Shown here piece by piece: positions 1 to 64,000 of a stretch of DNA of 64,000 nt. Under the pieces are notes generated by a model that saw nothing but the letters and a program-made list of their open reading frames with translations, was not told the origin of the DNA and did no database searches. How positions within the stretch are numbered: position 1 is the first letter of the stretch; each line of letters starts with the position of its first letter. The position numbers were made by a program, and so were the translations under genes. The stretch is from contig NC_083224.1 in NCBI RefSeq assembly GCF_032191835.1, forward strand, positions 58,094,001 to 58,158,000. The letters are read 5' to 3'. The DNA comes from Heteronotia binoei (lineage: Eukaryota).

Positions 1-1000
1 ACATCCCTGTGTAAATGAATTCAATTTTAATAAAAAAGTTTTATACACTGGGGAAAGTATATATGTTAAATGGTGATGCATGGTTTTAACATTCATAATT
101 TGATTAAATCTTTTGTATTATAATTTTATAAATGTAACTTTTTAGTTTATAGTGATAACCCTACACAGAGTTCCCCACCCCTACTTTCTTCTAACTTTTT
201 GGTTACCTAGTCCATTCTGGGTTGAAATTTTCTCCCCTTCTTCTCCCCCCCTCCCCCACCAATGAAAGCAGCCAGCCTCCCTCAGGAAAAACAGTCTGCA
301 GTGGTAGGGGAGAATGGGTATAAGTTGCTGCCACTTCTTGTGAAGACCTAGTGTCCATAAGTGTTTGGAGCAGCATGGTTGGATACCTGCCAGTAATAAA
401 GGTATACCACCAGCTACTATGGTTCCCATTTTTTTCATGATTCCAGTCCTGATAAAGATGCGAAGGCTGGGGAAAAACTGGAAAAATATAGAAACAAAAT
501 AATTTTATCCTGTTTTTCAAGGCCTTTTTTCCAACTTTTCCAATGGAAAAAAATGGAAATTCAGGGGAACACTGAAAAAAACCCCCTATGAAATATCTTC
601 TCTTTTTGAATGAGTGAAATGCTTTTAAAGACAAGGTGAGCATGCTGTAGACATATACAACTCTTATACCCAAGAAGCATTTCTCTCCCTAGAAGGATAT
701 CTAATTTTCATGGGGGCAGCATGTTTGGACTGAATTTACCTCTACCTGTTGCCTGCTGTATTGTAAACTGAAGCATCACCAGGAAGTTTTTGTTGCATTG
801 GATGAAATACAGGGACCAAGTGGAATTCCAACTGAGCATACTATTACTTTATGTGAAATACAGGAACCAAGCTGAATTCCAACTGAGCATATAATAGTTA
901 TCTGCTGTGAATTTTGAAGCGTGGAAGCTCAAGAGGAATCACCTCTAAGGAAAGAAAACTTTTATTCTGAAACATGGTTTATATCTGGAATACGTGTACC

Positions 1001-1382
1001 CAGGGCTTTTTTTTGTAGCAGGGATTCCTTTGCATATTAGGCCACATCCCCTGACATAGCCAATTCTCCAAGAGCTTTAGGGGAGGGATGGTGGCTCAGT
1101 GGTAGAGCATCTGCTTGGTAAGCAGAAGGTCCCAGGTTCAATCCCTGGCATCTCCAAAGAAGGGTCCAGGCAAATAGATGTGAAAAACCTCAGCTTGAGA
1201 CCCTGGAGAGCCGCTGCCAGTCTGAGTAGACAAAACTGACTTTGATGGACCAAGGGTCTGATTCAGTATAAGGCAGCTTCATATGTCCAGGGCTCTTCTT
1301 ACAGGACCTACTGTAAGCTCTTAGAGGATTGGCTCCATCAAGCCTAATATGCAAAGGTGTTCCTGCTACAAAAAAAGCCCTG
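1001..1382. mobile_element. hAT-type MITE (CAGGGCTTTTTTT TIR) interrupted by a tRNA-derived SINE
   Basis: TIRs cagggcttttttt...aaaaaagccctg; 8-bp TSD cgtgtacc/tgtgtacc. Confidence 0.85.
1081..1286 (+). mobile_element. tRNA-derived SINE
   Basis: A box tggctcagtgg and B box ggttcaatcc in a tRNA-like head followed by a ~130-bp body. Confidence 0.85.
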
Positions 1383-1671
1383 TGTGTACCTATTTGGTGG
1401 ATTCCTCATATGGATGCATTGTTTCTATGTTGCTGAAAACTTTGTACAGACTTTATTATTGTAACTCTGTTATATACTGGTGAGATTATTCAAGAGGACT
1501 GCTTTGTCTATTACTTACTGGTAAATGCCATTGTATTTTATTAGTGCTTTGTGATCACAGTTTATTTTCATTGAGCTTGACTTGTTTCACTGTGATCTTT
1601 CTTCTTTGTATTTCAATATAGCTCCAGAACATGGAAAATATCTCCATTCGTGTTATTGTCACTGCCATTAC

Positions 1672-1825
1672 CTTTCAGCTGAAGCAGACAGGCAGCTGGA
1701 AGCAACTCTTGAACATTTTCTACTGTCACATGAACTGTCTCTGTGTATACAAAGTCCAGCAAAATTTCCATTGTAGAGGCTGTTAAACCTTGGATGTCCA
1801 CATAGGGTTTGTCCTTCTCTGAAAG
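1672..1825 (-). CDS. KLHL12: KLHL12 second coding exon (BTB domain, [51 protein letters not shown])
   Basis: Translation is near-identical to the KLHL12 BTB segment; 154-bp exon bounded by TTGCAG acceptor and GTAATG donor on the minus strand. Confidence 0.97.
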
Positions 1826-2399
1826 CTGCAAATTAAAAACAAGGAAGGAAATGTTTTATTTTCAGTAGGTTATATTAACATCCTGACAATGGACTTTGTA
1901 GCTTGACTCAGGAAACTCAGGTACAGGCAATGTGAAAGAAACGCAAAATGCTGTACAGAGTTGTTTTGTACAAAGGTAAAACCTTGAAAGGCCAGAGGAA
2001 TAATGTTTTTGAATCTTTGGTCCAGCCCTGAACTGGATAATCTGGTCTTGTCATATCTCAGAAACTAAGCGGGGTCAGCCCTTCTGTCAGGAGACAAATG
2101 TATTCATCATAATTAATCTGCACCTCTGTTTATAAACAAATTCCTCATTACACTGAAGTCAAGGGATGAAACAACAGGTTAGTACAGCAAAAGAAAAATG
2201 TTTGCTTCTGCCCCACCAAATTAACATGGATTATACAGTTCTGTGCTGAACTAGACTCAGGCAATGACAGTAATATAAATATAATGATAGTAATATAAAT
2301 ATACCTGGCTTCTAGGCAGTTGGCAGCACTCTCCCCTTAGTTCTTAAAAGCATGTTGAAACAATGTTGTTTTACAGGCCTTACAGAACTGGACAAGATC

Positions 2400-3075
2400 T
2401 TGTAAAGCCCTGATGTCATTTGGGAGGTTATTCCATTACGTTGGTACTGCCACCGAGAAGGCCCTTGCCCAACTTAATTTAGCCTCCTTTGGCACAGGGA
2501 TTGACAAAGGATTTAGGGCCCCTGAATGCAGTGCTCTCTGAGCTATATGCAGGGAAAGGTGGTCCCGCAGGTAGGCAGGTCCCAAGCCATGTAGGGCTTT
2601 TAAGGTTAGTACCAGCACCTTGAATTGGATCCAGTATGCTACAGGCATCCAGTGCAGCACTTTCAGCACAGGTTGGATGTGCTCCTGTATAGAGAGCCCC
2701 ATTAACAACCTGGCTGCAGCATTCTGCACCAGCTGCAACTTCCAGATCTGAGACAAAGGGAGCCCCATGTAGAGGGCATTACAGTAGTCAATTCTCGAGG
2801 TGACTGTTGCATGGATCACTGTTGGTAAGTCATGGCACTTGAGGAAGGGGGCCAGCTGCCTTACCTGCTGAAGATGGGGAAAAAAGGCAGATTTGGCAGT
2901 GGCTGCTATCTGGGCCTCCATTGATAAGGAGGGTTCCAGTAGCACTCCCAGGCTCTTGACCTTTGGTGCCGGTATGAGTGGCATCCCATCAAAAGCTGGC
3001 AAAGGGATTTCCCTTCCCAGGCCACTACAACTCAGGTGAAGGACCTCCATCTTCGTTGGATTTAACTTCATAATT
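2400..3075 (-). mobile_element. L2-clade LINE fragment (RT C-terminal region)
   Basis: ORF 2436-3071 with VTSRIDYCNALYMGLP...LQLVQNAAARLL...LHW motifs typical of L2-clade ORF2. Confidence 0.85.
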
Positions 3076-3454
3076 TTATAATGTAAAACATAATTTTACA
3101 TTAGATACAAATAACAGAAAGATTCCACAAGAAAAAAAAATATTACACTTTATTAGCAAACTTTAATTATAATATAATGCATTTCATTCTGTATTCTAAT
3201 CAATGTCCACTTGTGGGTTTAATTTTATCCTTTCTTTTTAAATTTAATATTTTAATAATAAGAGTAATATTGTGGGGTCCTTCTATTGGCTTGCTTGGTG
3301 TAGCCTACTTTTTTTCTCCTTTAACTTTTTAAAGTTGCCATTTCACTGGATAGGGTTTCTGATCAGCATGGCAATGTTAGTGAAGAAACAGAACAATCAT
3401 CTTGTACTTTTTCCTCATATGAGTCTGTTATTTTTCAATCCAAAAAGGATAAGA

Positions 3455-4030
3455 GCATAAGAGAAGCCATGTTGAATCAGGCCAATGGCTCATCTAGTCT
3501 AATCCTGTGTCACACAGTGGCCAAAACCCAGGTTCCATGAGAAGGTCCATCCGTGGGGCCAGAACTTCAGAAGCCCTCCCACTGTTGCTTCCCAAGCACA
3601 GCGTCATTGCCCCAGACATAGAGTTCCCTCTATACCTTATAGCCACAGCTGGACCTCTGCTCACTTCCTGCAGCAGTGAATTCCATATGTTAATTAATCC
3701 TTGGGTGAAGAAGTACTTCCTTTTATCTTCCCCTGATTGGAGGAAGGTATCCAGTGAGGTGCCAGACAACTCTAGGCCCCATCATGTAAATATTTTTATA
3801 AATGACCTGGATGAAGTAGTAGAGGGACTAATTAAATTTGCAGATTACACCAAATTGGGAGGAGTAGCAAACACACTAGAAGACAGAGATCGAGTTCAAC
3901 GAGATCTGAACACACTGGAAAAATGGGTGGATGTGAATATGATGTAGTTCAACAAGAATAAGGGCAAAGATCTACATCTGGGTAACAAAAATGAGAAGCA
4001 TGCATACTGGATGGGGGACACACTTCTGTG
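3455..4030. mobile_element. Two CR1 fragments in opposite orientation
   Basis: Minus: KRKYFFTQGLINIWNSL plus CR1 3' tail. Plus: NIFINDLDE...IKFADYTKLGG RT motifs. Confidence 0.85.
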
Positions 4031-4720
4031 CTGCAGAGACTCTTTGAGTTAAGACAAGAAATCCATTAATTTCTTTTGAAGTCTGATCTTGCAAAGCATT
4101 TGGTCAGTACAAATTGGCTAGCAAAATTAACATATCTTCTCACAATGGAATTCTAAGCAAGTTAAGTTCTGCAGGGAACAATGAATGTTTTCCCATGCTT
4201 GACAGAATTTCTTCTTTCACATGAAGACAAAGCAGATGAGATTAAAGTTAACACTGAGCAAACAATTACAAGCCATTTGGATATGCTACATGGAAAATGT
4301 TATCTGCTACTTTTCTGTTAAAGAAACAAAGAAGTGTGAATGGCCTCAAAACCCATTTGCAACTGATGTCACAAACTTGTTTTTGTACAAAAAGAACAAC
4401 TCCTTGAACTATGATGTGACAGAACCCTCAAAGATAATTTTTTTTCCAGAAGTGAGATTATCTGAATTTTGGCTTCATGTAGCTACTGAGTGTCCTAAAC
4501 CTACTGATGAAACAATATCTGTACTGTTGCAACATATCTGTGAGGCGGGTTTTTCAGGAATGACTACTATGAAGACAAAATACAGAAGCAGACTATGTAT
4601 CAATAATAATTAAAGACTATGTCTGACAATCATCAAATCCCTCATTGATCTACTTGTTGACAAAATGCAAACTCAGCCATCCCACTGATACTAGCCAACA
4701 TGGACTTCATTGTGAATAAA
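4030..4720 (+). mobile_element. Decayed hAT (Charlie/Buster-type) transposase C-terminal remnant
   Basis: QNPF...LSEFW...ICEAGFSGMTTMKTKYRSRL resembles the hATC dimerisation region; frameshifted. Boundaries approximate. Confidence 0.75.
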
Positions 4721-4879
4721 ACTATTAAATGTTTTTACTTTGCTCTAACACTGCTTGTACAACTGTTTTTAGGTTGCTTTTTACGGCTCATGAAGCTATA
4801 ACCTGCAGTCAGACAGCTGTGTTCTTATATTTGCATGAAAAAAATTGACTAACTTTGTAAATGCAATAAATATTTCAAC

Positions 4880-5400
4880 AGATACCAACATGGCTAACAA
4901 AGACAGACTGCAAGACATTAGGAACATCATTCCTGATAAGACCTCAGCCCACCTTGTCACCAAATGTTGTCATCTTATTCTCACCTATAATTGATTAAGA
5001 TCTGGCAACACCTTGTATTCTCAGGTTAACAGCACAGCCATGGCCCCACAACATCTGAACATAAGCTTCTATCTACAAATGCCTCTCCTGTACCTAAGAT
5101 TTTTCAATGATATTTTCATCATCTGGACCCATGTGAGAAAACTCTTGAGAAATTCCACCAGGATTTCAACAACTGCTGCCCTACTGGGGGCCAGTCCACA
5201 CAACAGGTTCATTTTCTAGACACCACCACTGTATCACTGAATAATGGATATATAAGCACCACATTATACTGAAAGCCCAGTGACTGCTACACATACCCAC
5301 ATACTTCCAGCTATCTCCTGGAGCTCAATCTATCATAATGCCATTCTATTGCACTTTTCCAGAGATGTCTTTTTAATACTGGGAAGCACTGAATTGAGGT
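4880..5400 (+). mobile_element. Penelope-like element RT remnant
   Basis: YLRFFNDIFIIW, FLDTT and TLY.KP.D motifs of PLE reverse transcriptase across frames. Confidence 0.7.
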
Positions 5401-6329
5401 GCAAAGAAAGTACAATGGAAGAGTAACTAGTTGTTTCTTGAATAAATGGCAATGCTGCTGCAGGAGATAAAAAATGGAGGAACCAAAGAGAAATAACATT
5501 CTATATTGTGTGTAACTTTCCCCATAAAGTGATTTTTGCAATATCCAATATTCACATTTTTAGCTGAACATCTTGCAGCCATGTATGCTATTCCCTGGTA
5601 CTGCTCAGATAGACCAATTAGCTTAGCCTCTATGCAAAAGGAGGAATACATTTTCAATCAGTCACTACATGAAGCAAGTACCATGAGCTGAAAAAAGGAG
5701 GTTCCAACTTTTTAATGGAACCAGTGTAGTATAATAGAGCACCAGGAAGACTGGGCTTCGAATCCCTATTCTGCCATGGAAGCTTGCTGGTGACTTTGGA
5801 TCAGTCACAAAAACTCAGCCTAATCTATGACAGGGATGTTGTAAGAGTAAAACTGAGGAAAGGAGAATGATGCAAGCCACTATGGGTCCCCAATGGGCAG
5901 ATAGGCAAGGTAGAAACAAAACAAATAAAATGTAATGCAAAGAAATATCACATCAGACGTGAACTTTTAGTATCATATATTTGGGTACGAAAGGCGGGGT
6001 GTGTGTGTGTGTGTGTTAAAGCCATCTGAATACTTTCTGCCATTCTTTATATAAAGGCTGCTGGGCTTCTTCGGACATGTGTCACCAGGCATAATAAGCA
6101 TGCTCACTTTTTGGGGTTTTTTATTTTTATTTTTAAATTTTCTTTGCATCAAAACAATCATTATCACACCATTCTTTCTAAATGTTCTGAAAGAAATGAA
6201 CATCCAATCATTTGGAAATCAAATGCAATAAGTATTTGTCAGAAGCAACTAAGTAATTAGTGAACCAACATGCAAAAACTGGAAAAGGTTGACTACATTA
6301 TATGCATGAAAGAACATATTGCAAAAAAG

Positions 6330-6540
6330 TATGGTAGTGGAAAGTGCTGTCAAGTTGCACCCAAATTACGGAGATCCCACTGGGTTTTCAAGACAAGAGA
6401 TGTTTAGAGGTGATTTGCCATGCCTGCCTCTGCATAGCGCCCTGGTATTCCTTGGTGGTCTCCCATCCAAATACTAACCAGGGCCGATCCTACTTAGCTT
6501 CCAAGAAAGTTAGCTAGCCTGAGCCATCTACGTCAGAGCT
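6330..6540 (-). mobile_element. 5S rRNA-derived SINE
   Basis: Reverse complement has a 5S-like head (agaagctaag...tagtatttggatgggagacc) and a Sauria-like tail; sibling at 22337. Confidence 0.75.
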
Positions 6541-7136
6541 ACAAAAAAAGGTATAAAAAAGCACAAATGGAGAAACAAAGTTATTATATATATTTCAGCT
6601 GCTTCCCTCTCACATGAAAGCCAGGATACACACAAATAAAAGCAAGAGGCAGAGGTACCTGAAGGAAAGCCTCTGCCAAAGCTGCTATTGGCATTTACAT
6701 GGGAAGAGAGAAAGCTGAAGAACTCTTGACCTTGGTATCAAATATCACAGGAATGAGTCAATGGTCAGAGGCAATGTTAGCCATCAACTCTTGGCCACTG
6801 TAAAAAATCAGTGACTGATCAAAGATTTAATATACAAGTTCCATGGGCCCATAATAGCTGACGTGTGTTCAGCTAGTAGTAATATGCCACAAATCATGAT
6901 GTTAACAGTTAGCATTATCTACATTGTCTTATTTGCACTCCCACAGGATTTGAATGATCTTGCATTGCATAGTAGTGTTACATTCACATTTTGAAACTTT
7001 AATTTAGCTGATTATTTGGCATCCTCTTGAGTATCAACAGTTATTTACATTTTTAACAGTGCAATCCTATGCAAGCTTAGTATTTCTTTATAGCATGTAT
7101 TAAAAACATTGTATGTGGTGTATCTTGCCTACCTAC

Positions 7137-7319
7137 CTCACTGGTGAACATTGCACAGAAGTAGTCACTGCAAGCAGCTAATACAATACGATGGGCTGGA
7201 AAGTCTTTCTGTTCCACACGCAAGGTCACATCACAAAGTGTGTTACTTTTTCGAAGTGAATTCATTGCATTAAGAATCGACTTGGCATGAGAATTAGTCA
7301 TTATATCTTTAGGAGCCAT
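7137..7319 (-). CDS. KLHL12: KLHL12 first coding segment ([61 protein letters not shown])
   Basis: Recognisable KLHL12 N-terminus; exon 7328-7137 with CTGCAG acceptor and GTAGGT donor, phase 0 into the exon at 1825. Confidence 0.97.
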
Positions 7320-9639
7320 AGTGAAGTACTGCAGCTAGCCAGGAGTGTTGAGAAGGCTGGTTCTCTATCAGTAGCCTGTTAAGAGAAAAATTTGCTTCAC
7401 TGTAGGTTTTTAAGAGTCATGAGGCAGAGACTGCCAAAGGCAAAAATGAAGAACAAGGCCACTGGTGCCTGCTGAAGTTCTCTCATCTGTTCTCCCATCT
7501 TTCCTACCAGCCAGGCTTATAAGGCTTGTTGTATTCAGTTGTATTAAAGTTCTAATAGAGTTGATTGTACAGAGGTGGTAAACAAAAAAGCTGTATATTT
7601 TTAACAGACTAAAACCCCAGAACACACAACTACATCATTAACCTACCTCCAGATGTCTGCAGTTTAGATGTAGAACATTAGACTATATAGTACAACATAC
7701 AGTTTACAACACACAGGAACAAAGAGGAAAGACAAAGGCTGATAACTGTGGAGTTTGTGTGAAAACCACCTTGGGCACACTTCTGTAGGGAAAGGTGGTA
7801 TATTAATAACATTTTAATAAAGTACACTGCAATGAACCTTCACACTCTGACAGCATGGCCAGTCGAATACACAGGCACTTTCTTACCATCATCAATTGTT
7901 TAATTTATCTAAAATGTATAATAGTGGGCTGGATTTAAAGATGCCCTATGTAAACTGAAGGTACATCCAGTGAAGCAAGGAAGGCTCTGCAATTTTTGGA
8001 CATTTTCCCATTTTAAGTTCAGGGCCCTGCACTGTAGCCTACACTGACCCTTCAGATCAACTTTTTTGGTAGCACAGAAGGCTGGAAAGGTTTTGTCAGG
8101 GAAGAGAATATAGGTTTCACTGGACGGGTTTAGATCCCATAGTTGAAGAACTATGCTATGAAATATTGTCTAACATTTTTATAATGCTTTAAAGTTTTCA
8201 ACGTGCTTTCTATATATTACCTCAATACTTGCTACAACATTTTTGTAACACAAGTCATTATTATTAGTCTGCACTGCACTGCAGATGGGGGCTGAGGCTA
8301 AAAGACAATATTTGCTACAAAACAGCTCAATGATGAGATTCAACAGATTTCAGTAGTGAAGAATGTATTTCTCCTTTCATATTTACAGCTCACTAACCTC
8401 ATCTAATATTTCACATCAAGACATCTCCTTTTTATGATGACATACACAAACCAATAAAATACATTAAAATAAGCCTGTGTGCATCTAAACAGAATTATTC
8501 ACCTTTTCCCAGGATCGGGACAATAATAGGCCCTTCTAGAAGTAAAGCCATGAACTTTTTTTTTTACCAGGCTCCATGCACACAGCCCTGGTGATCTGGA
8601 AGAAACCCCATCAGACTCATGAGGACTTACTTCTGATTAAACATCTTTAGGATCTGGCTGTTCGCAATTGTCATAATAAAGTTTTGATACATTAAAATCA
8701 CAGTTTATACTAGTCTTCACAGCATTCCCATTTTATTCCAAGTTTCAGCTTTGTGGGCAGACTCTAGGAATGGGCTAGATGCATGACTTTTGCAAAGCAA
8801 TCTAGCACAGATGTGTCTAGTGATACAATGATGGCTTTCAGATATTTCCAAGTGTGTCATGAGAATCTATGCCTTAAATCTATTATTTTGTACTACACAG
8901 GAGCCTCAAGGCAGTGGATTATGAATTCTGCATGAAATCTAGAAACAGAAACATGACTTCTGATTAGATGACAGAAACATGACTTCTGATTAGATGACAG
9001 AATTTTTGGTGTACTTGACTAAGATTGCTTCCCCCCCATCCCACTTTGCTAGGAACTGGTAGACTGGGACAGGATGAGATACAGTCTCTTGCATCACAAT
9101 TGCCCACGCCAGTGCTGTGCTGTTGTTGCTTGAGTGCAAACACATACTGCTTATGAAGCCTGTCCTAGATCCCACTGGTACACTATGGGACAAAATATGC
9201 TATACATCTGCTGCTGCCTGTGGAGCAGGAATGGCATAGGATGTCATCCCCCTAAGCCCTGGCACCCCGGATTGAAGGCATACTGTAAAAGCACTGCTAC
9301 CGGCATCTCCCAGGACAACATAATAACCTACCCTCTCTGGCCCTTCTACTGCTCACTGTGCTGGCATTTAGAGGAGGTGCTCCAAAACTGTGCCACCACA
9401 GCAGGAATGGCACAGGACAAGGCATATCCCCCCTCCTATGCCAGCCTCTGAACCCCACTGAAGCAATTTAAGGGGAATTCGTCTTACAGCTAAAATTCCT
9501 GAAGTACTCCTAATGCACACGTACATGTCAGGCAGCAAGGAATCCCACTGGCAAGTGCAAACCACCTGTGTTTGGCAGCAGAATTAACCAGTGGTCCAAG
9601 TAACTTTGCGACATAGGCCTTTGGTTTATCAAATGGGAC

Positions 9640-10810
9640 CTATTACTGCGAATCGGGTCCCTGTGAGGGAAGCAGGGCTCCATAAGGAGGACTGCTGCTG
9701 TCTCCCTTCTTAACACCCTCATCCAGCCCTTATCCTGGGCCGACGCTTTAGGCGCATGTAAATAATGGGCCACAGGACAGTAGCTCAGCAGGTCCACCTT
9801 CCCCTCAGCACCCATGACTACGGCAACCCCTCGGCCGAAGCTCACCGCCGCACCCTCCCCGGGAGGGGAGAGACTCCCGGCTCCTCCTCAGGCTTTCACG
9901 GCTCCTTCCTTCCCCGCATCAGGCACGCGCTGATGATGTCACTATGGACGCCCAACCATAGACTGCAAGCGCCATGCCATTGTAACCCAGGCAGAACGGC
10001 TAGAGCGACACCCTGTCTGACAAGGGCGGCTTCCGAGATCAATGGAAAACTGCCTGCAGCCGTACAGAAGCTACATTCATCCCCTCGCCTCACTTGTTTT
10101 TGTTTTAAATGTTGAAAGCCCTCTAGCCCTTTGTACCCGGTTGACAAATCATTTCATTTCAGTGTTGTTATGTATGTGAACCACTATATTATAAGCCTTA
10201 AGGCGGGCTATAAGAGTGGCGGTGGAGTTCTACTCTGCTTATTAGATGCAACAATGGCTGCTCCAGTCTTCCGTGCGAATCTGTGGTTTCTGGCGATAGG
10301 CTTGTGAGTTCTGCAGTTATCAAAAGTTCTGATAATACCAATCGGCGCGCCTTAAAGCAGTGCAAAGTCATTACAACCCCCGATTTCGGGTAGGACTCCC
10401 TTTGGGCCGCTGAGTTTCAGGACTCGGTATAGGTAAATCGCTCGCTCGACCCTGCTGTGATCAGACACAATAAATAATGCTCTTTCCAACGCGATCTTAC
10501 TGTGTGAACTGGCAAAATCCAGTTGGAAAGTGCACTGAAAGTGCGTTATATAGTGTGTGTGTGATCTAAGCCCCTCCCACCCCATCCTTAACGTTAGCCA
10601 TTAGGATGACAGGTGCCTGCCTCAGTACTCCAATATTTTCGACACAACCCACTGACGCTCAAGTTGTGTGAAAGCTGCATAGAATCGCGCGGCAACTTTA
10701 ATTCTCCCTTCGCTCGGTTCTGAGGAGTTATACATTGAGCAAAACGTTCGGCACAATCATATCATTCAAATCAATAGGGCCAGGGCAACGAAGCGTCGCC
10801 CAGTTTGTAC
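9640..10810. promoter_or_regulatory. CpG-rich promoter region of KLHL12, possibly bidirectional
   Basis: Visible CpG enrichment relative to flanks, directly upstream of KLHL12 exon 2; TGATGTCA (CRE-like) near 9935 and YY1-like AATGGCTGC near 10254. Confidence 0.6.
9846..9990 (-). other. KLHL12: Candidate non-coding exon 1 of KLHL12
   Basis: GC-rich segment ending in CG|GTGAGC donor (minus) inside the CpG island; in-frame TGA upstream so no coding extension. 5' boundary is approximate. Confidence 0.5.
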
Positions 10811-10849
10811 GGTATTTCCTTATTGGGTCTGGGTAAAAGTCGGATCTAA

Positions 10850-11220
10850 ACGGATCTTCATGAATTCATATGATTTTTACGTTAAAACAAAATCCAGTCA
10901 CCATAATGTAGTAGAACACGTCTTAGACTATAGGTAGCACCACAAAAATCATGCCTCCACGGAATCATGGTGGGGCACCAGCGCAAAAATGGTTTCAAAC
11001 CACAGATCCTCATGAATTCATATGATTTTTCAGCTGAAATGATATAAAACCACCATCATGTTGTAGACCATGTCTTAGACTATAAGTAGCAATATAGAAA
11101 TAATGGCTCCACGAATTTGTGGCACCACAGTACTGGAAAAACATGTTTCCAAAACATGGATCAATGGCTTCATGGCAACATCATGGAGCAAAAACATGGT
11201 TTTGGAGCATGGATCCTCAT
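10850..11220. repeat. Diverged ~155-200-bp tandem repeat, left part (continues 17974-18310 after the L1)
   Basis: Recurring gatcctcatg(a/g)at...catgatttt...catggcaacaccatg...ggatcctcat units on both sides of the L1. Confidence 0.7.
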
Positions 11221-11513
11221 TTTTTTTATTTATTTTTTTAACATTTAAACATTTTATTGAGGCATAAAAGTAGCTTACAATCCATAACGCAAGAAGTTTA
11301 CCGTGAAGATTAACAGAGATAACATCGTAAGCTTAATAGACAGAATACAGAGCAAAAACAACATTTAAAAACAAAATAGACAAAATACAAACTGAAGGTA
11401 ATAATAATTATAGTTATTATAACACAGTATTTAAAAATAAAATAAGATCAGGGAAAGGAAAAAGGAAGATATAATACACTTTAAATAACTTGAAATCAAC
11501 TTGTTAAAAAAAT

Positions 11514-14500
11514 TTATAGCAAAAGGAAATCCTTATACATTTTATTTTTAGAATAAGAGTTAGCATAAAATGGATCGGTGTCAAGCTTTTCTAGAATGGG
11601 AAGCCAAGTTGCCAGATATTTAGCGTAGGCTTGGTATGGGTCTTTGTGGTCTATGGCTGCCTGAATTTTATCCATTACAATGTGTTCCCAGACTTTAAGT
11701 AGCCAGTTGTCAAGTGTCAAATTCAATGAGTTTTTCCAGGACTGCGCAATCGTGGTTTTAGCAGCTGTCAGGAGTTTAACTATCAAGGATTTTTTAGAAG
11801 ATGAGAGACGGGTATCAGACCAATGATTGAGAAGTATCCTTGTTGGGTCATCTGGGATCAAGACCCCAGTTAGGGGGGAGAGATGGGCACAAATTGAGGT
11901 CCAGAATGGTCTGATTTTGGGGCAGTCCCACCAGCAGTGAAAATAAGAGGCTTTGAGCCCACAGTTTCTCCAGCAGTCTGAAGAGCCTAACTGGGTCATA
12001 TGGGAGAACTGGTTAGGAGTAAGGTACCAACGTGCAATCAATTTAAAGTTTTGTTGAGATATATTTATAATAGTAGATTGTAGGGCATCACTAGCCCATA
12101 TAGAGTCCCATTGGTCGGGGGAAAGGATGATGCCACAGTCTTTATGCCATTGAGTGGTGTAAGAGGGTAAGGTTGCTTCGAGTTTAGACAATAGGATACG
12201 ATACAGCCGTGAAATGAGACTTTTAGGCGTTCTCTCTTCGTGAAAATGAAGAACCAGATGTTCGTAGTCAGATGAAAGGCGAGAAAATGAAGAGATCACT
12301 TTAGGGTCCTGAAGAAAGTGCCTGATTTGAAAGTATTCAAACCAAGGTGCTGGCTTAGTCAAAACTTGGTCTAGGTCATTTTTAGGTAGAAGTTGGTTAG
12401 AAGATGAAAGAAGATTAAAGAAAAAAAACTTTTGAGGAGTCTCTCCAGACCTTGAAATAAAAGGGTAGTTGGGCAGGGAGGAAATATTTTTGTCCTATAA
12501 AAGATGAGATAGTAGAGAGTCCTGGAGCCAGAAAATGACGCTCCGAATCCCATACTGACAAGAGCGCCCTGAGGAATGGGTTCATGAATTGCCACGGTGG
12601 GCGTTCATTTTTCTTGAGCCATAGTAGTTCGTAGTATTTCAGTGGGGTAAAGTAAGCTTCCTCTATGGGCGTCCACGGCGGCGGGGGATGTTGGTACAGT
12701 ATTTTGGTCATCTGGGATAAAATAGTAGCTTTATAATACTTTGCAATGTCGGGAACTGCTAGGCCACCTTTTTGTCTTGATCGACATAAAGTTGAAACTT
12801 TGATTCTAGGCTTTTTATATTTCCAGATAAAGGAGGTCAGTATTTGTTGCCAGGATTTTAAGATAGGCTGAGAGATCTCAATAGGAAGAGCCCGAAAAAG
12901 ATATAAAAACTTGGGAAAAATGAAGGATTTAATTACATGGATTCTTTCCATCCAGGATAGTTGCAACTTATCCCATTGCTTTAGCGTGGTAGTAATCTCA
13001 GAAGCCGTGGCCGTGTAGTTAGTTTTTAATAGGCCAGCTATATTTAAGGGGATTTTCAGCCCCAAATAGGACCAGGAATCAGAGACCCAATGGAAGGGGT
13101 AGTTTGCAATTATGTCTTTTTTAGAAGTATCGGACATTTTAATCGGGTAGAGAATTGATTTCGAGTGGTTAACTGTAAGGCCTGAAAGTTTACTGTAATC
13201 AGACAGGAGAGAGGAAACGGCTTTAATAGACTGTAGTGGATTTGTAATATATAAGACTATATCATCGGCAAATAAACTTATTTTAAAAGTAGAATTTTGG
13301 ACAGAGATACCAGAAATCTCTGAAGAAAGCCGTATCAAATTTGCAAAGGGCTCTATGACAATGGCGAATAGCAGTGGTGATAGGGGGCACCATTGACGAG
13401 TTCCTCTTTCTAGGATAAGTGAAAGGGACTGTTGACCATTGATTTGTATAAACGCGGATGGACAGGAATACAAAGAATCTATAACCGTTCTGAACCTAGG
13501 TCCGAAACCCATATGATGTAAGACTTTTTTAAGGAAGAGAGGTTCTACACTATCGAAGGCCTTCTCTATATCTAAGGCAAGAATGCAGGAGTCGTATGGC
13601 TGAAAAGTGCAATATTGAATTAAGTTAATTGTTTGTCTAGTATTGTCTGTGATATCGCGATTCGGAATAAATCCTGATTGGTTGGTGTGAATATAGAGCC
13701 CTATGATTGTGTTCAATCTAGCAGTCAAAATGGAAGTAAATATTTTATAATCATTATTTAGTAAAGAAATGGGGCGGTAAGATTTAACATTTAATGGGTC
13801 TTTGTCTTTTTTGGGAATCATAACTATTTTCGCCTGGGACCAGGAGGGAGGCATACAGCCGGAGTCCAGAACAAGATTGCAAACAGTGGTAAGATGAGGT
13901 ACCAGGGAAAGATTGAATTTTTTATAAAATTCTGAAGGTAGTCCATCTCTACCTGGGGTTTTATTGATTTTGGAGGCCTTAATGGCGTCAACGACTTCAA
14001 CGGAGAATCTAAAAAGGCTCGGTGTTCGTGGGAGAGTTGGGTAAGGATCTTCTGGTTTTGAAAAAAGTGGTCTCTTAGGTGAGAAGGAGGATTGGACGAG
14101 GTATATAGCTGTTGGAAAAACTGATGGAAGGTGTCCAAGATTTTTTTGTTTGATGAGTGTATTTTGCCAGAGTTGTCTCTAAGACATTTAATCTGTCTCT
14201 CACCTAGCTCTTTCCTGAGTTTCCATGAAAGTAGTTTCAACGAACGGGGGTGGTTATACCAGTATTTTTGTTTCACGAATAGTAGATTTTTTCGAATATT
14301 AGATGTTTCCAATAAGTCTAGTTTCTGTCTTTCGAGAACAAGTTTTTGGTAAACTTTATTAGAGCAGGTTTGCTTGTGTTTTTGTTCCAAGTGTTTAATA
14401 TTGTCTAAAATGAGTTGTTTCAGTTCTAATTTTCTTTTTTTGTAGGCTGAATGCAGGGAGATACACTTGCCTCGCAGAACAGCTTTCATTGCGCCCCACA

Positions 14501-15353
14501 CAATTTCTTTGGAAACCCCACAATCCAGATTGTTTTTGAAATAAAGATTGATCTCTTGCTCTAATTGTGTACAAAATTCTTGGTTCAAAAGGAGTGATTT
14601 ATTTAATGTCCAATTAAATGAAGGCCTGTCCTGAGAACCAGCATGCAGTGTGCACTCCAACCAAGCGTGGTCGGAAAGTGTCCTAAGGCCAATATTGGTG
14701 TGAGAAACTTGGTTCAATAAGGAGGGAGAAAAAAGAAAATAATCAATCCTTGTAATGGTATTGTGTAATGCCGAAAAGTAGGTGTAGTCCTTAACCCCCG
14801 GGTTATGCAATCTCCCAACGTCACATAGGTTAAAATTATGAAGGACAGATTGCATAGGTGCTGGGGGAGAAGTTGGGGGAGAGTGTGGCTTAAATGATCT
14901 GTCCCACTTGGGGTCTATGATTTGGTTGAAGTCCCCCCCTATAATGACTGCCCCTTCTTGGAAAAGGGCAAGTTTAGAAAGCGTGTCTTTTATAAAGGTA
15001 ATTTGTGAGGAGTTGGGAGCATATAGAGAAACCAGAGTGAAAGGAGAGTCATTAAGTGTACCTTTTATAAAGATATAACGTCCTTGGGGATCGACTTCTT
15101 GAGCTGACAAAACAAACCGGGTATTTTTTGAAAGTAGGATGGCGACTCCGCGTGATTTAGAAGAAACAGGAGCTACATACTGTGTATGGAACCACTTAGA
15201 TCGAAGTATGGTGGAGCTTGCCGACTTAATGTGGGTTTCTTGTAGGAAAAGAAGATCAGGTTGTAATTTGGTCAAAGCAGAAGAAAGCCGCTTGGCTTTA
15301 ATAATGTTGTTAAGGCCTCTGCAGTTGAGAGAAATTAACTTTAAGTCAGACAT
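11514..15353 (-). pseudogene. L1 ORF2 (APE endonuclease, RT, CCHC) broken by two frameshifts
   Basis: LISLNCRGLN/LQETH/YAPN/GGDFN/SDH (EN); YRPISLL/LDIEKAFD/LFADD (RT); CWRNC...HCWWDC; split into ORFs 13824-15353, 12415-13854 and 11514-12362. Confidence 0.93.
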
Positions 15354-16072
15354 AATTTAGATACATTAAATTAGAAAAAAGCATTGTTAAGATCCATATA
15401 ACGCCTGCAGAACCCGGACTGGGGCTCTGTATAACAATGATGAGAAAAAGTAGAAGAAACAGGTAACAATTACCAGATTTCCCTTGTTCTCACAACACAG
15501 AATAAACAAAGAGAGAACATTGGGGTGGGAGTACCAGGATTAGTGACCTGACTGCAAAAGTCTAGGTTCACAACAACAACCATATTTGTCTGAACCAAAT
15601 TGAACAAACACAAACCACTTTTCAGTATAAATGTAAAAATTTCCAAAAACCCAAACACCGCTAAAGGGATCCACTGAGTTCGAGGGTCATGGCCAGAGTA
15701 TACCAGAACATACCAGTGCTGGTCAAAAAGCACCGTCTGAAAAGGGCCATAAATAAACACCAGTAAAAGGTACCTTTTCCCCTTGAAAAAACAAATCAAC
15801 AATATTAACAACATAAATCTTACTAAACTGTTCATTGTTTCCAACCAGGAAACAATGCAACTTTACTCAGTATATAAGAAATATACAATCTAATATGGAG
15901 GGAGCAAAAAGAAGGAACATCCCGGCTGTTCCCTTAACAATGTGACATAATAAGAGGAAAGAAAAACCCCGCTCCCTTAAACCAGAACAAGATGGCATAA
16001 GTAGTGCAAATACAACTGTTCAGTAGCAGGAGATGGAAGTAGCAGGAGGTGAACTGAACGTCCATGAAGAAG

Positions 16073-17861
16073 TCAGCGTCGTCTTCTTGGCTTGAAAGAA
16101 AACGGTGGGTTGGTTGAATGAGATGAAGTAGCCCCACTTGAGTCAGGAGATGAAGGAGAGTCAATGTTTAGTTGTTTAAGAAGATCACAGCCGGAGGTGA
16201 AATCAGAAGCTGTTAGCCGAAGGCCCTGGTGAACAACCAGTATCTGGATAGGAGAAGCCCAGCGGAAGCGTATTTTGTGTTCAAATAGTGAATTCAGAAT
16301 CGGCTTCATTTCTTTCCTATGCTGCAGGGTTTCTGGTGAAAGATCAGCTAGAACCAGGATCTTTTTGCCCTTGTAGAGTAGACCCTCTTCAGATCGGGCT
16401 CTCTGTAAAATCAGGGTTCTGGTCCTGGAGTCTGGAACCGTGGCAAGTATGTCTCTTGAAAAGTCTTTTGACTTGGGCTGTAATGCCCCCAGACGGTAGG
16501 CAGAATCAATGAGAGGGGCGACTCCATCTTGGAGGTGGAGGGCTGAAGCAAGCCATGAGGCAATGAAGATTTTTACCTCCTGGTTCTCTTCCGCCTGTTC
16601 TGGCAGGCCTCTAAATTTCAGGTTAGCAGCCCTTAATCTGTTATCCAGGTAAAGCACCTTCTCATGGAGCTATAGGTCTGAGCTTTGCAGGGCTTGTACA
16701 GCCTCGTGGGCCACCGTAGCCATTTCCAGCGCTGAGTCTGCAGTTTGAGTGACTGCTGAAAGCGTTTCATTAATTTTTTTTAGTTCTAATTGCAAGGGGG
16801 TAATAGCTTTGCTGATCTTCTCCCCTATTGTGACCCCTATTGAGTCCTCCAAGTAGGGTTGCCAAGTCCAATTAAAGAAAAATCTGGGGACTTTGGGGGT
16901 GGAGCCAGGAGACTTTGGGGGTGGAGCCAGGAGACATTGGGGGTGGAGCCAAGAACAAGGATGTGACAAGCATAATTGAACTCCAAGGGAGTTCTTGCCA
17001 TCACATTTAAAGAGACAGCACACCTTTTAAAATGCCTTTCTTCCATAGGAAATAATTAAGGATAGGGGCACCATATTTTGGGGCTCATAGAATTGGACCC
17101 TCTGGTCCAATCGTTTTGAAACTTGGGGGGTATTTTGGGGAGAGGCACTAGATGCTATACTAAAAAATTGGTGCCTCTACCTCAAAAAATAGCCCCCCCA
17201 GAGCCCCCAATACCCACAGATCAATTTCCTATTATTCCCTATGGGAATCGTTCTCCATAGGGAATAATAGAGTGCCTAGTAGACATTTCCCTCCCCCCCA
17301 CGCTTTCTAAAGGGGGGGAGGGCCTCCAAACTAGGGAATCCCCTGCCCCCTCCCTCTCTCACACACACACACTTACCAGATCTTCCTCCGGACAACTCTA
17401 CTTCCTGTGAAAACGAAAGCAAAGAAAGGGAGGGGCCGTTCTCAAAAGCCCTTCCTGCTTCCGGCTTCCTGCCCAGCCTTAAAGGGGCAGACATTTTGCA
17501 AACGGCTCAGGAGCTCTACAACATGAAGCCTAAAGGTATGTTCTCCCCCCCCTCCACCCCCTCCACCCCCGCTTCCAGAGTTTTGAAAAGCGGGAGGTGA
17601 GGCTGTGAAACCAGAAGTCTCCCACCAGAGCGGGAGATTTGGGAAGCCTACCTCCAAGCGTGAAATCGCCGCTTGAAATGTTTGGGTCGTTAATAAAGAG
17701 CCCTCTTCCTGAGCGGGGCCGGAGGAAGGGCTGGACGCCATTTCAGAGAGAGGTAAGGGCCCAGGGCTCGTTGGAAGAAAGTTTGGTACCTGCTGCGTCG
17801 GTGCGGCTTTCGCGGGAGTTTTCTTGGCTGCCTTGGTGTTCCCTGCAGTTCGTTTGCCCAT
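16073..17861 (-). pseudogene. L1 ORF1, interrupted by a hAT MITE and one premature stop
   Basis: Removing 16854-17650 plus one TSD copy gives a 984-bp frame (327 aa) with one in-frame TAG at 16672-16670; contains LDNRLRAANLKFRGLPE (L1 ORF1p RRM start). Confidence 0.88.
16854..17650. mobile_element. hAT MITE (TAGGGTTGCCAA family)
   Basis: Termini tagggttgccaa...ttgggaagccta; perfect 8-bp TSD cctccaag. Confidence 0.92.
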
Positions 17862-17973
17862 GCCAGGTGAAAGAAATGGTTGGGAACGGGAGCGGGAGAA
17901 ACGGGAAGGGACTGTGAGCCGGGAGCCGCCGCTTCAAGCGTCCACCATCTTCTGCGTCGCCGCGCACCCCCAC

Positions 17974-18310
17974 GGATCCTCATTGATCCTCATGATTTTT
18001 GCTTCGGGTCATCCCAATCTCACCATCCAATTACATATGTCTATAGGCGGAGCTTGCACCACAGAAATTGTGGATCCACAGGATCATGGCAACACCATGC
18101 AAAAAAACCCCCAAACTATGATTCCAAAGCACAGATCCTCATGGATCATCATGATTTCTGCATTGGGTCACACCATCATCAGCATCAAATCACATATCAT
18201 GTCTGTGGGCAGAGTTTGCACCGCAGAAATCATGGATCCACAGCATCATGGCAACACCATGGAGCCTAAATATGGTTTTGAAGCCTGGATCCTCATGGAT
18301 CCTCTTATGA
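17974..18310. repeat. Diverged ~155-bp tandem repeat, right part
   Basis: Two further units sharing catgattt...gcaccacagaa...ggatccacag..tcatggcaacaccatg...gatcctcat with 10850-11220. Confidence 0.7.
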
Positions 18311-19427
18311 GAAGATAGGAGTCTTGGAAAATATGACCAATTTCACAGTAGACCTCTTTCATGTAATCCACTTGCTGCATTGAAAGCTGCTTGCCCAGCC
18401 TCAACGGATCTCTCTGGAGCAGAGGTGTCAATCTCATTTGTTGGTTGGTGGGATTTGACATAAATGTCACTATCAGGTCAGGCCATGTGTGCCATAAAAC
18501 ATATAATGTCAGGTACCAGAGATATAAACTTTATAAAGGACACAGGCAAACCCAAATTAATAGTGAAATTTTTTTTAAAATCTCCACAGGGTATTATTTT
18601 TTCTTTGCTTTCCTTCTGGATTTCTTCCTCTTTTCTGCTCTTTGGAAAAATAAAAAGTCCAGCTCCAAAGTGGTTCTAATACACAGAGAGCAGAGCCAGC
18701 CTGGCACACAGAGCAGAGCCAGGAGCAGCTCACCCAGGCTGGGGGGCACTTGCGGGAGAAGGCTCATCTTCCCTTGGCTGCTTGCAGCAGCTGCTACTAG
18801 CTTGCTGGCCTGCCTGTGCCTTGCTCCTCAGCTCTCCCCCTTTTGAAAAGCTAATTCTTGACTGGAGCAGAGGGCTCCGTTGTTATTTTTTGTGTGGTTG
18901 CATTTCATGCTGTGCCTGCTGCATGGGACTGGCAGGTTGGTTAGAGAGGGAAGAGAGAGAAAGTGTGAGTGTGCAAGTGAGTGAACGAGTAAAGGGAGGG
19001 ACAGAGAGAGAGACTCACTCACCCACCCACCTGCAGTGGGGGGAGTCCCCTAGCTGGTGAATTTGCCATTCTGCATTTTCTCATCCAGGTTTAACACACC
19101 TCTTTGTTTCTTATCCCCCCCCCCCATTTGCTGCATTGACACTTGCTTGCCCAGCCTCAGCAGATATCTCTGGAGCAGAGGTGTCAATCTCATTTGTTGG
19201 TGGGTGGGATTTGACATAATTGTCAAAAGTGAAAGTAAGATCTAGACAGATCTACAAAGATTTTTCACTTTTAAGAAGAGATTTCTACCAAATCTACTGT
19301 CAAATCACATGTGGAAGCCAGGATTAGGGACTGGACTGGACTGAACTGTAACCAAACTGTAATATGTAGATGTTCTTTCAGGCTTTTGTTTGAGGTGGCA
19401 GATGTCTAATTACACAGGCCTTCCCTG

Positions 19428-19454
19428 CTCTTCTTCTTCTTCTTCTTCTTCTTC

Positions 19455-19509
<55 letters not shown>
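19428..19509. repeat. Compound (TCT)n(TCA)n microsatellite, tail of the adjacent L2
   Basis: Direct reading; abuts the L2 3' end motif tttatttatatcccaccct. Confidence 0.9.
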
Positions 19510-20815
19510 ATTTTATTTATATCCCACCCTCCCCGCCGAGGCAGGCTCAGGACGGCTAACAACACAGGTCAATATATACATTGTACAACGTTTAACAATA
19601 CTTATTTAACAGTTTAATTAAAATTCTATTAAAATTCTAAAACAATAAAATTAATTAATATGTTGGTGCTATTATACAGATGGTGGGCTTGCTCAGCAGT
19701 CTCTCTCTTAGTCGGTAAAGGCTATTCGGAAAAGGATGTTCAAAGTCCCGCAGGGCCCGCATTTCCTCCAGAAGCTGGTTCCATAGGCATGGAGCCATAG
19801 CAGAGAAGGCCCGAGTACGGGTACTCTGTAGCTTTACCTCTTTTGGCCCGGGAATAGTCAGCAGGTTCTTCCCTGCTGACCTCAGTGCTCTCTGGGGTTC
19901 ATACGGGGAGAGACAGTCCCTAAGGTAGGCAGGTCCTCGGCCATATAGGGCTTTAAAGGTAATGACCAGCACTTTGTAGCGAATCCGGTATATAACTGGC
20001 AGTAGGGTTGCCAAGTCCAATCCCAGAAATATCTGGGGACTTTGGGGGTGGAGCCAGGAGACTTTGGGAGTGGAGCCAGGAGACACTGAGGTTGAGCTAG
20101 GGGGGAGGGGGGGAAACAGCGCTGGGGAGCGTGGCGAGCTGCCCTGTCTCGGAGCGGGCGACGCCACTGCGCAGCTGCCGCTTCTTCTCCGCTCGCCGTG
20201 GCTGCTCCTCCGAGATGGGCTCAGGCTGAGCCCTTCTCGGAGGAGCAGCTGCGGTGGGGCGGGGGGGAGGCGGCAGCGGCGCGGTGGCCTCACCCGCTCC
20301 GCTCTGTCTCTGGGGTGGAATCGGAGGGGAGGGTGGAGGCGGGCCGGGGGCGTGGCGAGCCGCGAGTCCAGGTCCTAGAAGGGCCCGGATTCGCGGCTCG
20401 CCATGCTCCTGGCCTGTCTCCGCCCTCCCCTTCTCTGGTTTTGCCTGCGCTGCTGCCGCCTCTTGGCTGCTCCTCCCAGATGGGCTCAGCCTGGGCCCAT
20501 CTCGGAGGAGCAGCTGCGGTGGGCGGGGAGGGGGCGGGGGCGGCAGCGGCGCAGCGGCCTCGCCCGCTCCGGGATGGGGCGGCTCGTCATGCTCCCCGGC
20601 ACCGTTTCCCCCCTCCCCCCGCTTTTGTTTTTCTGGGCAGCGGGGGAAGAGGGTGGAAATCCTGGGGTCCCCCGCCAGGGCAGGAGGGTTGGGAAGCCTA
20701 ACTGGCAGCCAGTGCAGTTCACGCAGCCCCAGCTGTATGTGCTCCCACTTTGGGAGCCCCAGCAACAGTCTGGCAGCTGCGTTCTGCACCAGCTGCAGCT
20801 TCCGGGTTCGGCTCT
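19510..20815 (-). mobile_element. 5'-truncated L2-clade LINE interrupted by a hAT MITE
   Basis: QNAAARLLLGLPKWEHI...LHWLPV (20709+) continues as IYRIRYKVLVITFKALYGRGPAYLRD (below 20002). Confidence 0.85.
20003..20700. mobile_element. hAT MITE (TAGGGTTGCCAA family) with internal hairpin units
   Basis: Same termini as 16854 copy; perfect TSD actggcag. Confidence 0.92.
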
Positions 20816-21719
20816 ACCCTGCTTGCACTATTTTATCTTGTGCTATTTGTTCTGCTCACTTGCCCAATATCCGGTTCATATTAGGAACACATACAATGTA
20901 GAAATTTTGGGAGCACTTGTTAATTTGTGAGTTCTGCTATCTGTTTGTATCTTGTGAGTTCTGCTATCTGTTTGTATCGGTTTTAATATTCTGGAACCAT
21001 GTTTTAACTGTTTTAATTATTCTATTTATCTCTTGTAACCCATCCTGAGCCCTGCTGTGCAAGGGAGGTATGGGTAGAAATTTAAACAAACGCACAAATA
21101 GTGTCAGTATGAAAGGATGATTATACTAGTCCTGCTTGAAAGTATAAAAGTCATCCTAAACTGAAACTAAATCATCTCCTGAATCTGTAACAGTCAGCAA
21201 CCCTCCACTGACCTTTGGAAGGGTCACTGAGCCCTTCTAGATTTGCACTGGATTGAGAGATTTTACATGCTATGTTCTGCCAATACAAATAATTTCAGTA
21301 GTTAGAAATTGTCAAATGATGATGATAAAATTACTGTTCCATTAACCTATTGGTTCTGAACAGAACTGTCAAAAAATAATTTGATTATTTGGCCTGGTTA
21401 TGTGACTTTGTTTATTTGATTTGTTAATCTGACACTGAAGTGGACTTCGCTTACCCAGGAACTTTTCCCATTTCCTTCATTTCCCCCCAGCATTGTATTC
21501 TTAATTAATCAAATCTACTAGATTATCTTCTCAATCTGTTTAAGGTCTTGTCTTTGGACTTCAGCTTTGAGACGCTTAATGGTGAACAAGCTGCTCAGGT
21601 AGTCATCCTTCTTTAATGAGTGTTTAGAAAAAGGGTCACCATAAATGAAACTGGAGCTACAACAGTTATCCAAAATGCAGTTGGGGGGAATAGAAATGGA
21701 GAAAAAGAGATTATACTGA

Positions 21720-21917
21720 CAGGGCTTTGTAGAAAAAGCCCAGCAAGACCTTATTAGCATATTAGGCCACACCTCCTGGTGTCACCATTGTTCCACACAG
21801 GGCTTTTTTTGTAGAAAAAGCCTAGCAGGAACTCATTTGCATATTAGGCTGCACTCCCTGACACCGAGCCAACCAGAACTACATTCCAGTGCATTTCTGC
21901 TAAAAAAAAAAGCCCTG
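21720..21917. mobile_element. hAT MITE (CAGGGCTTTTTTT family)
   Basis: cagggcttt...aaaaaagccctg termini and tttgcatattagg core shared with the 1001 and 50195 copies; TSD not evident. Confidence 0.7.
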
Positions 21918-22336
21918 AGGTCCTTAGTGTATATTATATTCAGCATTACCAAGTGGTAAACAATTTGTTAATGACAAGTGATTAAAAAGTTACAAGGGCC
22001 ATGCATGTGAATGGTCTCCCCTCACACCTGTGCATGTACACACCAGCACAGCAGGTTTCTCTAAACACAGAGAAAGAGCATATACAGGTGGAGGCTAACT
22101 TGAACCCTGACATGGCTTTCAATGAGAGATAATGGTTTGTAGAACCTAATGTACTGTCCTAAAAGAGCCAGCTCATCTGTTTCTTTTCTCTTTAAGAGTT
22201 CATTCCACTTCTGAAAAGTTTTGCAAGCTGCAGTATGACTTACACAACTAGTTTGTAAAGCATAGTCTGCATTGCCTGGGTAACAAAACTATGTGATTCT
22301 GTTTGCTGAAATCCCACCAGCCCATGTACTTTAACT

Positions 22337-22555
22337 GCCCTGACCTGGATAGCCCAGGCTAGCTTGATCACATCAGATCTCAGAAGCTAAGTAGAGTCCA
22401 TCCTAGTATTTGGATGAGAGACCTCCAAGGCATACCAGGGTCATGTCATGTCATGAAGGTAGGCAATGGCAAACCACCTCTGAGCAAATGTTACCTAGAA
22501 AACCCCATAGGGTTACCATAAGTCAGCTGTGACTTTATGGCACTTTCCACCACCA
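22337..22555 (+). mobile_element. 5S rRNA-derived SINE
   Basis: 5S-like head gccctgacctgg...gatctcagaagctaag...tagtatttggatg followed by gcaatggcaaaccacctctg tail. Confidence 0.8.
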
Positions 22556-23949
22556 TACTGTAGCCAAAAATTTGATGGGAAGAGGCATAAGGGAATATGT
22601 CCTGAATGCTTAAAGTTATTTAATTACAAACTGAATTGGCTTTTTAAATCCCATGGGCCCCAGTGGGCACTACATTCTAGGCTGATTACTTACTGACAGG
22701 GCTTTTTTGTAAAACACACTACCTTCTAGGGAGGAGGAAGGCTTGTCTCTCCTGATCCATTTGTGACATCTTCACTCATTTAGTCAAAGCCTTCTGTAGA
22801 TGCCACTCTGCAAATTGGTAAGATCTGCGGCTGCCCAGTCATCATGTGCCTTCTGGAAGAGTCCACTTGAGTTGGTCAGGAGGCCCCTCATGTTCTATCA
22901 TTCTGTAGAATATGCAGTTATGTTCAAGAGGAATTTTTTTTTTAAAAAGAGAACTGTTGTAGAACTACAGGAACAGTGCCTTTTTTAAATAAAGGAACAG
23001 GAATGTATTACACTGCAACAATTATCACCTAGTTTTGCTGCATTGTCTTATAATTGTGTAGAGAAATACCCTCTACTCTAGTTCCAGGTGGGTAGCCATG
23101 TTGGTCTGAAGCAGTGCTACCAAGTTAGAGTCTAATACCACCTTTAAGACTAACAAAATTTTATTCAGGCAGTGAGTTTTTGTGTGCATTCATACTTTGT
23201 CAAATTTGTTGGTTTTAAAGGTGCTATTGGACTCTAACTTGGAAATCTCTACCATAGTGTTCAGCCTCATATTTTAACCATTGGGACTGCACTCTGCAAG
23301 TTGGAATCCCGCTGCAAATTTGTAGCTGGCAGGAAGGAGGGGTCTTGGGTTTGAGCCTTCAAGCACAGGTACGGAGTACTTGAGTGCATATGTATGCTAA
23401 ACTGGCTGAAATAAGACAATGGTTTACTCACCTTGTTAGAATATTGCACCTAAATGGACAGAAAGGGGAGACAGACAAATGGCTTGAAAGTAACCAGGAA
23501 GATCTGAACAATTGCAGGAGGATGATTCCCACAAGGGGAGATGATAAATTCTCTGGATACAGAGAATAAGCTCTCTTCATCTTGTTCTTCTCCTTGGATT
23601 GGTAGAAGAAGTAAGTTTTTTATTTAGGGACTCCATCTGGTCCATGTGGCAAGGGACAATAGGGAGAAATCCCAAACACATTAACTAAGGTAAGACTTCA
23701 AACTACTGCAACTTCAGGTAATACTAGCCTGTCCTAATTAAACATTGTTTGGAATAGGTACTGAGCAAAGGAAAGTGGACTGCATGTTTTCATCTTTTCT
23801 TTGTACCCTTGCTCAGCCTGTATTCTTGAACAGACCATGTATATCCTTAATATTCATTTCTTAAACTTTCTTAAACATTTCAAACCTGATTTCTGGAACC
23901 ACACCATGCCTATTTTTTGGAGCCCTTCCAATCTGATTTCAGGCCCAGT

Positions 23950-24830
23950 TATGATAATTAAATAGCCTTGGTGGATGACCTGCCTGGGGATGGACAGAGG
24001 AAATGCAACTCTTGATTCTAATGGACTTCTCAGTAGCTTTTGATACCATTGATCATGAAAACACTTCTGGACCTCCCTTCCAGACTGGAATTGGGAGGCA
24101 AAGCTCTATAGCGCTTCTGGTCTTATCTGGAGGGTAGGTTTCAAAAGGTGGTGCTGGGGTACTGCCACACAGCCCCTTGGAATCTTGCAGGACCCTATAG
24201 CCTGAAGGTCATATTGTCCTTTACACTTCTCAACATCTACATGATTACACTGGGTGTGGTCATCCAGAGATTTGGGCTTCGTTATTACCCAGATGTGGAT
24301 GTCACTCAGTTCCCCGGGGAGTCCATAGGATCCCTGGAGGCAGTTTTGGACTGGACACAGGCTAATAAATTGAAGCTTAATCCTGACTAGATGAAGGTGC
24401 TACTGGTGAGTGGAAAATCTGGCTCAGGATTTAAGCAGTCACCCATTCTGGATGGTGTTATACTCTTCTTGAAGGAACAACTCTGAAGCTTGGGAGTGCT
24501 CTTGGATCTAGGTCTGCTGTTGGACAAGCAGCAATAACAAATACTGGATAAGCAGCAGCTGTGGCTAGGAGTGCCTTTTACCATATTTGACAGATTAGCC
24601 AGCTGTGACCTTTCCTGGGCAGAAAAGATGTGGCCACAGTGGCACATGCTGTAGTCACTACATAATTAGATCACTGCAATGCACTTTACATGGGACTGCC
24701 CTTGAAAAATGTTCAGAAATTTCAATTGGTGCAAAATGCTGAAACCAGGATGCAGATTGGATTGGGTTATAGGAATCATATCACTCCTGTCATGACCCAT
24801 CTATATAGCCTCCCAATCTGTTTCTGCTAG
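23950..24830 (+). mobile_element. Decayed L2-clade LINE RT fragment
   Basis: Degenerate DFSVAFDTIDH, NIYM..LG.VIQRFGL, KLNPD and DHCNALY motifs across frames. Confidence 0.75.
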
Positions 24831-26014
24831 AATTCTGCTAGAATCTGCTAGAATTGATATTTAGAAGCACTGAAGTTCTGCCTGCAGCTGTACTGCCATT
24901 TCCCCTTTAAGTCAGAACCAAGAAGCTTTTGCTTTGTTTTGGCTTAAAATTAGAAAGCTCTGGGAGTCCCAAGAGCTGTTGTCAGAAGGATCACAGGATC
25001 ATGCAGAACTGACTACATAAAGTGGGGGCATGGTGTATGCCAGCTAAGGGGATATCCTGGTGTGGAAACAGCATCTATCGTTAGTGGTTAAAACTACTCT
25101 TTGATTCATGACACCCAGTCTCTGTATCATTCTGGATATGTACTAAATTCAGAGGGAGCTCTTCTAGTCTGTTTGTTTAAATTGTGTGCTTTGAACCTAT
25201 CAAACAGTTATTTGATAACTTGACCCTGGTTATTTTATTTGTTGACCTGACACTGAAGTGAACTTCAGTCACTTGGGAATTATTCCCATTTATATTCCTT
25301 TCTTGCAGCTCAATGTTCCTGACCAATCAAAGCCACTAAAGTTTTAATCTCAAAAGTTGTTTAGGCTCTCTTAGTTGTTACTCCAGAATCTGGATGAGCT
25401 GCCCAGGTAGGAGTGAGTTGGTAGATGTTAGAGATGTGTGTGGAAATTTTATTCAGATGTGAGTTCAGCTTGTGTTGTTTTTTTCTGTTCAGGTTCTTTA
25501 ATATGTCCCATGTTTGGGTTTATTATTGTATATGCGTGATTCCCACCTCTAAGTTCTGTCTGCACATCAAACTGAAATTAAATTTTCAGAAACTGTAGCA
25601 TCTTCCAAAGGAGTCTTTCATTCTAAAATTTTAAGAAAACTGGAAAGGAATGGAAAAGTGCAACATATTTCTGGAACCAGCTCCTTGCACCAATCCAACA
25701 GGAACAGGATTGTAGCCGTCACTTGAAGGATTATTTATTGTTATTGGCAAGTAGAAGTTTCAATCATATCACATAAAGGTGAAAAATCATTTTGTATATG
25801 TGACTGTAGCGATCTTCCTTTTGCTGAGGTCAGTTAATGTGCAGTATCAAACACCCATGGGAAAAGAATAGTGTGAATTTCCTACTGGTAGGAACGGTGC
25901 AAGCCTGATAATTTGATTAATGCTCTGCAAATCTTCAAACTTCCTCTCTCAGACTGATGAAAAAGAAGTTATTTTCTTTGCAGAATTTGTCCCTGCTTTA
26001 TGGTCTTAACAATA

Positions 26015-26087
26015 ATGGAGCCCTTGTTGAGAGGTCTCCTAGTCCTGTTGTGCTTGCTGACTGTAGAACCAACTGAGTATGTAAATG
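26015..26087 (+). CDS. Novel chitinase-like gene, coding exon 1: signal peptide MEPLLRGLLVLLCLLTVEPTEYVN
   Basis: Strong Kozak ataATGG (alternative in-frame ATG 26000), hydrophobic core, G|GTAAGT phase-1 donor; exon has an upstream acceptor (cag ends 25983). Confidence 0.8.
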
Positions 26088-27983
26088 GTAAGTTAAAGGA
26101 GTAACAATCAAATCCAGTTTGTATACACCAGAGAGTGATCCACACAGTAGCTGCAGAGGAACCGGATGGTTATCAATGTGCATTTGGCTTCCACAATCTG
26201 CAATCCGGATGTATGGATCAATGAGTATTCTGTGTATACAATAAATAGAGGGCATTATGAGATCAGTGCAAGCTGTACAATTCACACAGCTGACCTCCAA
26301 ATTCTAGTGTTTTTGGACAGGGGAGGGGAGCTACAATAACAGAAAGAAGGCATGTAAAAATGATATAGAGCAGTGAAGCCTGAAGACCTAAATATCTGTA
26401 CAGTTTAAAATGCACTTGAATTTCAAGTTGAGTTGCTTTTAATATAATGATAAAGCAGAAAGCAGATTTCTAGTCCTCATGGCAATGTTGGGGAAAACAT
26501 TCAATTACCACAAGTTTCATCGGCAGGAACCAGGTTGAGATGTTTTGCAGACTGCAGCTGCCTTCTATGTTTTTGCTGATGTCCTGGCAGTTCTGATTAT
26601 CATACTATCACTGTGATCAATACATATATGTTTTCTTTGTCCCCCCACCCCACCCCCGTCAGTGTTCCATCTGTTCACATTTACATTGTGGACTGGTTTT
26701 CCAGGGGGAGTTTTCTGCATGCACTGAAGCATTGCAATGTTTCAGCAGCTTCAAGGAGCTGAGAAATCCCTTTACGAGTACATTCCCCACCCACCACACC
26801 AACCTTGGAGTTGTACCTGGTGTGTGTGTCTCATTCTCTCTTTTGTTGCCTCTTTTCCCACATTTGAGCATTCTCCCCCAAAAAATTTTGAATTCCTTTC
26901 CCTGACTTACATCAGTATACAGTTCACAACAGCTTGTTTCCTTCAATTACATCCTTTTAGGTAGCTGCATGCACTGCAAAATGTATTTGAAAATAATCTG
27001 GGATGTGCTGGAATCTGATTTTGATTGTAAATGAAGGAATAATAAGGAAGGAAGGCAATGATTGGCTGCTCGTGCTGGGCCTCTGAATGGGACTGTAATT
27101 TTGTTCCAGGGCAGGCATGCTCCAACAATGAAACATTGAAACACTAGCACACAATTTAAACAAAAAATTGCTGTAGATTATTTTTTTTCTGGGCAGGTTT
27201 GTGTGGCAATCCACATTTTGAACAAGTGGCTATCTTATGAATTCATGCTGCAATACAGAAAAGAAGTACAGGAAAAGCTAGTTTAGGAAAGAAAGGGTGA
27301 AATATAGGATGGCACAGGGATGTCAACAAAGTTGCCTGTTTATGCACATGCACACACATGGTAAAATAGGGGAATAAAAATGGGACATTACGGCAATCTG
27401 GAAAATGCCTGAATTTGCTAGGGTCGAATTAGTGCCAGCTCTTATGTTCTAAATTCTGATGACTGGTCTATAGGCACCTACCTTTCTCATCTGTCCTCTT
27501 AATTTGCTTCTCTTCTGGGCCCTGTTCCCTCTCTCAATTTCCCATTTCCCATCAGCCATGGCTCTCCTCTTCTGTTTTCTTGAGCCCCTCTTTGTAAATT
27601 TGCTAGAACATAAGAAGAACCCTGGTCGGTCAGACTGATGGTTCATCTTGTCCAGTATCATGTGCTTTACAATCTTTGCTCAACCAGCTTTCTCTTTCTC
27701 CCTCCTTACTTCTCCTGGCCTCCTTGAGCCCTAAAACACTTCCAAAATTCCTGGAGATAAATTATTCCCAGAATTTTGGGAGTGTCTTCTTGGGTCATTC
27801 CTGATATCCCTGAACAGATCAAAAACAATGATTGTGGATGTTTTTGACTTGGGTATACCTGGACGCACATTCCCCACCTGAGACCCTAGAAAGCTGCTGC
27901 CAGAGTAGACAGAATAGGACTAGACTGATCACTGTTCTTGCTCAATGTAAGTCCATTCAACATGTATTTTATCCTTTCTTCAG

Positions 27984-28106
27984 AGAATGCAACACAAGGA
28001 AAAATACCATCGAGATTCTGCAATGTCTATAAACATGTTGCCACAGTTGCTGGAACAGGAGGATCTAAAAATATATCCTTCTGGCATCCAAATTGTCCAT
28101 TTGAAG
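27984..28106 (+). CDS. Novel chitinase-like gene, coding exon 2 (ENATQGKIPSRFCNVYKHVATVAGTGGSKNISFWHPNCPFE), Vps62-like
   Basis: 123 bp, phase 1-1, ctttcttcag acceptor and GTAAAG donor, open frame; Y..V...GTGG...ISFWHP motif. Confidence 0.85.
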
Positions 28107-31100
28107 GTAAAGATAAAAATGTCAGTAGTTTCAATATTACTGCGCCCACATATTTCCTTAGAAAGGTAAAAGCAAGAATCTTTGAGTGTTGGCTTCAAAT
28201 TTTCAGCATGATCATAGCATCTTTGCACTAAAGTGAAAGATGTCTTTACACAGAACTGTGCTCTGTTCTCATTGAACCATCTAGATGTGAAAAGGAAATT
28301 TATTTTCCCGAGATAGACCACATGAAAAAGAGCACATTTCTTTTTAAGTATTCTTAGCTGAATAACAAGGCAGGCTTAATACTGGTTTTGGAGCTTACCT
28401 GTATGTAAGTTTGGGAGGGGGTGAATTGTTCAAAATAATCTTGAGGCATTTGCAGGGACCACTTTGAGGAAAGGGTTAACTACCCCTTTCATGCCCCAGC
28501 AGTCGTCTCCTGCAAGAGCATCCCCCCCCCCCCCCAAATGCTGCATTTTCCTTAATAGGTAAGCATAGGAATGAGAATTTCTTCTAATATGTGACTCAGC
28601 CCTTAATTTACATCCTGTGCTTGGATATGTTTGTTGTTCTGACTGTAGAAAAGGTGCACAGGAGACTGAATTGGCAGCTAATTCTTATAGACAGAAACAT
28701 ATAGAGTTTTCATTCATGATATATGGGAAGCCAGTACGAATGATGAGGAGGGGAGGTGGTATATATACCCCAATCTCATCAGATCTTGGAAGCTAAACAG
28801 GGTTGATATTTGGATGGGAGATGGCCAAAGAAGGCTCTGCAGGAGGACTGTGTGGTGATTCCAGGTGCTGATTCTCTAGGAGAGATTTTCTAATGTCGTT
28901 CATGACAGCATAGAATCCAGCCTGCTTACTGTGCCTTCTTCCCATTCCAAAGTGCTGATGAAACTGACATGGTGGGAAAAAAATCTTGTAGATTTACTTA
29001 CCATTTTGTGGAGGAGGAGCAGTATTATAGTGTACAATGGCTGGTATACATGCACATGCTATTTTTGTGTTTCAAGTACCCACTTTGTGGAACAAGAGCA
29101 ATAGAAAAGCCCTGTGCCATAATGCAAGGGAAGAGGGTGGATTCCATGAATACAGGCTGAAGGAAGGAGGAGAGATGGTGGGGCAGCTGGTGACAGATGA
29201 GCAAGCTAACCTAGTTCTCACCATGGCTCTGCCAAGTGCTGAACACAGCATGTGAGCTCTCCCTGGAGATCGGAATATAGTTGCCTTGTTTTTTCCTACT
29301 GCCATACCATTCCCTCTGCTGCTGGGCCACCTGCTCTCTCCATCTGGGTAGGAACTCAGTACTATTTTTAATATATCCAGTATGATAAACACTCTATCAC
29401 GCTAACACCCAGGGACTAGATAATGTGCAATTGCAACAGAATAGGATGAGCACCAGCAAGATATGACAAACAATTTTATACATTGGTTTTATGAAACCAG
29501 TGAATATAAATAAGTGGCCACCATCAATAATGCAAGCACACTGGAGGTCATGGGGATGGGTTATGGACAGCAGCTACTGTTATTCAGCCTTTTAAAGCAG
29601 CCTGCATATGAGTGTCCCTCCCCTAATACTGATTTTGATTGACTGAGGTCAGGTGCATTTTTGTATCTGTACTATCTACTTTCTTCACGGTGAAGATATT
29701 TTCAAATGATGGCCATGATACTTTGTGCAAATGTAACATGCCTCCAGATCTATCTACTTATCAATCATCAATATATCTGATTCTCAGTGTGCCCCATCTT
29801 TAAAGATTGGAGCCATGACCAGACAAGACAGATCTTTCTATGCACCTGGAGAATTCCCCAAGTTTGCAGAAAAATCTGAAATCTAAAATAAAAATAAAAA
29901 GCACCCCCCAAATAATAAAAGCAGCACCTGTACCTTTAAGAAATGAACGCCCTCTGCAGTGGCCACTGTGGGCATACTAGGCAGCCACAATAATATCACC
30001 AGCCTTAAAACCTTTGTCTTAGTCAGTAAAAGGTAGGGCGAGGGCCCTTTTCAGGGCTGTTGCTGTGATCTTTGAGGGAAGACTAATTGGAGCTGGACCC
30101 AGCAGCAGTCACTTGATACCACATTCATCCAAGGACTGGCTGCTTGCTACTGTTCAGCAGCAGCCACCCCATGAAAGCCAGTGTGGTGTAGTGGTTCAAA
30201 TTTCAGACTAGGATTTTGGAAATCCATGTTTGAATCCCCACTTTGCTATAGAATGCCACTGAGTAACCTTGGGCCAATTATACATTCTCAGCCAAACTTA
30301 GCTTCTGCAGTTGTGAGGATAAAATGGGGAAGAGGAGAATGATGTTAGCTACTTCAGGTGCCCACTGTTGAAAGAGGTAGGGTATAACTGAAATAGAGTA
30401 ATAACAATAAATATAGATGGAAATGGAAGGCAGATAAAAATAGGTGGGTGGAAAAGAAGGATGCCAGGAAATATGAAATATGAAGGAGGAGGGACAGAGG
30501 AAATGGTGTGGGGAAATGGAGACAGGGAAGTGAGGTGCCCTCCACAAGTCCTTGCAGATTTGCCGTGGTGTGGCTAGGCTTTGCCCCACAGCAGGTACCA
30601 TGCAACTAGGCTGGGCCTGGGCCTGTGGTCAGCACCACACAGTTTTCTCAGGGAGAGTGAAGGAGGGAGAGGTGATGACTGAGGGAGATAAAAGGAGATT
30701 GGTTGGTGGATGGGAAGAATAGACAGAAGTAGGAAAAAGGGGAGGCTATGGTGACTCTTAGGAAAGGGAAAATAGTGGAGGAAAGGAAAATAAAATGCCC
30801 CTCAAAATGTTTTTGAGATTAACAGACATGTTTCTATATCCTCCATTTTATCTGCACAACAATCCTGTAATGTAGGTTAGGCTGAGAGCCTGGCCAAAGA
30901 CCATTTTGTGAGCTTAGTGCTAGAGTACGGTTTTAAACCCTGGTTTCCTCAGTCCTAGACCGCCCTGGATCCAGCAATGCACAAACAGAAACATAAATGG
31001 ACTAAGCACAGTTCTGCTTACACATGACCTTGTGCAATATCTAGGGCTTTCCTTCCTATATCTTATGGTGCCCAGAAATTGCTTCCACAGTGTCTTCACA

Positions 31101-31418
31101 CTTTTGCTTACATAAGGATCTTTGTGGTAATCTTCTGGGAGATCCAAGTCCTAGTCTAATATTCTAACCAGTACTCCACACTGGCTGAAGGAGTTAATTG
31201 TTCAATCAATGTAGCTTAGTGTGTCATTAAAATCTTTTAAATATATTTGCATATAGCAGCAGATATGTCTGAATATGAGACACAAGAAGGCAACTGTATT
31301 TTTAAATGAGAAGTGGATATTCTTCACTACTCAAAACTCTGCTTTGTTCTGAACAGTGTCAAGGTGAGAAAATTCTTGAACTTGGTGTAACTAACACCAC
31401 CATGTTGTCTCCTTCCAG

Positions 31419-31530
31419 GCTATTATTCTCTTGGAGATGTGGTTAAAAGAGGTCCTGGACAGCCTATGACTTGGGCTTTGATGGTAAAGGAAGAGAGTAA
31501 TGGTCTTCTGAAACATCCTCAAGGTTTCAG
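31419..31530 (+). CDS. Novel chitinase-like gene, coding exon 3 (GYYSLGDVVKRGPGQPMTWALMVKEESNGLLKHPQGFR), Vps62-like
   Basis: 112 bp, phase 1-2, ctccttccag acceptor and GTACTT donor; GYY.LGDV motif. Confidence 0.88.
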
Positions 31531-31798
31531 GTACTTTATGGAAAATTGTACAGAAAATTTGCTTTTATTTATTGAACTTAATACAATGAATTTGGAATCA
31601 ATCTGTACCCAAAAGTATAGGTTGAAATCCAAAACTGGCAGAATGTTTTGGCTAACAAATGCTGAGAAATACAAGTAGATATTTCCCAAGAGGGTGTACA
31701 GTAGGGTTGCTAGTCCCCAGCGGGTGCCACTCAGAGTGGTGGAGGAAGAAAAATAAAATTGCCATCTGTATGGTGTCACTTCAAGGAACAACCACAAG

Positions 31799-32295
31799 TA
31801 GGCTTCCCAATCCCCAGGTCCCAGCGGGGGATCCCCCGGTTTTACAGGCTTCCCCCCCTCCCCCAGCCAGCTGTCCGGCGGGGGAAGCCCCACCCCCACA
31901 GCCATTATGCACCTCCATGAACAATTCCCATAGGGAATGATGGGGAATTGATCTGCGAGTATCGGGGGCTCTGGGGGGCTGTTTTTTTAGGTAGAGGTGC
32001 CAAATTTTCAGTATAGCATCTAGTGCCTCTTCCCAAAATACCCCCCGAGTTTCAAAAGTATTGGACCAGGGGGTCCAATTCTACGAGCCCCAAAAGAAGG
32101 TGCCCCTATCCTTCATTATTTTCTATGGAAGGAAGGCATTTTAAAAGGTGTGCTGTCCCTTTAAATGTGATGGCCAGAACTCCCTTGGAGTTCAATTCTG
32201 CTTGTCACACCCGTGCTCCTGGCTCCGCCCCCAATGTCTCCTGGCCCCACCCCCAAAGTCCCCAGATATTTCTTGAATTGGACTTGGCAACCCTA
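31799..32295. mobile_element. hAT MITE (TAGGGTTGCCAA family), nested in another related element starting at 31702
   Basis: taggcttcccaa...ttggcaacccta termini; perfect TSD accacaag. Confidence 0.9.
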
Positions 32296-32419
32296 ACCAC
32301 AAGTGACATCAGACCTCTCTAGGAATCACTGAAATCCGGCCAGTTTGTAGAGAGGTGTGACCATTTCCAGGAAAACCTGGATGGCCACCCACATGTCCCT
32401 GCCCCCGCTGCCAGTCTAC

Positions 32420-34520
32420 TGTTGCTTGCCAAGAACTATGACATCTTGTGATTTGGATGTTATGCCTCTGTTTTTACACCCCAAAATTTCATTAGCCTTT
32501 TTTGTCACTTCATCACACTGGCTGCTCATATTTAATTTACAGTCCACTCATACCCCAAGATCTTATTCACATACACTGCTACCTAGAAGTGTATCCCCCA
32601 TCCAGTATGTATGTTCTCCATTTTTGTTATCCAGATGTAGAACTCAGCACTTATCCTTGTTAAATTGCATCTTGTTCACTTCCACACACTTTTCCAGCAT
32701 GTTCACATCTCGCTGAATTCTATCTCTGTCATCTGGTATGTTTGCTGATCCTCCCAATTTGGTGTCATCTGCAAATTTAATGAGTAGCCCCTCCACACCC
32801 TCATGCCGATCATTTATAAAAATATTGAAAAGTACCAGGCCCAGAACTAAACCCTGTGGCACCCCACTGGACACCTCCCTCCATTCAGATGAAATGCCAC
32901 TGACAAGTACTCTTTGAGTGTAGTTCTCCAACCAGTTCCCTGTCCACCTATCCTAGAGTCCAATCTACAGTCCTCTAGCTCAGTTGTCCCCAACCTATCT
33001 GGCCCCAGGGACCGGCCCCCAGGGACCGGCCCACTGACCACAACCCAGAGCAGGCAGGGTGGGGGGGACCCAATTTGGCCTCCCCCCCATGGCGCCTCCT
33101 CCCTCCTGTTTTCCTCCCCCATTTTCCTCCTCCCTCCCTCCCCCTGCACAGCCTCACTGCTTCCTCCTCCCCCCATTTTCCTCCTCTCTCCTCCCCCCCC
33201 CTTGCAGCCTCACCACATCTTGACTCCTTGCACCTTGACTCCTACTTTGTTCTACTGCTTCAGACCAACACAGCTGCCCACCTGGATCTATCCTTCTCCC
33301 CATTTTCTTCCCTTGCCCCGCCCCATGCAGCCTCATCACCTCTCCCCCCCCCCCGTTTTCTCCATTTTAAGGCTGGGGAAGGGGTGGTGAAGTTCTCCCA
33401 GGCTGCCCACCCCCTGCCAAACAGCTGCGGAGGAAAAACTGCCGCAGCCAGTGGCAGCCCAGGGCACGTCGCGCCCCAGGCAGGCACCCCCCAAAGCACA
33501 TCAAACCACCCCCCCTGGGCCCACAGCGCTCACCCCCTCCTTCCCTTCCCTTTCTGTCCTGTTCCATCACCTTCCCCCCCACCCCGCCCCGCTCGCAATC
33601 ACAGCGCGCCACGGCGGAGGGGGGGGAAGCAACAGGACAGGAAGGAAAGGGGATGGGGCGGGTGGCGGTGGTGAGCTTGGAGGAGGAAGCAGACACACCT
33701 TGGCCAGCAGGGCAGGGGGGAGGGAGGCAACAGGAAGGGAAGCGAAAGAGATGACAGAGGAGGAGGCAGGCATGCCACGACTGCAGAGCCCAGGCATAGT
33801 GGGGTGTGAGGCAGAGGAACAGGAAGGGAAAGGAAGGGTGGCTGGTGGCCGGCAGCGAGCGACACTGCCCTTGCCTCCTTCCCATTTGAGGAGGAGGCAA
33901 GGGCAGCATCGCTAGAAGCTGTTTCAGCAGCTTTCCCAGCCAATCAGGTGATTGGTGGGAGGGGAGAGGCTGTGCAGAGGGCGAAGGAGGGAGGAGGAAA
34001 TGGGGGTGTGTGGAGGAGGCCCACGGGGGGGGGGGGGTGTGTGGCGAGGCTGCATGGCCCATGGAAAACAGGCAGTGGCCCACTACCGGTCCCCGGCCCA
34101 GGGGTTGTTGTCCCCTGCTCTAGCTTACCCATCATAACATCATGGGGAACATTGTTAAAAGCTTTACTGAAATTAAACAACATCAACAACATTCTCTTGA
34201 TCCAGTAAGCTCATCACTCAATCAAAAAAGGAAATGAGGTTGGTCTGGCAGGACTTGTTGGGGACAAATCTTTTCTGACACCCCCGGATCACTAAGTTGC
34301 CCTTTAGATGCTTGCAGATTGATCCCCTTAAAATCTGCTGCAGTATCTTTCCTGGGACAGAGGTCAGACTGACTGGCTTGTAGTTTCCTGGGTCATCCCT
34401 CCTCACTTTTTTCAAAATTGGGATAACATCTGCCCTCCTCCAGTCTTATGGCACGTCTCCCCTCCTCCAAGAGGTTTGGAAGATGATGGACAAAGGCTCT
34501 GTAAGCTCTCTAGAAAGATT
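32420..34520 (-). mobile_element. CR1 LINE RT fragment interrupted by a hAT element
   Basis: VSSGVPQG...LFNIFIND...IKFADDTKLGG (32644-32931) and NYKPVSLTSVPGK (34218-34415). Confidence 0.88.
32981..34117. mobile_element. hAT (Charlie-like TIR) non-autonomous element with a GC-rich low-complexity interior
   Basis: Imperfect TIRs cagttgtccccaacc / ggttgttgtcccctg; perfect TSD ctctagct. Confidence 0.85.
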
Positions 34521-35472
34521 TCAGGGTCCATGTTGCTATCCATTGTCTTCCTGTAGTTGTCCATTGTCTTTCTGTCCCACGACTCCTGAACAATGCTCTT
34601 ACACCTTCACTTTTCATTTCCAAATGAGATGAGCAGCAAAAACCCCCCACTACTGTTATTGTTTTCCTTTCTCTACCATTTATCTGAGAAAAGCTGCTTA
34701 AGAATAGGGTTGATCATATCTTATAAAATTAATGAAAAAAGCAAATGAGCAGGTTTCATTCCATTGTCAGTTGTCTAGCTACTATAACAAACAACAACAA
34801 AAACCTGATTGAATGCCATTTGTTTCTATTCATATTGTTTCTCTGGTACCTGGCAGTCATAATGAAAAGAGAGGAATGGGTAACAGAAGGAAAGGGAGTT
34901 GGGAGAGTTGACTTTGCATCTGTGGCAGAATGTGCCTGTTCTGGCCTGCAGACCCTATTCCGCCCTGCCCTCCTAGGTGTTTCTCCACACCTGGAGAGGC
35001 TTTTCTTCTACTCTCAGGGTACCTCATCACCACCACCTGACCTTTTTATGAAATTGCCCATTGGGAGGGTCAGGGGTCCCAGCTTCTCTTCCAAGTTCTG
35101 AGGCCTTGCCTCTGTGTCTCCCACAGTGCCTAGTCACCACTGGGACAGTTTACTGTCTTGTGTGGCCTGGGAGGAATAGCCATTTGCCAACTACCTGCCT
35201 TCTCCCCGGCACTTCTTTTAAAATAGTGCATCTGAGACAGTGGACATCTGTGTGGTACAGAGAGAACCACTGACAGCCTCAAAAGTTATAAGGCACTTTT
35301 TAAAAGAAAATATTTACAAGCATACTTTTAGCACAGCACCAGATTGAGCAAGGGCTACAAAACAAATGGGTAAAACACAAATCTTCTATTCCTCTCTCTA
35401 TACATGCCCTATCAGATGTTAAAATATAGGACAGGCCTCTTTAGCTTTGATAGTTATAAATTTCTATAAAAC

Positions 35473-36270
35473 TAGGGTCCAAGTCCAATTACGGAAATAT
35501 CTGGGGACTTTGGGGGTGGAGCGAGGAGACACCGGGGTGGAGCTAGGAGCAAGGGTGTGACAAGCACAATTGAACACCAAAGGGAGCTCTGTCCATCACA
35601 ATTAAAGGGACCTCACAACTTTTTAAATGCCTTCCATCCCTCCACCCTCCCCTTCTCTGATTTCACCTTAGAGGCGGAGCGGAGCGGGTGACGTCGCTGC
35701 GCTGCTGCCGCCTCTTCTCAGCTTCACCGTAGCTGCTCCTCCGAGATGGGCTCAGCCTGAGCCCATCTCGGAGGAGCAGCTACAGTGAAGAGGAGAAAAG
35801 GCGGCAGCGCAGCGACGTCACCCGCTCCGCTCCGCCTCTGAGGTGAAATCAGAGAAGGGGAGGGTGGAGGCAGGCCAGGAGTGTGGCAATCCGCGAGTCC
35901 GGGTCCTAGAAGGACCCAAATTCACGGCTCGCCATGCTCCTGGCCTGCCTCCACCCTCCCCTTCTCTGATTTTACCTCAGAGGCGCAGCAGAGCGGGCGA
36001 TGCCGCTGCGCTGCTGCCGCCTCTTCTCCGCTTCATCTTAGCTGCTCCTCCGAGATGGGCTCAGCCTGAGCCCATCTCGGAGGAGCAGCTACGGTGAAGC
36101 GGAGAAGAGGCGGCAGCTGCGCAGCGGTGTCGCCCGCTCCGAGATGGGGTGGCTCGCCACGCTCCTTGGCGCTGTTTCCCCCCTCCCCCCACTTCTGTTT
36201 TTTGGGGGAGCGGGGGAAGAGGCTGGAAATCCTGGGGTCCCCCGCCAGGGTGGGAGGGTTGGGAAGCCTA
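35473..36270. mobile_element. hAT MITE (TAGGGTTGCCAA family) with long internal palindromes
   Basis: Family termini; TSD tataaaac/tacaaaac. Confidence 0.9.
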
Positions 36271-36971
36271 TACAAAACTTTCATTACCTTGAAGGTTTCT
36301 CCAGCTGTTTAGGTCAGCACATGGTCAAGAATGGCTGCCTTCCTCGAGGAGAGATCTGCTCTGCATCCTCTCATGGAAAAGGAACCTCCTTCATGTTGCA
36401 AAGAGTTTTTAAAAATCATATCTGTTTCGTCACCCACTGATCAGGTCATGCCAGGTCAAAGAGGCTTTACCTGGACATCTCTAGAATTCTTCCTGAAGAC
36501 TTTGTAGCCTTAATCTCTCCAAGTCTTTGTTCCCTGCTTGGAGAAGGGGCAGAGATTGACCCACCCATTATCTCTCCTGCTACATCTTCGCATTTATATG
36601 CAGGTGAGCTGCCTGGAAAACAGTTGAACTGACTTCCCTCCACTGCCTGTTCTCTGCCCTGGATGGGAGACACACTGTTAAAATACAAAATGTAGGTTTT
36701 GCTTATCTCAAACTTCCCAGAGGAAAATGCATTTCTTCATAACAAGTGAAGAATATTATCCTGAAATGCCATTTTCTCTTGCACTTCCTTTAAAAAAAGA
36801 CAGTGTAATGTTGTTGATACAGCTGATTTTGAACTCTGCAGTGTCAGAATATCTGGTTTGTTCTACCTGCAGGGCAGATAGATAATTCCTCCAAAATGTG
36901 AAAAAGTCTTCAGATGTGAGAGTTGTTCACCACTATTTCTAATAACACATTTCAATGTTTTGGTTTTTTAG

Positions 36972-37109
36972 GGAACTCTGGAAAAAGAGAAACCATGGAG
37001 CAAAGACTGAAATTAAAATACTTGAAATGGAGTGTTCAAATGGATATAAAGCTCTAGGTAATGTAGTTATTAAGGGCTACAATCCGCATCCTGATTGGCA
37101 TCGTTACAG
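36972..37109 (+). CDS. Novel chitinase-like gene, coding exon 4 (ELWKKRNHGAKTEIKILEMECSNGYKALGNVVIKGYNPHPDWHRYR), Vps62-like
   Basis: 138 bp, phase 2-2, ttttttag acceptor and GTAAGT donor; GY.ALG.VV..GY.P motif. Confidence 0.88.
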
Positions 37110-37560
37110 GTAAGTTGAGAGCTCTATTTTCTTCTCTTGGTTTAATTTAGATCTTTTTACAGAACTGTAAAAATGATAATAGTACATTGTTAAATTTTTA
37201 TTTTGACTATAATAGGTCTGAAGAGGAAATAAAATATAAAACAGGTCTGAATAGATAAGAATTGCATCTAAGCTCTACTAATGGCTAGGTGTCTACACTG
37301 TGCCAGCTTAGTAGGATTTTAAGATCCAATATCAGAAGGAGTCACAGTGTAATCCCGCATGAAACATGTGTTGGGAAACATGTGTGAGGGTTTAGAGAAG
37401 GTACAGTAAATAGTAGGTGTCCAAAAACTGCATGAGAAAAGATCACTGAGTGAAGACAATGGAGATTAATGAAGAAGGCTTTGAGAGAGGATGATGACTG
37501 AGAACAATTTATTATATCTATTTATTATATAATTGCTGTTTAAAATCTGATGGCTGTAAT

Positions 37561-37752
37561 CATTGTTCCCGCTAAGCTGTGGAGTCCTGTGAGCAAAAAT
37601 TCTACTTTGTGAGCTACTGGCATTGAAGTTGTGAGCTACTGTATAAATTGGTTTGCTCTGGGGCTGTTTTTCCTGAGCTAAGACAAAAATATGTGAGCCA
37701 GAGGCAAAAAAACTGAGCTAGCTCACATTAACTCAGCTTAGAGGGAACACTG
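37561..37752. mobile_element. hAT MITE (CAGTGTTCCC-type TIR)
   Basis: TIRs cattgttcccgctaagctg / cagcttagagggaacactg; perfect TSD gctgtaat. Confidence 0.9.
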
Positions 37753-38143
37753 GCTGTAATCGTGTTGTGAGCTGCCTCTCCAAAAACTTCAGTTGTGCCT
37801 CTTTGACATGGCTCCTGTGGCTCTTCTGGCCACTGTTCCCAAATGTTGTGCCCACCCAATATTCTAGGAATGTGTGCAATAATTTCAACAAAACCACTCA
37901 AATAAAATTATATGATTCTACTTACCCCTGACCAGAAACCCATGATTTTAAATTTGCCTTTTGTTTTTGACTTGTTGCAGTTGATAAACATGGGACAAAA
38001 CTGATCTTTGGAGCTTAATGTGTGATACCCAAATCAATAACTTAATTAAACATAAATCAATAGATGTCACAATAGATTAAGTGGAAAAGAGCTTCAAATG
38101 CATGGATAGAATTAATATTCTTCTAAAATTACAATTTCTATAG

Positions 38144-38250
38144 GTGTGTCAATGAAAGTCTGTTAGTACACGGAAAATCTGAATTTATCTTAAGTCTGAC
38201 CGATGAGTTTGGAGCATGGGAAATTGAAGCAGATCATGCTGTATCTACAG
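38144..38250 (+). CDS. Novel chitinase-like gene, coding exon 5 (CVNESLLVHGKSEFILSLTDEFGAWEIEADHAVST), Vps62-like
   Basis: 107 bp, phase 2-1, tttctatag acceptor and GTAATC donor; completes the YRCV motif across the junction. Confidence 0.85.
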
Positions 38251-39589
38251 GTAATCCTACTTAGTATAGCTGCTACAATAACATAACAGCAAGAGATATC
38301 CGGGTGGGTGGCCATGTTGGTCTGAAGCAGTAGAACAAAGTCTGAGTTTTGTGGCATGGCAGATTTAAATGTACTCTGATCTGGTCTGAAAATAACTCTA
38401 TACAGCCAATTGCCCCACTTCAATTAAAAAGATGTTGCAAGGTCATCTCCATGCTTGACAGGAGAAGGATGGAACCTAAGTCAGACTCTCACCACAATTA
38501 AGGATACTTCAGTCTCCAATTCTGACATATTTATAACCTTTGGTATGTTCCTCCCCATAGTTGAATCCAAACAGATGATAACCATATATACTAAACTAAT
38601 TATTATTTCAGTCTGTTAAGACACCTTCATTATTTTGTATGCTGATTGACAGTCCACCCGCCATATGTATGACTGTTATTTCTATTTTCATTCTATTGTA
38701 TCCGAAGAAGTGTGCTTGCAGACAAAAGCTCATAACCTGAATAAAACTTAGTTGGTCTTAAAGGTGCCGCTGAACTCAAACTTTGTTTTAAAGAGCAAAA
38801 GGATTGTACTAAGGAAGAATAAATGGATAATCTATATTTTTTAGAATGAATCTTCCATAAAACTTGTAAGACCGGATATGTAACATTTGGCAACTAGAGA
38901 TACCTTTTAACATGTATCTGTGTTGTGATCACAGCCCGCAAATTTTACAGGCAGACTTTGTGAGCTTAATATTGCCTATGGACGGACAATTTTCTTTGCT
39001 AGAGGAGCTTCAGTGCTTATGTCCTTTTTTATTAATTACATGCTGCCTCTCTAGAGACCTGCTCAAAGCAGCTTGCATAGTAAAACAGTAGACAATAAAA
39101 TCACATTATACTGTATTATATTATATTAATAAAAGAAGCCATAAAGGAAGCCAGGGGTATAAAACAGCATGAAAATATTCATCAGTCTAAAGTATTATTC
39201 ATAAAACAATCTATGGGCTAGATAAGATTGACCATTTCAGTTAAAAGCTTGGGTAAAGATAAATGTTTTATCCTGGCACCTAAGGAACAGTAAAGTAGAT
39301 GCAAAAAAACAAAAACAAAAAACAACCCTTGTGGAGGAAGGCTTATGTGTAAAGTGGTGTCAAATTTCTGCTGATTTACATTGATCCTATAGGATTTTCA
39401 AGGCAAAAGACACTGTATTTACTAACAGAAGTTTCCGACCCACCAAAGTATGTTACAGAAATATAAACCCAATGTGATCAGAGCATAGATAATAATGTTC
39501 ACAGAATGCTTTTTTGAGGAGTGGCTGTAATTGGTATGTAAGACAAAGCTGGTAAAAAGCACTGTGTGTCATGGAGGAAACCCCCACAT

Positions 39590-41010
39590 AGTTCCAGACC
39601 CAGCAGCACCCCTGAGCTACAAACATGATCCTTCAGCAACAGCATCTGTTCCAGGATAAGCTGATTTATGAACCATTGAGCTGGTGTAAGCAGCCAATAG
39701 TTCCTCAGTCTTGTCTGGACTAAGCTTCTGTTTACTTTCCATTATCCAACCTATTACCTTGTCTTGGCATTTGTTTAGGACTTCCACAGCCCCACTCATC
39801 TCAGGTGTTAAGGAAGAAACAGAACTGGGCATCATCCTCATATTGTGGCATGTCACTTCAAAATAGACTTGTCAATCCCCAGGTCCGGGGGGGGGGGAGT
39901 TCTTCCACTTTCCCAGGCTACTTCCCGCCCCCAGTCAGCTGGCTGGCGGGGGAAGCCCCTCCCCCAGAGGACCATGTGCCTTTCCACCTCCGGAGGCTTC
40001 AGTCTCCGATTGAAAGGCTTCCTCTTGGGATGGTGTGTCTGTGTTACTTTGAAGAAGCTGGCAGCAACTCGTGAGTAGAAAGGCCAATCCCTTGCTTCAG
40101 AGTCGCCAGAAACGGGGTGGTGGTGGGGGGGAGGGAAACGTCTGCTGAGCACTTCATTATTCCCTATGTGGAGATCAATTCTCATAGGGTATAATGGGGA
40201 ATTGATCTGGAGGTTTCAGGGGCTCTGGGGGAGCTGTTTTTTGAGGCAGAGGCACAAAATTTTCCATATAGTATCTAGTGCCTCTCCCCAAATACCCCCC
40301 AAGTTTCAAAACAATTGGACCAGGGGGTCCAATTCTATGAGCCCCAAAAGAAGGTGCCCCTATCCTTCATTATTTCTTATGGAAGGAAGACATTTAAAAA
40401 GGTGTGCTGTCCCTTTAAATGTGATGGCCAGAACTCCCTTGGAGTTCAATTATGCTTGTCACACCCTTGTTCCTGGCTCCGCCCCCAATATCTCCTGGCT
40501 CCATCCCCAAAGTCTCCTGGCTCCACCCCCAAAGTCTCCTGGCTCCACCCCCAGAGTCTCCAGATATTTCTTGAATTGGACTTGGCAACCCTACTTCAAA
40601 ACCCCAAACAATCTCTGCAAATAGTTTAATGAAGATATTAAATAGCATGGGGAACAATAGGGTCCCTTGTGGGACCCTATACCACAAATGCAATGGAATC
40701 AAGCTACAGTCCTCCATCGCTTTCTGGAATAAGCAAGTCAAATTGGAATGGAACCATCATGCCCGCACCCCCCCCCCATCAATGCAGCTAGCCTCTCCAT
40801 AAGTATTGTAGGTGCCTGTTTTTTGGCCACTGTGTGACACAGAGTATTGGATTGGATAGGTCATTGGCCTGATCCAACATGGCTTTTCTCATGTTCTTAA
40901 GTATACTGTGGTCAATGGTACTGCAAGTCACCAAGAGATCCAGAAGATTGAAGAAGGATGCATTCTCCCAGTAAAGATAATCAACCAGTGTGACCAAACC
41001 CAGACTTGAG
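39590..41010 (-). mobile_element. Decayed L2-clade LINE region interrupted by a hAT MITE and a CR1 3' tail
   Basis: Degenerate LLDL...TIDH, VPQG..LFPMLFNIFIK and KLSPDKTE motifs; boundaries approximate. Confidence 0.65.
39864..40593. mobile_element. hAT MITE (TAGGGTTGCCAA family)
   Basis: Family termini (reverse orientation); perfect TSD cttcaaaa. Confidence 0.9.
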
Positions 41011-42983
41011 CCTGGACTAAAATGGGACTAGATAATCCATGCCCTCCAAGAGCACTTGAAGCTGCATAGCTATCACTTACTCAAGCACTTTGTCCAAGAA
41101 TGGCATGTTGGCCACTGGACTAGTTATATAGGCCATTTGGGTCCAGCGATCAGGGGCAAGTTGGGGGGCCCCACCCAGCCTACCTTGGCTCCATCTCCAA
41201 TCCTATCCTCAGCACATTACATTCTTGCAACCCAAAGGAGGGAGGGAGAGCATTCTGGCCAGCCCCAAGCAGAAGCCTGGAAGAAAGGATGGATATAATG
41301 CATCCTCTTTCTCCCTTTGCTTGGTTTTCTATTCCCCACTACCATATTTCCCATTGATACCTCTGATTAACCTTGCAGTTATAAAACAGAAATCTACAAA
41401 GTCATTTTAAATACTAATATTGAAAGAGCACAGACTTGGTAAGGGGAAAAAACCACAGAGTAAAAAATACTAGAAGTAATCAAAACATTAAATATTGATA
41501 AACCTCCAGGAAGGAAGGAATTCTCAGCAGAATTCTGTAAGCAGTCCAGCAACAAAATACTGACTTCCCCTAACTGATCTCTTTCATGCTGTCCTAAAGA
41601 AGGGCAGAATCTTCGAGATATAGTGAGAGACAAAAGTAGTATATGTATCCCATGAATTGCATCCCATGGTATCCTACTTCCTGCTGAAACAGGACAGAAA
41701 GTTATTCACATCTCTGATTGTTGGCAGAATTTTTAAATCAAGGAATACATAATAAACCATTAAATGTTATGCTATTGAACCAAATGTCAGACAACATCAG
41801 ACATCCTTAAATATTATAAACTATAGCAAAATTAAGTCCATCACATCCCTACTGACTGGCAGCATTAAGCTTTTAATCAAGGAAGGAATACATTTTGCCA
41901 AACCTTTATGTGAAAAAAGTCATACAACCTTGGTTTTCTATAGTTTATTTTTTAATGCAACAAGAAGTCCTACCAGCTAATGCTCTGTATCAATCTCTGA
42001 TTTATTTTTAGGTAATTAGTTTATCAGTAATATTTTATGTTAATTGTTTTTTAGTTTAATAGACTAATCAAATAGTTAATTGTGTCATATCTTAATAAGT
42101 ATAAGAGCTTTGTTATATCTTTAGTTGACCTATGCTTTAATGTAGCCATATTATGTATGAAACAGTATTACGTGTAAGAACTGTGGTAGTTTATTCTGTT
42201 AAAAAGTTAATAAAAATTGTAAATGGGGAAAAAATGAAGGAATACATAATAAACATTAATGTTTTATGCTATCAAACCAAATGTCAGACAACATCAGACA
42301 TGCTTTAAACATTATCCATTTTAACAAAATGAAGTCCATCCCCTTCACAAAAATTTAACTTACTGCTGAGAGAGCTTCACAGAATGATTCATACCAAAGA
42401 TAGAAACATACAAACTTTGGACTATATTCTTCCAGAAAATATTTTAGAGCAACCCAAAAGCCATATGTGGAAGTTAATGACTTCCAATTGATAGACTTCC
42501 TGGTTTGGCGAGAACTCAACAGGGATAACTGTTGTCTCCCTTCTTCCTTGTCATGTCTCTAGAGTCCCCAGCTGAAGCAATTAGATGCAACCCTAATCAC
42601 CATAAGATTAGCTTTTCCCCAATGATATAATACTTTATGCCACCTTCCCAGAAACCTCAGTTTTCTATATTCAAGAGAAATTGGACAAATATACCAGAGT
42701 GTTGGCTTTTAAAATAAGCCTCCTGACCTGCAGAGCTATTAGCTCACATGGGTCTCATCACCTTAGGAATAAACTTTCTCAGGGTTCGAAAGGGTTGCTG
42801 AGGAGAAGAATGTGAGAAAGATCCATGATCCTTGTGTCCATGATCACAGGATCTAACCTAGTGTATGAGGCCCCTTTTAAATCTATTTGGTTGAAGTATA
42901 TCGATATAGCATGCTATCAATAAGGAAAAAGTGCTGTTATGTTAACCTTTGTATCTGGATTATTTTAGATGGCTTATCTGCAG

Positions 42984-43100
42984 GAACTTTTATAATTATG
43001 ACCAATCACCCTGAACACATGGAAAGAGTCTACGTCCTCAATGAATACAAAGTTATGTTAAAACAACATGCATCTCTTCAGTCAAATGATTCTGAGGATG
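42984..43100 (+). CDS. Novel chitinase-like gene, coding exon 6 (GTFIIMTNHPEHMERVYVLNEYKVMLKQHASLQSNDSED), end of Vps62-like domain plus linker
   Basis: 117 bp, phase 1-1, GTAAGT donor; GTF motif. Alternative in-frame acceptor at 42969. Confidence 0.82.
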
Positions 43101-43476
43101 GTAAGTTTGCTAGCAAGAAGAATCAAGTTATATTATATATGAATGTTGGGATCACATATTACCATTTGTAGACTTTCTTCCAAACAGAATGTTAGAAAAA
43201 GTTATGTACATAGCAAAAGGCTTACATGCCCCAACATCTTTATTTATTTATCTGTTTATTTATTAAATTTTAATTATTTTTTACCACCCTTCACAACTTG
43301 TGTGGGGCTCAAGATGGTTAAATTTTTTTTAGTTCAATACAATGTAAAACAAGGTAAAACCACAAAGACACAATGTTTAAAACATTCAGAACATTTAAAT
43401 ATTTGAAAACATATACAGCCAATTTAGTAGTGTGATTGATAGATAAATAGATCAAGATGGGTAGTCTGTCTGTAGC

Positions 43477-43755
43477 AGAAGAAGAAGATATTGGATTTAT
43501 ATCCCGCCCTCCACTCCGAAGAGTCTCAGAGCGGCTCACAATCTCCTTTACCTTCCTCCCCCACAACAGACAACCTGTGAGGTGGGTGGGGTGGAGAGGG
43601 CTCTCACAGCAGCTGCCCTTTCAAGGACAACCTCTGCCAGAGCTATGGCTGACCCAAGGCCATTCCAGCAGGTGCAAATGGAGGAGTGGGGAATCAAACC
43701 CGGTTCTCCCAGATAAGAGTCCGCACACTTAACCACTACACCAAACTGGCTCTCC
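43477..43755 (-). mobile_element. tRNA-derived SINE with (TTC)n tail, of a type I associate with gecko genomes
   Basis: Minus strand: ggtgtagtggttaag A box, ggtttgattcc B box, body, tcttcttcttct tail. Confidence 0.85.
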
Positions 43756-44349
43756 AGTAGCAGTAGAAAAGAAGAGCAAGACTGATTTCCCATTCACCTT
43801 ACGCCGCTCTCACGTTCGTCTTCTCAGAGGGGCTTCCTTCCTTCTGATTTCACGCTATCTGCCTTGGGGCTGCAGCAAGCTTCAGCATTTCTGTGCGGCA
43901 AACAGAAACTGGTTTTTAGAGGTTTCTGTTTGCTGCATGAAAACACCAATGCTTGCTGCAGCCCCGGGGCAGATAGCGTGAAATCGGAAGGAAGCCTCGC
44001 TGAGAAGATGAACATAAGAGTGGTGTAAGGTGAGTGGGAAATCGGTCCAAGAGTCCAGTAGCACCTTAAAGACTAAGGAATGAAGAAGTGAGCATTGACT
44101 CACAACAGCCTGCCACAAAGTTTGTTAAGGTGCTATTAGACTCAGCGCCACATTATAACTTTTGTAGGTCCTAGGCACTTTTCCTGTGGGGATTGTGTAC
44201 GGTGTTCTGCACAATTTCCATATGCCTTGCAGATAGGTGTCACATTCAGTGAACCACCTGACACTCCAAAAGATCAGCTTTATAGCATAAGCATGAAACA
44301 ATACTGTAGATTTGTTAAAACAACCACACAATTTTTGTTTTCTTACCAG

Positions 44350-44554
44350 GGTCTCCTTGCAAGATTGTATGTTACATCACTAAGTGGGCTCAATTCCGGC
44401 GTGATCCTACAAAGTTTTACCCAGAGGATATAGACCCAGATTTGTGCACTCATATAACATTTGCCTTTGCGATCATAAGCAAAAACCAACTCTCCCTTAA
44501 TGGATGGGATGAAGGAAGTGTCCTTTTCTCCCAGATTCAAACATTAAAGAAGAG
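44350..44554 (+). CDS. Novel chitinase-like gene, coding exon 7: first GH18 exon (SPCKIVCYITKWAQFRRDPTKFYPEDIDPDLCTHITFAFA...)
   Basis: Clear GH18 motifs VCY..WAQ.R and IDP.LCTH..AFA; 205 bp, phase 1-2. Confidence 0.95.
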
Positions 44555-45568
44555 GTCAAGTTTTGTTTGTTGGTTTTTAAAATGCTTAGATACAATATGA
44601 GATATAAATGTGAGCTGAGAGGGAAAGGCTGCTTACACTTTGTATAATATTTAAGCATTCTATGGGGAGTCTGAAGACTCAGATTCTATTCTAGCATAAA
44701 TTGATCTAAACACTAAGAGGATCCAAGGAAGAATTTGCCAGGTAATGATTTATAAACAGGATAAGAAAGTTGTAAGAAAGAAAATATTGTTTTGGCCTTA
44801 CTGATATACTGTTAGCCATCCATGGGTGAGAACTGCGGATATCTAAAACTAAGGATTGGGTCCATTTGGAGGCTAAAGAGATTTTTCTGCACACTTGAGA
44901 GACTCCCCAGCTGTGCAGAAAAATCTGAAAATAAAAAAGCTGTGAAGAGGTGGCAGCTGTGAAGCCCAGGGCTCATGCTGGACCCAGCAGCCGTGATAGT
45001 GGCTACTCAGTTGGGCCTCCATACTGGGCTCAGCAGTGGCAGTAGCATCTGCACAGCCCAAGGCTCTCCATTGGGTCCAGCGATGGCAGTGGCTATGCAT
45101 CCTGGGGCTCTGTGCTAGACCCAGCAGTGCCCCATGCAGCCTGGCAGCCACATTGGGCATACTGCTGCACTGTGGCTGGGCTCCCAAGGAGTCATGCCAG
45201 ACAGTGATTGGGGGAGTGAGATTCTGCCCTGCAAGTTTTGTGGGGGGCCTACATGATTTAGCAAACACAGCATGTCCAGTGGTTCACCAGAACATCTCTA
45301 ACACCTGTCACTGAAGGGGGCAAGGGATTCCCTTTACTAGAGGGAGTCAAGAAGCAGCAGCAGAGATACTAGGGCTGTTAATGCCACTCTATATAGGCAC
45401 CCAGCTCCTGAATGAATAGTGAAATCTGGTGCTGGCAAATGATGCCATCAGTTTCACCCATGACAGTTAGTACTAGCTAATGATGAGCAGCTGTGTGTCT
45501 ACGCAATGCTTCAGTGGCAGCCCTGATGTCTCTGTGGCTTCCTCTAGATATTCTCTACTGACAGCAAC

Positions 45569-45733
45569 CAGGGCTTTTTTTCTGGAAAAAGAGGTTCCGG
45601 AACTCTCAAGAGGGAAACGGAGAAACACATGGGCGCCCCTCATGAACTTTTAAATATTTTTTTATAATTGTGTTTCCAAAAGAGGTTCCAGAACTCTGCC
45701 ACTGCATTTCCCCAGGGGGAAAAAAAGCCCCTG
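45569..45733. mobile_element. hAT MITE (CAGGGCTTTTTT family)
   Basis: TIRs plus perfect TSD acagcaac. Confidence 0.88.
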
Positions 45734-46021
45734 ACAGCAACAAATTCTCTTCAGGGACTTTCAGGGGCAGTTTTCCAGGCAAACTGCTACAATAGCCTTC
45801 CAAAGCAGCCATTTTCTTCAGATGAATTGGTAAGCATCCAATAGCAGCCAAAACATCTAGTAATGAGAAATACAAATATCCTGAATCTGAGTTTACATGT
45901 TTGGTTTGCTGAAGTGCATGTGTGTGTGTGTAATAACAATGGTTATAGATTTCCTACAAAAAAAAAACCTGCTCCCAGTTTTTTACTTAAATATATCAAA
46001 TATATTTCATTTTTTTCACAG

Positions 46022-46075
46022 AAATCCAGCATTGTTTATTTTGTTAGCTGTTGGAGGAAACAGATTTGGCACTGC
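46022..46075 (+). CDS. Novel chitinase-like gene, coding exon 8 (NPALFILLAVGGNRFGTA)
   Basis: Equivalent of the GH18 K.LLAIGGWNFGT exon; 54 bp, phase 2-2, GTGAGT donor. Confidence 0.92.
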
Positions 46076-46597
46076 GTGAGTTTTCTCATTCACTTTTGAA
46101 AGGTGAAAGGACAGGGATAGTGATGGCAGACATGATAAGGAGCTAATGACTGGGGAGGGGTATGTGAACTAAGCTACTACTGTCACCAGACTTCCACTTG
46201 TGAACCTCCTTCTGCTTGAGGCAAGGGAAGGTGGGAGGAAATCTACTTCTGTGATCTCTTGCAATTGATCCAATTTTCTCAATAGGCTCTGGTTCTGTAT
46301 AAGCAGCAGCAAATCCTATTTGGTTGGTCATCTCTTCTTTGATACTGTACTTGCTAGCACCAGAGGTTTGATTTGCTTGTGTCTCCTGGAGAGCAGGCAT
46401 TTGAGTGTGTGGGGGGTGGAGAGGCATATACTATATACTCTCCTCAATGACAGAACACAGTAGACAGAAATGTTTTCCTGAATTTGACAGGACACAGGCT
46501 GTACAGATGGGGAGGAGGGGTGTTGGAGAGGCTAATGAGACATGAAAAAATATCAGTGGTATGGAAGGATATGAACTCTCTACCTGAGATAGATCGA

Positions 46598-46706
46598 TGG
46601 GTAGCTGTGTTACTCTGTCTGTAGTAGTAGAAAAGAGTTCAGTAGCACCTTAAAGACTAACAAAGAGTATGAGCTTTCATGAGTCACTGCTCACTTCTTC
46701 AGATCC
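46598..46706 (-). mobile_element. Penelope-like terminal-repeat fragment containing a minimal type I hammerhead motif
   Basis: Minus: GGAT CTGAAGA A GTGAG cagtga CTCAT GAA AGCT C ATAC; related copies at about 23080, 38700, 44080 and 47845. Confidence 0.7.
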
Positions 46707-48294
46707 TTTTCACTTCTTCATAGTCTCAACCTGAGAAACTATGCAAATCATTCTGAGCTCAGTCAATGTTTTAATTGTATTTAAAACCTTATGGGGGGTG
46801 TCAGATCAGTGTTATGGCACTGAGCAGGACAGGGAAAACAATGTTTTGTTTTTAGTTCAGGCCCCAATGGGGTGATCCTCACATTTAAGCATGTCTATCT
46901 GTTCATGGGTGGAATAGTTTATGGTCAGATAATTATAATGCCCATGAGGAAGGCTGTTTGAATCCTGTGCCCTCCTGTGTTGGATTCCCCTGCATGAAGC
47001 AAGATTTGCATTTGCTCCACAGAAATCCAAGGAGGGGTGTTGGAAGTCAACCTTCTGTATGTTAACTTTAGCTTAGTGTTCCATTTTCCTGTTTCTTTCC
47101 TTAGTTCTGTACAACTAGTAGGCATGATCAGGGCCAGTCCTAGATTGGGCTATCATGCCCAGTTCAGTGCCCCTGAAGGCTGGTGCCCTAGGCGATAACC
47201 TAGTTTGCCTAGTGGCAGGGCCAGCCCTGGCCATATTTATTTTTCCCGACTTGTTCTCTAGCTTAACCTGTGGACTTGTAACAAAAGGAAAAAACTGTAT
47301 AAAAGTAACAACTGTTGATACAAGTCTTGGCTTGCTACTCTATATTTTGAAACAATTTATTATCAGTATTATTGACAGAAAAACACTACCCACTAGATGC
47401 CAGATTTTAACATTGGCAAAATTACAATAGAAGGTTTATATTACAGCAGCAGCAGCAGCAATGGATTGCCTAGGTAACTATCCATTTAATTCGCCTTCTT
47501 TAGGCTGCAGTACACTAGTTAAAGCCTTGAATTCAATAATGGAATGCCCAGTATTTCCATCAAATTTATATTTAGACACTGTGCTTAGCACAGAGACATT
47601 TTGAATCTGACAAAGGGTAACCCCTAATGGAAGACTGTTGATCTTTGAGGCTCCAACTGAAACTGTCTATACAACAACTGTAAAAACTGGAGAGTGTCTA
47701 AATATAAATTTGAAGGAAGAAATGTTGGTTGTCTTGAGCTGCTCTTACATCTTTTATTTCCTAAGAAATGTAAAAATACCTACTTCTTCTGTTTATAGAT
47801 TCAGGTGGGTAGCCGGGTTGGTTTGAAGCAGCAGAACAAAGATCTGAAGAAGGTTGCATGCATGCACATAAAAGCTTCTATCTTGGATAAAACTTTATTG
47901 GTCTTAAAGGTGTCACTGGACTCCAAGTTTTTCTTCTATTGAGTTTGTCTAAGACTCTACCTCCTTGAAATCTGAAACCCATGTTCTTTACCTGTTCAGA
48001 CAAAGTTTGTTCTCTACTTTTATTGACTGAATTCATGGTTTCTTTACTACCACCTTGAAGAATAAAGTCATGAGCCGACAAGCTATTTTATCAGATTGGG
48101 AGCAGCAGTTTTTTGTTTTTGTTACCAGTAAGAGGGAACAATCCTTTGTCCTGAATCTATAATACTTTGATACATTTTATAGCGTTGATGAACTAGATCT
48201 CAACCATTCCTTTACCAACTCATTCAGAAAGACTGATAAACTTTCAAGCTCTCTATAGAACTGTTGTTTAATGAAGCACTTTCCCCACCCCCAG

Positions 48295-48460
48295 TTTCAG
48301 CCCCATGCTTTCCACAACAGCCACCCGCAAGAGCTTCATTGACTCAGCTGTATCCATGCTACGGAGTTATGGCTTTGATGGAATCGAACTGCACTTTAAA
48401 TATCCTGGGAGTGGGAGAAGTCCCGCTAAGGACAAGCATCGCTTTGCTTCACTGACTGAG
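48295..48460 (+). CDS. Novel chitinase-like gene, coding exon 9, carrying the degenerate catalytic motif FDGIELHFKYPG
   Basis: 166 bp, phase 2-0; LRSYGFDGIELHFKYPGSGRSPAKDKHRF aligns to [29 protein letters not shown] of AMCase. Confidence 0.95.
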
Positions 48461-48538
48461 GTATGAAATCAATAGGTTTAGCCAATTATTTGGTTCTACT
48501 AAGCAGGGAAGAAGCTGAAAAGACCTTTGCTTTCCTAG

Positions 48539-48663
48539 GAAATGACAGCAGCTTTTGAAAAAGAGGCCAGAGAGACTGGAAATAAGAAGCTGTTACTTGC
48601 TGCAGCAGTTGCTGCTCGGAAAGAAACAATTGATGCTGCATATGAAGTTGGCAAACTGTCAAA
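48539..48663 (+). CDS. Novel chitinase-like gene, coding exon 10 (EMTAAFEKEARETGNKKLLLAAAVAARKETIDAAYEVGKLSK)
   Basis: 125 bp, phase 0-2, canonical splice sites, GH18 similarity. Confidence 0.95.
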
Positions 48664-48783
48664 GTGAGCTGAAAGAAAACTATGATTTTTCTGAGAGCAT
48701 TTTTTGGGGAAATAAAGTCTGATATAACAATGAAAAAAATCTTTCTATAATTGCTTTCTAACTCTAAATTATTTTTGTTGCAG

Positions 48784-48907
48784 ACATCTTGATTACATTA
48801 ATGTAATGGCCTACAATTTCCATGATGGTTTTTCTGACACAGTGACAGGGCACAACAGTCCCTTGTTTGCAGGTGATCACTCTGAGGAAAGCCTGCATTC
48901 CAGCTGT
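48784..48907 (+). CDS. Novel chitinase-like gene, coding exon 11 (HLDYINVMAYNFHDGFSDTVTGHNSPLF...)
   Basis: 124 bp, phase 2-0; LDY..VM.Y and TGHNSPL GH18 motifs. Confidence 0.95.
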
Positions 48908-49002
48908 GTAAGAACATGGAACATTACTTATTTTCATAATCATCAGACAAGTGTTTGAAGATGAGCCACAGATATATGGTTTTCTTTCTGTCTTTCCTGC
49001 AG

Positions 49003-49185
49003 AAGTTTGCCATGCTGTACTGGATCCAAAAAGGTGCTCCTGCTTACAAACTCATTATGGGATTTGCCAACTATGGACATACCTTCAAGCTTAGCACCAG
49101 GAACACATCAGTGGGTGCCCCTGTCTCTGGACCTGCCCATCCAGGACGTTATACTTTTGAGGCTGGATTCCTGTCATACTATGAG
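49003..49185 (+). CDS. Novel chitinase-like gene, coding exon 12 (KFAMLYWIQKGAPAYKLIMGFANYGHTFKL...GFLSYYE)
   Basis: 183 bp, phase 0-0; YW...GAP..KL.MGF..YG motif. Confidence 0.95.
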
Positions 49186-50194
49186 GTGTAAAGAAATGGT
49201 GAAAACAAGAAGCTCTCTGCTTCTTAGCTTTCCTATGGCTTACCTAACCTATTTTTACCCCCAAGTCAGATGTTTAATTCAACATATGGTAGCTCAAAAC
49301 AATATGTTGGCATTGTTTAAATTTTGATGTGTTGCCATTTCTGTTCTCAACAGAAAAAACTATACTCAGTCAGCAGCCATATTTCTAGTAGGGTCCATAT
49401 GGTATAGTGGTTAGAGTACTGGACTACAATCTTGGAGACTCTAGGTTTGAATCCCACCTCTGCCATGGAAGCTTGCCTAACTTATCTCATTGGGTTGCTG
49501 AGTGGAGGAGGGAAGAATGTTGTAAGCCACTTTGGATCTTCATGGGGAAGAAAAGTGGGGTATCAAATAAATAAAAGTAATTTCTTGAAACAGAGCTGTA
49601 GCTGGGGAAGTAGGTTAGTATAGTCACAAAGTGCTTTTTCAATTACATCCTATGCAGATTCATGTTACTGTAATGGCAAAGCCTGGCTATAACTGGATAC
49701 ATTCTATGTGGGGCTGCCCTTACAACATGGAAACTGTAATTGGTGCAAAGTGCACTAGCTTGACTTCTGGCTGGACCTGTCCAATTTGTGCATATAGCAA
49801 CTCACAAAATTGCTAACTACATTGGCAATAGAGTGAGTGATTCTAGCAATCACAGTCTGAACAGCAACATAGCCTGATATCAATTTAAAGAGTTACCTTT
49901 ATTATTATTATTATTATTTTAAAAAACAGTATATTAAAGAAGCTCATGGCTTGTGTCAGTAGATAAGGGAAAGAGATATTTTACTTGAATCCCCATCATT
50001 GCTGGATTATCCAATGATGCATTTTGCTTGTAAGGCTGTCCCAATCCTCACAGAAGTTTCTGAACAAACAGCAGGCTGCTTAAGGAGATGGTAAGGGAGG
50101 AAAAATCCATTCTGCCAACAGCTTCCATGAGCTCTTTCAGTGGATCCAACCTATATATTGCATCTCTGATGGCACTGTACTCAAGTGTTATGAT

Positions 50195-50392
50195 CAGGGC
50201 TTTTTTTGAGCAGAAATGCACAGGAACGCAGTTCCGGTTGGCTTGGTGTTGGGGGTGTAGCCTAAACATGCAAATATGTTCCTGCTGGGCTTTTCCTTCA
50301 AAAAAGCCCTGCGTGAAACAATTGTGATGCTAGGGGTGTGGCCTAATATGCAAATGAGTTCCTGGTGGGCTTTTTCTACAACAAAAGCCCTG
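50195..50392. mobile_element. hAT MITE (CAGGGCTTTTTTT family)
   Basis: TIRs plus perfect TSD gttatgat. Confidence 0.9.
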
Positions 50393-50449
50393 GTTATGAT
50401 ACACTGATAAAATCGCCAAAGTTTTTCTAATACCATGGTATGTTTGCAG

Positions 50450-50569
50450 ATCTGCAACTTTATAAAGGATGGTGCTACTGTTAAGTGGCTTGATGACCAG
50501 AAGGTTCCATATGCCTACAAAGGTTTTACCTGGGTTGGATATGACAACAAAAAGAGTTTTAGTTTCAAA
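50450..50569 (+). CDS. Novel chitinase-like gene, coding exon 13 (ICNFIKDGATVKWLDDQKVPYAYKGFTWVGYDNKKSFSFK)
   Basis: 120 bp, phase 0-0; Q.VPYAY...WVGYDN motif. Confidence 0.96.
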
Positions 50570-51427
50570 GTAAGGCCTAGTTTTCTCACCATGACCTTTT
50601 CTTTGCTTTAGCATCATGCTTCTCAAAGTGATCAGAATATATATATATATTCAAGGTGCTCCTACCACATTACTGAGAGTCATTCTTTATACCTATTCTG
50701 TGTTATTTGCAGCTCAATCATCCAGCAGTTTATTGTTTAGACAATCTTTGTTGTGAGAGGAGGGAAAAGAAGTAATCTGCTCTCTCTCACACAAATTCAG
50801 TATACATATATGCCATGCATTAAGATTTAATCTCTAGAGAAATGCATGAGAGACTAAATTTTTCAGAACTTTACTATACATGTGGATTAGAGGCCAGTAG
50901 CTCCTTAGAGACCAACCGGATTTTTGGGTATAAGCTTTTGAGAGTCAAAACTCCCTGCCTCAGATGCAAATACACATGCATGCATTGCAAACTAATACAT
51001 TTTTACAAAATGTACTTTTACAAAATGCAGATAAACATCTGCTCAAAAGGGAAGAAACAAGGACAAATTAAGCACCATCTTATATTAAAAAGAGGTATAA
51101 TAGTGTTTTTTTTTAATAATTTTATTTATTACTATTATCATTATTTTAGTAATGAAATTTTACTTGTTAAGATTTACAACCATTTATGGATAGTTTGGTT
51201 TGTTTTAACTCCTTTTCAATACGTATAGAAATCTCTATATGTATTTGTGCCATTGATTTTGTTATATTCTTGATGGTATACTTTATCTTAATAAATGTTT
51301 TAAATTTGGGGGGGGAGGGGTATAAAGAACCAGTAGTTGACCTGGTAAATATGCGAAGAGGGGTATATGAGATTTATGCACAGAATTTTTAAAAAATGGG
51401 ACTACCAACCATACCTATACAGCCAAG

Positions 51428-51740
51428 GCAGATTAAGGCATATGCCCTGTGGCACAGAGTGGTAAACTGCAGTACTGCAGTCCAAGCTCTGCTCATGACC
51501 TTAGTTCGATCCTGGCAGAAGCTGGGTTCAGGTAGCCAACTCAAGGTTGACTCAGTCTTCCATCCTTCCAAAGTTGGTAAAATGAGTACCCAGCTTGCTG
51601 GGAGGAAAGTGTAGATGACTGGGGAAGGCAATGGCAAACCACCCTGTTAAAAAGTCTGCCAAGAAAACGTCATGATGGGGATGTCACCCCATGGGTCAGT
51701 AACAACTTAGTGTTTGCACAGAGAACTAACCTTTTCCTCT
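51428..51740 (+). mobile_element. Sauria SINE
   Basis: tggcacagagtggtaaa head, ggttgactcagtcttccatccttcc core, ggcaatggcaaaccacc BovB-like tail. Confidence 0.85.
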
Positions 51741-52646
51741 TTTTACCCTCATACATTCAAACTTCCCAGTTGACATCCCTCAAAAGTATAATCTTAACAG
51801 GTGTGTCCTTATATAACAGGCCTGTTTCCTTGAAATAGTTTGATTTTTCTCTGTTAATAGTGAACAATTTGCATGGTTTTGGAGCTGAGTCTGCCTTGTT
51901 AAGTTTCCCACTTAAAAAAAAGTCTATGCCAAGAAAGGCAGAATTCTTCTTTCTGTCTGAATGATGCAATACAATAAATGTGCTTCTCTTAAATAGGGTG
52001 ATTACTGCCAGACCTTGGGTTGGATCTGGCAATCTCTCAGGAGAAGAGGCTGACAAGTACTCACTTGGGCTTTCCCCTTTGATCAACAACCATGTCCAAA
52101 CCCAGCAAAATTTTATTCCCAGGATCACGGAACCCAACTTTGGGTTGGGAGATTGCAGAAGGATGGGGTAGGGGGAGGTGACATTTCTCTCTCCTGCCTC
52201 TTCTATCAGTGAAACTCCACTGACTGAAAAAGCAGAAGGGAATGATTTTACTCCCCTCCCCACTGTAGCCTTCCAACCTGGATGGCTGTTATTCCAGGTA
52301 GTCCCATGACCTGGAAATAAACTTTGCTGACATTGGCTGCTGGGAGGAGAGGAGAGCTGAGAAGATTGGGGATTCCTGTATAGACCTTGCATTTGGTGTG
52401 TGTGCTGAATCCAACCCATTTTGGAGGATACAAAGAGTAAAGATCTGCACTTCCTGGTGTCTATAAATTCTATTTGGTCCTTTCTCTGGATCCTTAGGCC
52501 ATGCCTGAAATGGCTCCCAGACTTGCAAGCTTATTTTTTAAAACAAAAACTGAGATTCCCAAGATAGTCAATACAACTATCTGTGCTTGAGTGTTGCAAT
52601 TACAGAATCACAGAATTCACATTGCCTTGGTGGCTTTCACTTACAG

Positions 52647-52782
52647 GCCCGGTTTGTGAAGAAGCGCAAATTTGGTGGAGTCTCAATATGGGCCATGGAC
52701 CTGGATGACTTCAGAGGCACCTTCTGCAATGAAGGACCTTACCCTCTGACAAGGGAGCTGAAAAGACTGCTTGAGGGCAATG
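52647..52782 (+). CDS. Novel chitinase-like gene, coding exon 14 (ARFVKKRKFGGVSIWAMDLDDFRGTFCNEGPYPLTRELKRLLEGN)
   Basis: 136 bp, phase 0-1; FGG..IWA.DLDDF.G.FC..G.YPL motif. Confidence 0.96.
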
Positions 52783-54056
52783 GTGAGAGGATGCCTGGGA
52801 GACTTTTAAGGGAGTCAGAAAGAATGTCAAAGCAGTTGTTCCCATCCAGCATTTATGATGTTGTTAATTATTTAATATTGATAATCTGTCCAGCAAAAAA
52901 ACTCCACTTGAGCTGGCTCACAATCACAATCAAATCACATTTAGCCCTGCCCTTGCTTTGCTGCTGTGTTCTAATGAGGAAGATGTTTTGTATTATCATT
53001 AATCATTGCCTGATTTGTTTCACATCTGCTTACTGGCACATGCACCATGAACTTGGGCCAAATTATACAGCTATCAAACTGTCCGGTTATTTCACAGTGC
53101 ATGATCAGTCCCTTTGTATGCCTTATTCCATAAGTACTTACTATTAATCTTTACAATCTCATTTAGTACCAAATGATGCACCCAACCCTTTGCAACTGGG
53201 TACTTTCCTATTACAGATTGGATGCAGGTGAAAAAGAGTGCTTCTGGCAGGTTGCGTGATAGTGGCTCGAAGTCTTGAGGGGTCTCTGGCAGTCAGCCAG
53301 GCAGCAGCTATGGCTGGGCCAGTCAAAGAGTCATCAGGGGTACAGCACCCCAGGGACTAACATGTTACAATTATACTTCTTCATGCCCTTCTGATAAAGT
53401 ACCAGATCAGCACAGTAGGAAACAAGCTTCTGTATTTAGATGAATTAATTCTGTTCTTTTTTTGTAAAGGCTTAAAAGGAGCCCATAGGAAAGGAACTAC
53501 TGCTATGGATTTCATCTTAATTGCATTTTCTGCCAGCAGAAGGTGTTTTGCTGATCTCCCCCACTCCCACTTTGTTCCTCATGTTGTTGCAGAGGATTTC
53601 AGGAGGCATGGAAGGCTGCAATAGAAGGAGGGTCATCATAAAGTTCTCATCTTCGAATGCTGTTGCATAGGAGTCAAATTGCATAGGAGCCAAGCCTATA
53701 TATTTTACTAGAAACTCATTTCTATTCAATAATTAACTTCCAGCTCATGCAACAATTAACTTCCAGCCCAATTCTGAATATGTTTAGTGGGAAGTAAATG
53801 TCAATACATTCAGTTGGATTTACTTCCTGACAAAACTCACTTAGAATGGTTGCCTTTCTATCAGTTGCATATTATTCACAATATATCTGTATTGTTTTAC
53901 AACTGGATCATAATTGCTATAGCTTATGATACAGCTTATCACCCTTCCTGTGGCCACTGTTTTTTTTTATAACTGTAGTGGCCAACAGAAAGAGGTTAAG
54001 ATATTCTATTACTGTTATACAAGAAGTCAGTGATTGATCCTATACATATCTTTCAG

Positions 54057-54787
54057 TGTGCAGCGATGCTGGACATATCACGGTACAAGCAAAAACCCTT
54101 CGACCACCCACCACTCTTCAGACTTCTACCACCCTTCGACCATCTGCTCCTTTTCAAACTTATGCCACCCTTCAAACATCTGCTGTCCTTCGAACTTCTA
54201 CCACCCTTCGACCTTCTACCACCATGCGACCATCTACCACTCTTCAAGCTTCTACCACCACCCAACCGTTCACCACCATTCATACTTCTACCAGGCTTCA
54301 ACCGTTCACTGCCCTTCAAAATTCTACCACCCTTCAACTGTTTACCACCCTTCGACCACCCACCACCCTTCAAACTTCTACTGCCCTTCAACCACCCACC
54401 ACTTTTCAACCTTCTGCCACCCTTCAACCTTCAATAAGTTTTGGTAGAGGATTTTGCAGGGAAAAACCTGATGGCAATTACTCTTACCCATCTGACCCAC
54501 GTAAATACTTTATTTGTGCAAGCAAGACAGTATATATCAAGCTTTGTTCTCAGAACATGGTCTATGATGAATACCAAAAGGAATGTATGCGGTCTGTTTT
54601 GCCACCTGGTAATTTTTGTACACTTAAATATGATGGCTACTACCCTTACCCTGAGGATCAACAAAAATATTTTGTATGTGCTGAAGGGCAAACATGGATT
54701 CTGAATTGTCCAAAAGGTGAAGTATTCAGTAAAATCATCAGATGGTGCATAGTGTCACCAGATATTCTCACTGGGGATGGACTGTGA
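54057..54787 (+). CDS. Novel chitinase-like gene, last coding exon: Thr/Ser/Pro-rich hexapeptide repeats plus two CBM14 (peritrophin-A) domains
   Basis: tttcag acceptor gives phase-1 continuation GN|VCSD; FC...DG.Y.YP.D..KYF.C....C....F....C pattern twice; TGA at 54785-54787. Confidence 0.92.
54095..54436 (+). repeat. Coding minisatellite, 19 x 18-bp units (TL[RQ][PT][SP]T)
   Basis: Direct reading: acccttcgaccacccacc-like units in register. Confidence 0.92.
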
Positions 54788-54985
54788 ACTAGCGAGGATG
54801 ATAGCACTTACCCTTATCCTGGAGATCCAACTAAATATTAAATATGTTCTGGAGGGCAAATTCACCTCCATTAATTGTTTGGAACCAGTCACCTGCAAGT
54901 GCTTCATATTTGTGAGTAAAACAAATATTAACAGCCACTTCTTCTAATAGTAATTGTAGTTCCTCCCCTTCCCTTCAAATACAGC

Positions 54986-54991
54986 AATAAA
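54986..54991 (+). terminator. Candidate polyadenylation signal of the chitinase-like gene
   Basis: AATAAA about 200 bp downstream of the stop codon. Confidence 0.6.
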
Positions 54992-55429
54992 AACTATTAA
55001 CAGATGATGGGCATTCTGTTTCATTTTCTGAAAGCAGCTGGGGGCATTTCATTGAACTTTCCCCTCACATTGCATTGTATGTAGACCAGTGGAACTACTT
55101 CACAAATGAGTGAATATCAGCCACAGGGCTGGCCCTAGACTTCTGGCACCCTAGGCAAGCCTAGCTTCTGCCCTTCCCCCGCCCTGCACTGATAATGTCA
55201 CAAAGTCACACAGGGGTGCCCAGTTTGGTGCCCCCAGAAGACCTAGTTTGTTTACAACATCTACCCTCACATTTTTAAGATAACACAGCAATGCATACAC
55301 AGCAAAAAACAACTACCTCATCATCACTTGTTTCTTACTCAGAGGAAAGGCTGTGGAGCTCAGGTGTCATCTAGATTTCACACATTTCCTGTAACTTGAT
55401 TGTAAGATACAAGGACCTCATTTGCTCTT

Positions 55430-56770
55430 AAGGCTTCATAGCAGAATACATAGCTGGACCCTGCGTGAATCATGAAGGCAGAAAAAAAAGGCAGGGATTG
55501 CTTTATACTTAAAAAACTCCCCTGGTATAAGGAAAAGGTGGCAAACAAATCTGTGCCAGTTAAGGGGTCTCAACACATAGATGAGAAAGTGGTGCCATGA
55601 GAAAAGAGTTTAGATTTGCTAGGCACTGAGGAACTTTTTGGGACAAGCTAAACCTGTATAAAAGAGATGACCTTCACTTGAACTGAAGGAGAACCACAGT
55701 CTGAGTGCTTAATTTCAAAAAGGTGGCAGAGCAGTTTTTAAACTAACTGGGGGGTAAAAGCTGACAGGAGTTGGGGAGCCTCCAGTTTGGGACAACTCAC
55801 TCCAAAGGAACAGTAGTATAAACACTCAGGGTGCTATTAGTAGGAGCACAATAGAACTTGGAAGTGAAAGTAGGATGACAAAGGAGAAGAGCCAAAGGAA
55901 CCGAGGGCTGAAGGCAAGGAAATCTCTGGGCATAATCTCTATAGGCAGGAGAGGGAAGGAGGTGTTCAGGTTATTTATGATGCTTTGTATATCAAAGAGG
56001 TAATAGCTAAATAAGCTAGAAAACATTAGCAGAATGAACTATTTGACAGACTCATTATGGGTGGAGCTACTCGGCCCTAAGGATTACTTAAAAGTGGGGT
56101 TGTACTATTGACCACCTGATCAAACTCTTGAGATTCATCTTGAGCCAGATAAGGGAATAAAAGAGATGACTACAGCAGGTAATTTTGTGATACTAAGAGA
56201 TTTCAACTACCGTCCCATTGACTGGGTAAACATTTGCTCAAATCATGCTGTAGAAATTAGGTTCCTAGCCATCATAAATGACTCTGCACTGGATCAGCTG
56301 GTCACAGAGCCAACTCAAGAGCCTGTGATCTTGGATTAAGTAGGGCTTGAGACCTATGTAGATGTTGCACCAGTTGAGAAAAGTAACATTATTGTTTAGT
56401 ATTCCTGTCAATGGAAAGTTACCAAATATGATTGAAACAGTCATATTTCATTTCAAAAGATAGAGTTTTACAAAACTAGGGGACTAGTTAGAAGGAAGCT
56501 GAAGGGGAAACACAAGAAAGTCAAATCTGTAGAGGATGGCTGAAAGTTAATAATTACACTAGCAAATAGAAAATTTGAGCAGTGGGTTGCTAAAAGCATA
56601 AAGAGGAACAATAATGAATAATAAACATTTATTTAAATGTATCTGGAGCAGAAAACCAGCCAGAGCAACAGGCCTTTGGATGAACGAGGAACAGAAGGAC
56701 TGGTAAAAGGAGATGGTGGAGAGGCCAAATGAATACCTTGCATCTGTGTTTGCTGTGGGAAGTTTGGGCC
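55430..56770 (+). mobile_element. Old CR1 internal fragment (ORF1 esterase end to ORF2 endonuclease)
   Basis: Degenerate LYKRDDLHL and DFNY..IDW...QLV.EPT motifs with many stops; boundaries approximate. Confidence 0.6.
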
Positions 56771-57439
56771 AGGTCCCCACTGGCTAGAGCCCTGGGATGT
56801 ATGTTTTAGAGGTGTCCCAGGGCTGAGTTCAATGGCTAAGCCTGCCCCCCCCCCGCCCTTTATACTAGCAAGGCATTAGGTTAGAAAAGTCATTGTGTGA
56901 AATGAAACCATAGCTTTAGATAGATGGCATGTCAAAGGAGACAGCCCCTCAATCATGAGAGTTTATGATGCGGGATGTCTAAAAGATTATATTGGTGGTG
57001 CAGAGCTGTGTCAACTTCAGTTCCTTATTCTGAATTCCCATGTAGGTCTATGTTGGATAATGAACCTATAGCCAGAAAACCAGCTAACTATTACTCAAAA
57101 TGAAGATTAGGGTTTGTTCCAGTTACCATTAAAAAAAAAAAAAAAAAAGAGGATGGTTACAAGTATGTACGGTGATTTTTTAAAAAAAGTTATATAACAT
57201 TTTAGGACGGTCGTTTTACATTCAGCGTCGTCATCCTTTTGGTAACACAGTCTTTCAGAAAGTTGGAAGCCTCTCTCCATTCTAGAGGGAGATTCCTTTC
57301 TTCGCTCTGGCTCTGCTTGGCAAGCGAGAAAAAATCCTGGGCTCTAGGCGGGTTCCACTTTAATTTTTTTAGCCGTCGTCTTTAAACTGGCACTTCGCCC
57401 CCCTCTCACTGACTCGCTCCCTACGATCTCACTGGCACC

Positions 57440-57980
57440 CACGACGAACGGAGGAGGCTGGAGATCTGGGAACGGCGGCGCAGGAGTCAGGCAAGCTGCT
57501 CAGCATCTTCCCGCGCCCGGCCGTGCACGCGAGGCGAGGACAGAGCTGGGGGGGCCAGTCGTCCAGCGGTTCCCTCCGCGGCTGCGTTCAGCCACGCGTC
57601 CTCCCCTCGCCTTCCCTTCTTGGGAGAACACGAGGCGGCTGCCTCGGCTCGGATTTCTCCAGAGCCCGCCGGCGCTCGCTGCTGCCCGGACCCCCTCCCG
57701 CAAAGGCGGGCTTCTGTGAGACGCGCAGCGCCGCCGCCCGCCGCGATGGGAACCTGGGCCCTGGCCGGGATGGCGCTTTGCAGCCTGGCTGCTGTGGCGA
57801 CGCTAGGTAAGCGAGAGCGGCGGCTCCCTCCGCGCGGGGAAGAAGGGGAGCGGCTGAAAGGGACCACCCCACCGCAGCGGGCCTTCGCCGTCGGGGTAGC
57901 GTTTCCTTCGGGCCCTGCCTGCCCAGGAGGCAAAAGCCCCAGTCCCTTGGCGCCCCCTGGAGATGCAGGGGATGGAGAGT
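57440..57980. promoter_or_regulatory. CpG island at the 5' end of the downstream plus-strand gene
   Basis: Very GC- and CpG-rich stretch surrounding an ATG exon with a GTAAGC donor. Confidence 0.8.
57746..57806 (+). CDS. First coding exon of an unidentified secreted or membrane protein gene (MGTWALAGMALCSLAAVATL)
   Basis: gcgATGG Kozak in a CpG island, hydrophobic 20-mer, AG|GTAAGC phase-1 donor. Confidence 0.7.
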
Positions 57981-60900
57981 GGGAGGGAATCTGCAGAAGA
58001 CTCGGAGCTGCTTGTTCTGCACCTGGCAAAAAAAAAGAAAGAAAAAAGACCTGACATATAGCCTTGCGGGATGTCTTCAGCACTAGAGTATTTTAAAGCC
58101 CTAACAGAAAGTGCTGTCCTGCACACAGTAACGCCCTTCTAAGCCCACTGACTTCACTAGAAGTTAGAACGGTTCCGTTGTCACTCTGTTTAGGATTGCA
58201 AGACAGGCTGAGTCTGAGCATGCGAAGGGTGCCTTCAGCTCGCCTCACTACTGAGCAACCTGAATCTGAGACTGAGAGTAGGGAGGAAGGGTCATTTCCT
58301 GTCCCCCCCCCCCCCCCCGCCCTAAATTCTGCTTCCTCAGGGCAAGGAGACTTGTGCTCTCATTACTGCGATTAAGTGTGCACCTATGACAGTTGTTTCA
58401 TTGTGGGTTCCTGAGAGCTCCAGGAGTAGTTATGAAGCAGAACCCCCTCTAGACAGTCACGACAGGCAAGATTTTCTGATAGTTTGCCCACCATTAATCT
58501 TAGTAAGTACTGGGTGTATTGAAGTACTGAGTGTACTGTTTTAGTATACTCTGTGTTCGTGCCATATGATGACCCTGAGGCCATTCAACAGGAACCTGAA
58601 GTCTCCAATAGCTGAGTGTGAGCCTTAGAACATGCCCCAGAATTTTCTGCAGCACTGGTCTGTGTCAGTTGCCTGTGAAGGGTGAAATTATGTGGGTAAG
58701 GCTTTTTCAAGGGACAGGTTGAACACCACTGACTGTACACCACATGGAAGAACTCCTGGTAGAAGTGGAGCTTCCATCCTCTGGGCCTTACAGCTGACTT
58801 TCAAGATGTGAGATAGTCCCCCCCCGCCCCGTTTTGTAAGGACTTTTTGCTTTGCAGATGATTACATCTGCAGTATGGGTTTCTACACATTACTCTGTAC
58901 ATATGCTTGGGATTTGTGGTGGGACACACCAATAAAACAACCAGAGAACCAGCGTGGTGTAGCAGTTGTGTTGTACTATGATCTAGGAACCCCAGGTTGA
59001 ATTGGAACTTGCTGGATGATCTTGTCCTAGTCACTGCTGCTCAACCTAATCCACTTCAGAGGGTTGTGAGGATAAAATGGAATAACGGGAAATGGTGTGA
59101 GATGACATGACCTTGGTGTAAAGGGAGAATTAAAATGAAGAAGTGAATAATAAAAATGTAGTACATAAAGAACCAAATGCCAAAAGTGGTAATCACCATG
59201 TGGATAATTCAGAGCAGGAGCAGCAACTAGTAAGAATCTAGTAGTGTGCTAGGGCCAAAGCACACATGCATTGTATTGTTCCCTTATAGAGCTAAGAACA
59301 ACAGTGGGTGTGAGTGTGATTGAAATACTGGAAATAGCACCCATGCTCATGCTCTGATCACACTTGTGGAATTGGCTAAACTGATGAAGTTTAAGAAAAC
59401 CTGGAAAAAACATTCTTACATAAAATATCAATAGATTTCTTGTCCTCTACATACTCTGATTAGAACTGGAAGATCACAAATTAGATCATTTCAGATTGCA
59501 GTAGAATTGCAGTTAATGAGGAAATACCACTGAAAGTCTCACAGCAAATCTATATAAAAGATGCACTGCATCACCTTGTTGTATGAAGAAAAGTTATATC
59601 TTCAGTACATTATATCTTGGAGCTGTGGAAAATCTCTGGGAGAATTTTTGCACGTTTAACCCTGTATACTTGTGATTGAGCTTTCTGCACATTTGTAAAT
59701 ATAATAAACATTGGATGTTACAGTAGCAAAAAAATTAAAAATAATAATTAGAAACTCTTCCAAATGGTATTTTCTAGTTTCACTGCCCATTAAAGGATGG
59801 CTATGCAAAGTCTGGAAGGTTTCGGAAATTTCAGCCTGTGATATTTAAAAGGAAAGATTGACAGATCTAGTACTTGCTCTCTCACATCACACGTGGCTTG
59901 GCCTTTGAAACATGCTTTCGCCACTGGAATGTCACTGCTAAATCAATCCTGGAATCCAAGGAAATCAGAAAATAGTCTGTCAGGAACTTTTTTTTATAAT
60001 CCACTGGGTATTTTTGAGCATGCTCCATTGACATGAATGGGACCTGCAGAATAGTCAGATGTGCACAGCGGAAGCTTCTGGTGGCAGTTTCACTCAGTAG
60101 CTGTTGTGGCTGCCACCATCAGACCATGCCTTATATTCCAGTTTCTTGGGCACCATTATGCCTCTTGCAAGCCAGTGAAAACACAGCTACTTATATTTGG
60201 GGACTTCCCCCCTTTTCCTGACACTTCTTATTTTTCCCATTGCCTGTTTGTGAAGGTTCTGTGAAAATTAGGGTTACCAGCTACCAGGATAACATAATGT
60301 CCTCTCCCTTTAATAAAGGTTTTAATGTCAAAATGGGCAGATGAAGTTTTTAATGGCATGGAAGTGAACAACATCAGCTGGTAAATAATACCCCATTGAG
60401 CCTTTATTAAAGAAACAGGACGTTTTCTTTTCTCTAGGTTGTTGGCAACTGTCATGTAAATTATTTTATCTGTGGCCTTTTCTCTAACCACATAATTATG
60501 TTAAACATATAATTAGAGTGAATTTTTTTAAAAAGCTATTTGGCATTGTTCTCTGCCTTATTGAGTACATTCAGTTGCAAGAAACATTGGTGGTGAAACA
60601 TAAGAACATATATTGGATTGGACCAATGGACCATCTAGTCCTAAACCTGGGATGTAATGTTGACCTTTTTTGCCCTCATTCTTTGGTGATATTTCATTTG
60701 ATTGTGTAACTGTTTTATGAGTTTTATAGTTGTTTATCTTATATCCCAGAAAAGTTTAAAAAAATTTTGGTATGGAATGATATGTATATATGAATTTTCT
60801 CTGGCTTCCTCCTTTCCACTCTTAGTTTGTATGCAAACCTGGAGTTGTTTCCCCCTCCTTCAGGAAAAGAGGGGGCAGTAGAAGTTTTTCCCCTGTGGTA

Positions 60901-61485
60901 TGAAGTACCGGTAGATTCCAAAACATTCCATAGAAGGGAAATTTCTGCTGAAAACTGAGTCGTAATGTTGACCCTTTCTACCTTGATTCTTTGTTGATAT
61001 TTCCCTTGACTGTAAAAGTCTTTGTTTTTATGAATTTTACTGTTAAAATTTAAACTACATCCTAGATTACTTTGGTTCCCCCCCCCCATTTTGTGGAACA
61101 ATATGTATGTGACAGATTCTAAATAAATTCTATTTCAGTTTTTAAAAATATAATTATACTATAGAACCATACCACTTCACAATCCATGAAGTGGCAGATG
61201 ATATATTTGCTGTATGTTTAAAGCTTCTGAATTGAGAATATGTCATGGAAGAAGTGAAAATGGAATGCACTAGTATCTGTGCACTTGTTTTTACTTAATT
61301 ATCTTGGTGTTCTATAGTTGAAGGCAGTTTAATGTGTTACAGCTTCCCAGCTGATATTAAACAGTTCATATCTAACAATTTGTAACTTCTGTCCCACAGC
61401 TTCCACAGCATATGGGAGAGGATGGAACTTGTATTTCCCCTGTTATTTTTATGATGGCAGAGGAAAAGAATCCTTTATTTTTCAG

Positions 61486-61535
61486 GGTGCCCCATGCCAA
61501 GGCCTGAGCAGGCAGATTACCTCCAGCTCAAGAGA
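61486..61535 (+). CDS. Possible second coding exon of the downstream gene (GCPMPRPEQADYLQLKR)
   Basis: tttatttttcag acceptor, GTATGT donor, open in phase 1; no homology recognised. Confidence 0.3.
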
Positions 61536-62122
61536 GTATGTGTGTTTTGCCACAGCCGGTTGCTTTCTGTTTGTAACAGTAGCCTCTTGCAGACAGAGAG
61601 TAACCTAATCCAGTCATGTGATTGTGCTTTAAGTCTGTATATAGTCTCTTTTCAACCTTTCAGACTTTACTTAAGGACTTTAAAGGTCTTTCCAGATAAT
61701 GGTTTCAAAAAGACATGTTTTTATCCTTAGTAGTAATATTATCCCAGTCAGCCCACAATATCCAATCACCATATAGTGTATGTATGTGGAGAGTAGATAT
61801 TGCTGCAGTGGCACAGTTTTGCTGCTGTTCAAAACATATTTAAATAGAAATGTTTTTCCAGTGTGAAAGAATAAACAGCCAACATTTTTAAAAATGCAAA
61901 TAAAAAAGAATGTGAGGTTCATGTCTGTCACTAAGGCTCAAACCACGCATGATTGAAGGCAGATTCCTTGTTTAATCCTGGGTCTACCCCAGTTAGAAAT
62001 AAAGCAAGAAGTGGAATCTGGTTTTTAGAACAAAAAAGTGGGGAACCACAAAAAACGTGTGGGAAAAGGCATTCCCCTGCCCTTGCTTGTTTCCCTCTCT
62101 GTTAAAGTTCCCTCCTCTCATT

Positions 62123-62338
62123 TTAGGATTGTCTGGTCTGTGTTGGAAAATACCTGGAGACTTTGGGGTGGATCTGGGAGAAGGGAGGGTTTGGGGAGGG
62201 GAGGGGCCTCAACATGGTACAATGCCATAGAGTCCACCCTTCAAGTAGCCATTTTCTCCAGGGGAGCTGATCTCTGCCAGCTGGAGATCAGTTGTAAAAG
62301 TGGAAGATCCCAGGCCCCACCTGAAGGCTGGCATCCCA
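62123..62338. mobile_element. Degenerate hAT MITE (TAGGGTTGCC-related)
   Basis: taggattgtc...ggctggcatccca termini and gagactttggggtgg motif. Confidence 0.6.
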
Positions 62339-63034
62339 TCTCTCTTTCTGACCCCATGCCTTGTCTATATCAGTATTACTTCAACCTCTTCTCCCCTCTC
62401 CCCTTGTATGTCTATCTGCCCTTCTCTTACTCCCAGCCCCCCTTCACAATCTGCCACTCTCTTTCCCATCTATTTCTCTCCACAGACAATCTCTCACTTC
62501 TTTCCCCCTCCCTCAGACAATCCCCATCGTTCTCTCCCCCCCCCCCCGACAATCCCCCCCTTCTTTCTCTTCTCCTCTTCTTATTCCTTACCTTTGATCC
62601 TAATGTCGGTGCCTGGAAACCACTGCAAGCCTGGAGCAGCTGCCATGGAGTCTGGACCTGGACCATCTACTGGCATCCACTGTGGCTGGACCCAGAGCCT
62701 CTCTGAGTATCTGCCAGTGCTGCCAGGTCCAAAACCTCTCCCAGCATCTACCATTGCTGCTGAGCCCATAGTAGCTCCCAGTGTTTGCTTCTGCTGTTCC
62801 CAGAGTAGCTCCCTGGTATGCTACAGCTCTGGCCAGCCCCTGCTACCTTCTGCAGCCAGACTCAGTGACACTTCCTGTGTTCTGCCACTGCAGTTGGGCC
62901 CAGCAGTGGCTCCAGGGCTCTGGCACTGTGGCATCAGGCCAAAAGCAGTACAAATATGTAATCAATATATACGGCTTTAGCGATGCTAGAAATATATGAA
63001 AGTGCTTTTGAGAAATAATCTTCTATAAGCAGTT

Positions 63035-63535
63035 TGTAGCAAAGGAGTGTTAGCTTGCAGAGAGAAAAGGGAACTGTGAAGGGTCATTGACCTTTCTAAA
63101 CCGCAGGGTGAAAGCGGTGGAAAGAAGCCTAAAAGGAACCGTGACAGGTGCTGGAAATGGAGCAAGAAGATGTGTGTGTGTGGGTGAAATGTTTCTAGAA
63201 AAAGGGAACAAGGGTTTACAGAAGCCCTAACAGGGGCCCAGAAAGCTGAAAAACAACCCGAAATGTGATTAAAATGTGACGTAGGCACCTTCCCACAAGA
63301 AGGAGAACATGAGTGTTTTGAGTTGGCAGTTGGGGTGAAGAAACCCAATAAAAGGCGGCAGGCAACTGTAATTCGCTGCTCAGAGTTTAGAGTCCAGACT
63401 CTCTCTCTGATGCCCGTGTATAGAGCGCTTATGCACGTTAAATAAAGAAGCTGTTTTCCTGATTCCTCGTTTCCGCGGCCTCCGTTATTGATCCGGCAGA
63501 AATTGGTAATGTATGAATAGGTTTTCCCCGCAACA
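63035..63535 (+). mobile_element. 5' LTR of an endogenous retrovirus / LTR retrotransposon
   Basis: TG...CA ends (tgtagc...gcaaca), aataaaagg TATA-like motif near 63347, aataaa near 63440, immediately followed by a PBS. Left boundary could be 63048. Confidence 0.8.
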
Positions 63536-63540
63536 TAATT

Positions 63541-63556
63541 TGGTGCATTGGGCCGG
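63541..63556 (+). other. Primer-binding site complementary to tRNA-Gly
   Basis: tggtgcattgggccgg vs the reverse complement of the tRNA-Gly 3' end (TGGTGCATTGGCCGGGAA), 5 nt after the LTR end. Confidence 0.8.
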
Positions 63557-64000
63557 TTTGGGGCCTTCAGCCCCTTTCTATTAGCCTGGCCGACTGCGGC
63601 TGCTGGCTGGTGGGACTGGAGCAACGGTAGTGGCCACCGGCCCTGTTTTGGGCTGACCGTCCTCAGTCTCCCCCGTCGCCGGCTGCCTTCGACCACGCCT
63701 AATCGACCTAGCGGAACGGGGCAACAGGAACCAGCCCTGCTTAGAAGACCCCGGGGCGTGAGTCTTGAACCCCAACCTAGTACCTTGACCACAAGGGCGT
63801 GGCAACTTTTTTTTGGACCTTGTGCTCAACGTAGCTTTCTTTTACGTATAATAGCCTGACTGCAGTAATGAACCTCTCCGTGATGGTCGGGTAGGTGACC
63901 ATACCGGGTCGCCTGACAGCCCACCTCCGGTGAGGGGCGGGCAGGAACACCCCGCTTCAGCAGCACTCGCAGGACCCACAGAGCGGGATGGGACACAGTC

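Follow-up and report, generated by a model that had tools for sequence, protein, structure and literature searches.

Gene structure and transcript support

The window analysed here, a 64,000-nucleotide stretch of Heteronotia binoei contig NC_083224.1, carries a series of 15 coding exons spanning ~28.8 kb that we read, with a probability of about 80%, as a single gene encoding a protein of 842–847 aa with a predicted signal peptide, a beta-tripod module, a dead CHIA-type GH18 domain, a mucin stalk, and two CBM14 domains. An earlier note, made from the sequence alone, had listed exons summing to 73+123+112+138+107+117+205+54+166+125+124+183+120+136+731 = 2514 nt and joining into a stop-free frame of 837 aa. 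The 15 exons, their splice sites, and the open frame are all found, with every exon flanked by a polypyrimidine tract and AG acceptor and by a GT donor, mostly GTAAG or GTGAG, however the acceptor of exon 6 lies 15 nt upstream of the one first proposed, at 42969 instead of 42984, in both an assembled RNA contig and the NCBI protein P0001. This acceptor adds five in-frame residues (DGLSA), giving a protein of 842 aa. The features are listed below, with positions counted from the start of the window.

26015..26087, + strand: exon 1; start codon and predicted signal peptide; ends in phase 1; alternative in-frame ATG at 26000 (NCBI)
27984..28106, + strand: exon 2; beta-tripod repeat 1, first half; degenerate DxGSGxxxD (AGTGGSKN), then SFWHPNCPFE
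31419..31530, + strand: exon 3; beta-tripod repeat 1, second half (GYYSLGDVV...)
36972..37109, + strand: exon 4; beta-tripod repeat 2 (ECSNGYKALGNVV); the query that retrieved Vps62-positive relatives
38144..38250, + strand: exon 5; beta-tripod, start of repeat 3 (YRCVNESLLVHG...)
42969..43100, + strand: exon 6; end of the beta-tripod module; acceptor as in RNA and NCBI (42984 in the earlier note)
44350..44554, + strand: exon 7; first GH18 exon, spliced to exon 6 in RNA
46022..46075, + strand: exon 8; GH18; VGGNRFGT against GGWNFGT in paralogues
47105..47118, + strand: alternative terminal coding piece (VLYN and stop) of the NCBI 237-aa model LOC132567301, within GH18 intron 8
48295..48460, + strand: exon 9; GH18; dead catalytic motif FDGIELHFKYP
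48539..48663, + strand: exon 10; GH18
48784..48907, + strand: exon 11; GH18; MAYNFHDGFSD against MTYDFHGSWEG in paralogues
49003..49185, + strand: exon 12; GH18
50450..50569, + strand: exon 13; GH18
52647..52782, + strand: exon 14; final GH18 exon (GGVSIWAMDLDDF)
54057..54787, + strand: exon 15; Thr/Ser/Pro mucin-like stalk, two CBM14 domains, and stop codon

The ATG at 26015 has the strong Kozak context ascribed to it (A at -3, G at +4). The leader after it, LLRGLLVLLCLLTV, is hydrophobic and modelled by AlphaFold (AF2) as a helix at 9–20. The NCBI start is an in-frame ATG (MVLTI-) 15 nt upstream, at 26000, in a weaker context, from which the protein would be 847 aa. No second copy of any module was found within the window by tblastn of the gene model, nor a second copy of the beta-tripod module in the gecko genome with exons 2 and 4 as queries. 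A highly expressed repeat lies inside intron 6, and an Rfam search of this repeat returned no match.

Transcript evidence is provided by an RNA contig of 2836 nt from run X1 (depth 39.6), whose placement was examined over 42800–48700. The contig joins exons 6-7-8-9-10 at GT..AG sites, including exactly 43100->44350, the junction whose absence the earlier note had taken as the mark of two separate genes. The upstream remainder of 695 nt equals the 553 nt of exons 1–5 plus 142 nt of UTR, and the downstream remainder of 1459 nt equals the 1294 nt of exons 11–15 plus 165 nt of UTR, such that the length of the contig fits all 15 exons plus UTRs. Run X1 also contains exon 4 and exon 15 (0.64 and 0.72 of sampled words respectively). 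RNA support for the junction consists of this single assembled contig from one run, with no exon coverage in three raw-read RNA runs of H. binoei (X4–X6).

The NCBI annotation holds here only a 237-aa “uncharacterized protein”, LOC132567301, covering the beta-tripod module, with P0001 identical to exons 1–6. Since this model ends at the alternative exon at 47105, a short isoform may be made, and could even be the main one. On our reading the annotation is in error, the gene having been split or cut down to the 237-aa product, and comparative studies of reptile GH18 families would consequently miss it.

The beta-tripod module

Most known beta-tripod (Vps62/DUF946) domains come from plants, fungi, and bacterial toxins. 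In the gecko gene the module takes up five exons, a phase 1-1 block flanked by the signal-peptide exon on one side and the first GH18 exon on the other. The earlier note had proposed a Vps62/DUF946-like domain for this region, and a direct Pfam match did not materialise, with PF06101 giving no match to the single N-terminal exons, to P0001 (E <= 0.01), or to P0001 and the snake proteins P0017 and P0022 (E <= 5), and a six-frame PF06101 scan of the gecko genome also without a match, its control being equally silent. The assignment itself nevertheless stands on homology and fold. A phmmer search of 1.8 billion proteins with exon 4 alone retrieved P0003 at E 2.3e-11 along with further PF06101-positive proteins, with PF06101 carried by 10 of the 18 matches, and BLASTP of the whole module against one PF06101-positive protein gave 112 bits and 32% over 191 aa. 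The Sushi-repeat matches P0002, P0004, and P0013 were rejected as relatives, sharing a CxxGYxLxG motif only. The ~190-aa module is homologous end to end to the PF06101-positive modules of aerolysin-type proteins, that of the axolotl included, and its nearest sequence relatives are animal beta-tripod-aerolysin proteins with 22–33% identity over the whole unit (Ambystoma mexicanum XP_069489682.1 (P0011), P0003, P0005, P0006, P0015, and P0016). It is a relative of the targeting modules found in animal pore-forming proteins of the aerolysin type.

The AF2 model of the module (pLDDT 82.8, pTM 0.76) finds its closest solved structure in the beta-tripod of GNIP1Aa (6FBM_A), with a Z score of 20.5, an rmsd of 3.3 Å over 194 aligned residues, and E 7e-10. 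Published work assigns the GNIP1Aa beta-tripod a role in target recognition (PMC8624791, PMC10683392). The best match among Swiss-Prot models is to residues 45–251 of the Arabidopsis DUF946 protein At1g04090 (E 9e-11), and AFDB matches at E 1e-10 to 1e-14 bear DUF946 or Vps62 names. The module has a three-fold repeat with W...P..GY..LG cores, in which the D-x-G-S/T-G-x3-D signature, quoted for each repeat in PMC8624791, is degenerate throughout, reading VAGTGGSKN in repeat 1 and KRNHGAKTE in repeat 2, with a 5-residue deletion at the motif position in repeat 3.

Were the likeness instead a chance CxxGYxLG motif, the N-terminal ~200 residues would not be a Vps62/beta-tripod domain at all. Both the lack of any Pfam match to the module and the presence of Sushi-repeat proteins sharing this motif alone among the exon-4 matches would fit such a reading, however the full-length pairwise alignment, the PF06101-positive majority of the matches, and the agreement of the GNIP1Aa and AFDB fold matches argue against it, and we consider it hardly credible. 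The alignments and the model together support the assignment of the N-terminal ~200 residues to a beta-tripod of the Vps62/DUF946 type.

The GH18 domain, stalk, and CBM14 pair

Pfam GH18 (PF00704) matches fall on exons 7, 9, and 12 (E 1e-7 to 7.5e-13, each above cut-off), and the GH18 exons are also recovered by a profile scan of the gecko's own genome. The domain was expected to be inactive, and its catalytic motif reads FDGIELHFKYP where three gecko paralogues have FDGLD(F/I/L)DWEYP; with the DxxDxDxE motif broken, the domain is a member of the GH18 fold and not an enzyme. Among the sugar-stacking positions of the groove, Trp is kept in CYITKW and SIWAMDLDD, whilst GGWNFG has changed to GGNRFG and GSWEG to DGFSD. 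The equivalents of Trp99 and Trp218 are gone with these changes, rendering sugar binding by the GH18 domain doubtful. The eight GH18 exons have canonical splice sites and only 44–49% identity to the paralogues, and the frame kept open despite this divergence argues for long-term maintenance.

The stalk and the tandem CBM14 domains are both present as first described. A tandem array of an 18-bp unit (x 17.9) at 54110–54432 codes for the Thr/Ser/Pro stalk (47% S+T+P), and CBM_14 (PF01607) matches two stretches of exon 15 (E 6.8e-19, 68 bits), each with four cysteines (733/753/763/776 and 787/807/817/830) and not six, the C-terminal Cys pair being absent. The stalk is predicted to be O-glycosylatable, and the protein to be secreted.

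No fused protein model was found in protein collections, and no paper linking Vps62/DUF946 with chitinases or vertebrates was found in the literature, in agreement with the earlier note, whose author knew of no characterised vertebrate protein with this architecture. Relatives sought with P0001, with P0017, and with the module region of P0020 (length window 276–877 aa) were gecko and snake proteins only. As the searches rely on shared 5-residue words and length limits, the absence of fused relatives is weak evidence. Our verdict is that this is a real, expressed, and undescribed domain architecture, a variant of the chitinase-like lectins.

Snake orthologues, alternative readings, and known systems

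Positional orthologues in snakes adjoin the same Shisa5-like neighbour as the gecko gene and encode a signal peptide, the module, and two CBM14 domains, without GH18. These are LOC113434555 (Pseudonaja textilis), LOC116509435 (Thamnophis elegans), LOC117663978 (Pantherophis guttatus), LOC134494818 (Candoia aspera), and M6D78_007303 (Vipera latastei), all named “uncharacterized protein”. Like the gecko gene, they have a five-exon module (~41% identity) and a last exon starting VC... with two CBM14 domains, however they lack the GH18 exons and the long mucin repeat, and their proteins are 364–368 aa. The snake module and CBM14 exon sit in one 7-exon gene, with no GH18 remnants in the introns (tblastn, E <= 1). 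Pairwise dN/dS values of 0.5–1.3 among the snake orthologues indicate fast or relaxed evolution and not strong constraint.

The stand-alone 237-aa NCBI product, with its last exon at 47105, and the finding of the exon 6-7 junction in only one contig of one run would both be expected if beta-tripod and chitinase-like genes were neighbours here and the junction reflected no more than low-level read-through or a minor conjoined transcript. Against this, intron 6 contains no plausible signal-peptide exon from which a separate GH18 gene could start, and the NCBI terminal exon lies within the GH18 block, such that the two units would overlap. The depth and length of the contig fit a full-length mRNA, frame and phases are kept over all 15 exons, and the module and CBM14 exon that bracket the GH18 block in the gecko belong to one gene in snakes, making a pair of genes quite unlikely. 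A single gene could also harbour the GH18 block as a relic, with the main product being snake-like (module spliced to exon 15) or the 237-aa form, and the long form a by-product. Snakes manage without GH18, the catalytic residues and two stacking residues have both been lost in the gecko, and exons 7–14, at 1113 nt and in phase 1-1, could be skipped with the frame kept. The assembled contig, as placed over 42800–48700, nevertheless contains GH18 exons, and the open frames and canonical splice sites of all eight at their present divergence also speak against a relic, which we regard as rather unlikely.

For the preferred product, the full fusion encoded by one gene, a role as a bridging or opsonising lectin instead of an enzyme can be inferred. 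The CBM14 pair, and perhaps the GH18 groove too, may tether the protein to chitin, with prey cuticle, fungi, parasites, and a chitinous gut matrix as candidate sources, whilst the stalk would project the beta-tripod to bind a second surface ligand (a glycan, lipid, or protein). It is possible, though doubtful, that in squamates the targeting domain of a pore-forming, aerolysin-type toxin has been reused in a pattern-recognition protein that is non-lytic and anchored to chitin, the GH18 fusion being ancestral and secondarily lost in snakes; the ligand of the beta-tripod would then lie on the surface of prey, parasites, fungi, or gut microbes, and the CBM14 pair would fix the complex to chitin. 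The gene places a rare domain in an amniote and offers a clean case of exon shuffling, with a phase 1-1 five-exon block interposed where a signal-peptide exon would otherwise adjoin a chitinase body. Together with the snake genes, which retain the module and CBM14 without GH18 in a natural “deletion series”, it is a tractable candidate for how chitinase-like lectins gain specificities and for what beta-tripod domains bind.

Among vertebrate chitinases and chitinase-like lectins (CHIA/AMCase, CHIT1, CHI3L1/YKL-40, and OVGP1), the catalytic Glu is lost in CHI3L1 and OVGP1, as in the gecko protein, and OVGP1 likewise has a mucin-like region. By exon sizes and alignment to the paralogues, the gecko gene has a CHIA-type GH18 exon structure, and its product, predicted to be secreted, resembles CHIA and CHIT1 in having a C-terminal hinge and CBM14 in the last exon. 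It differs from the vertebrate chitinases and chi-lectins in the ~200 beta-tripod residues between the signal peptide and GH18, in having two CBM14 domains where they have one or none, and in the loss of the Trp99 and Trp218 equivalents, and its gene is found beside the Shisa5-like gene, 22 Mb away from the CHIA cluster of the gecko. The beta-tripod fold and three-fold repeat are shared with GNIP1Aa (6FBM) and At1g04090, however identity to GNIP1Aa and PF06101 proteins is 16–18%, the repeat signature has decayed, and the partners of the module are GH18 and CBM14 in place of MACPF or plant DUF946 C-terminal regions. The animal beta-tripod-aerolysin proteins are secreted, as predicted for the gecko protein, and likewise have the module straight behind the signal peptide, but continue with a second module and an aerolysin/ETX-MTX2 pore-forming domain, whereas in the gecko protein the module is single and a pore-forming domain is lacking.

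[quoted passage not shown] If the reading of a recycled toxin domain is true, reptiles would have their own counterpart of the VCBPs in the gecko protein, which would also be the first beta-tripod lectin with a function in an amniote.

Exon structure and transcript of the gecko gene

When the gene model was rebuilt from the exon lengths of the earlier note by chaining stop-free exons bounded by AG and GT, exactly one sensible chain was found, reproducing 15 exons with GT-AG sites and a single stop-free ORF (2514 nt, 837 aa). A polypyrimidine tract precedes all acceptors and the donors are mostly GTAAG or GTGAG, with tblastn of the model finding each exon once in the whole window, without a second copy of any, and an AATAAA lying at 54986.

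Exons of the gene
26015-26087 (+): exon 1
27984-28106 (+): exon 2
31419-31530 (+): exon 3
36972-37109 (+): exon 4
38144-38250 (+): exon 5
42984-43100 (+): exon 6 as first read; acceptor in RNA at 42969
44350-44554 (+): exon 7
46022-46075 (+): exon 8
48295-48460 (+): exon 9
48539-48663 (+): exon 10
48784-48907 (+): exon 11
49003-49185 (+): exon 12
50450-50569 (+): exon 13
52647-52782 (+): exon 14
54057-54787 (+): exon 15

Four RNA runs of this species were mapped to 42800-48700 only. A single contig of the assembled run X1 (2836 nt, depth 39.6) contains the exon 6 to exon 7 splice predicted at 43100->44350 and runs on through exons 8-10, with pieces at 42967-43099, 44349-44552, 48295-48458, and 48537-48664, and joints 43099->44349, 44552->46020, 46075->48295, and 48458->48537, all GT..AG within the stated 1-2 nt ambiguity. 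The donor and junction of exon 6 therefore stand; its acceptor does not, as the first piece begins at 42967 with the AG at 42967-42968, placing the acceptor in use at 42969, 15 nt upstream of 42984, and adding DGLSA in frame (842 aa). The 695 nt before exon 6 correspond to 553 nt of exons 1-5 plus ~142 nt of 5' UTR, and the 1459 nt after exon 10 to 1294 nt of exons 11-15 plus ~165 nt of 3' UTR, so that the length of this one assembled contig agrees with a complete 15-exon mRNA. Of the sampled words, X1 also contains 72% for exon 15 and 64% for exon 4. The raw-read runs X4-X6 show no exon coverage across 42800-48700.

A repeat in intron 6 (43391-43784) is covered to an enormous RNA depth by each of the four runs (summed word depth to about 580,000 in X1; hundreds to >1000 reads in X4-X6), with many variant letters and joints that go back, as expected of a high-copy, tandemly arranged or SINE-like element, and has no Rfam match. 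Upstream, 11514-15353 (-) is a LINE-type retrotransposon with ORFs of 509 aa (endonuclease-like), 479 aa (reverse-transcriptase-like), and 282 aa. Reverse transcriptase fragments are also present at 2436-3071 and 32644-32931.

An exhaustive HMMER search of 1.84 billion representatives with exon 4 (45 aa) recovered P0001, a 237-aa protein 100% identical to it, which is the NCBI "uncharacterized protein LOC132567301 [Heteronotia binoei]". Residues 1-228 of the 842-aa model are residues 6-233 of P0001, independently supporting exons 1-6 and the acceptor at 42969. P0001 starts at an upstream ATG at 26000 (MVLTI-) and ends in VLYN-stop, which is encoded behind a good acceptor at one place in the window only, 47105-47118 in GH18 intron 8, where TTCTGTACAACTAG follows the strong acceptor tttctttccttag. 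The GH18 block may contain an alternative terminal exon here, and the NCBI annotation therefore either truncates the gene or represents a short isoform. The span of LOC132567301 already overlaps the GH18 block, and intron 6 holds no credible ATG and signal-peptide exon in phase 1 for a separate GH18 gene.

The N-terminal beta-tripod module

The N-terminal module, which the earlier note called Vps62/DUF946-like, has by itself no match to Pfam PF06101, and is placed in that family, rightly so named, by its relatives, pairwise and multiple alignment, and fold. Ten of the 18 exon-4 matches are PF06101-positive, and six are secreted proteins of 584-617 aa with two Vps62 modules each, five of which also match aerolysin/ETX-MTX2 significantly, with the relative P0011 matching Vps62 only. 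One derives from Ambystoma mexicanum (XP_069489682.1), one from a sea cucumber, and the remainder from transcriptomes or metagenomes. BLASTP aligns P0001 with the relative P0003 over the whole module (residues 32-216 and 20-208, 112 bits, 32% identity), with a further match to its second module (77 bits). In the multiple alignment the relatives carry a three-fold repeat, IWxDxGSGAxxDxSxW...P.GY..LG, of which the squamate modules retain the hydrophobic and Gly/Pro/Trp core, the DxGSGxxxD motifs having decayed. AlphaFold2 on the module alignment gave a pLDDT of 82.8 and a pTM of 0.76.

Fold matches of the predicted module
PDB (Foldseek): GNIP1Aa, 6FBM; E 7e-10
PDB (VIA-align): GNIP1Aa, 6FBM; Z 20.5, 194 aligned, rmsd 3.3 Å
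PDB (VIA-align): Pleurotolysin B, C-terminal domain; Z ~13
AFDB Swiss-Prot: Arabidopsis At1g04090, residues 45-251; E 9e-11
AFDB clusters: entries named DUF946, Vps62-related or MACPF; E 1e-10 to 3e-14

What is called "partial Vps62" in GNIP1Aa is its beta-tripod domain, a proposed target-recognition domain (PMC8624791, PMC7613979), and IPR009291/Vps62, reported mainly for plants and fungi, has been equated with the beta-tripod (PMC10683392). Beta-tripod is the more exact name.

GH18 block, stalk and chitin-binding domains

By Pfam, exons 7, 9, and 12 carry GH18 matches and exon 15 carries two CBM_14 domains. The gene, at C2:58.12-58.15 Mb, is the sole GH18 match outside the gecko GH18/CBM14 cluster at C2:80.2-80.56 Mb (G000:C2:80199000-80560000), 22 Mb away on the same chromosome. 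Many CHIA-type genes lie in that cluster, on either strand, and all three examined at the catalytic-motif exon have an intact DGLDxDWEYP. Each GH18 exon aligns with its counterpart in the cluster paralogues (44-49% identity), and the block is therefore not a recent copy.

GH18 motifs in the paralogues and in the gene
Catalytic motif: FDGLDxDWEYP; FDGIELHFKYP
Trp99 region: GGWNFG; GGNRFG
Asp213 region: MTYDFH; MAYNFH
Trp218 region: GSWEG; DGFSD

Judged from these motifs, the GH18 domain is catalytically dead, as had been proposed, with its lectin groove partly dismantled too; the Trp of CYxTxW and that of WAxDLDD are kept. All eight GH18 exons are still open, with splice sites intact. The mucin-like stalk and tandem CBM14 are likewise borne out, the stalk being encoded at 54110-54432 by 17.9 tandem copies of an 18-bp unit (47% Ser+Thr+Pro), and both CBM14 domains keep their aromatic residues, with four Cys each only. 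A weak third CBM14-like stretch, overlapping the stop codon and lying immediately behind it, is readable at 54752-54868 (+) (tblastn, 36% identity to model residues 722-760, E 0.004).

All components are known already. The module and GH18 were found together in no protein of 276-877 aa and in no fused representative in the exhaustive exon-4 search (1.84 billion), and a literature search found no paper joining Vps62 or DUF946 with chitinase in the sense meant here, aerolysin or vertebrates. The novelty lies in this architecture, in the occurrence of a beta-tripod in a secreted protein of an amniote, and in the contrast between gecko and snakes.

Snake orthologues, order of events and proposed function

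The exon-4 search also recovered the snake protein P0017 (368 aa), with a follow-up search giving relatives in Vipera latastei, Pseudonaja textilis, Thamnophis elegans, Pantherophis guttatus, and Candoia aspera, all named "uncharacterized protein". In these a signal peptide precedes the same module, which a short linker joins to two CBM14 domains, and they are encoded by seven exons with the boundaries of gecko exons 1-6 and 15, the last beginning VC... in gecko and snakes alike; no GH18 exons lie between the module and CBM14 exon in the snake loci. Downstream of the snake genes is a Shisa5-like gene with a first exon encoding MGSWALAWTVLCSL..., matched by MGTWALAGMALCSL... at about 57746 in the window. 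This common neighbour makes the gecko and snake genes positional orthologues, which is a strong argument for a single gecko gene comprising both the module exons and exon 15, with the GH18 block between them. A GC-rich first exon at 57746-58054 encodes MGTWALAGMALCSLAAVATLGK..., which corresponds to the Shisa5-like first exon of the snakes, and synteny is conserved. Pairwise dN/dS values of 0.5-1.3 for the module and for the CBM14 domains (four snakes) indicate fast or relaxed evolution, as is usual for immune or digestive genes with secreted products, but a weakly constrained gene would look the same. The first ~140 residues of the Thamnophis elegans model P0020 (501 aa; locus L012:3001-3357) are reverse transcriptase (PF00078) joined to the actual gene, probably because a transposon exon was wrongly included in the annotation.

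Exons 2-6 (612 nt with the acceptor at 42969, 597 nt with 42984) and exons 7-14 (1113 nt) are both phase 1-1, so either block could be added or removed with the frame unbroken. Elsewhere in the gecko genome CBM14 occurs in the CHIA cluster only, and exon 15 has the CHIA layout of hinge plus CBM14, which favours, at roughly 2:1, an order in which a dispersed CHIA-type paralogue would have gained beta-tripod exons behind its signal-peptide exon, the GH18 block being deleted later in snakes. The reverse order, with GH18 inserted in geckos, is the less probable.

A putative secretory leader and seven N-glycosylation sequons are present in the protein, its stalk is likely O-glycosylated, and catalytic machinery is absent, whereas its N-terminal domain has relatives by which pore-forming toxins are directed to their targets. 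The simplest interpretation is a bivalent or trivalent adaptor, in which chitin would be bound through the CBM14 domains and a second ligand, on a membrane or glycoconjugate, through the beta-tripod; a role in the gut is a guess. As an adaptor, it may by analogy be likened to the protochordate VCBPs, which combine Ig domains with a chitin-binding domain (PMC2632668).

What the first reader, a model, noticed from the sequence alone, without database searches (positions are those of the whole stretch)
27984..43100. Hidden five-exon Vps62/DUF946-like repeat module spread over 15 kb
Spliced peptide: ...YKHVATVAGTGGSKNISFWHPNCPFE-GYYSLGDVVKRGPGQP...ALMVKEESNGLLKHPQGF-RELWKKRNHGAKTEIKILEMECSNGYKALGNVVIKGYNPHPDWHRY-RCVNESLLVHG...GAWEIEADHAVST-GTFII... 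It shows an internal repeat (GYYSLGDVV..G..P / GYKALGNVV..GY.P) and the order W..GSG-like, SFW.P, GY.LG.V, YRCV, GTF. From memory this matches the Vps62-related repeats of plant/protist VPS13 and some secreted invertebrate and fish proteins. A secreted, lizard-encoded member tied to a chitinase is unexpected. The fold (possibly a three-fold beta-prism) and ligand are inference.
Basis: partly seen in the sequence, partly recalled or inferred. Interest (0 to 1): 0.85.

Follow-up and report, generated by a model that had tools for sequence, protein, structure and literature searches.

The report
Beta-tripod domain on gecko chitinase-like gene
The five small exons are real and encode a diverged "beta-tripod" (Pfam Vps62/DUF946) domain, known elsewhere as the targeting part of pore-forming toxins; in geckos it forms the N-terminus of a secreted, catalytically dead chitinase-like protein with a mucin stalk and two chitin-binding domains, a domain combination I found described nowhere.

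Summary
Five + strand exons (27984-28106, 31419-31530, 36972-37109, 38144-38250, 42969-43100) have AG/GT sites and the predicted intron phases 1,1,2,2,1,1. Only the last acceptor needs correcting: 42969, not 42984, as an RNA contig shows.

- Pfam's Vps62 model misses the protein.
- A profile-profile comparison links it to Vps62-positive proteins (E 1.6e-30).
- An AlphaFold model (pLDDT 88) superposes on the beta-tripod domain of the insecticidal protein GNIP1Aa (Z 19.5) and on Arabidopsis DUF946.
- The three-fold internal repeat is real.
- The family's signature motif D-x-G-S/T-G-x3-D is lost in all three subdomains.

The module is not a stand-alone gene. It sits between a signal-peptide exon (26000) and eight GH18 exons (44350-52782), followed by a last exon (54057-54787) with a Thr-rich repeat and two CBM14 domains. 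Together these give an intact 15-exon, 847-aa ORF. The catalytic motif reads DGIELHFK, so the enzyme is dead.

Eublepharis has the same 15 exons. Snakes keep the tripod and the CBM14 domains but have no GH18 block. dN/dS is 0.5 between the two geckos, which means moderate constraint.

The function, probably a chitin-anchored recognition protein, is inferred.

The parts
26000..26087 (+). Exon 1: start codon and signal peptide (MVLTIMEPLLRGLLVLLCLLTVEPTEYVN), with a phase-1 donor
   Evidence: tblastn and exact mapping of P0001. The signal peptide was judged by eye from its hydrophobic core; no predictor was run.
27984..28106 (+). Exon A: beta-tripod subdomain 1, first half (…VAGTGGSKNISFWHPNCPFE). 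It holds a remnant of the DxG[ST]GxxxD motif.
31419..31530 (+). Exon B: subdomain 1, second half (GYYSLGDVVKRGPGQP…HPQGF)
36972..37109 (+). Exon C: subdomain 2 (RELWKK…GYKALGNVVIKGYNPHPDWHRY)
38144..38250 (+). Exon D: end of subdomain 2 and start of subdomain 3 (RCVNESLLVHG…AWEIEADHAVST)
   Evidence: It is present in RNA contig X1 record 2.
42969..43100 (+). Exon E: rest of subdomain 3 (DGLSAGTFII…SNDSED), with a phase-1 donor.
   Evidence: An RNA joint links 38250 to 42969; exact mapping.
44350..52782 (+). Eight GH18 exons: 44350-44554, 46022-46075, 48295-48460, 48539-48663, 48784-48907, 49003-49185, 50450-50569, 52647-52782. The catalytic motif reads FDGIELHFKYP (canonical DGxDxDxE), at 48295-48460.
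   Evidence: tblastn with Eublepharis P0028; splice sites and the open frame; Pfam GH18 hits on five single exons, in profile order.
54057..54787 (+). Last exon, with a phase-1 acceptor: VCSDAGH…, a Thr/Pro-rich stalk, two CBM14 domains (about 54452-54589 and 54614-54748), and the stop codon at 54785-54787
   Evidence: Pfam CBM_14 at E 6.8e-19 in two stretches. It is the orthologue of the snake last exon that begins VCADLG…. RNA run X1 holds 0.32 of the words of 54057-56070.
54110..54432 (+). An 18-bp tandem repeat of about 18 copies, encoding TTLQTS/TTLRPS hexapeptides (a mucin-like stalk)
   Evidence: Tandem Repeats Finder
47105..47118 (+). Four-codon terminal exon (VLYN, then stop) that the NCBI model P0001 uses in place of the GH18 exons. 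It is either an alternative 3' end or a model artefact.
   Evidence: Pattern search for the model's C-terminus

Best explanation
Exons A-E encode a diverged beta-tripod domain (Pfam Vps62/DUF946, about 200 aa, three pseudo-symmetric beta-rich subdomains). This domain forms the N-terminal part of a single secreted 847-aa protein with this layout: signal peptide, beta-tripod, catalytically dead GH18 chitinase-like domain, Thr/Pro-rich mucin-like stalk, two CBM14 chitin-binding domains.

Shown here: the exons, their splicing at the D-E junction, the fold, the homology, an intact 15-exon frame in two geckos, and a shorter tripod-CBM14 version in snakes.

Inferred origin: the module is flanked by phase-1 introns, and it was most likely shuffled into the intron behind the signal-peptide exon of an AMCase/CHIT1-type chitinase paralogue in an early squamate. 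The donor was probably the first beta-tripod domain of a vertebrate beta-tripod-aerolysin gene.

Inferred function: the protein does not cut chitin. The CBM14 pair anchors it to chitin (prey cuticle, fungal or parasite surfaces, or a chitin-containing mucosal layer). The stalk holds out two recognition heads, the beta-tripod and the dead GH18 cleft, so the protein acts as a chitin-associated lectin or barrier protein in a restricted tissue. I put about 0.4 on this functional part.
For: Exons and phases.

RNA:
- Contig X1 record 2 (2,836 nt) carries exon D joined to exon E. It has 586 nt before exon D and 2,009 nt beyond exon E.
- A 2,544-nt CDS plus about 125 nt of 5'UTR and about 167 nt of 3'UTR fits that length.
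- X1 also holds 0.32 of the words of 54057-56070.

Fold and homology:
- hhalign E 1.6e-30 to Vps62-positive proteins.
- PDB profile hit to 6fbm.
- AF2 model with pLDDT 87.9 and pTM 0.83.
- 6fbm_A residues 314-520 at Z 19.5, with 187 residues aligned.
- Foldseek E 3.8e-10.
- At1g04090 at TM 0.70.
- The five best structural neighbours in the ESM Atlas (TM by query 0.65-0.74) are all Vps62 clusters.

One gene:
- Eublepharis protein P0028 joins exon E to GH18.
- The window has collinear GH18 exons, all GT-AG, giving an 847-aa open frame.
- The phase-1 junction ED|V-CSDAG matches the snake junction N|V-CADLG.
- Eublepharis has an intact 799-aa frame over the same 15 exons.

Dead enzyme: the window reads DGIELHFK and Eublepharis DGIDLHFE, against DGLDFDWE in AMCase.

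Constraint, gecko against gecko: omega is 0.50 for the tripod (p 0.003) and 0.34 for GH18 (p 1.5e-9).

Synteny: a Shisa5-like gene lies downstream in four snakes, and its first exon lies at about 57.7 kb in the window.

Origin: in the tree the squamate tripod is sister to the axolotl D1 domain, with support 83/86.
Against: - Pfam PF06101 does not recognise the protein.
- The signature motif is absent from all three subdomains.
- NCBI's Heteronotia model stops after exon E, in a 4-codon exon at 47105.
In this species the joints E to GH18 and GH18 to the last exon therefore rest on homology, on phases and on contig length.
- Three RNA-seq runs of the same species label show no reads on exons D and E. 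The tissue of the one positive run is unknown.
- Omega is high among snakes (0.5-0.9, and above 1 for Thamnophis) and is 0.76 for the CBM14 domains between geckos.
- No binding or expression data exist, so the function is entirely inferred.
Confidence: 0.8

Rival explanations
1. The five exons, together with the signal exon, make a stand-alone 237-aa secreted beta-tripod protein, as NCBI annotates it (LOC132567301). On this view the GH18/CBM14 exons downstream are a separate chitinase-like gene, or are joined to the tripod only in a minor isoform.
For: P0001 is an NCBI model that ends in a terminal exon at 47105. My E-to-GH18 junction in this species has no direct read support.
Against: - No signal-peptide exon for a separate GH18 gene was seen between 43100 and 44350.
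- GH18 exon 1 has a phase-1 acceptor that fits exon E.
- The Eublepharis model joins the two parts.
- The RNA contig runs 2,009 nt beyond exon E, which fits the full coding sequence.
- Snakes splice exon E straight to the CBM14 exon.
- The 47105 exon lies between GH18 exons and codes only four residues.
Confidence: 0.12
2. The module is a decaying relic: exons captured once and now drifting, without a function of their own.
For: - Omega is high (0.5-0.9, and above 1 for Thamnophis).
- The signature motif is lost.
- In Eublepharis exon C has a GC donor and is skipped in the NCBI model.
- Expression was not detected in three runs.
Against: - The frames are intact and the splice junctions identical in two geckos and four snakes, which span the deepest split among squamates (established knowledge).
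- pN is significantly below pS in gecko-gecko and gecko-snake comparisons.
- Cys, Gly, Trp and Pro positions are invariant.
- The fold is predicted with confidence.
- The exons are transcribed and spliced.
Confidence: 0.04
3. The module is the targeting domain of a pore-forming toxin gene, as in its nearest relatives (beta-tripod x2 + aerolysin/ETX-MTX2).
For: The closest Pfam-positive homologues carry an aerolysin-type C-terminal domain. Beta-tripods of known function sit on MACPF toxins.
Against: - No aerolysin or MACPF exon follows in the window. GH18 and CBM14 follow instead.
- Searching the own genome with the axolotl protein finds no second beta-tripod. The only aerolysin-like frame is on another contig.
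Confidence: 0.02

Closest known systems
Beta-tripod domain of GNIP1Aa (PDB 6fbm; Zaitseva et al. 2019) and Pfam Vps62/DUF946 (PF06101, IPR009291)
   Same: The fold is the same: three pseudo-symmetric subdomains, Z 19.5, 187 residues aligned. The W..(S/F)W.P / GY.LG / YRCV / GTF sequence pattern is shared. Homology is detectable at the profile level.
   Different: - The D-x-G-S/T-G-x3-D signature is missing in all three subdomains.
- The protein scores below Pfam's threshold.
- The domain is attached to a dead glycosidase and to chitin-binding domains, not to a MACPF pore former.
- The host is a vertebrate.
Beta-tripod x2 + aerolysin/ETX-MTX2 proteins of about 585 aa (axolotl XP_069489682.1 and unnamed marine or metagenomic members)
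   Same: These are the nearest sequence relatives, at 25-35% identity and hhalign E 1.6e-30. The squamate module groups with their first domain, next to the axolotl protein.
   Different: They have two tripods with intact motifs and a pore-forming C-terminal domain. The squamate gene has one motif-less tripod and no pore-forming part.
Acidic mammalian chitinase / chitotriosidase (GH18 + hinge + CBM14)
   Same: The GH18 block is closest to AMCase and CHIT1 (E about 1e-123 for the Eublepharis orthologue). A final exon that encodes hinge plus CBM14 is also shared (for AMCase, from my own knowledge).
   Different: - There is an extra N-terminal beta-tripod.
- The catalytic motif is destroyed: DGIELHFK.
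- Trp of GGW is changed to Asn (GGNRFG), and YD to YN.
- There are two CBM14 domains and a long Thr-rich repeat.
- The gene lies 22 Mb from the genome's GH18 cluster.
Chitinase-like lectins with mucin tails (OVGP1/oviductin; YKL-40, Ym1) and VCBPs of amphioxus and Ciona (recognition domain + CBM14)
   Same: It may work like these: a non-catalytic GH18 or another recognition head on a secreted, glycosylated or chitin-bound scaffold. This comparison rests on my own knowledge and is an analogy only.
   Different: None of them carries a beta-tripod. Membership was not tested, and the tissue and ligands here are unknown.

Membership tests
Beta-tripod / Pfam Vps62 (PF06101) | Pfam HMM hit above the gathering score | tested here: not met
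   There was no hit at E<=10 on single exons and none at E<=0.1 on the 237-aa protein P0001 or the snake protein P0017. The six-frame genome search with PF06101 is uninformative, because its controls did not ring either.
Beta-tripod / Pfam Vps62 (PF06101) | Significant profile-level homology to proteins that do pass PF06101 | tested here: met
   hhalign gives 99.85%, E 1.6e-30 over 195 columns, against proteins with PF06101 at E 1e-20 to 1e-26. phmmer with exon C alone gives E 2e-11 to P0003.
Beta-tripod / Pfam Vps62 (PF06101) | Fold: three pseudo-symmetric beta-rich subdomains, as in the C-terminal domain of GNIP1Aa | tested here: met
   The AF2 model has pLDDT 87.9. Foldseek to 6fbm_A gives E 3.8e-10 and TM 0.71. 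VIA gives Z 19.5 on residues 314-520. The sub-unit profiles match each other at 97-99%. All of this rests on a predicted structure, not a solved one.
Beta-tripod / Pfam Vps62 (PF06101) | Signature D-x-G-S/T-G-x3-D in the subdomains (as quoted in PMC8624791 from Zaitseva 2019) | tested here: not met
   The signature occurs 0 times in both geckos and in four snakes, against 3-6 of 6 in the six aerolysin-type (~585-aa) relatives; the two sea-cucumber proteins have one each. The only remnant is VAGTGGSKN in Heteronotia subdomain 1.
GH18 chitinase (active enzyme) | GH18 domain present | tested here: met
   Pfam GH18 hits five window exons in profile order. The Eublepharis orthologue scores E 6.7e-91.
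GH18 chitinase (active enzyme) | Catalytic motif DxxDxDxE with the acid Glu | tested here: not met
   The window reads DGIELHFK, so the Glu is Lys and the third Asp is His. Eublepharis reads DGIDLHFE, so the third Asp is His. No enzyme assay was done.
CBM14 (peritrophin-A) chitin-binding domain | Pfam hit and the six-Cys pattern | tested here: met
   PF01607 at E 6.8e-19 in two stretches on 54059-54784. A third copy lies after the stop and is broken by stop codons. Binding was not assayed.
Aerolysin/ETX-MTX2 pore-forming toxins | A pore-forming domain in the same gene | tested here: not met
   None is present in the window's gene. The only aerolysin-like frame in the genome is on contig C15.

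The most novel reading that the evidence does not exclude
Early squamates took the receptor-targeting beta-tripod of a vertebrate aerolysin-family pore-forming protein. By phase-1 exon shuffling they placed it in front of a chitinase paralogue that then lost catalysis. The result was a new kind of chitin-anchored recognition protein. It has been kept since the gecko-snake split, one of the deepest among squamates. Snakes later deleted the symmetric (1-1) GH18 block, leaving a tripod-CBM14 mini-protein. On this reading, the motif-less tripod binds a ligand different from that of toxin tripods.
Probability: 0.35. Interest if true: 0.75.

Novelty: new variant of a known kind. Interest (0 to 1): 0.62.

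Why it matters
Beta-tripod domains of known role are the targeting parts of pore-forming toxins such as GNIP1Aa and pleurotolysin B. Their roles in plant VPS13M and in thousands of DUF946 proteins are unknown.

A vertebrate copy that has been cut loose from any pore former and welded to chitin-binding parts offers two things:
- a natural experiment on what the fold recognises;
- a clean, datable case of exon shuffling, since the module is a phase 1-1 set, followed by modular loss of the GH18 block in snakes.

It also adds an unrecognised member to the vertebrate chitinase-like lectins, a group studied for immunity and for insect diets. Current annotation hides it: 'uncharacterized protein' in Heteronotia and the snakes, 'acidic mammalian chitinase-like' in Eublepharis, and no Pfam call on the tripod. 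I found no paper that links Vps62, DUF946 or beta-tripod to a vertebrate chitinase.

Tried and rejected
- Pfam on each single exon found nothing.
- The PF06101 six-frame search of the own genome found nothing, but the controls were silent too, so it is uninformative.
- A regular-expression search for the canonical GH18 motif missed the GH18 exons, because the motif is mutated. They turned up only through the Eublepharis hit.
- Word-indexed protein searches with P0001 and with P0017 found only close relatives.
- Exon C also hit clam and other Sushi-repeat proteins (P0002, P0004, P0013). I read these as motif-level noise (C..GY.L.G), because they have no Vps62 call.
- My first choice of donor for the last GH18 exon (a GC at 52776) was wrong. 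The conserved G|GTGAG at 52782 is used in both geckos.
- The look-up of encoding contigs gave no record for P0001 and no DNA for the 140-kb axolotl gene. Intron positions of the putative donor family therefore could not be compared.
- The key paper, Zaitseva 2019 (PMC6386698), is not held. What I say about it comes from papers that cite it.
- RNA runs X4-X6 gave reads only on intronic repeats.
- dS between gecko and snake is near saturation (0.73-0.94), so those omega values are rough.


Full report
**Observation.** The spliced product is a continuous open frame of about 195 aa with no second copy in the window. Exon C is single-copy in the 2.6-Gb genome.

Searching exon C alone against 1.8 billion representative proteins returned a 100% match, P0001 (237 aa), which NCBI names 'uncharacterized protein LOC132567301 [Heteronotia binoei]'. 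Mapping P0001 exactly onto the window gives:
- signal-peptide exon 26000-26087
- exon A 27984-28106
- exon B 31419-31530
- exon C 36972-37109
- exon D 38144-38250
- exon E 42969-43100

One detail differs. This is shown directly: a 2,836-nt contig of RNA run X1 (depth about 40) carries exon D joined to 42969 over a GT..AG intron. Three other RNA-seq runs with the same species label have no reads on exons D and E, so expression is restricted.

**What the module is.** Pfam sees nothing in the single exons or in P0001. The further hits of exon C, however, are proteins of about 585 aa with two strong PF06101 (Vps62) matches (E 1e-20 to 1e-26) and an aerolysin/ETX-MTX2 C-terminal domain. One of them is from the axolotl.

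The evidence for the fold and the homology is:
- A profile of the gecko and snake modules aligns to the first Vps62 domain of that family with hhalign probability 99.85% and E 1.6e-30 over 195 columns.
- The same profile hits one solved structure by sequence, GNIP1Aa (6fbm), at E 1.6e-6.
- An AlphaFold2 model built on a 19-row alignment is confident (pLDDT 87.9, pTM 0.83).
- Its best PDB match is the C-terminal domain of GNIP1Aa (Foldseek E 3.8e-10, TM 0.71; VIA Z 19.5, 187 residues, chain residues 314-520). Next comes the C-terminal domain of pleurotolysin B, at Z about 13.
- In Swiss-Prot models the only match is the Arabidopsis DUF946 protein At1g04090, at TM 0.70.
- The five best structural neighbours in the ESM Atlas (TM by query 0.65-0.74) are all Vps62 clusters. 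One is a 590-aa Vps62 + aerolysin cluster that is commonest in chordates.

The literature calls this Vps62 domain the 'beta-tripod'. It was first seen in GNIP1Aa, where it serves target recognition, and it also occurs in plant VPS13M (PMC7613979, PMC10683392, PMC8624791).

One defining feature fails. The signature D-x-G-S/T-G-x3-D is present in 3-6 of 6 subdomains of the aerolysin-type relatives but absent from all squamate proteins, apart from a remnant in Heteronotia (VAGTGGSKN). This probably explains the Pfam miss. So this is a beta-tripod by fold and by descent, but a diverged one.

**What gene it belongs to.** The snake homologues come from Vipera, Pseudonaja, Candoia, Thamnophis, Pantherophis and Ophiophagus, and all are 'uncharacterized' or auto-named 'chitinase'. 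They carry a signal peptide, the module, a short linker and two CBM14 domains. Their seven exons have the same junctions as the gecko's.

A profile search then found a leopard-gecko protein, 'acidic mammalian chitinase-like' (P0028). Its first 182 residues are the module without exon C, and the rest is a full GH18 domain (Pfam E 6.7e-91). With P0028 as a guide, the window proved to hold eight GH18 exons between 44350 and 52782. Five of them hit Pfam GH18 on their own, in profile order.

After these comes a last exon at 54057-54787. It has an 18-bp tandem repeat of about 18 copies that encodes a Thr/Pro-rich stalk, then two CBM14 domains (E 6.8e-19).

All 14 introns are GT-AG, and the 15 exons give an uninterrupted 847-aa frame. 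The junctions fit in three ways:
- Exon E ends in phase 1.
- Both the first GH18 exon and the last exon start in phase 1.
- The gecko junction …ED|V-CSDAGH mirrors the snake junction …N|V-CADLG.

The Eublepharis genome has the same 15 exons and a 799-aa frame. That includes an intact exon C, whose donor is GC and which the NCBI model skips, and the CBM14 exon, which the model omits.

The RNA contig has 586 nt before exon D and 2,009 nt after the end of exon E. That fits about 125 nt of 5'UTR, a 2,544-nt CDS and about 167 nt of 3'UTR. The same run holds 0.32 of the words of 54057-56070. This is circumstantial. I could not lay reads on the GH18 region, and NCBI's Heteronotia model instead ends in a four-codon exon at 47105.

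**State of the domains.** The GH18 block is closest to AMCase and chitotriosidase, but its catalytic motif is DGIELHFK in Heteronotia and DGIDLHFE in Eublepharis, against DGLDFDWE in AMCase. Further cleft residues are changed as well (GGW to GGN, YD to YN). By established GH18 knowledge this means little or no hydrolysis, so it is a chitinase-like lectin. The two CBM14 copies are intact, and a third copy behind the stop codon is broken.

**Evolution.** Between the two geckos, omega by domain is:
- tripod 0.50 (pN below pS, p 0.003)
- GH18 0.34 (p 1.5e-9)
- stalk 0.35
- CBM14 0.76 (not significant)

Among snakes the module's omega is 0.5-0.9, and above 1 against Thamnophis. Between gecko and snake it is about 0.6, with dS near saturation. 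The gene is therefore constrained but fast-evolving, as many secreted recognition proteins are.

Other evolutionary findings:
- Snake loci have no GH18 remnant between exon E and the last exon.
- Because the GH18 block is a phase 1-1 set, its loss keeps the frame.
- A Shisa5-like gene follows in all four snake loci, and its first exon is recognisable at about 57.7 kb of the window, so the loci are orthologous.
- In a small tree the squamate modules are sister to the first tripod of the axolotl aerolysin-type protein (support 83/86), apart from all the second tripods (100/99).
- The gecko genome has no other detectable tripod, and its other GH18 genes form a cluster 22 Mb away.

My reading is inference. 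A tripod module flanked by phase-1 introns was shuffled behind the signal exon of a chitinase paralogue before geckos and snakes split, and snakes later lost the GH18 block.

**Mechanism.** What is shown is a secreted multi-domain architecture with two chitin-binding modules, a mucin-like stalk, a dead GH18 cleft and a toxin-type recognition fold. What is inferred is that the protein binds chitin through CBM14 and presents the tripod and the dead GH18 as recognition heads, either on chitinous material in the gut or another mucosa or as an OVGP1-like secretory glycoprotein. No ligand, tissue or phenotype is known.

**Novelty.** All the parts are known. The combination, the vertebrate host and the motif-less tripod are not described in the papers I could search. 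Another first-stage note on this window (s1-337996) reads the same chimera, and my tests agree with it.

**Verdict.** This is a new variant of a known kind, of moderate to high interest.

Noticed in passing
window 11514-15353 (-): There are three long adjacent reading frames (509, 479 and 282 aa), and the second looks like a reverse transcriptase. This is probably a young, nearly intact LINE retrotransposon upstream of the gene.
   Followed up: no
window 57580-58060 (+): A GC-rich stretch holds a start codon and a signal-like peptide (MGTWALAGMALCSLAAVATL). It is similar to the first exon of the Shisa5-like gene that lies downstream of the snake orthologues, so synteny is conserved.
   Followed up: partly
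L006:15742-15879 (Eublepharis macularius): Exon C is intact in the leopard-gecko genome but has a GC donor (AG|GCAAGT). It is skipped in NCBI's protein model, which also omits the CBM14 exon at 39426 onwards. The annotated 579-aa protein therefore lacks one tripod subdomain and the chitin-binding tail.
   Followed up: partly
window 47105-47118 (+): NCBI's Heteronotia model ends in a four-codon exon (VLYN, then stop) that lies between GH18 exons. It is either an alternative 3' end that yields a tripod-only protein or a model artefact.
   Followed up: partly
window 54788-54870 (+): A third CBM14-like copy sits directly behind the stop codon and is interrupted by stop codons (…STYPYPGDPTKY*ICSGGQIHLH*). 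It is a decayed repeat of the chitin-binding tail.
   Followed up: partly
window 37500-37900 and 40100-40900: Intronic repeats draw very deep RNA coverage at 95-99% identity, with many mismatches and loose ends, in all four runs. These are reads from other genomic copies of an expressed repeat family, not from this gene.
   Followed up: no
L007:1006-2019 (G000:C15:43202800-43203813): A single 337-aa open frame has its C-terminal half matching the aerolysin-type domain of the axolotl protein (E 8e-5). It may be a natterin/aerolysin-like gene of the gecko.
   Followed up: no
G000:C2:80.20-80.56 Mb: There is a large cluster of GH18 exon matches on both strands, amounting to several chitinase genes. 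It lies on the same chromosome, 22 Mb from the chimeric gene.
   Followed up: no
P0021 / L005:10001-10357 (Thamnophis elegans): The garter-snake gene model carries an N-terminal reverse-transcriptase piece (Pfam RVT_1) fused to the orthologue, which is probably an annotation artefact. This lineage also shows omega above 1.
   Followed up: no

Follow-up and report, generated by a model that had tools for sequence, protein, structure and literature searches.

Gene organization of the locus

The window analysed here is a 64,000-nt stretch of the Heteronotia binoei genome, and all positions are counted from its first nucleotide. A tblastn search with the closest orthologue, the Paroedura picta protein P0152 (850 aa), which is collinear with the gene product over the whole length, located 15 collinear exons from 26015 to 54787. 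Joined at canonical AG/GT borders with consistent phases, the exons give a single uninterrupted reading frame of 842 codons, with 28 canonical splice signals preserved across the gene. From the N-terminus onwards, the product comprises a signal peptide, a Vps62/DUF946-like β domain (designated as the N-domain), a GH18 domain, a Thr-rich stalk and two CBM14 domains. The segment at 48295-48460 (+) is exactly exon 9 of this gene, and open frames on the + strand carry all remaining GH18 blocks around it. An earlier note on this DNA had read the segment as a chitinase-like lectin; the product is no stand-alone chi-lectin, since the exon sits in a 15-exon gene with Vps62-like, GH18, mucin stalk and two CBM14 parts. 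The features and the evidence for each are as follows.

26015-26087, +, exon 1, start codon and signal peptide (MEPLLRGLLVLLCLLTVEP...); identical to RefSeq P0274
27984-28106, +, exon 2, start of the N-domain (Vps62/DUF946-like); tblastn with gecko orthologues, AG/GT borders
31419-31530, +, exon 3, N-domain (GYYSLGDVV...); tblastn, splice borders
36972-37109, +, exon 4, N-domain, symmetric phase 2-2; tblastn, splice borders
38144-38250, +, exon 5, N-domain; tblastn, splice borders
42969-43100, +, exon 6, final N-domain exon; RNA joint to exon 7, 43099>44349, GT..AG
44350-44554, +, exon 7, start of GH18; Pfam PF00704 E 5.8e-07, RNA joints
44370-44387, +, CYITKW in exon 7; W31 kept, N30 replaced by Lys
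46022-46075, +, exon 8, GH18; splice borders, RNA joints
46053-46070, +, GGNRFG for GGWNFG in exon 8; W99 and N100 lost
47105-47119, +, alternative terminal mini-exon (..VLYN*) in intron 8; used by the short RefSeq model P0274
48295-48460, +, exon 9, GH18 active-site strand FDGIELHFKYPG; Pfam, phmmer, splice borders, RNA
48377-48409, +, motif DGIELHFKYPG in exon 9; codons GAT GGA ATC GAA CTG CAC TTT AAA TAT CCT GGG
48398-48400, +, Lys codon AAA in place of the catalytic Glu
48539-48663, +, exon 10, GH18; splice borders, RNA joints
48784-48907, +, exon 11, GH18; Pfam E 1.3e-07, RNA joints
48809-48832, +, AYNFHDGF in exon 11; D213 replaced by Asn, W218 by Phe
49003-49185, +, exon 12, GH18; Pfam E 4.9e-08, splice borders
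50450-50569, +, exon 13, GH18; Pfam search, tblastn, splice borders
52647-52782, +, exon 14, GH18; tblastn, splice borders
52686-52709, +, IWAMDLDD in exon 14; W358 equivalent kept
54057-54787, +, exon 15, stalk, two CBM14 domains and stop; Pfam PF01607, TRF, RNA words
54452-54586, +, first CBM14; Pfam PF01607
54614-54748, +, second CBM14; Pfam PF01607
54785-54787, +, stop codon

Exon 4 is probably a cassette exon because it is missing from the Euleptes and Eublepharis models and present in those of Paroedura, Pogona and Anolis. The assignment of the central region to the GH18 family is based on five of the eight GH18 exons, which match PF00704 with E values of 7.5e-13 to 6.4e-06 and are collinear on the profile (positions 1-298). 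The GH18 domain of Paroedura, 82% identical, covers positions 1-317 of the 317 in PF00704 (E 4e-85). The solved structures closest to this orthologue are those of AMCase (2ybt/3fxy, E 1e-118) and CHIT1 (E 1e-117). When exon 9 was compared with 1.8 billion representative proteins, the single-stretch matches above 70% identity were two gecko proteins only (P0010 and P0011, 73-74%), in which ~165 more residues precede the equivalent of exon 9 than in ordinary chitinases. At the gathering threshold of Rfam, the sole match in the window is tRNA-like (1085-1156).

Transcripts and public annotation

The transcript evidence comes from one RNA run of one study (X1, a metatranscriptomic library from 2024), which carries the same species label as the DNA run containing the locus. 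One contig of 2,836 nt with a depth of ~40 spans exons 6, 7, 8, 9, 10 and 11, and is of a size compatible with 2,529 nt of coding sequence and additional untranslated regions. The joints in the contig (43099>44349, 44552>46020, 46075>48295, 48458>48537 and 48664>48785) correspond to the splice sites of the model within alignment ambiguity (e.g. 48458/60>48537/39), and those of exon 9 are GT..AG. The Vps62-to-GH18 junction is thus real in RNA. The acceptor used in RNA is 48295, not the in-frame alternative at 48301, and the run also contains 72% of the words sampled from exon 15. The contig differs from the genome at five sites, three synonymous and two nonsynonymous (P199H and A359P), none of which is in the motif, so that a second individual also encodes DGIELHFK. 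A region of very high RNA depth at 43350-43750 does not belong to the gene; it is a tRNA-derived SINE in intron 6.

RefSeq represents the locus as two separate partial models, in which exons 7-8 and exon 15 are missing. P0274 (“uncharacterized protein LOC132567301”, Heteronotia binoei, 237 aa) equals residues 1-228 exactly and ends in the mini-exon at 47105 after residue 228, and P0276 (“acidic mammalian chitinase-like”, Heteronotia binoei, 301 aa) equals residues 319-599 exactly, followed by a different tail. The RefSeq model starts at an in-frame upstream ATG at 26000. Alternative ends lie at 47105 and at about 53215. The partial models suggest either that other transcript forms exist or that expression was low in the samples of the annotators. 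Database labels of the fragments are “acidic mammalian chitinase-like”, “chitotriosidase-1-like” and “uncharacterized”. The present gene model corrects this annotation, in which one gene is split and one of the fragments is named as an acidic mammalian chitinase-like protein.

N-domain, stalk and CBM14 domains

The N-domain (exons 2-6) is an all-β domain of ~200 residues. It was recognised through orthologues and a fold search only: the N-domains of the orthologues match Vps62 (PF06101; Paroedura E 1.2e-09, Pogona 5e-07, Hemicordylus 2.4e-06), while a Pfam search with the N-domain of the gene itself (P0274) gave no match even at E 10 and the upstream exons taken singly gave none. The AlphaFold model of the N-domain has a mean pLDDT of 59 with a core of 70-87, and it matches DUF946/Vps62 AlphaFold clusters (E 1e-10 to 1e-8), a domain of the insecticidal MACPF protein GNIP1Aa (6fbm, E 2e-07) and a domain of pleurotolysin B. 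A search of the same genome for a donor of the N-domain exons returned, as Vps62-like matches, the five exons of the gene itself only.

The Thr-rich stalk is encoded by an 18-nt repeat, which TRF located in ~18 copies at 54110-54432, each encoding 6 residues (TTLQTS-like). Both stretches behind it in exon 15 belong to CBM14 (PF01607, E 6.8e-19), with a score of 68 bits where the curated cut-off is 22.1. Each CBM14 copy has four cysteines, compared with six in the CBM14 domain of CHIT1. A “fossil third CBM14” past the stop codon (54753-54944) was discarded, as it found no Pfam support at E 10.

The altered catalytic motif in exon 9

Exon 9 (48295-48460) is directly preceded by AG and followed by GT, and its in-frame reading is FSPMLSTTATRKSFIDSAVSMLRSYGFDGIELHFKYPGSGRSPAKDKHRFASLTE. 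Pfam PF00704 matches the exon alone with an E value of 7.5e-13 at profile positions 80-130. In phmmer alignments, the exon aligns gap-free with mouse and human AMCase, CHIT1 and Ym1, and D-G-I-E-L-H-F-K falls on D-G-L-D-(L/F)-D-W-E. The motif FDGIELHFKYPG takes the place of FDG[LI]D[LF]D[WF]EYPG in active GH18 enzymes. In CHIT1/AMCase numbering, which was verified against the chain offsets of the phmmer alignment, the changes are D136E, D138H, W139F and E140K. The DxxDxDxE signature of an active GH18 chitinase (EC 3.2.1.14) is thus broken at three positions, with the second Asp replaced by Glu, the third Asp by His and the catalytic Glu by Lys. At the codon level, D138H is GAC>CAC and E140K is GAA>AAA; Paroedura, Eublepharis and Anolis have GAA at the Lys site. 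All seven other GH18 active-site exons of the same genome, which form one cluster on the same chromosome 22 Mb from this gene, keep DG[LI]D[LIF]D[WF]E.

On the motif, the earlier note proved accurate. The reading DGIELHFK at 48295-48460 is borne out by translation, Pfam and the phmmer alignment, and the last of these also agrees with the three substitutions that it had listed. The frame that it had called intact extends through 842 codons with canonical splice sites. Its comparison motifs were quoted correctly, as the domains found in our sequence set read DGLDLAWLYP (CHI3L1) and DGLDLFFLYP (OVGP1).

Phylogeny and orthologues

A tree of 58 GH18 domains was calculated with IQ-TREE under the LG+C20+F+G4 model. 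Ten Vps62-GH18 proteins form one clade (support 100/100, stem 0.34), which nests inside the tetrapod chitinase group with the motif DGIDLDFEYPG; its neighbours are lepidosaur paralogues (the second domains of Lacerta and Salvator, and a tuatara protein). CHIT1, CHI3L1 and CHI3L2 form a separate clade (97/98), and OVGP1 and CHIA lie outside the group of the Vps62-GH18 clade. A forced union with CHI3L1, CHI3L2 and OVGP1, a grouping defined after the tree was seen, was 46 lnL units worse (p-AU 0.023). The GH18 phylogeny that the earlier note had proposed as a check does not nest the protein as an orthologue of any known chi-lectin: CHI3L1, CHI3L2 and OVGP1 are in other parts of the tree and carry other substitutions. 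The contrast that the note had drawn with the mammalian set also stands (E-x-H-x-K here, D-x-A/S/F-x-L/I there).

Proteins with the same N-domain were found in geckos, one cordylid and iguanians. The orthologues of Paroedura and Anolis sagrei both have a Shisa gene downstream, and the sequences flanking the gene in Paroedura run collinear with those of the present locus; the shared neighbour and the collinear flanks support orthology. The motifs of the orthologues are as follows.

Anolis (two species) and Phrynosoma, iguanian: DGLDLDFEYPG
Pogona, iguanian: DGADLDFEYPG
Phrynocephalus, iguanian: DGIDLVFEYPG (altered)
Hemicordylus, cordylid: DGLDLHFEYPG (altered)
Eublepharis and Sphaerodactylus, gecko: DGIDLHFEHPG
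Euleptes, gecko: DGIELHFEHPG
Paroedura, gecko: DGTELHFEHPG
Gekko kuhli, gecko: DGIELHFEYPG
Heteronotia binoei (this gene), gecko: DGIELHFKYPG

D138H, the loss of W99, N100R and D213N are common to all six geckos sampled. The geckos have GG(N/S/R)RFG for GGWNFG, YN for YD and Phe or Leu for W218, and N30 is replaced by Lys or Gln in most of them. The iguanian orthologues keep the active-type cleft residues. E140K is found in Heteronotia only; Tyr141 is also present in Gekko. These alignments indicate that the predicted inactivation predates E140K, and that the changes were made stepwise and are mostly older than Heteronotia. The gecko stem has a length of 0.31. Grouping of Hemicordylus with the geckos has a support of only 90/69, and whether its D138H is shared with them or convergent, two steps are needed either way.

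Loss of the catalytic residues independently of every mammalian chi-lectin, within one orthologous squamate gene, is supported by the different paralogue group, the intact motif of the iguanians and the AU test. Of the separate squamate origin proposed in the earlier note, the independence is retained on the strength of the tree, the AU test and the iguanian motifs; the timing is corrected to Gekkota, with completion in Heteronotia.

Cleft residues

The GH18 domain of Heteronotia lacks E140, D138, W99, N100, D213 and W218, and keeps W31, Y27, Y212, Y267, E297 and the W358 equivalent. Residues were assigned to the cleft lining by alignment to AMCase/CHIT1 together with the known structures of these enzymes. 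At the cleft residues W99/N100, Y212/D213 and W218 (CHIT1 numbering), the sequence departs from that of an active chitinase, with GGNRFG for GGWNFG and AYNFHDGF for (A/T)YDFHGSW. Because W99 and W218, both among the main sugar-stacking residues of the cleft, are lost, canonical binding of chito-oligosaccharides in the cleft is doubtful. Retaining hydrolysis by GH18 enzymes needs the Glu of DxE as the acid/base and the Asp preceding it, and mutation of either abolishes or nearly abolishes activity; D138 positions the N-acetyl group of the substrate.

With the acid/base Glu and the N-acetyl-positioning Asp both replaced, the gecko GH18 domain would not hydrolyse chitin by the substrate-assisted mechanism of the family. 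A protein that is still a glycosidase or transglycosylase through other residues could be imagined from the retained barrel, E136, Y212 and bottom Trp, and from the persistence of purifying selection (see below). We regard this as very improbable, as basic residues now stand in place of both the Glu of DxE and the preceding Asp, and D213 has also disappeared. To our knowledge, all GH18 proteins without the Glu are inactive.

Charge of the GH18 domain

The calculated isoelectric points and net charges at pH 7 of the GH18 domains are as follows.

Heteronotia and three geckos with a complete GH18: pI 8.85-9.18, net charge +7.6 to +11.9
Hemicordylus: pI 8.1, net charge +2.3
Iguanian orthologues: pI 5.1-5.8, net charge -4.7 to -13.5
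Active-type chitinases in the set, nearly all: pI below 6.1, negative
CHI3L1 (mammalian dead domain): pI 8.6, positive
CHI3L2 (mammalian dead domain): pI 9.1, positive
OVGP1 (mammalian dead domain): pI 9.4, positive

The domain of Heteronotia itself has a pI of 9.2, compared with 5.0-5.8 for iguanian orthologues and active chitinases. Summed over aligned columns, the four geckos with a complete domain exceed the iguanians and outgroups by a mean of +20 charges. The changes fixed in geckos include N100R, D138H, D213N and a Glu-to-Lys change in the loop right after the motif. The effect is spread over the domain and common to the geckos with a complete domain, whereas K140 is not shared with the other geckos. 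On these predicted charges, the inversion in geckos is convergent with the mammalian chi-lectins, and it would be hard to reconcile with simple decay. It is this inversion across the domain, more than the Lys/His pair, that lends indirect support to the acidic ligand suggested in the earlier note.

The charge data bear on whether the cleft could still be a lectin site that the Lys/His pair has retargeted to an acidic glycan, as the earlier note had suggested. Apart from H138 and K140, the cleft has acquired K30 (YFTNW to YITKW) and R100 and no longer has D213; W31, Y27, Y212, Y267, E297 and the W358 equivalent are retained, and the domain is basic overall like that of YKL-40, which binds heparin. 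However, the gecko domain has lost W99 and W218, which in YKL-40 and Ym1 still provide the +1 and +2 stacking platforms. The change in charge is mostly outside the motif (15 sites), and K140, being absent from the other geckos, provides no basis for the function of the clade. We therefore consider a retargeted cleft unlikely, if conceivable from the residues, and place the predicted binding on the basic domain as a non-catalytic module instead.

Selection on the GH18 domain

For the Paroedura, Eublepharis, Anolis sagrei and Gekko kuhli orthologues, codons were read from the genome sequence, and dN/dS (ω) was estimated from Nei-Gojobori distances with three-point branch lengths and 1,000 codon bootstraps. 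Pairwise ω values of GH18 among geckos are 0.26-0.39. The values for the Heteronotia branch, with 95% confidence intervals in brackets, are as follows.

Triple with Paroedura and Eublepharis: 368 codons, ω 0.45 (0.25-0.89), ω ≥1 in 1.2% of bootstraps
Triple with Gekko and Paroedura: 313 codons, ω 0.42 (0.25-0.73), ω ≥1 in 0.3%
Triple with Gekko and Eublepharis: 313 codons, ω 0.37 (0.22-0.64), ω ≥1 in 0.1%

The other branches have ω values of 0.24-0.42 (Gekko 0.34-0.42, Paroedura 0.24-0.28). In the triple with Paroedura and Eublepharis, the ω of Heteronotia is about twice that of Paroedura (bootstrap 0.92 for GH18 alone and 0.994 with the N-domain). Relaxed constraint on the Heteronotia branch was nevertheless rejected, since the excess is gone against Gekko kuhli (bootstrap 0.35-0.67). 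Moderate purifying selection on GH18 therefore continued after E140K at approximately the level of geckos that keep E140. The simplest reading of the similar ω values with and without E140 is that the common ancestor of geckos no longer needed the Glu.

A domain decaying as a relic, in a gene or domain drifting to a pseudogene in Heteronotia with E140K as a neutral change, would fit the lack of a full-length product in the RefSeq models and the terminal branch of Heteronotia, the longest among geckos (0.17 against 0.08-0.10). The GH18 domain also has 33 unique amino-acid changes against 19 in Paroedura (χ2 3.8), and several otherwise invariant residues are replaced in the Heteronotia lineage (Y244F, N282D, D283E, T303I, R355G, G356R and Y440F). 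On the other hand, neutrality at the dS of the branch (~0.11-0.14) would give ~10 stop codons by a rough estimate, whereas the full frame and all the splice signals are intact. The full-length spliced RNA has the contig depth given above, and ω is below 1, as the few bootstraps that reach 1 indicate, and no different from that of Gekko, which has E140. Decay is accordingly improbable, and the gene is better described as constrained.

Proposed history and function

Heteronotia has an intact and expressed gene, and we consider it probable that its GH18 domain was inactivated stepwise in geckos and is now a non-catalytic basic binding or scaffold module. In structural terms it falls into the chitinase-like class, as the acid is lost while the gene is intact, expressed and constrained. 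The squamate-specific clade arose from an active chitinase of the DGIDLDFEYPG type, and iguanian members retain the active motif. Within geckos, remodelling of the cleft and a shift in the net charge of GH18 from ~-10 to ~+10 were followed, as the last step, by E140K, through one GAA>AAA substitution on the branch leading to Heteronotia.

By its architecture with a signal peptide, the protein is predicted to be secreted. As the canonical +1/+2 sugar platforms are gone, chitin recognition may be left to the intact CBM14 pair, which would anchor the protein at the end of the putatively O-glycosylated stalk. The GH18 domain itself would act as a strongly basic binding or scaffold module, and the basic barrel, together with an N-domain resembling targeting domains of toxins, would offer further binding surfaces. 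Since CHI3L1, CHI3L2 and OVGP1 have a similarly basic pI, polyanions are the most likely class of new ligand for the shifted domain, with sulfated or sialylated glycans, heparan sulfate, and acidic components of cuticle or mucus as candidates. Both the inactivity and the ligand of the gecko domain are deduced from its residues alone. A more specific proposal, which we put forward tentatively as a possibility of lower probability, is that a squamate-specific chitinase became, in geckos, a new kind of vertebrate chitinase-like protein, tethered to chitin by the CBM14 pair, whose charge-inverted dead barrel binds a polyanion on the cuticle of prey, on parasites, on fungi or on the gecko's own mucus, with E140K in Heteronotia as the final loss of a by then superfluous residue. 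If true, it would be a convergent and mechanistically distinct counterpart of YKL-40 and OVGP1.

Comparison with known GH18 proteins

Chitinase-like proteins are a classic example of enzymes that evolved into binding proteins, and it is well established for mammals and insects that such proteins have repeatedly arisen from chitinases. The mammalian members arose by duplication of active chitinases, and the well-studied vertebrate ones are, as far as we know, nearly all mammalian. CHI3L1/YKL-40, CHI3L2/YKL-39, OVGP1 and rodent Ym1/Chil3 are, like the gecko protein, secreted GH18 barrels without the catalytic Glu. The mammalian domains are basic (pI 8.6-9.4), as is the gecko domain, and OVGP1 has a mucin-like tail comparable to the gecko stalk. 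In contrast, Ym1 has Gln at the Glu position where the gecko protein has Lys, YKL-40 keeps W99 and W218, both of which the gecko protein lacks, and the mammalian chitinase-like proteins are without the CBM14 domains, of which the gecko protein has two in addition to its Vps62-like N-domain.

AMCase and CHIT1 share the GH18-linker-CBM14 order and the exon structure with the gecko gene. Unlike the gecko protein, they have the full DxxDxDxE together with W99, D213 and W218; their pI is acidic, and they carry a single CBM14 and lack an extra N-domain. The iguanian orthologues (Pogona P0169, Anolis P0174 and P0186, and Phrynosoma P0183) have the same architecture and Shisa neighbourhood and belong to the 100/100 clade, but differ from the geckos in DG[LA]DLDFEYPG, GGWNFG, YDFHG and a pI of 5.1-5.8; judged by these residues, they look like active chitinases.

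Similar losses are seen further afield. Salamander GH18 proteins (Lissotriton P0027 and Pleurodeles P0030) with the motif DGIDLHFQYPG are of the same DGIDLxF-type group and combine D138H with loss of the Glu. They were compared outside the tree and differ from the gecko protein in having Gln at the Glu site, a length of 482-489 aa and no Vps62 domain. A precedent for Lys at the position of the catalytic acid is provided by the “chitinase 10”-type protein P0005 of the fly Condylostylus (DGMDLIWKYPD and DGIDIVWKN), which, unlike the gecko protein, is an uncharacterised arthropod protein with several GH18 domains and an unrelated origin. A literature search for Vps62-GH18 proteins and for gecko or squamate chitinase-like proteins found none described; the GH18 survey of Hussain & Wilson (2013) was outside its scope.

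The finding is thus known in kind. What is new is an independent squamate case with a graded series within one orthologue, from active-type through remodelled to Glu lost, together with the architecture of a Vps62-like N-domain and retained CBM14 domains, and the inversion of charge. Heteronotia lost the catalytic Glu without a detectable shift in constraint. As a dated replay, both stepwise and independent, the series could separate the changes that abolish activity from those that create binding, and it bears on a basic surface as a possible general hallmark of GH18 pseudoenzymes. We regard it as a natural experiment in pseudoenzyme evolution rather than a new principle.

Structure of the gene and its N-terminal domain

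The features of the locus are as follows.

Features of the window and of the main chitinase cluster
1085–1156 (+), Rfam tRNA match (58.7 bits)
1616–1855 and 7080–7334 (−), BTB/BACK exons
26015–43100 (+), exons 1–6 of the GH18 gene (signal peptide, then Vps62/DUF946-like beta domain)
36972–37109 (+), exon 4, symmetric (phase 2-2)
43480–43755, tRNA-derived SINE in intron 6
47105–47119 (+), alternative terminal exon of a RefSeq model, within intron 8
about 53177–53275 (+), alternative terminal exon of a RefSeq model, within intron 14
57.4–58.1 kb, CpG-rich region ahead of the position at which Paroedura and Anolis have a Shisa gene
80.20–80.55 Mb of the same chromosome (G000:C2), seven clustered GH18 active-site exons (loci L002–L008)

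The start of the GH18 gene lies 18 kb upstream, where the signal peptide is followed by the Vps62/DUF946-like domain. The predicted model of this N-domain is similar to domains in two other proteins, GNIP1Aa (6fbm), which is an insecticidal MACPF protein, and pleurotolysin B. Further copies of the domain were sought in the genome and none were found. Exon 4 is present in the protein models of Paroedura, Pogona, and Anolis and absent from those of Euleptes and Eublepharis; it is likely a cassette exon that supplies the N-domain with its second, “GYKALG” half.

In RefSeq, the locus is divided into two partial proteins (P0274 and P0276), and both of them lack exons 7–8 and the mucin/CBM14 exon. 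A fossil third CBM14 directly 3′ of the stop codon (54753–54944, +) was considered and rejected, as the region had no Pfam match even at an E-value of 10. Inspection by eye shows no more than a faint KY..C..G....NC likeness there.

Genomic setting

The BTB/BACK exons are recognisable as KLHL12-like, and the gene that follows the CpG-rich region is Shisa in Paroedura and Anolis; the locus is therefore placed between KLHL12-like and Shisa genes. RNA contig depth at the intron-6 SINE, which is outside the gene proper, was enormous in all three runs (up to 650,000), a reflection of the element's many genomic copies. The Rfam tRNA match looks to be inside a further SINE.

The main chitinase cluster is 22 Mb away on the same chromosome. 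The catalytic motif is intact in all seven of its active-site exons, and the two of the DGIDLDFEYPG type are the nearest to the window gene (exon identity of 60% and 55%).

Related motif losses in other vertebrates

Salamander GH18 proteins from Lissotriton helveticus (P0027) and Pleurodeles waltl (P0030) have the motif DGIDLHFQYPG. They share D138H with the window gene, whereas their catalytic Glu is replaced by Gln. They may represent a further chitinase-like lineage that arose independently in vertebrates. Within the orthologous clade of squamate Vps62-GH18 proteins, E140 is retained in both P0182 (Phrynocephalus forsythii; D138 to Val) and P0118 (Hemicordylus capensis; D138 to His). In Hemicordylus the pI has also shifted, to 8.1. 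The third Asp of the motif (D138) seems to be the first residue lost in this clade, and repeatedly so.
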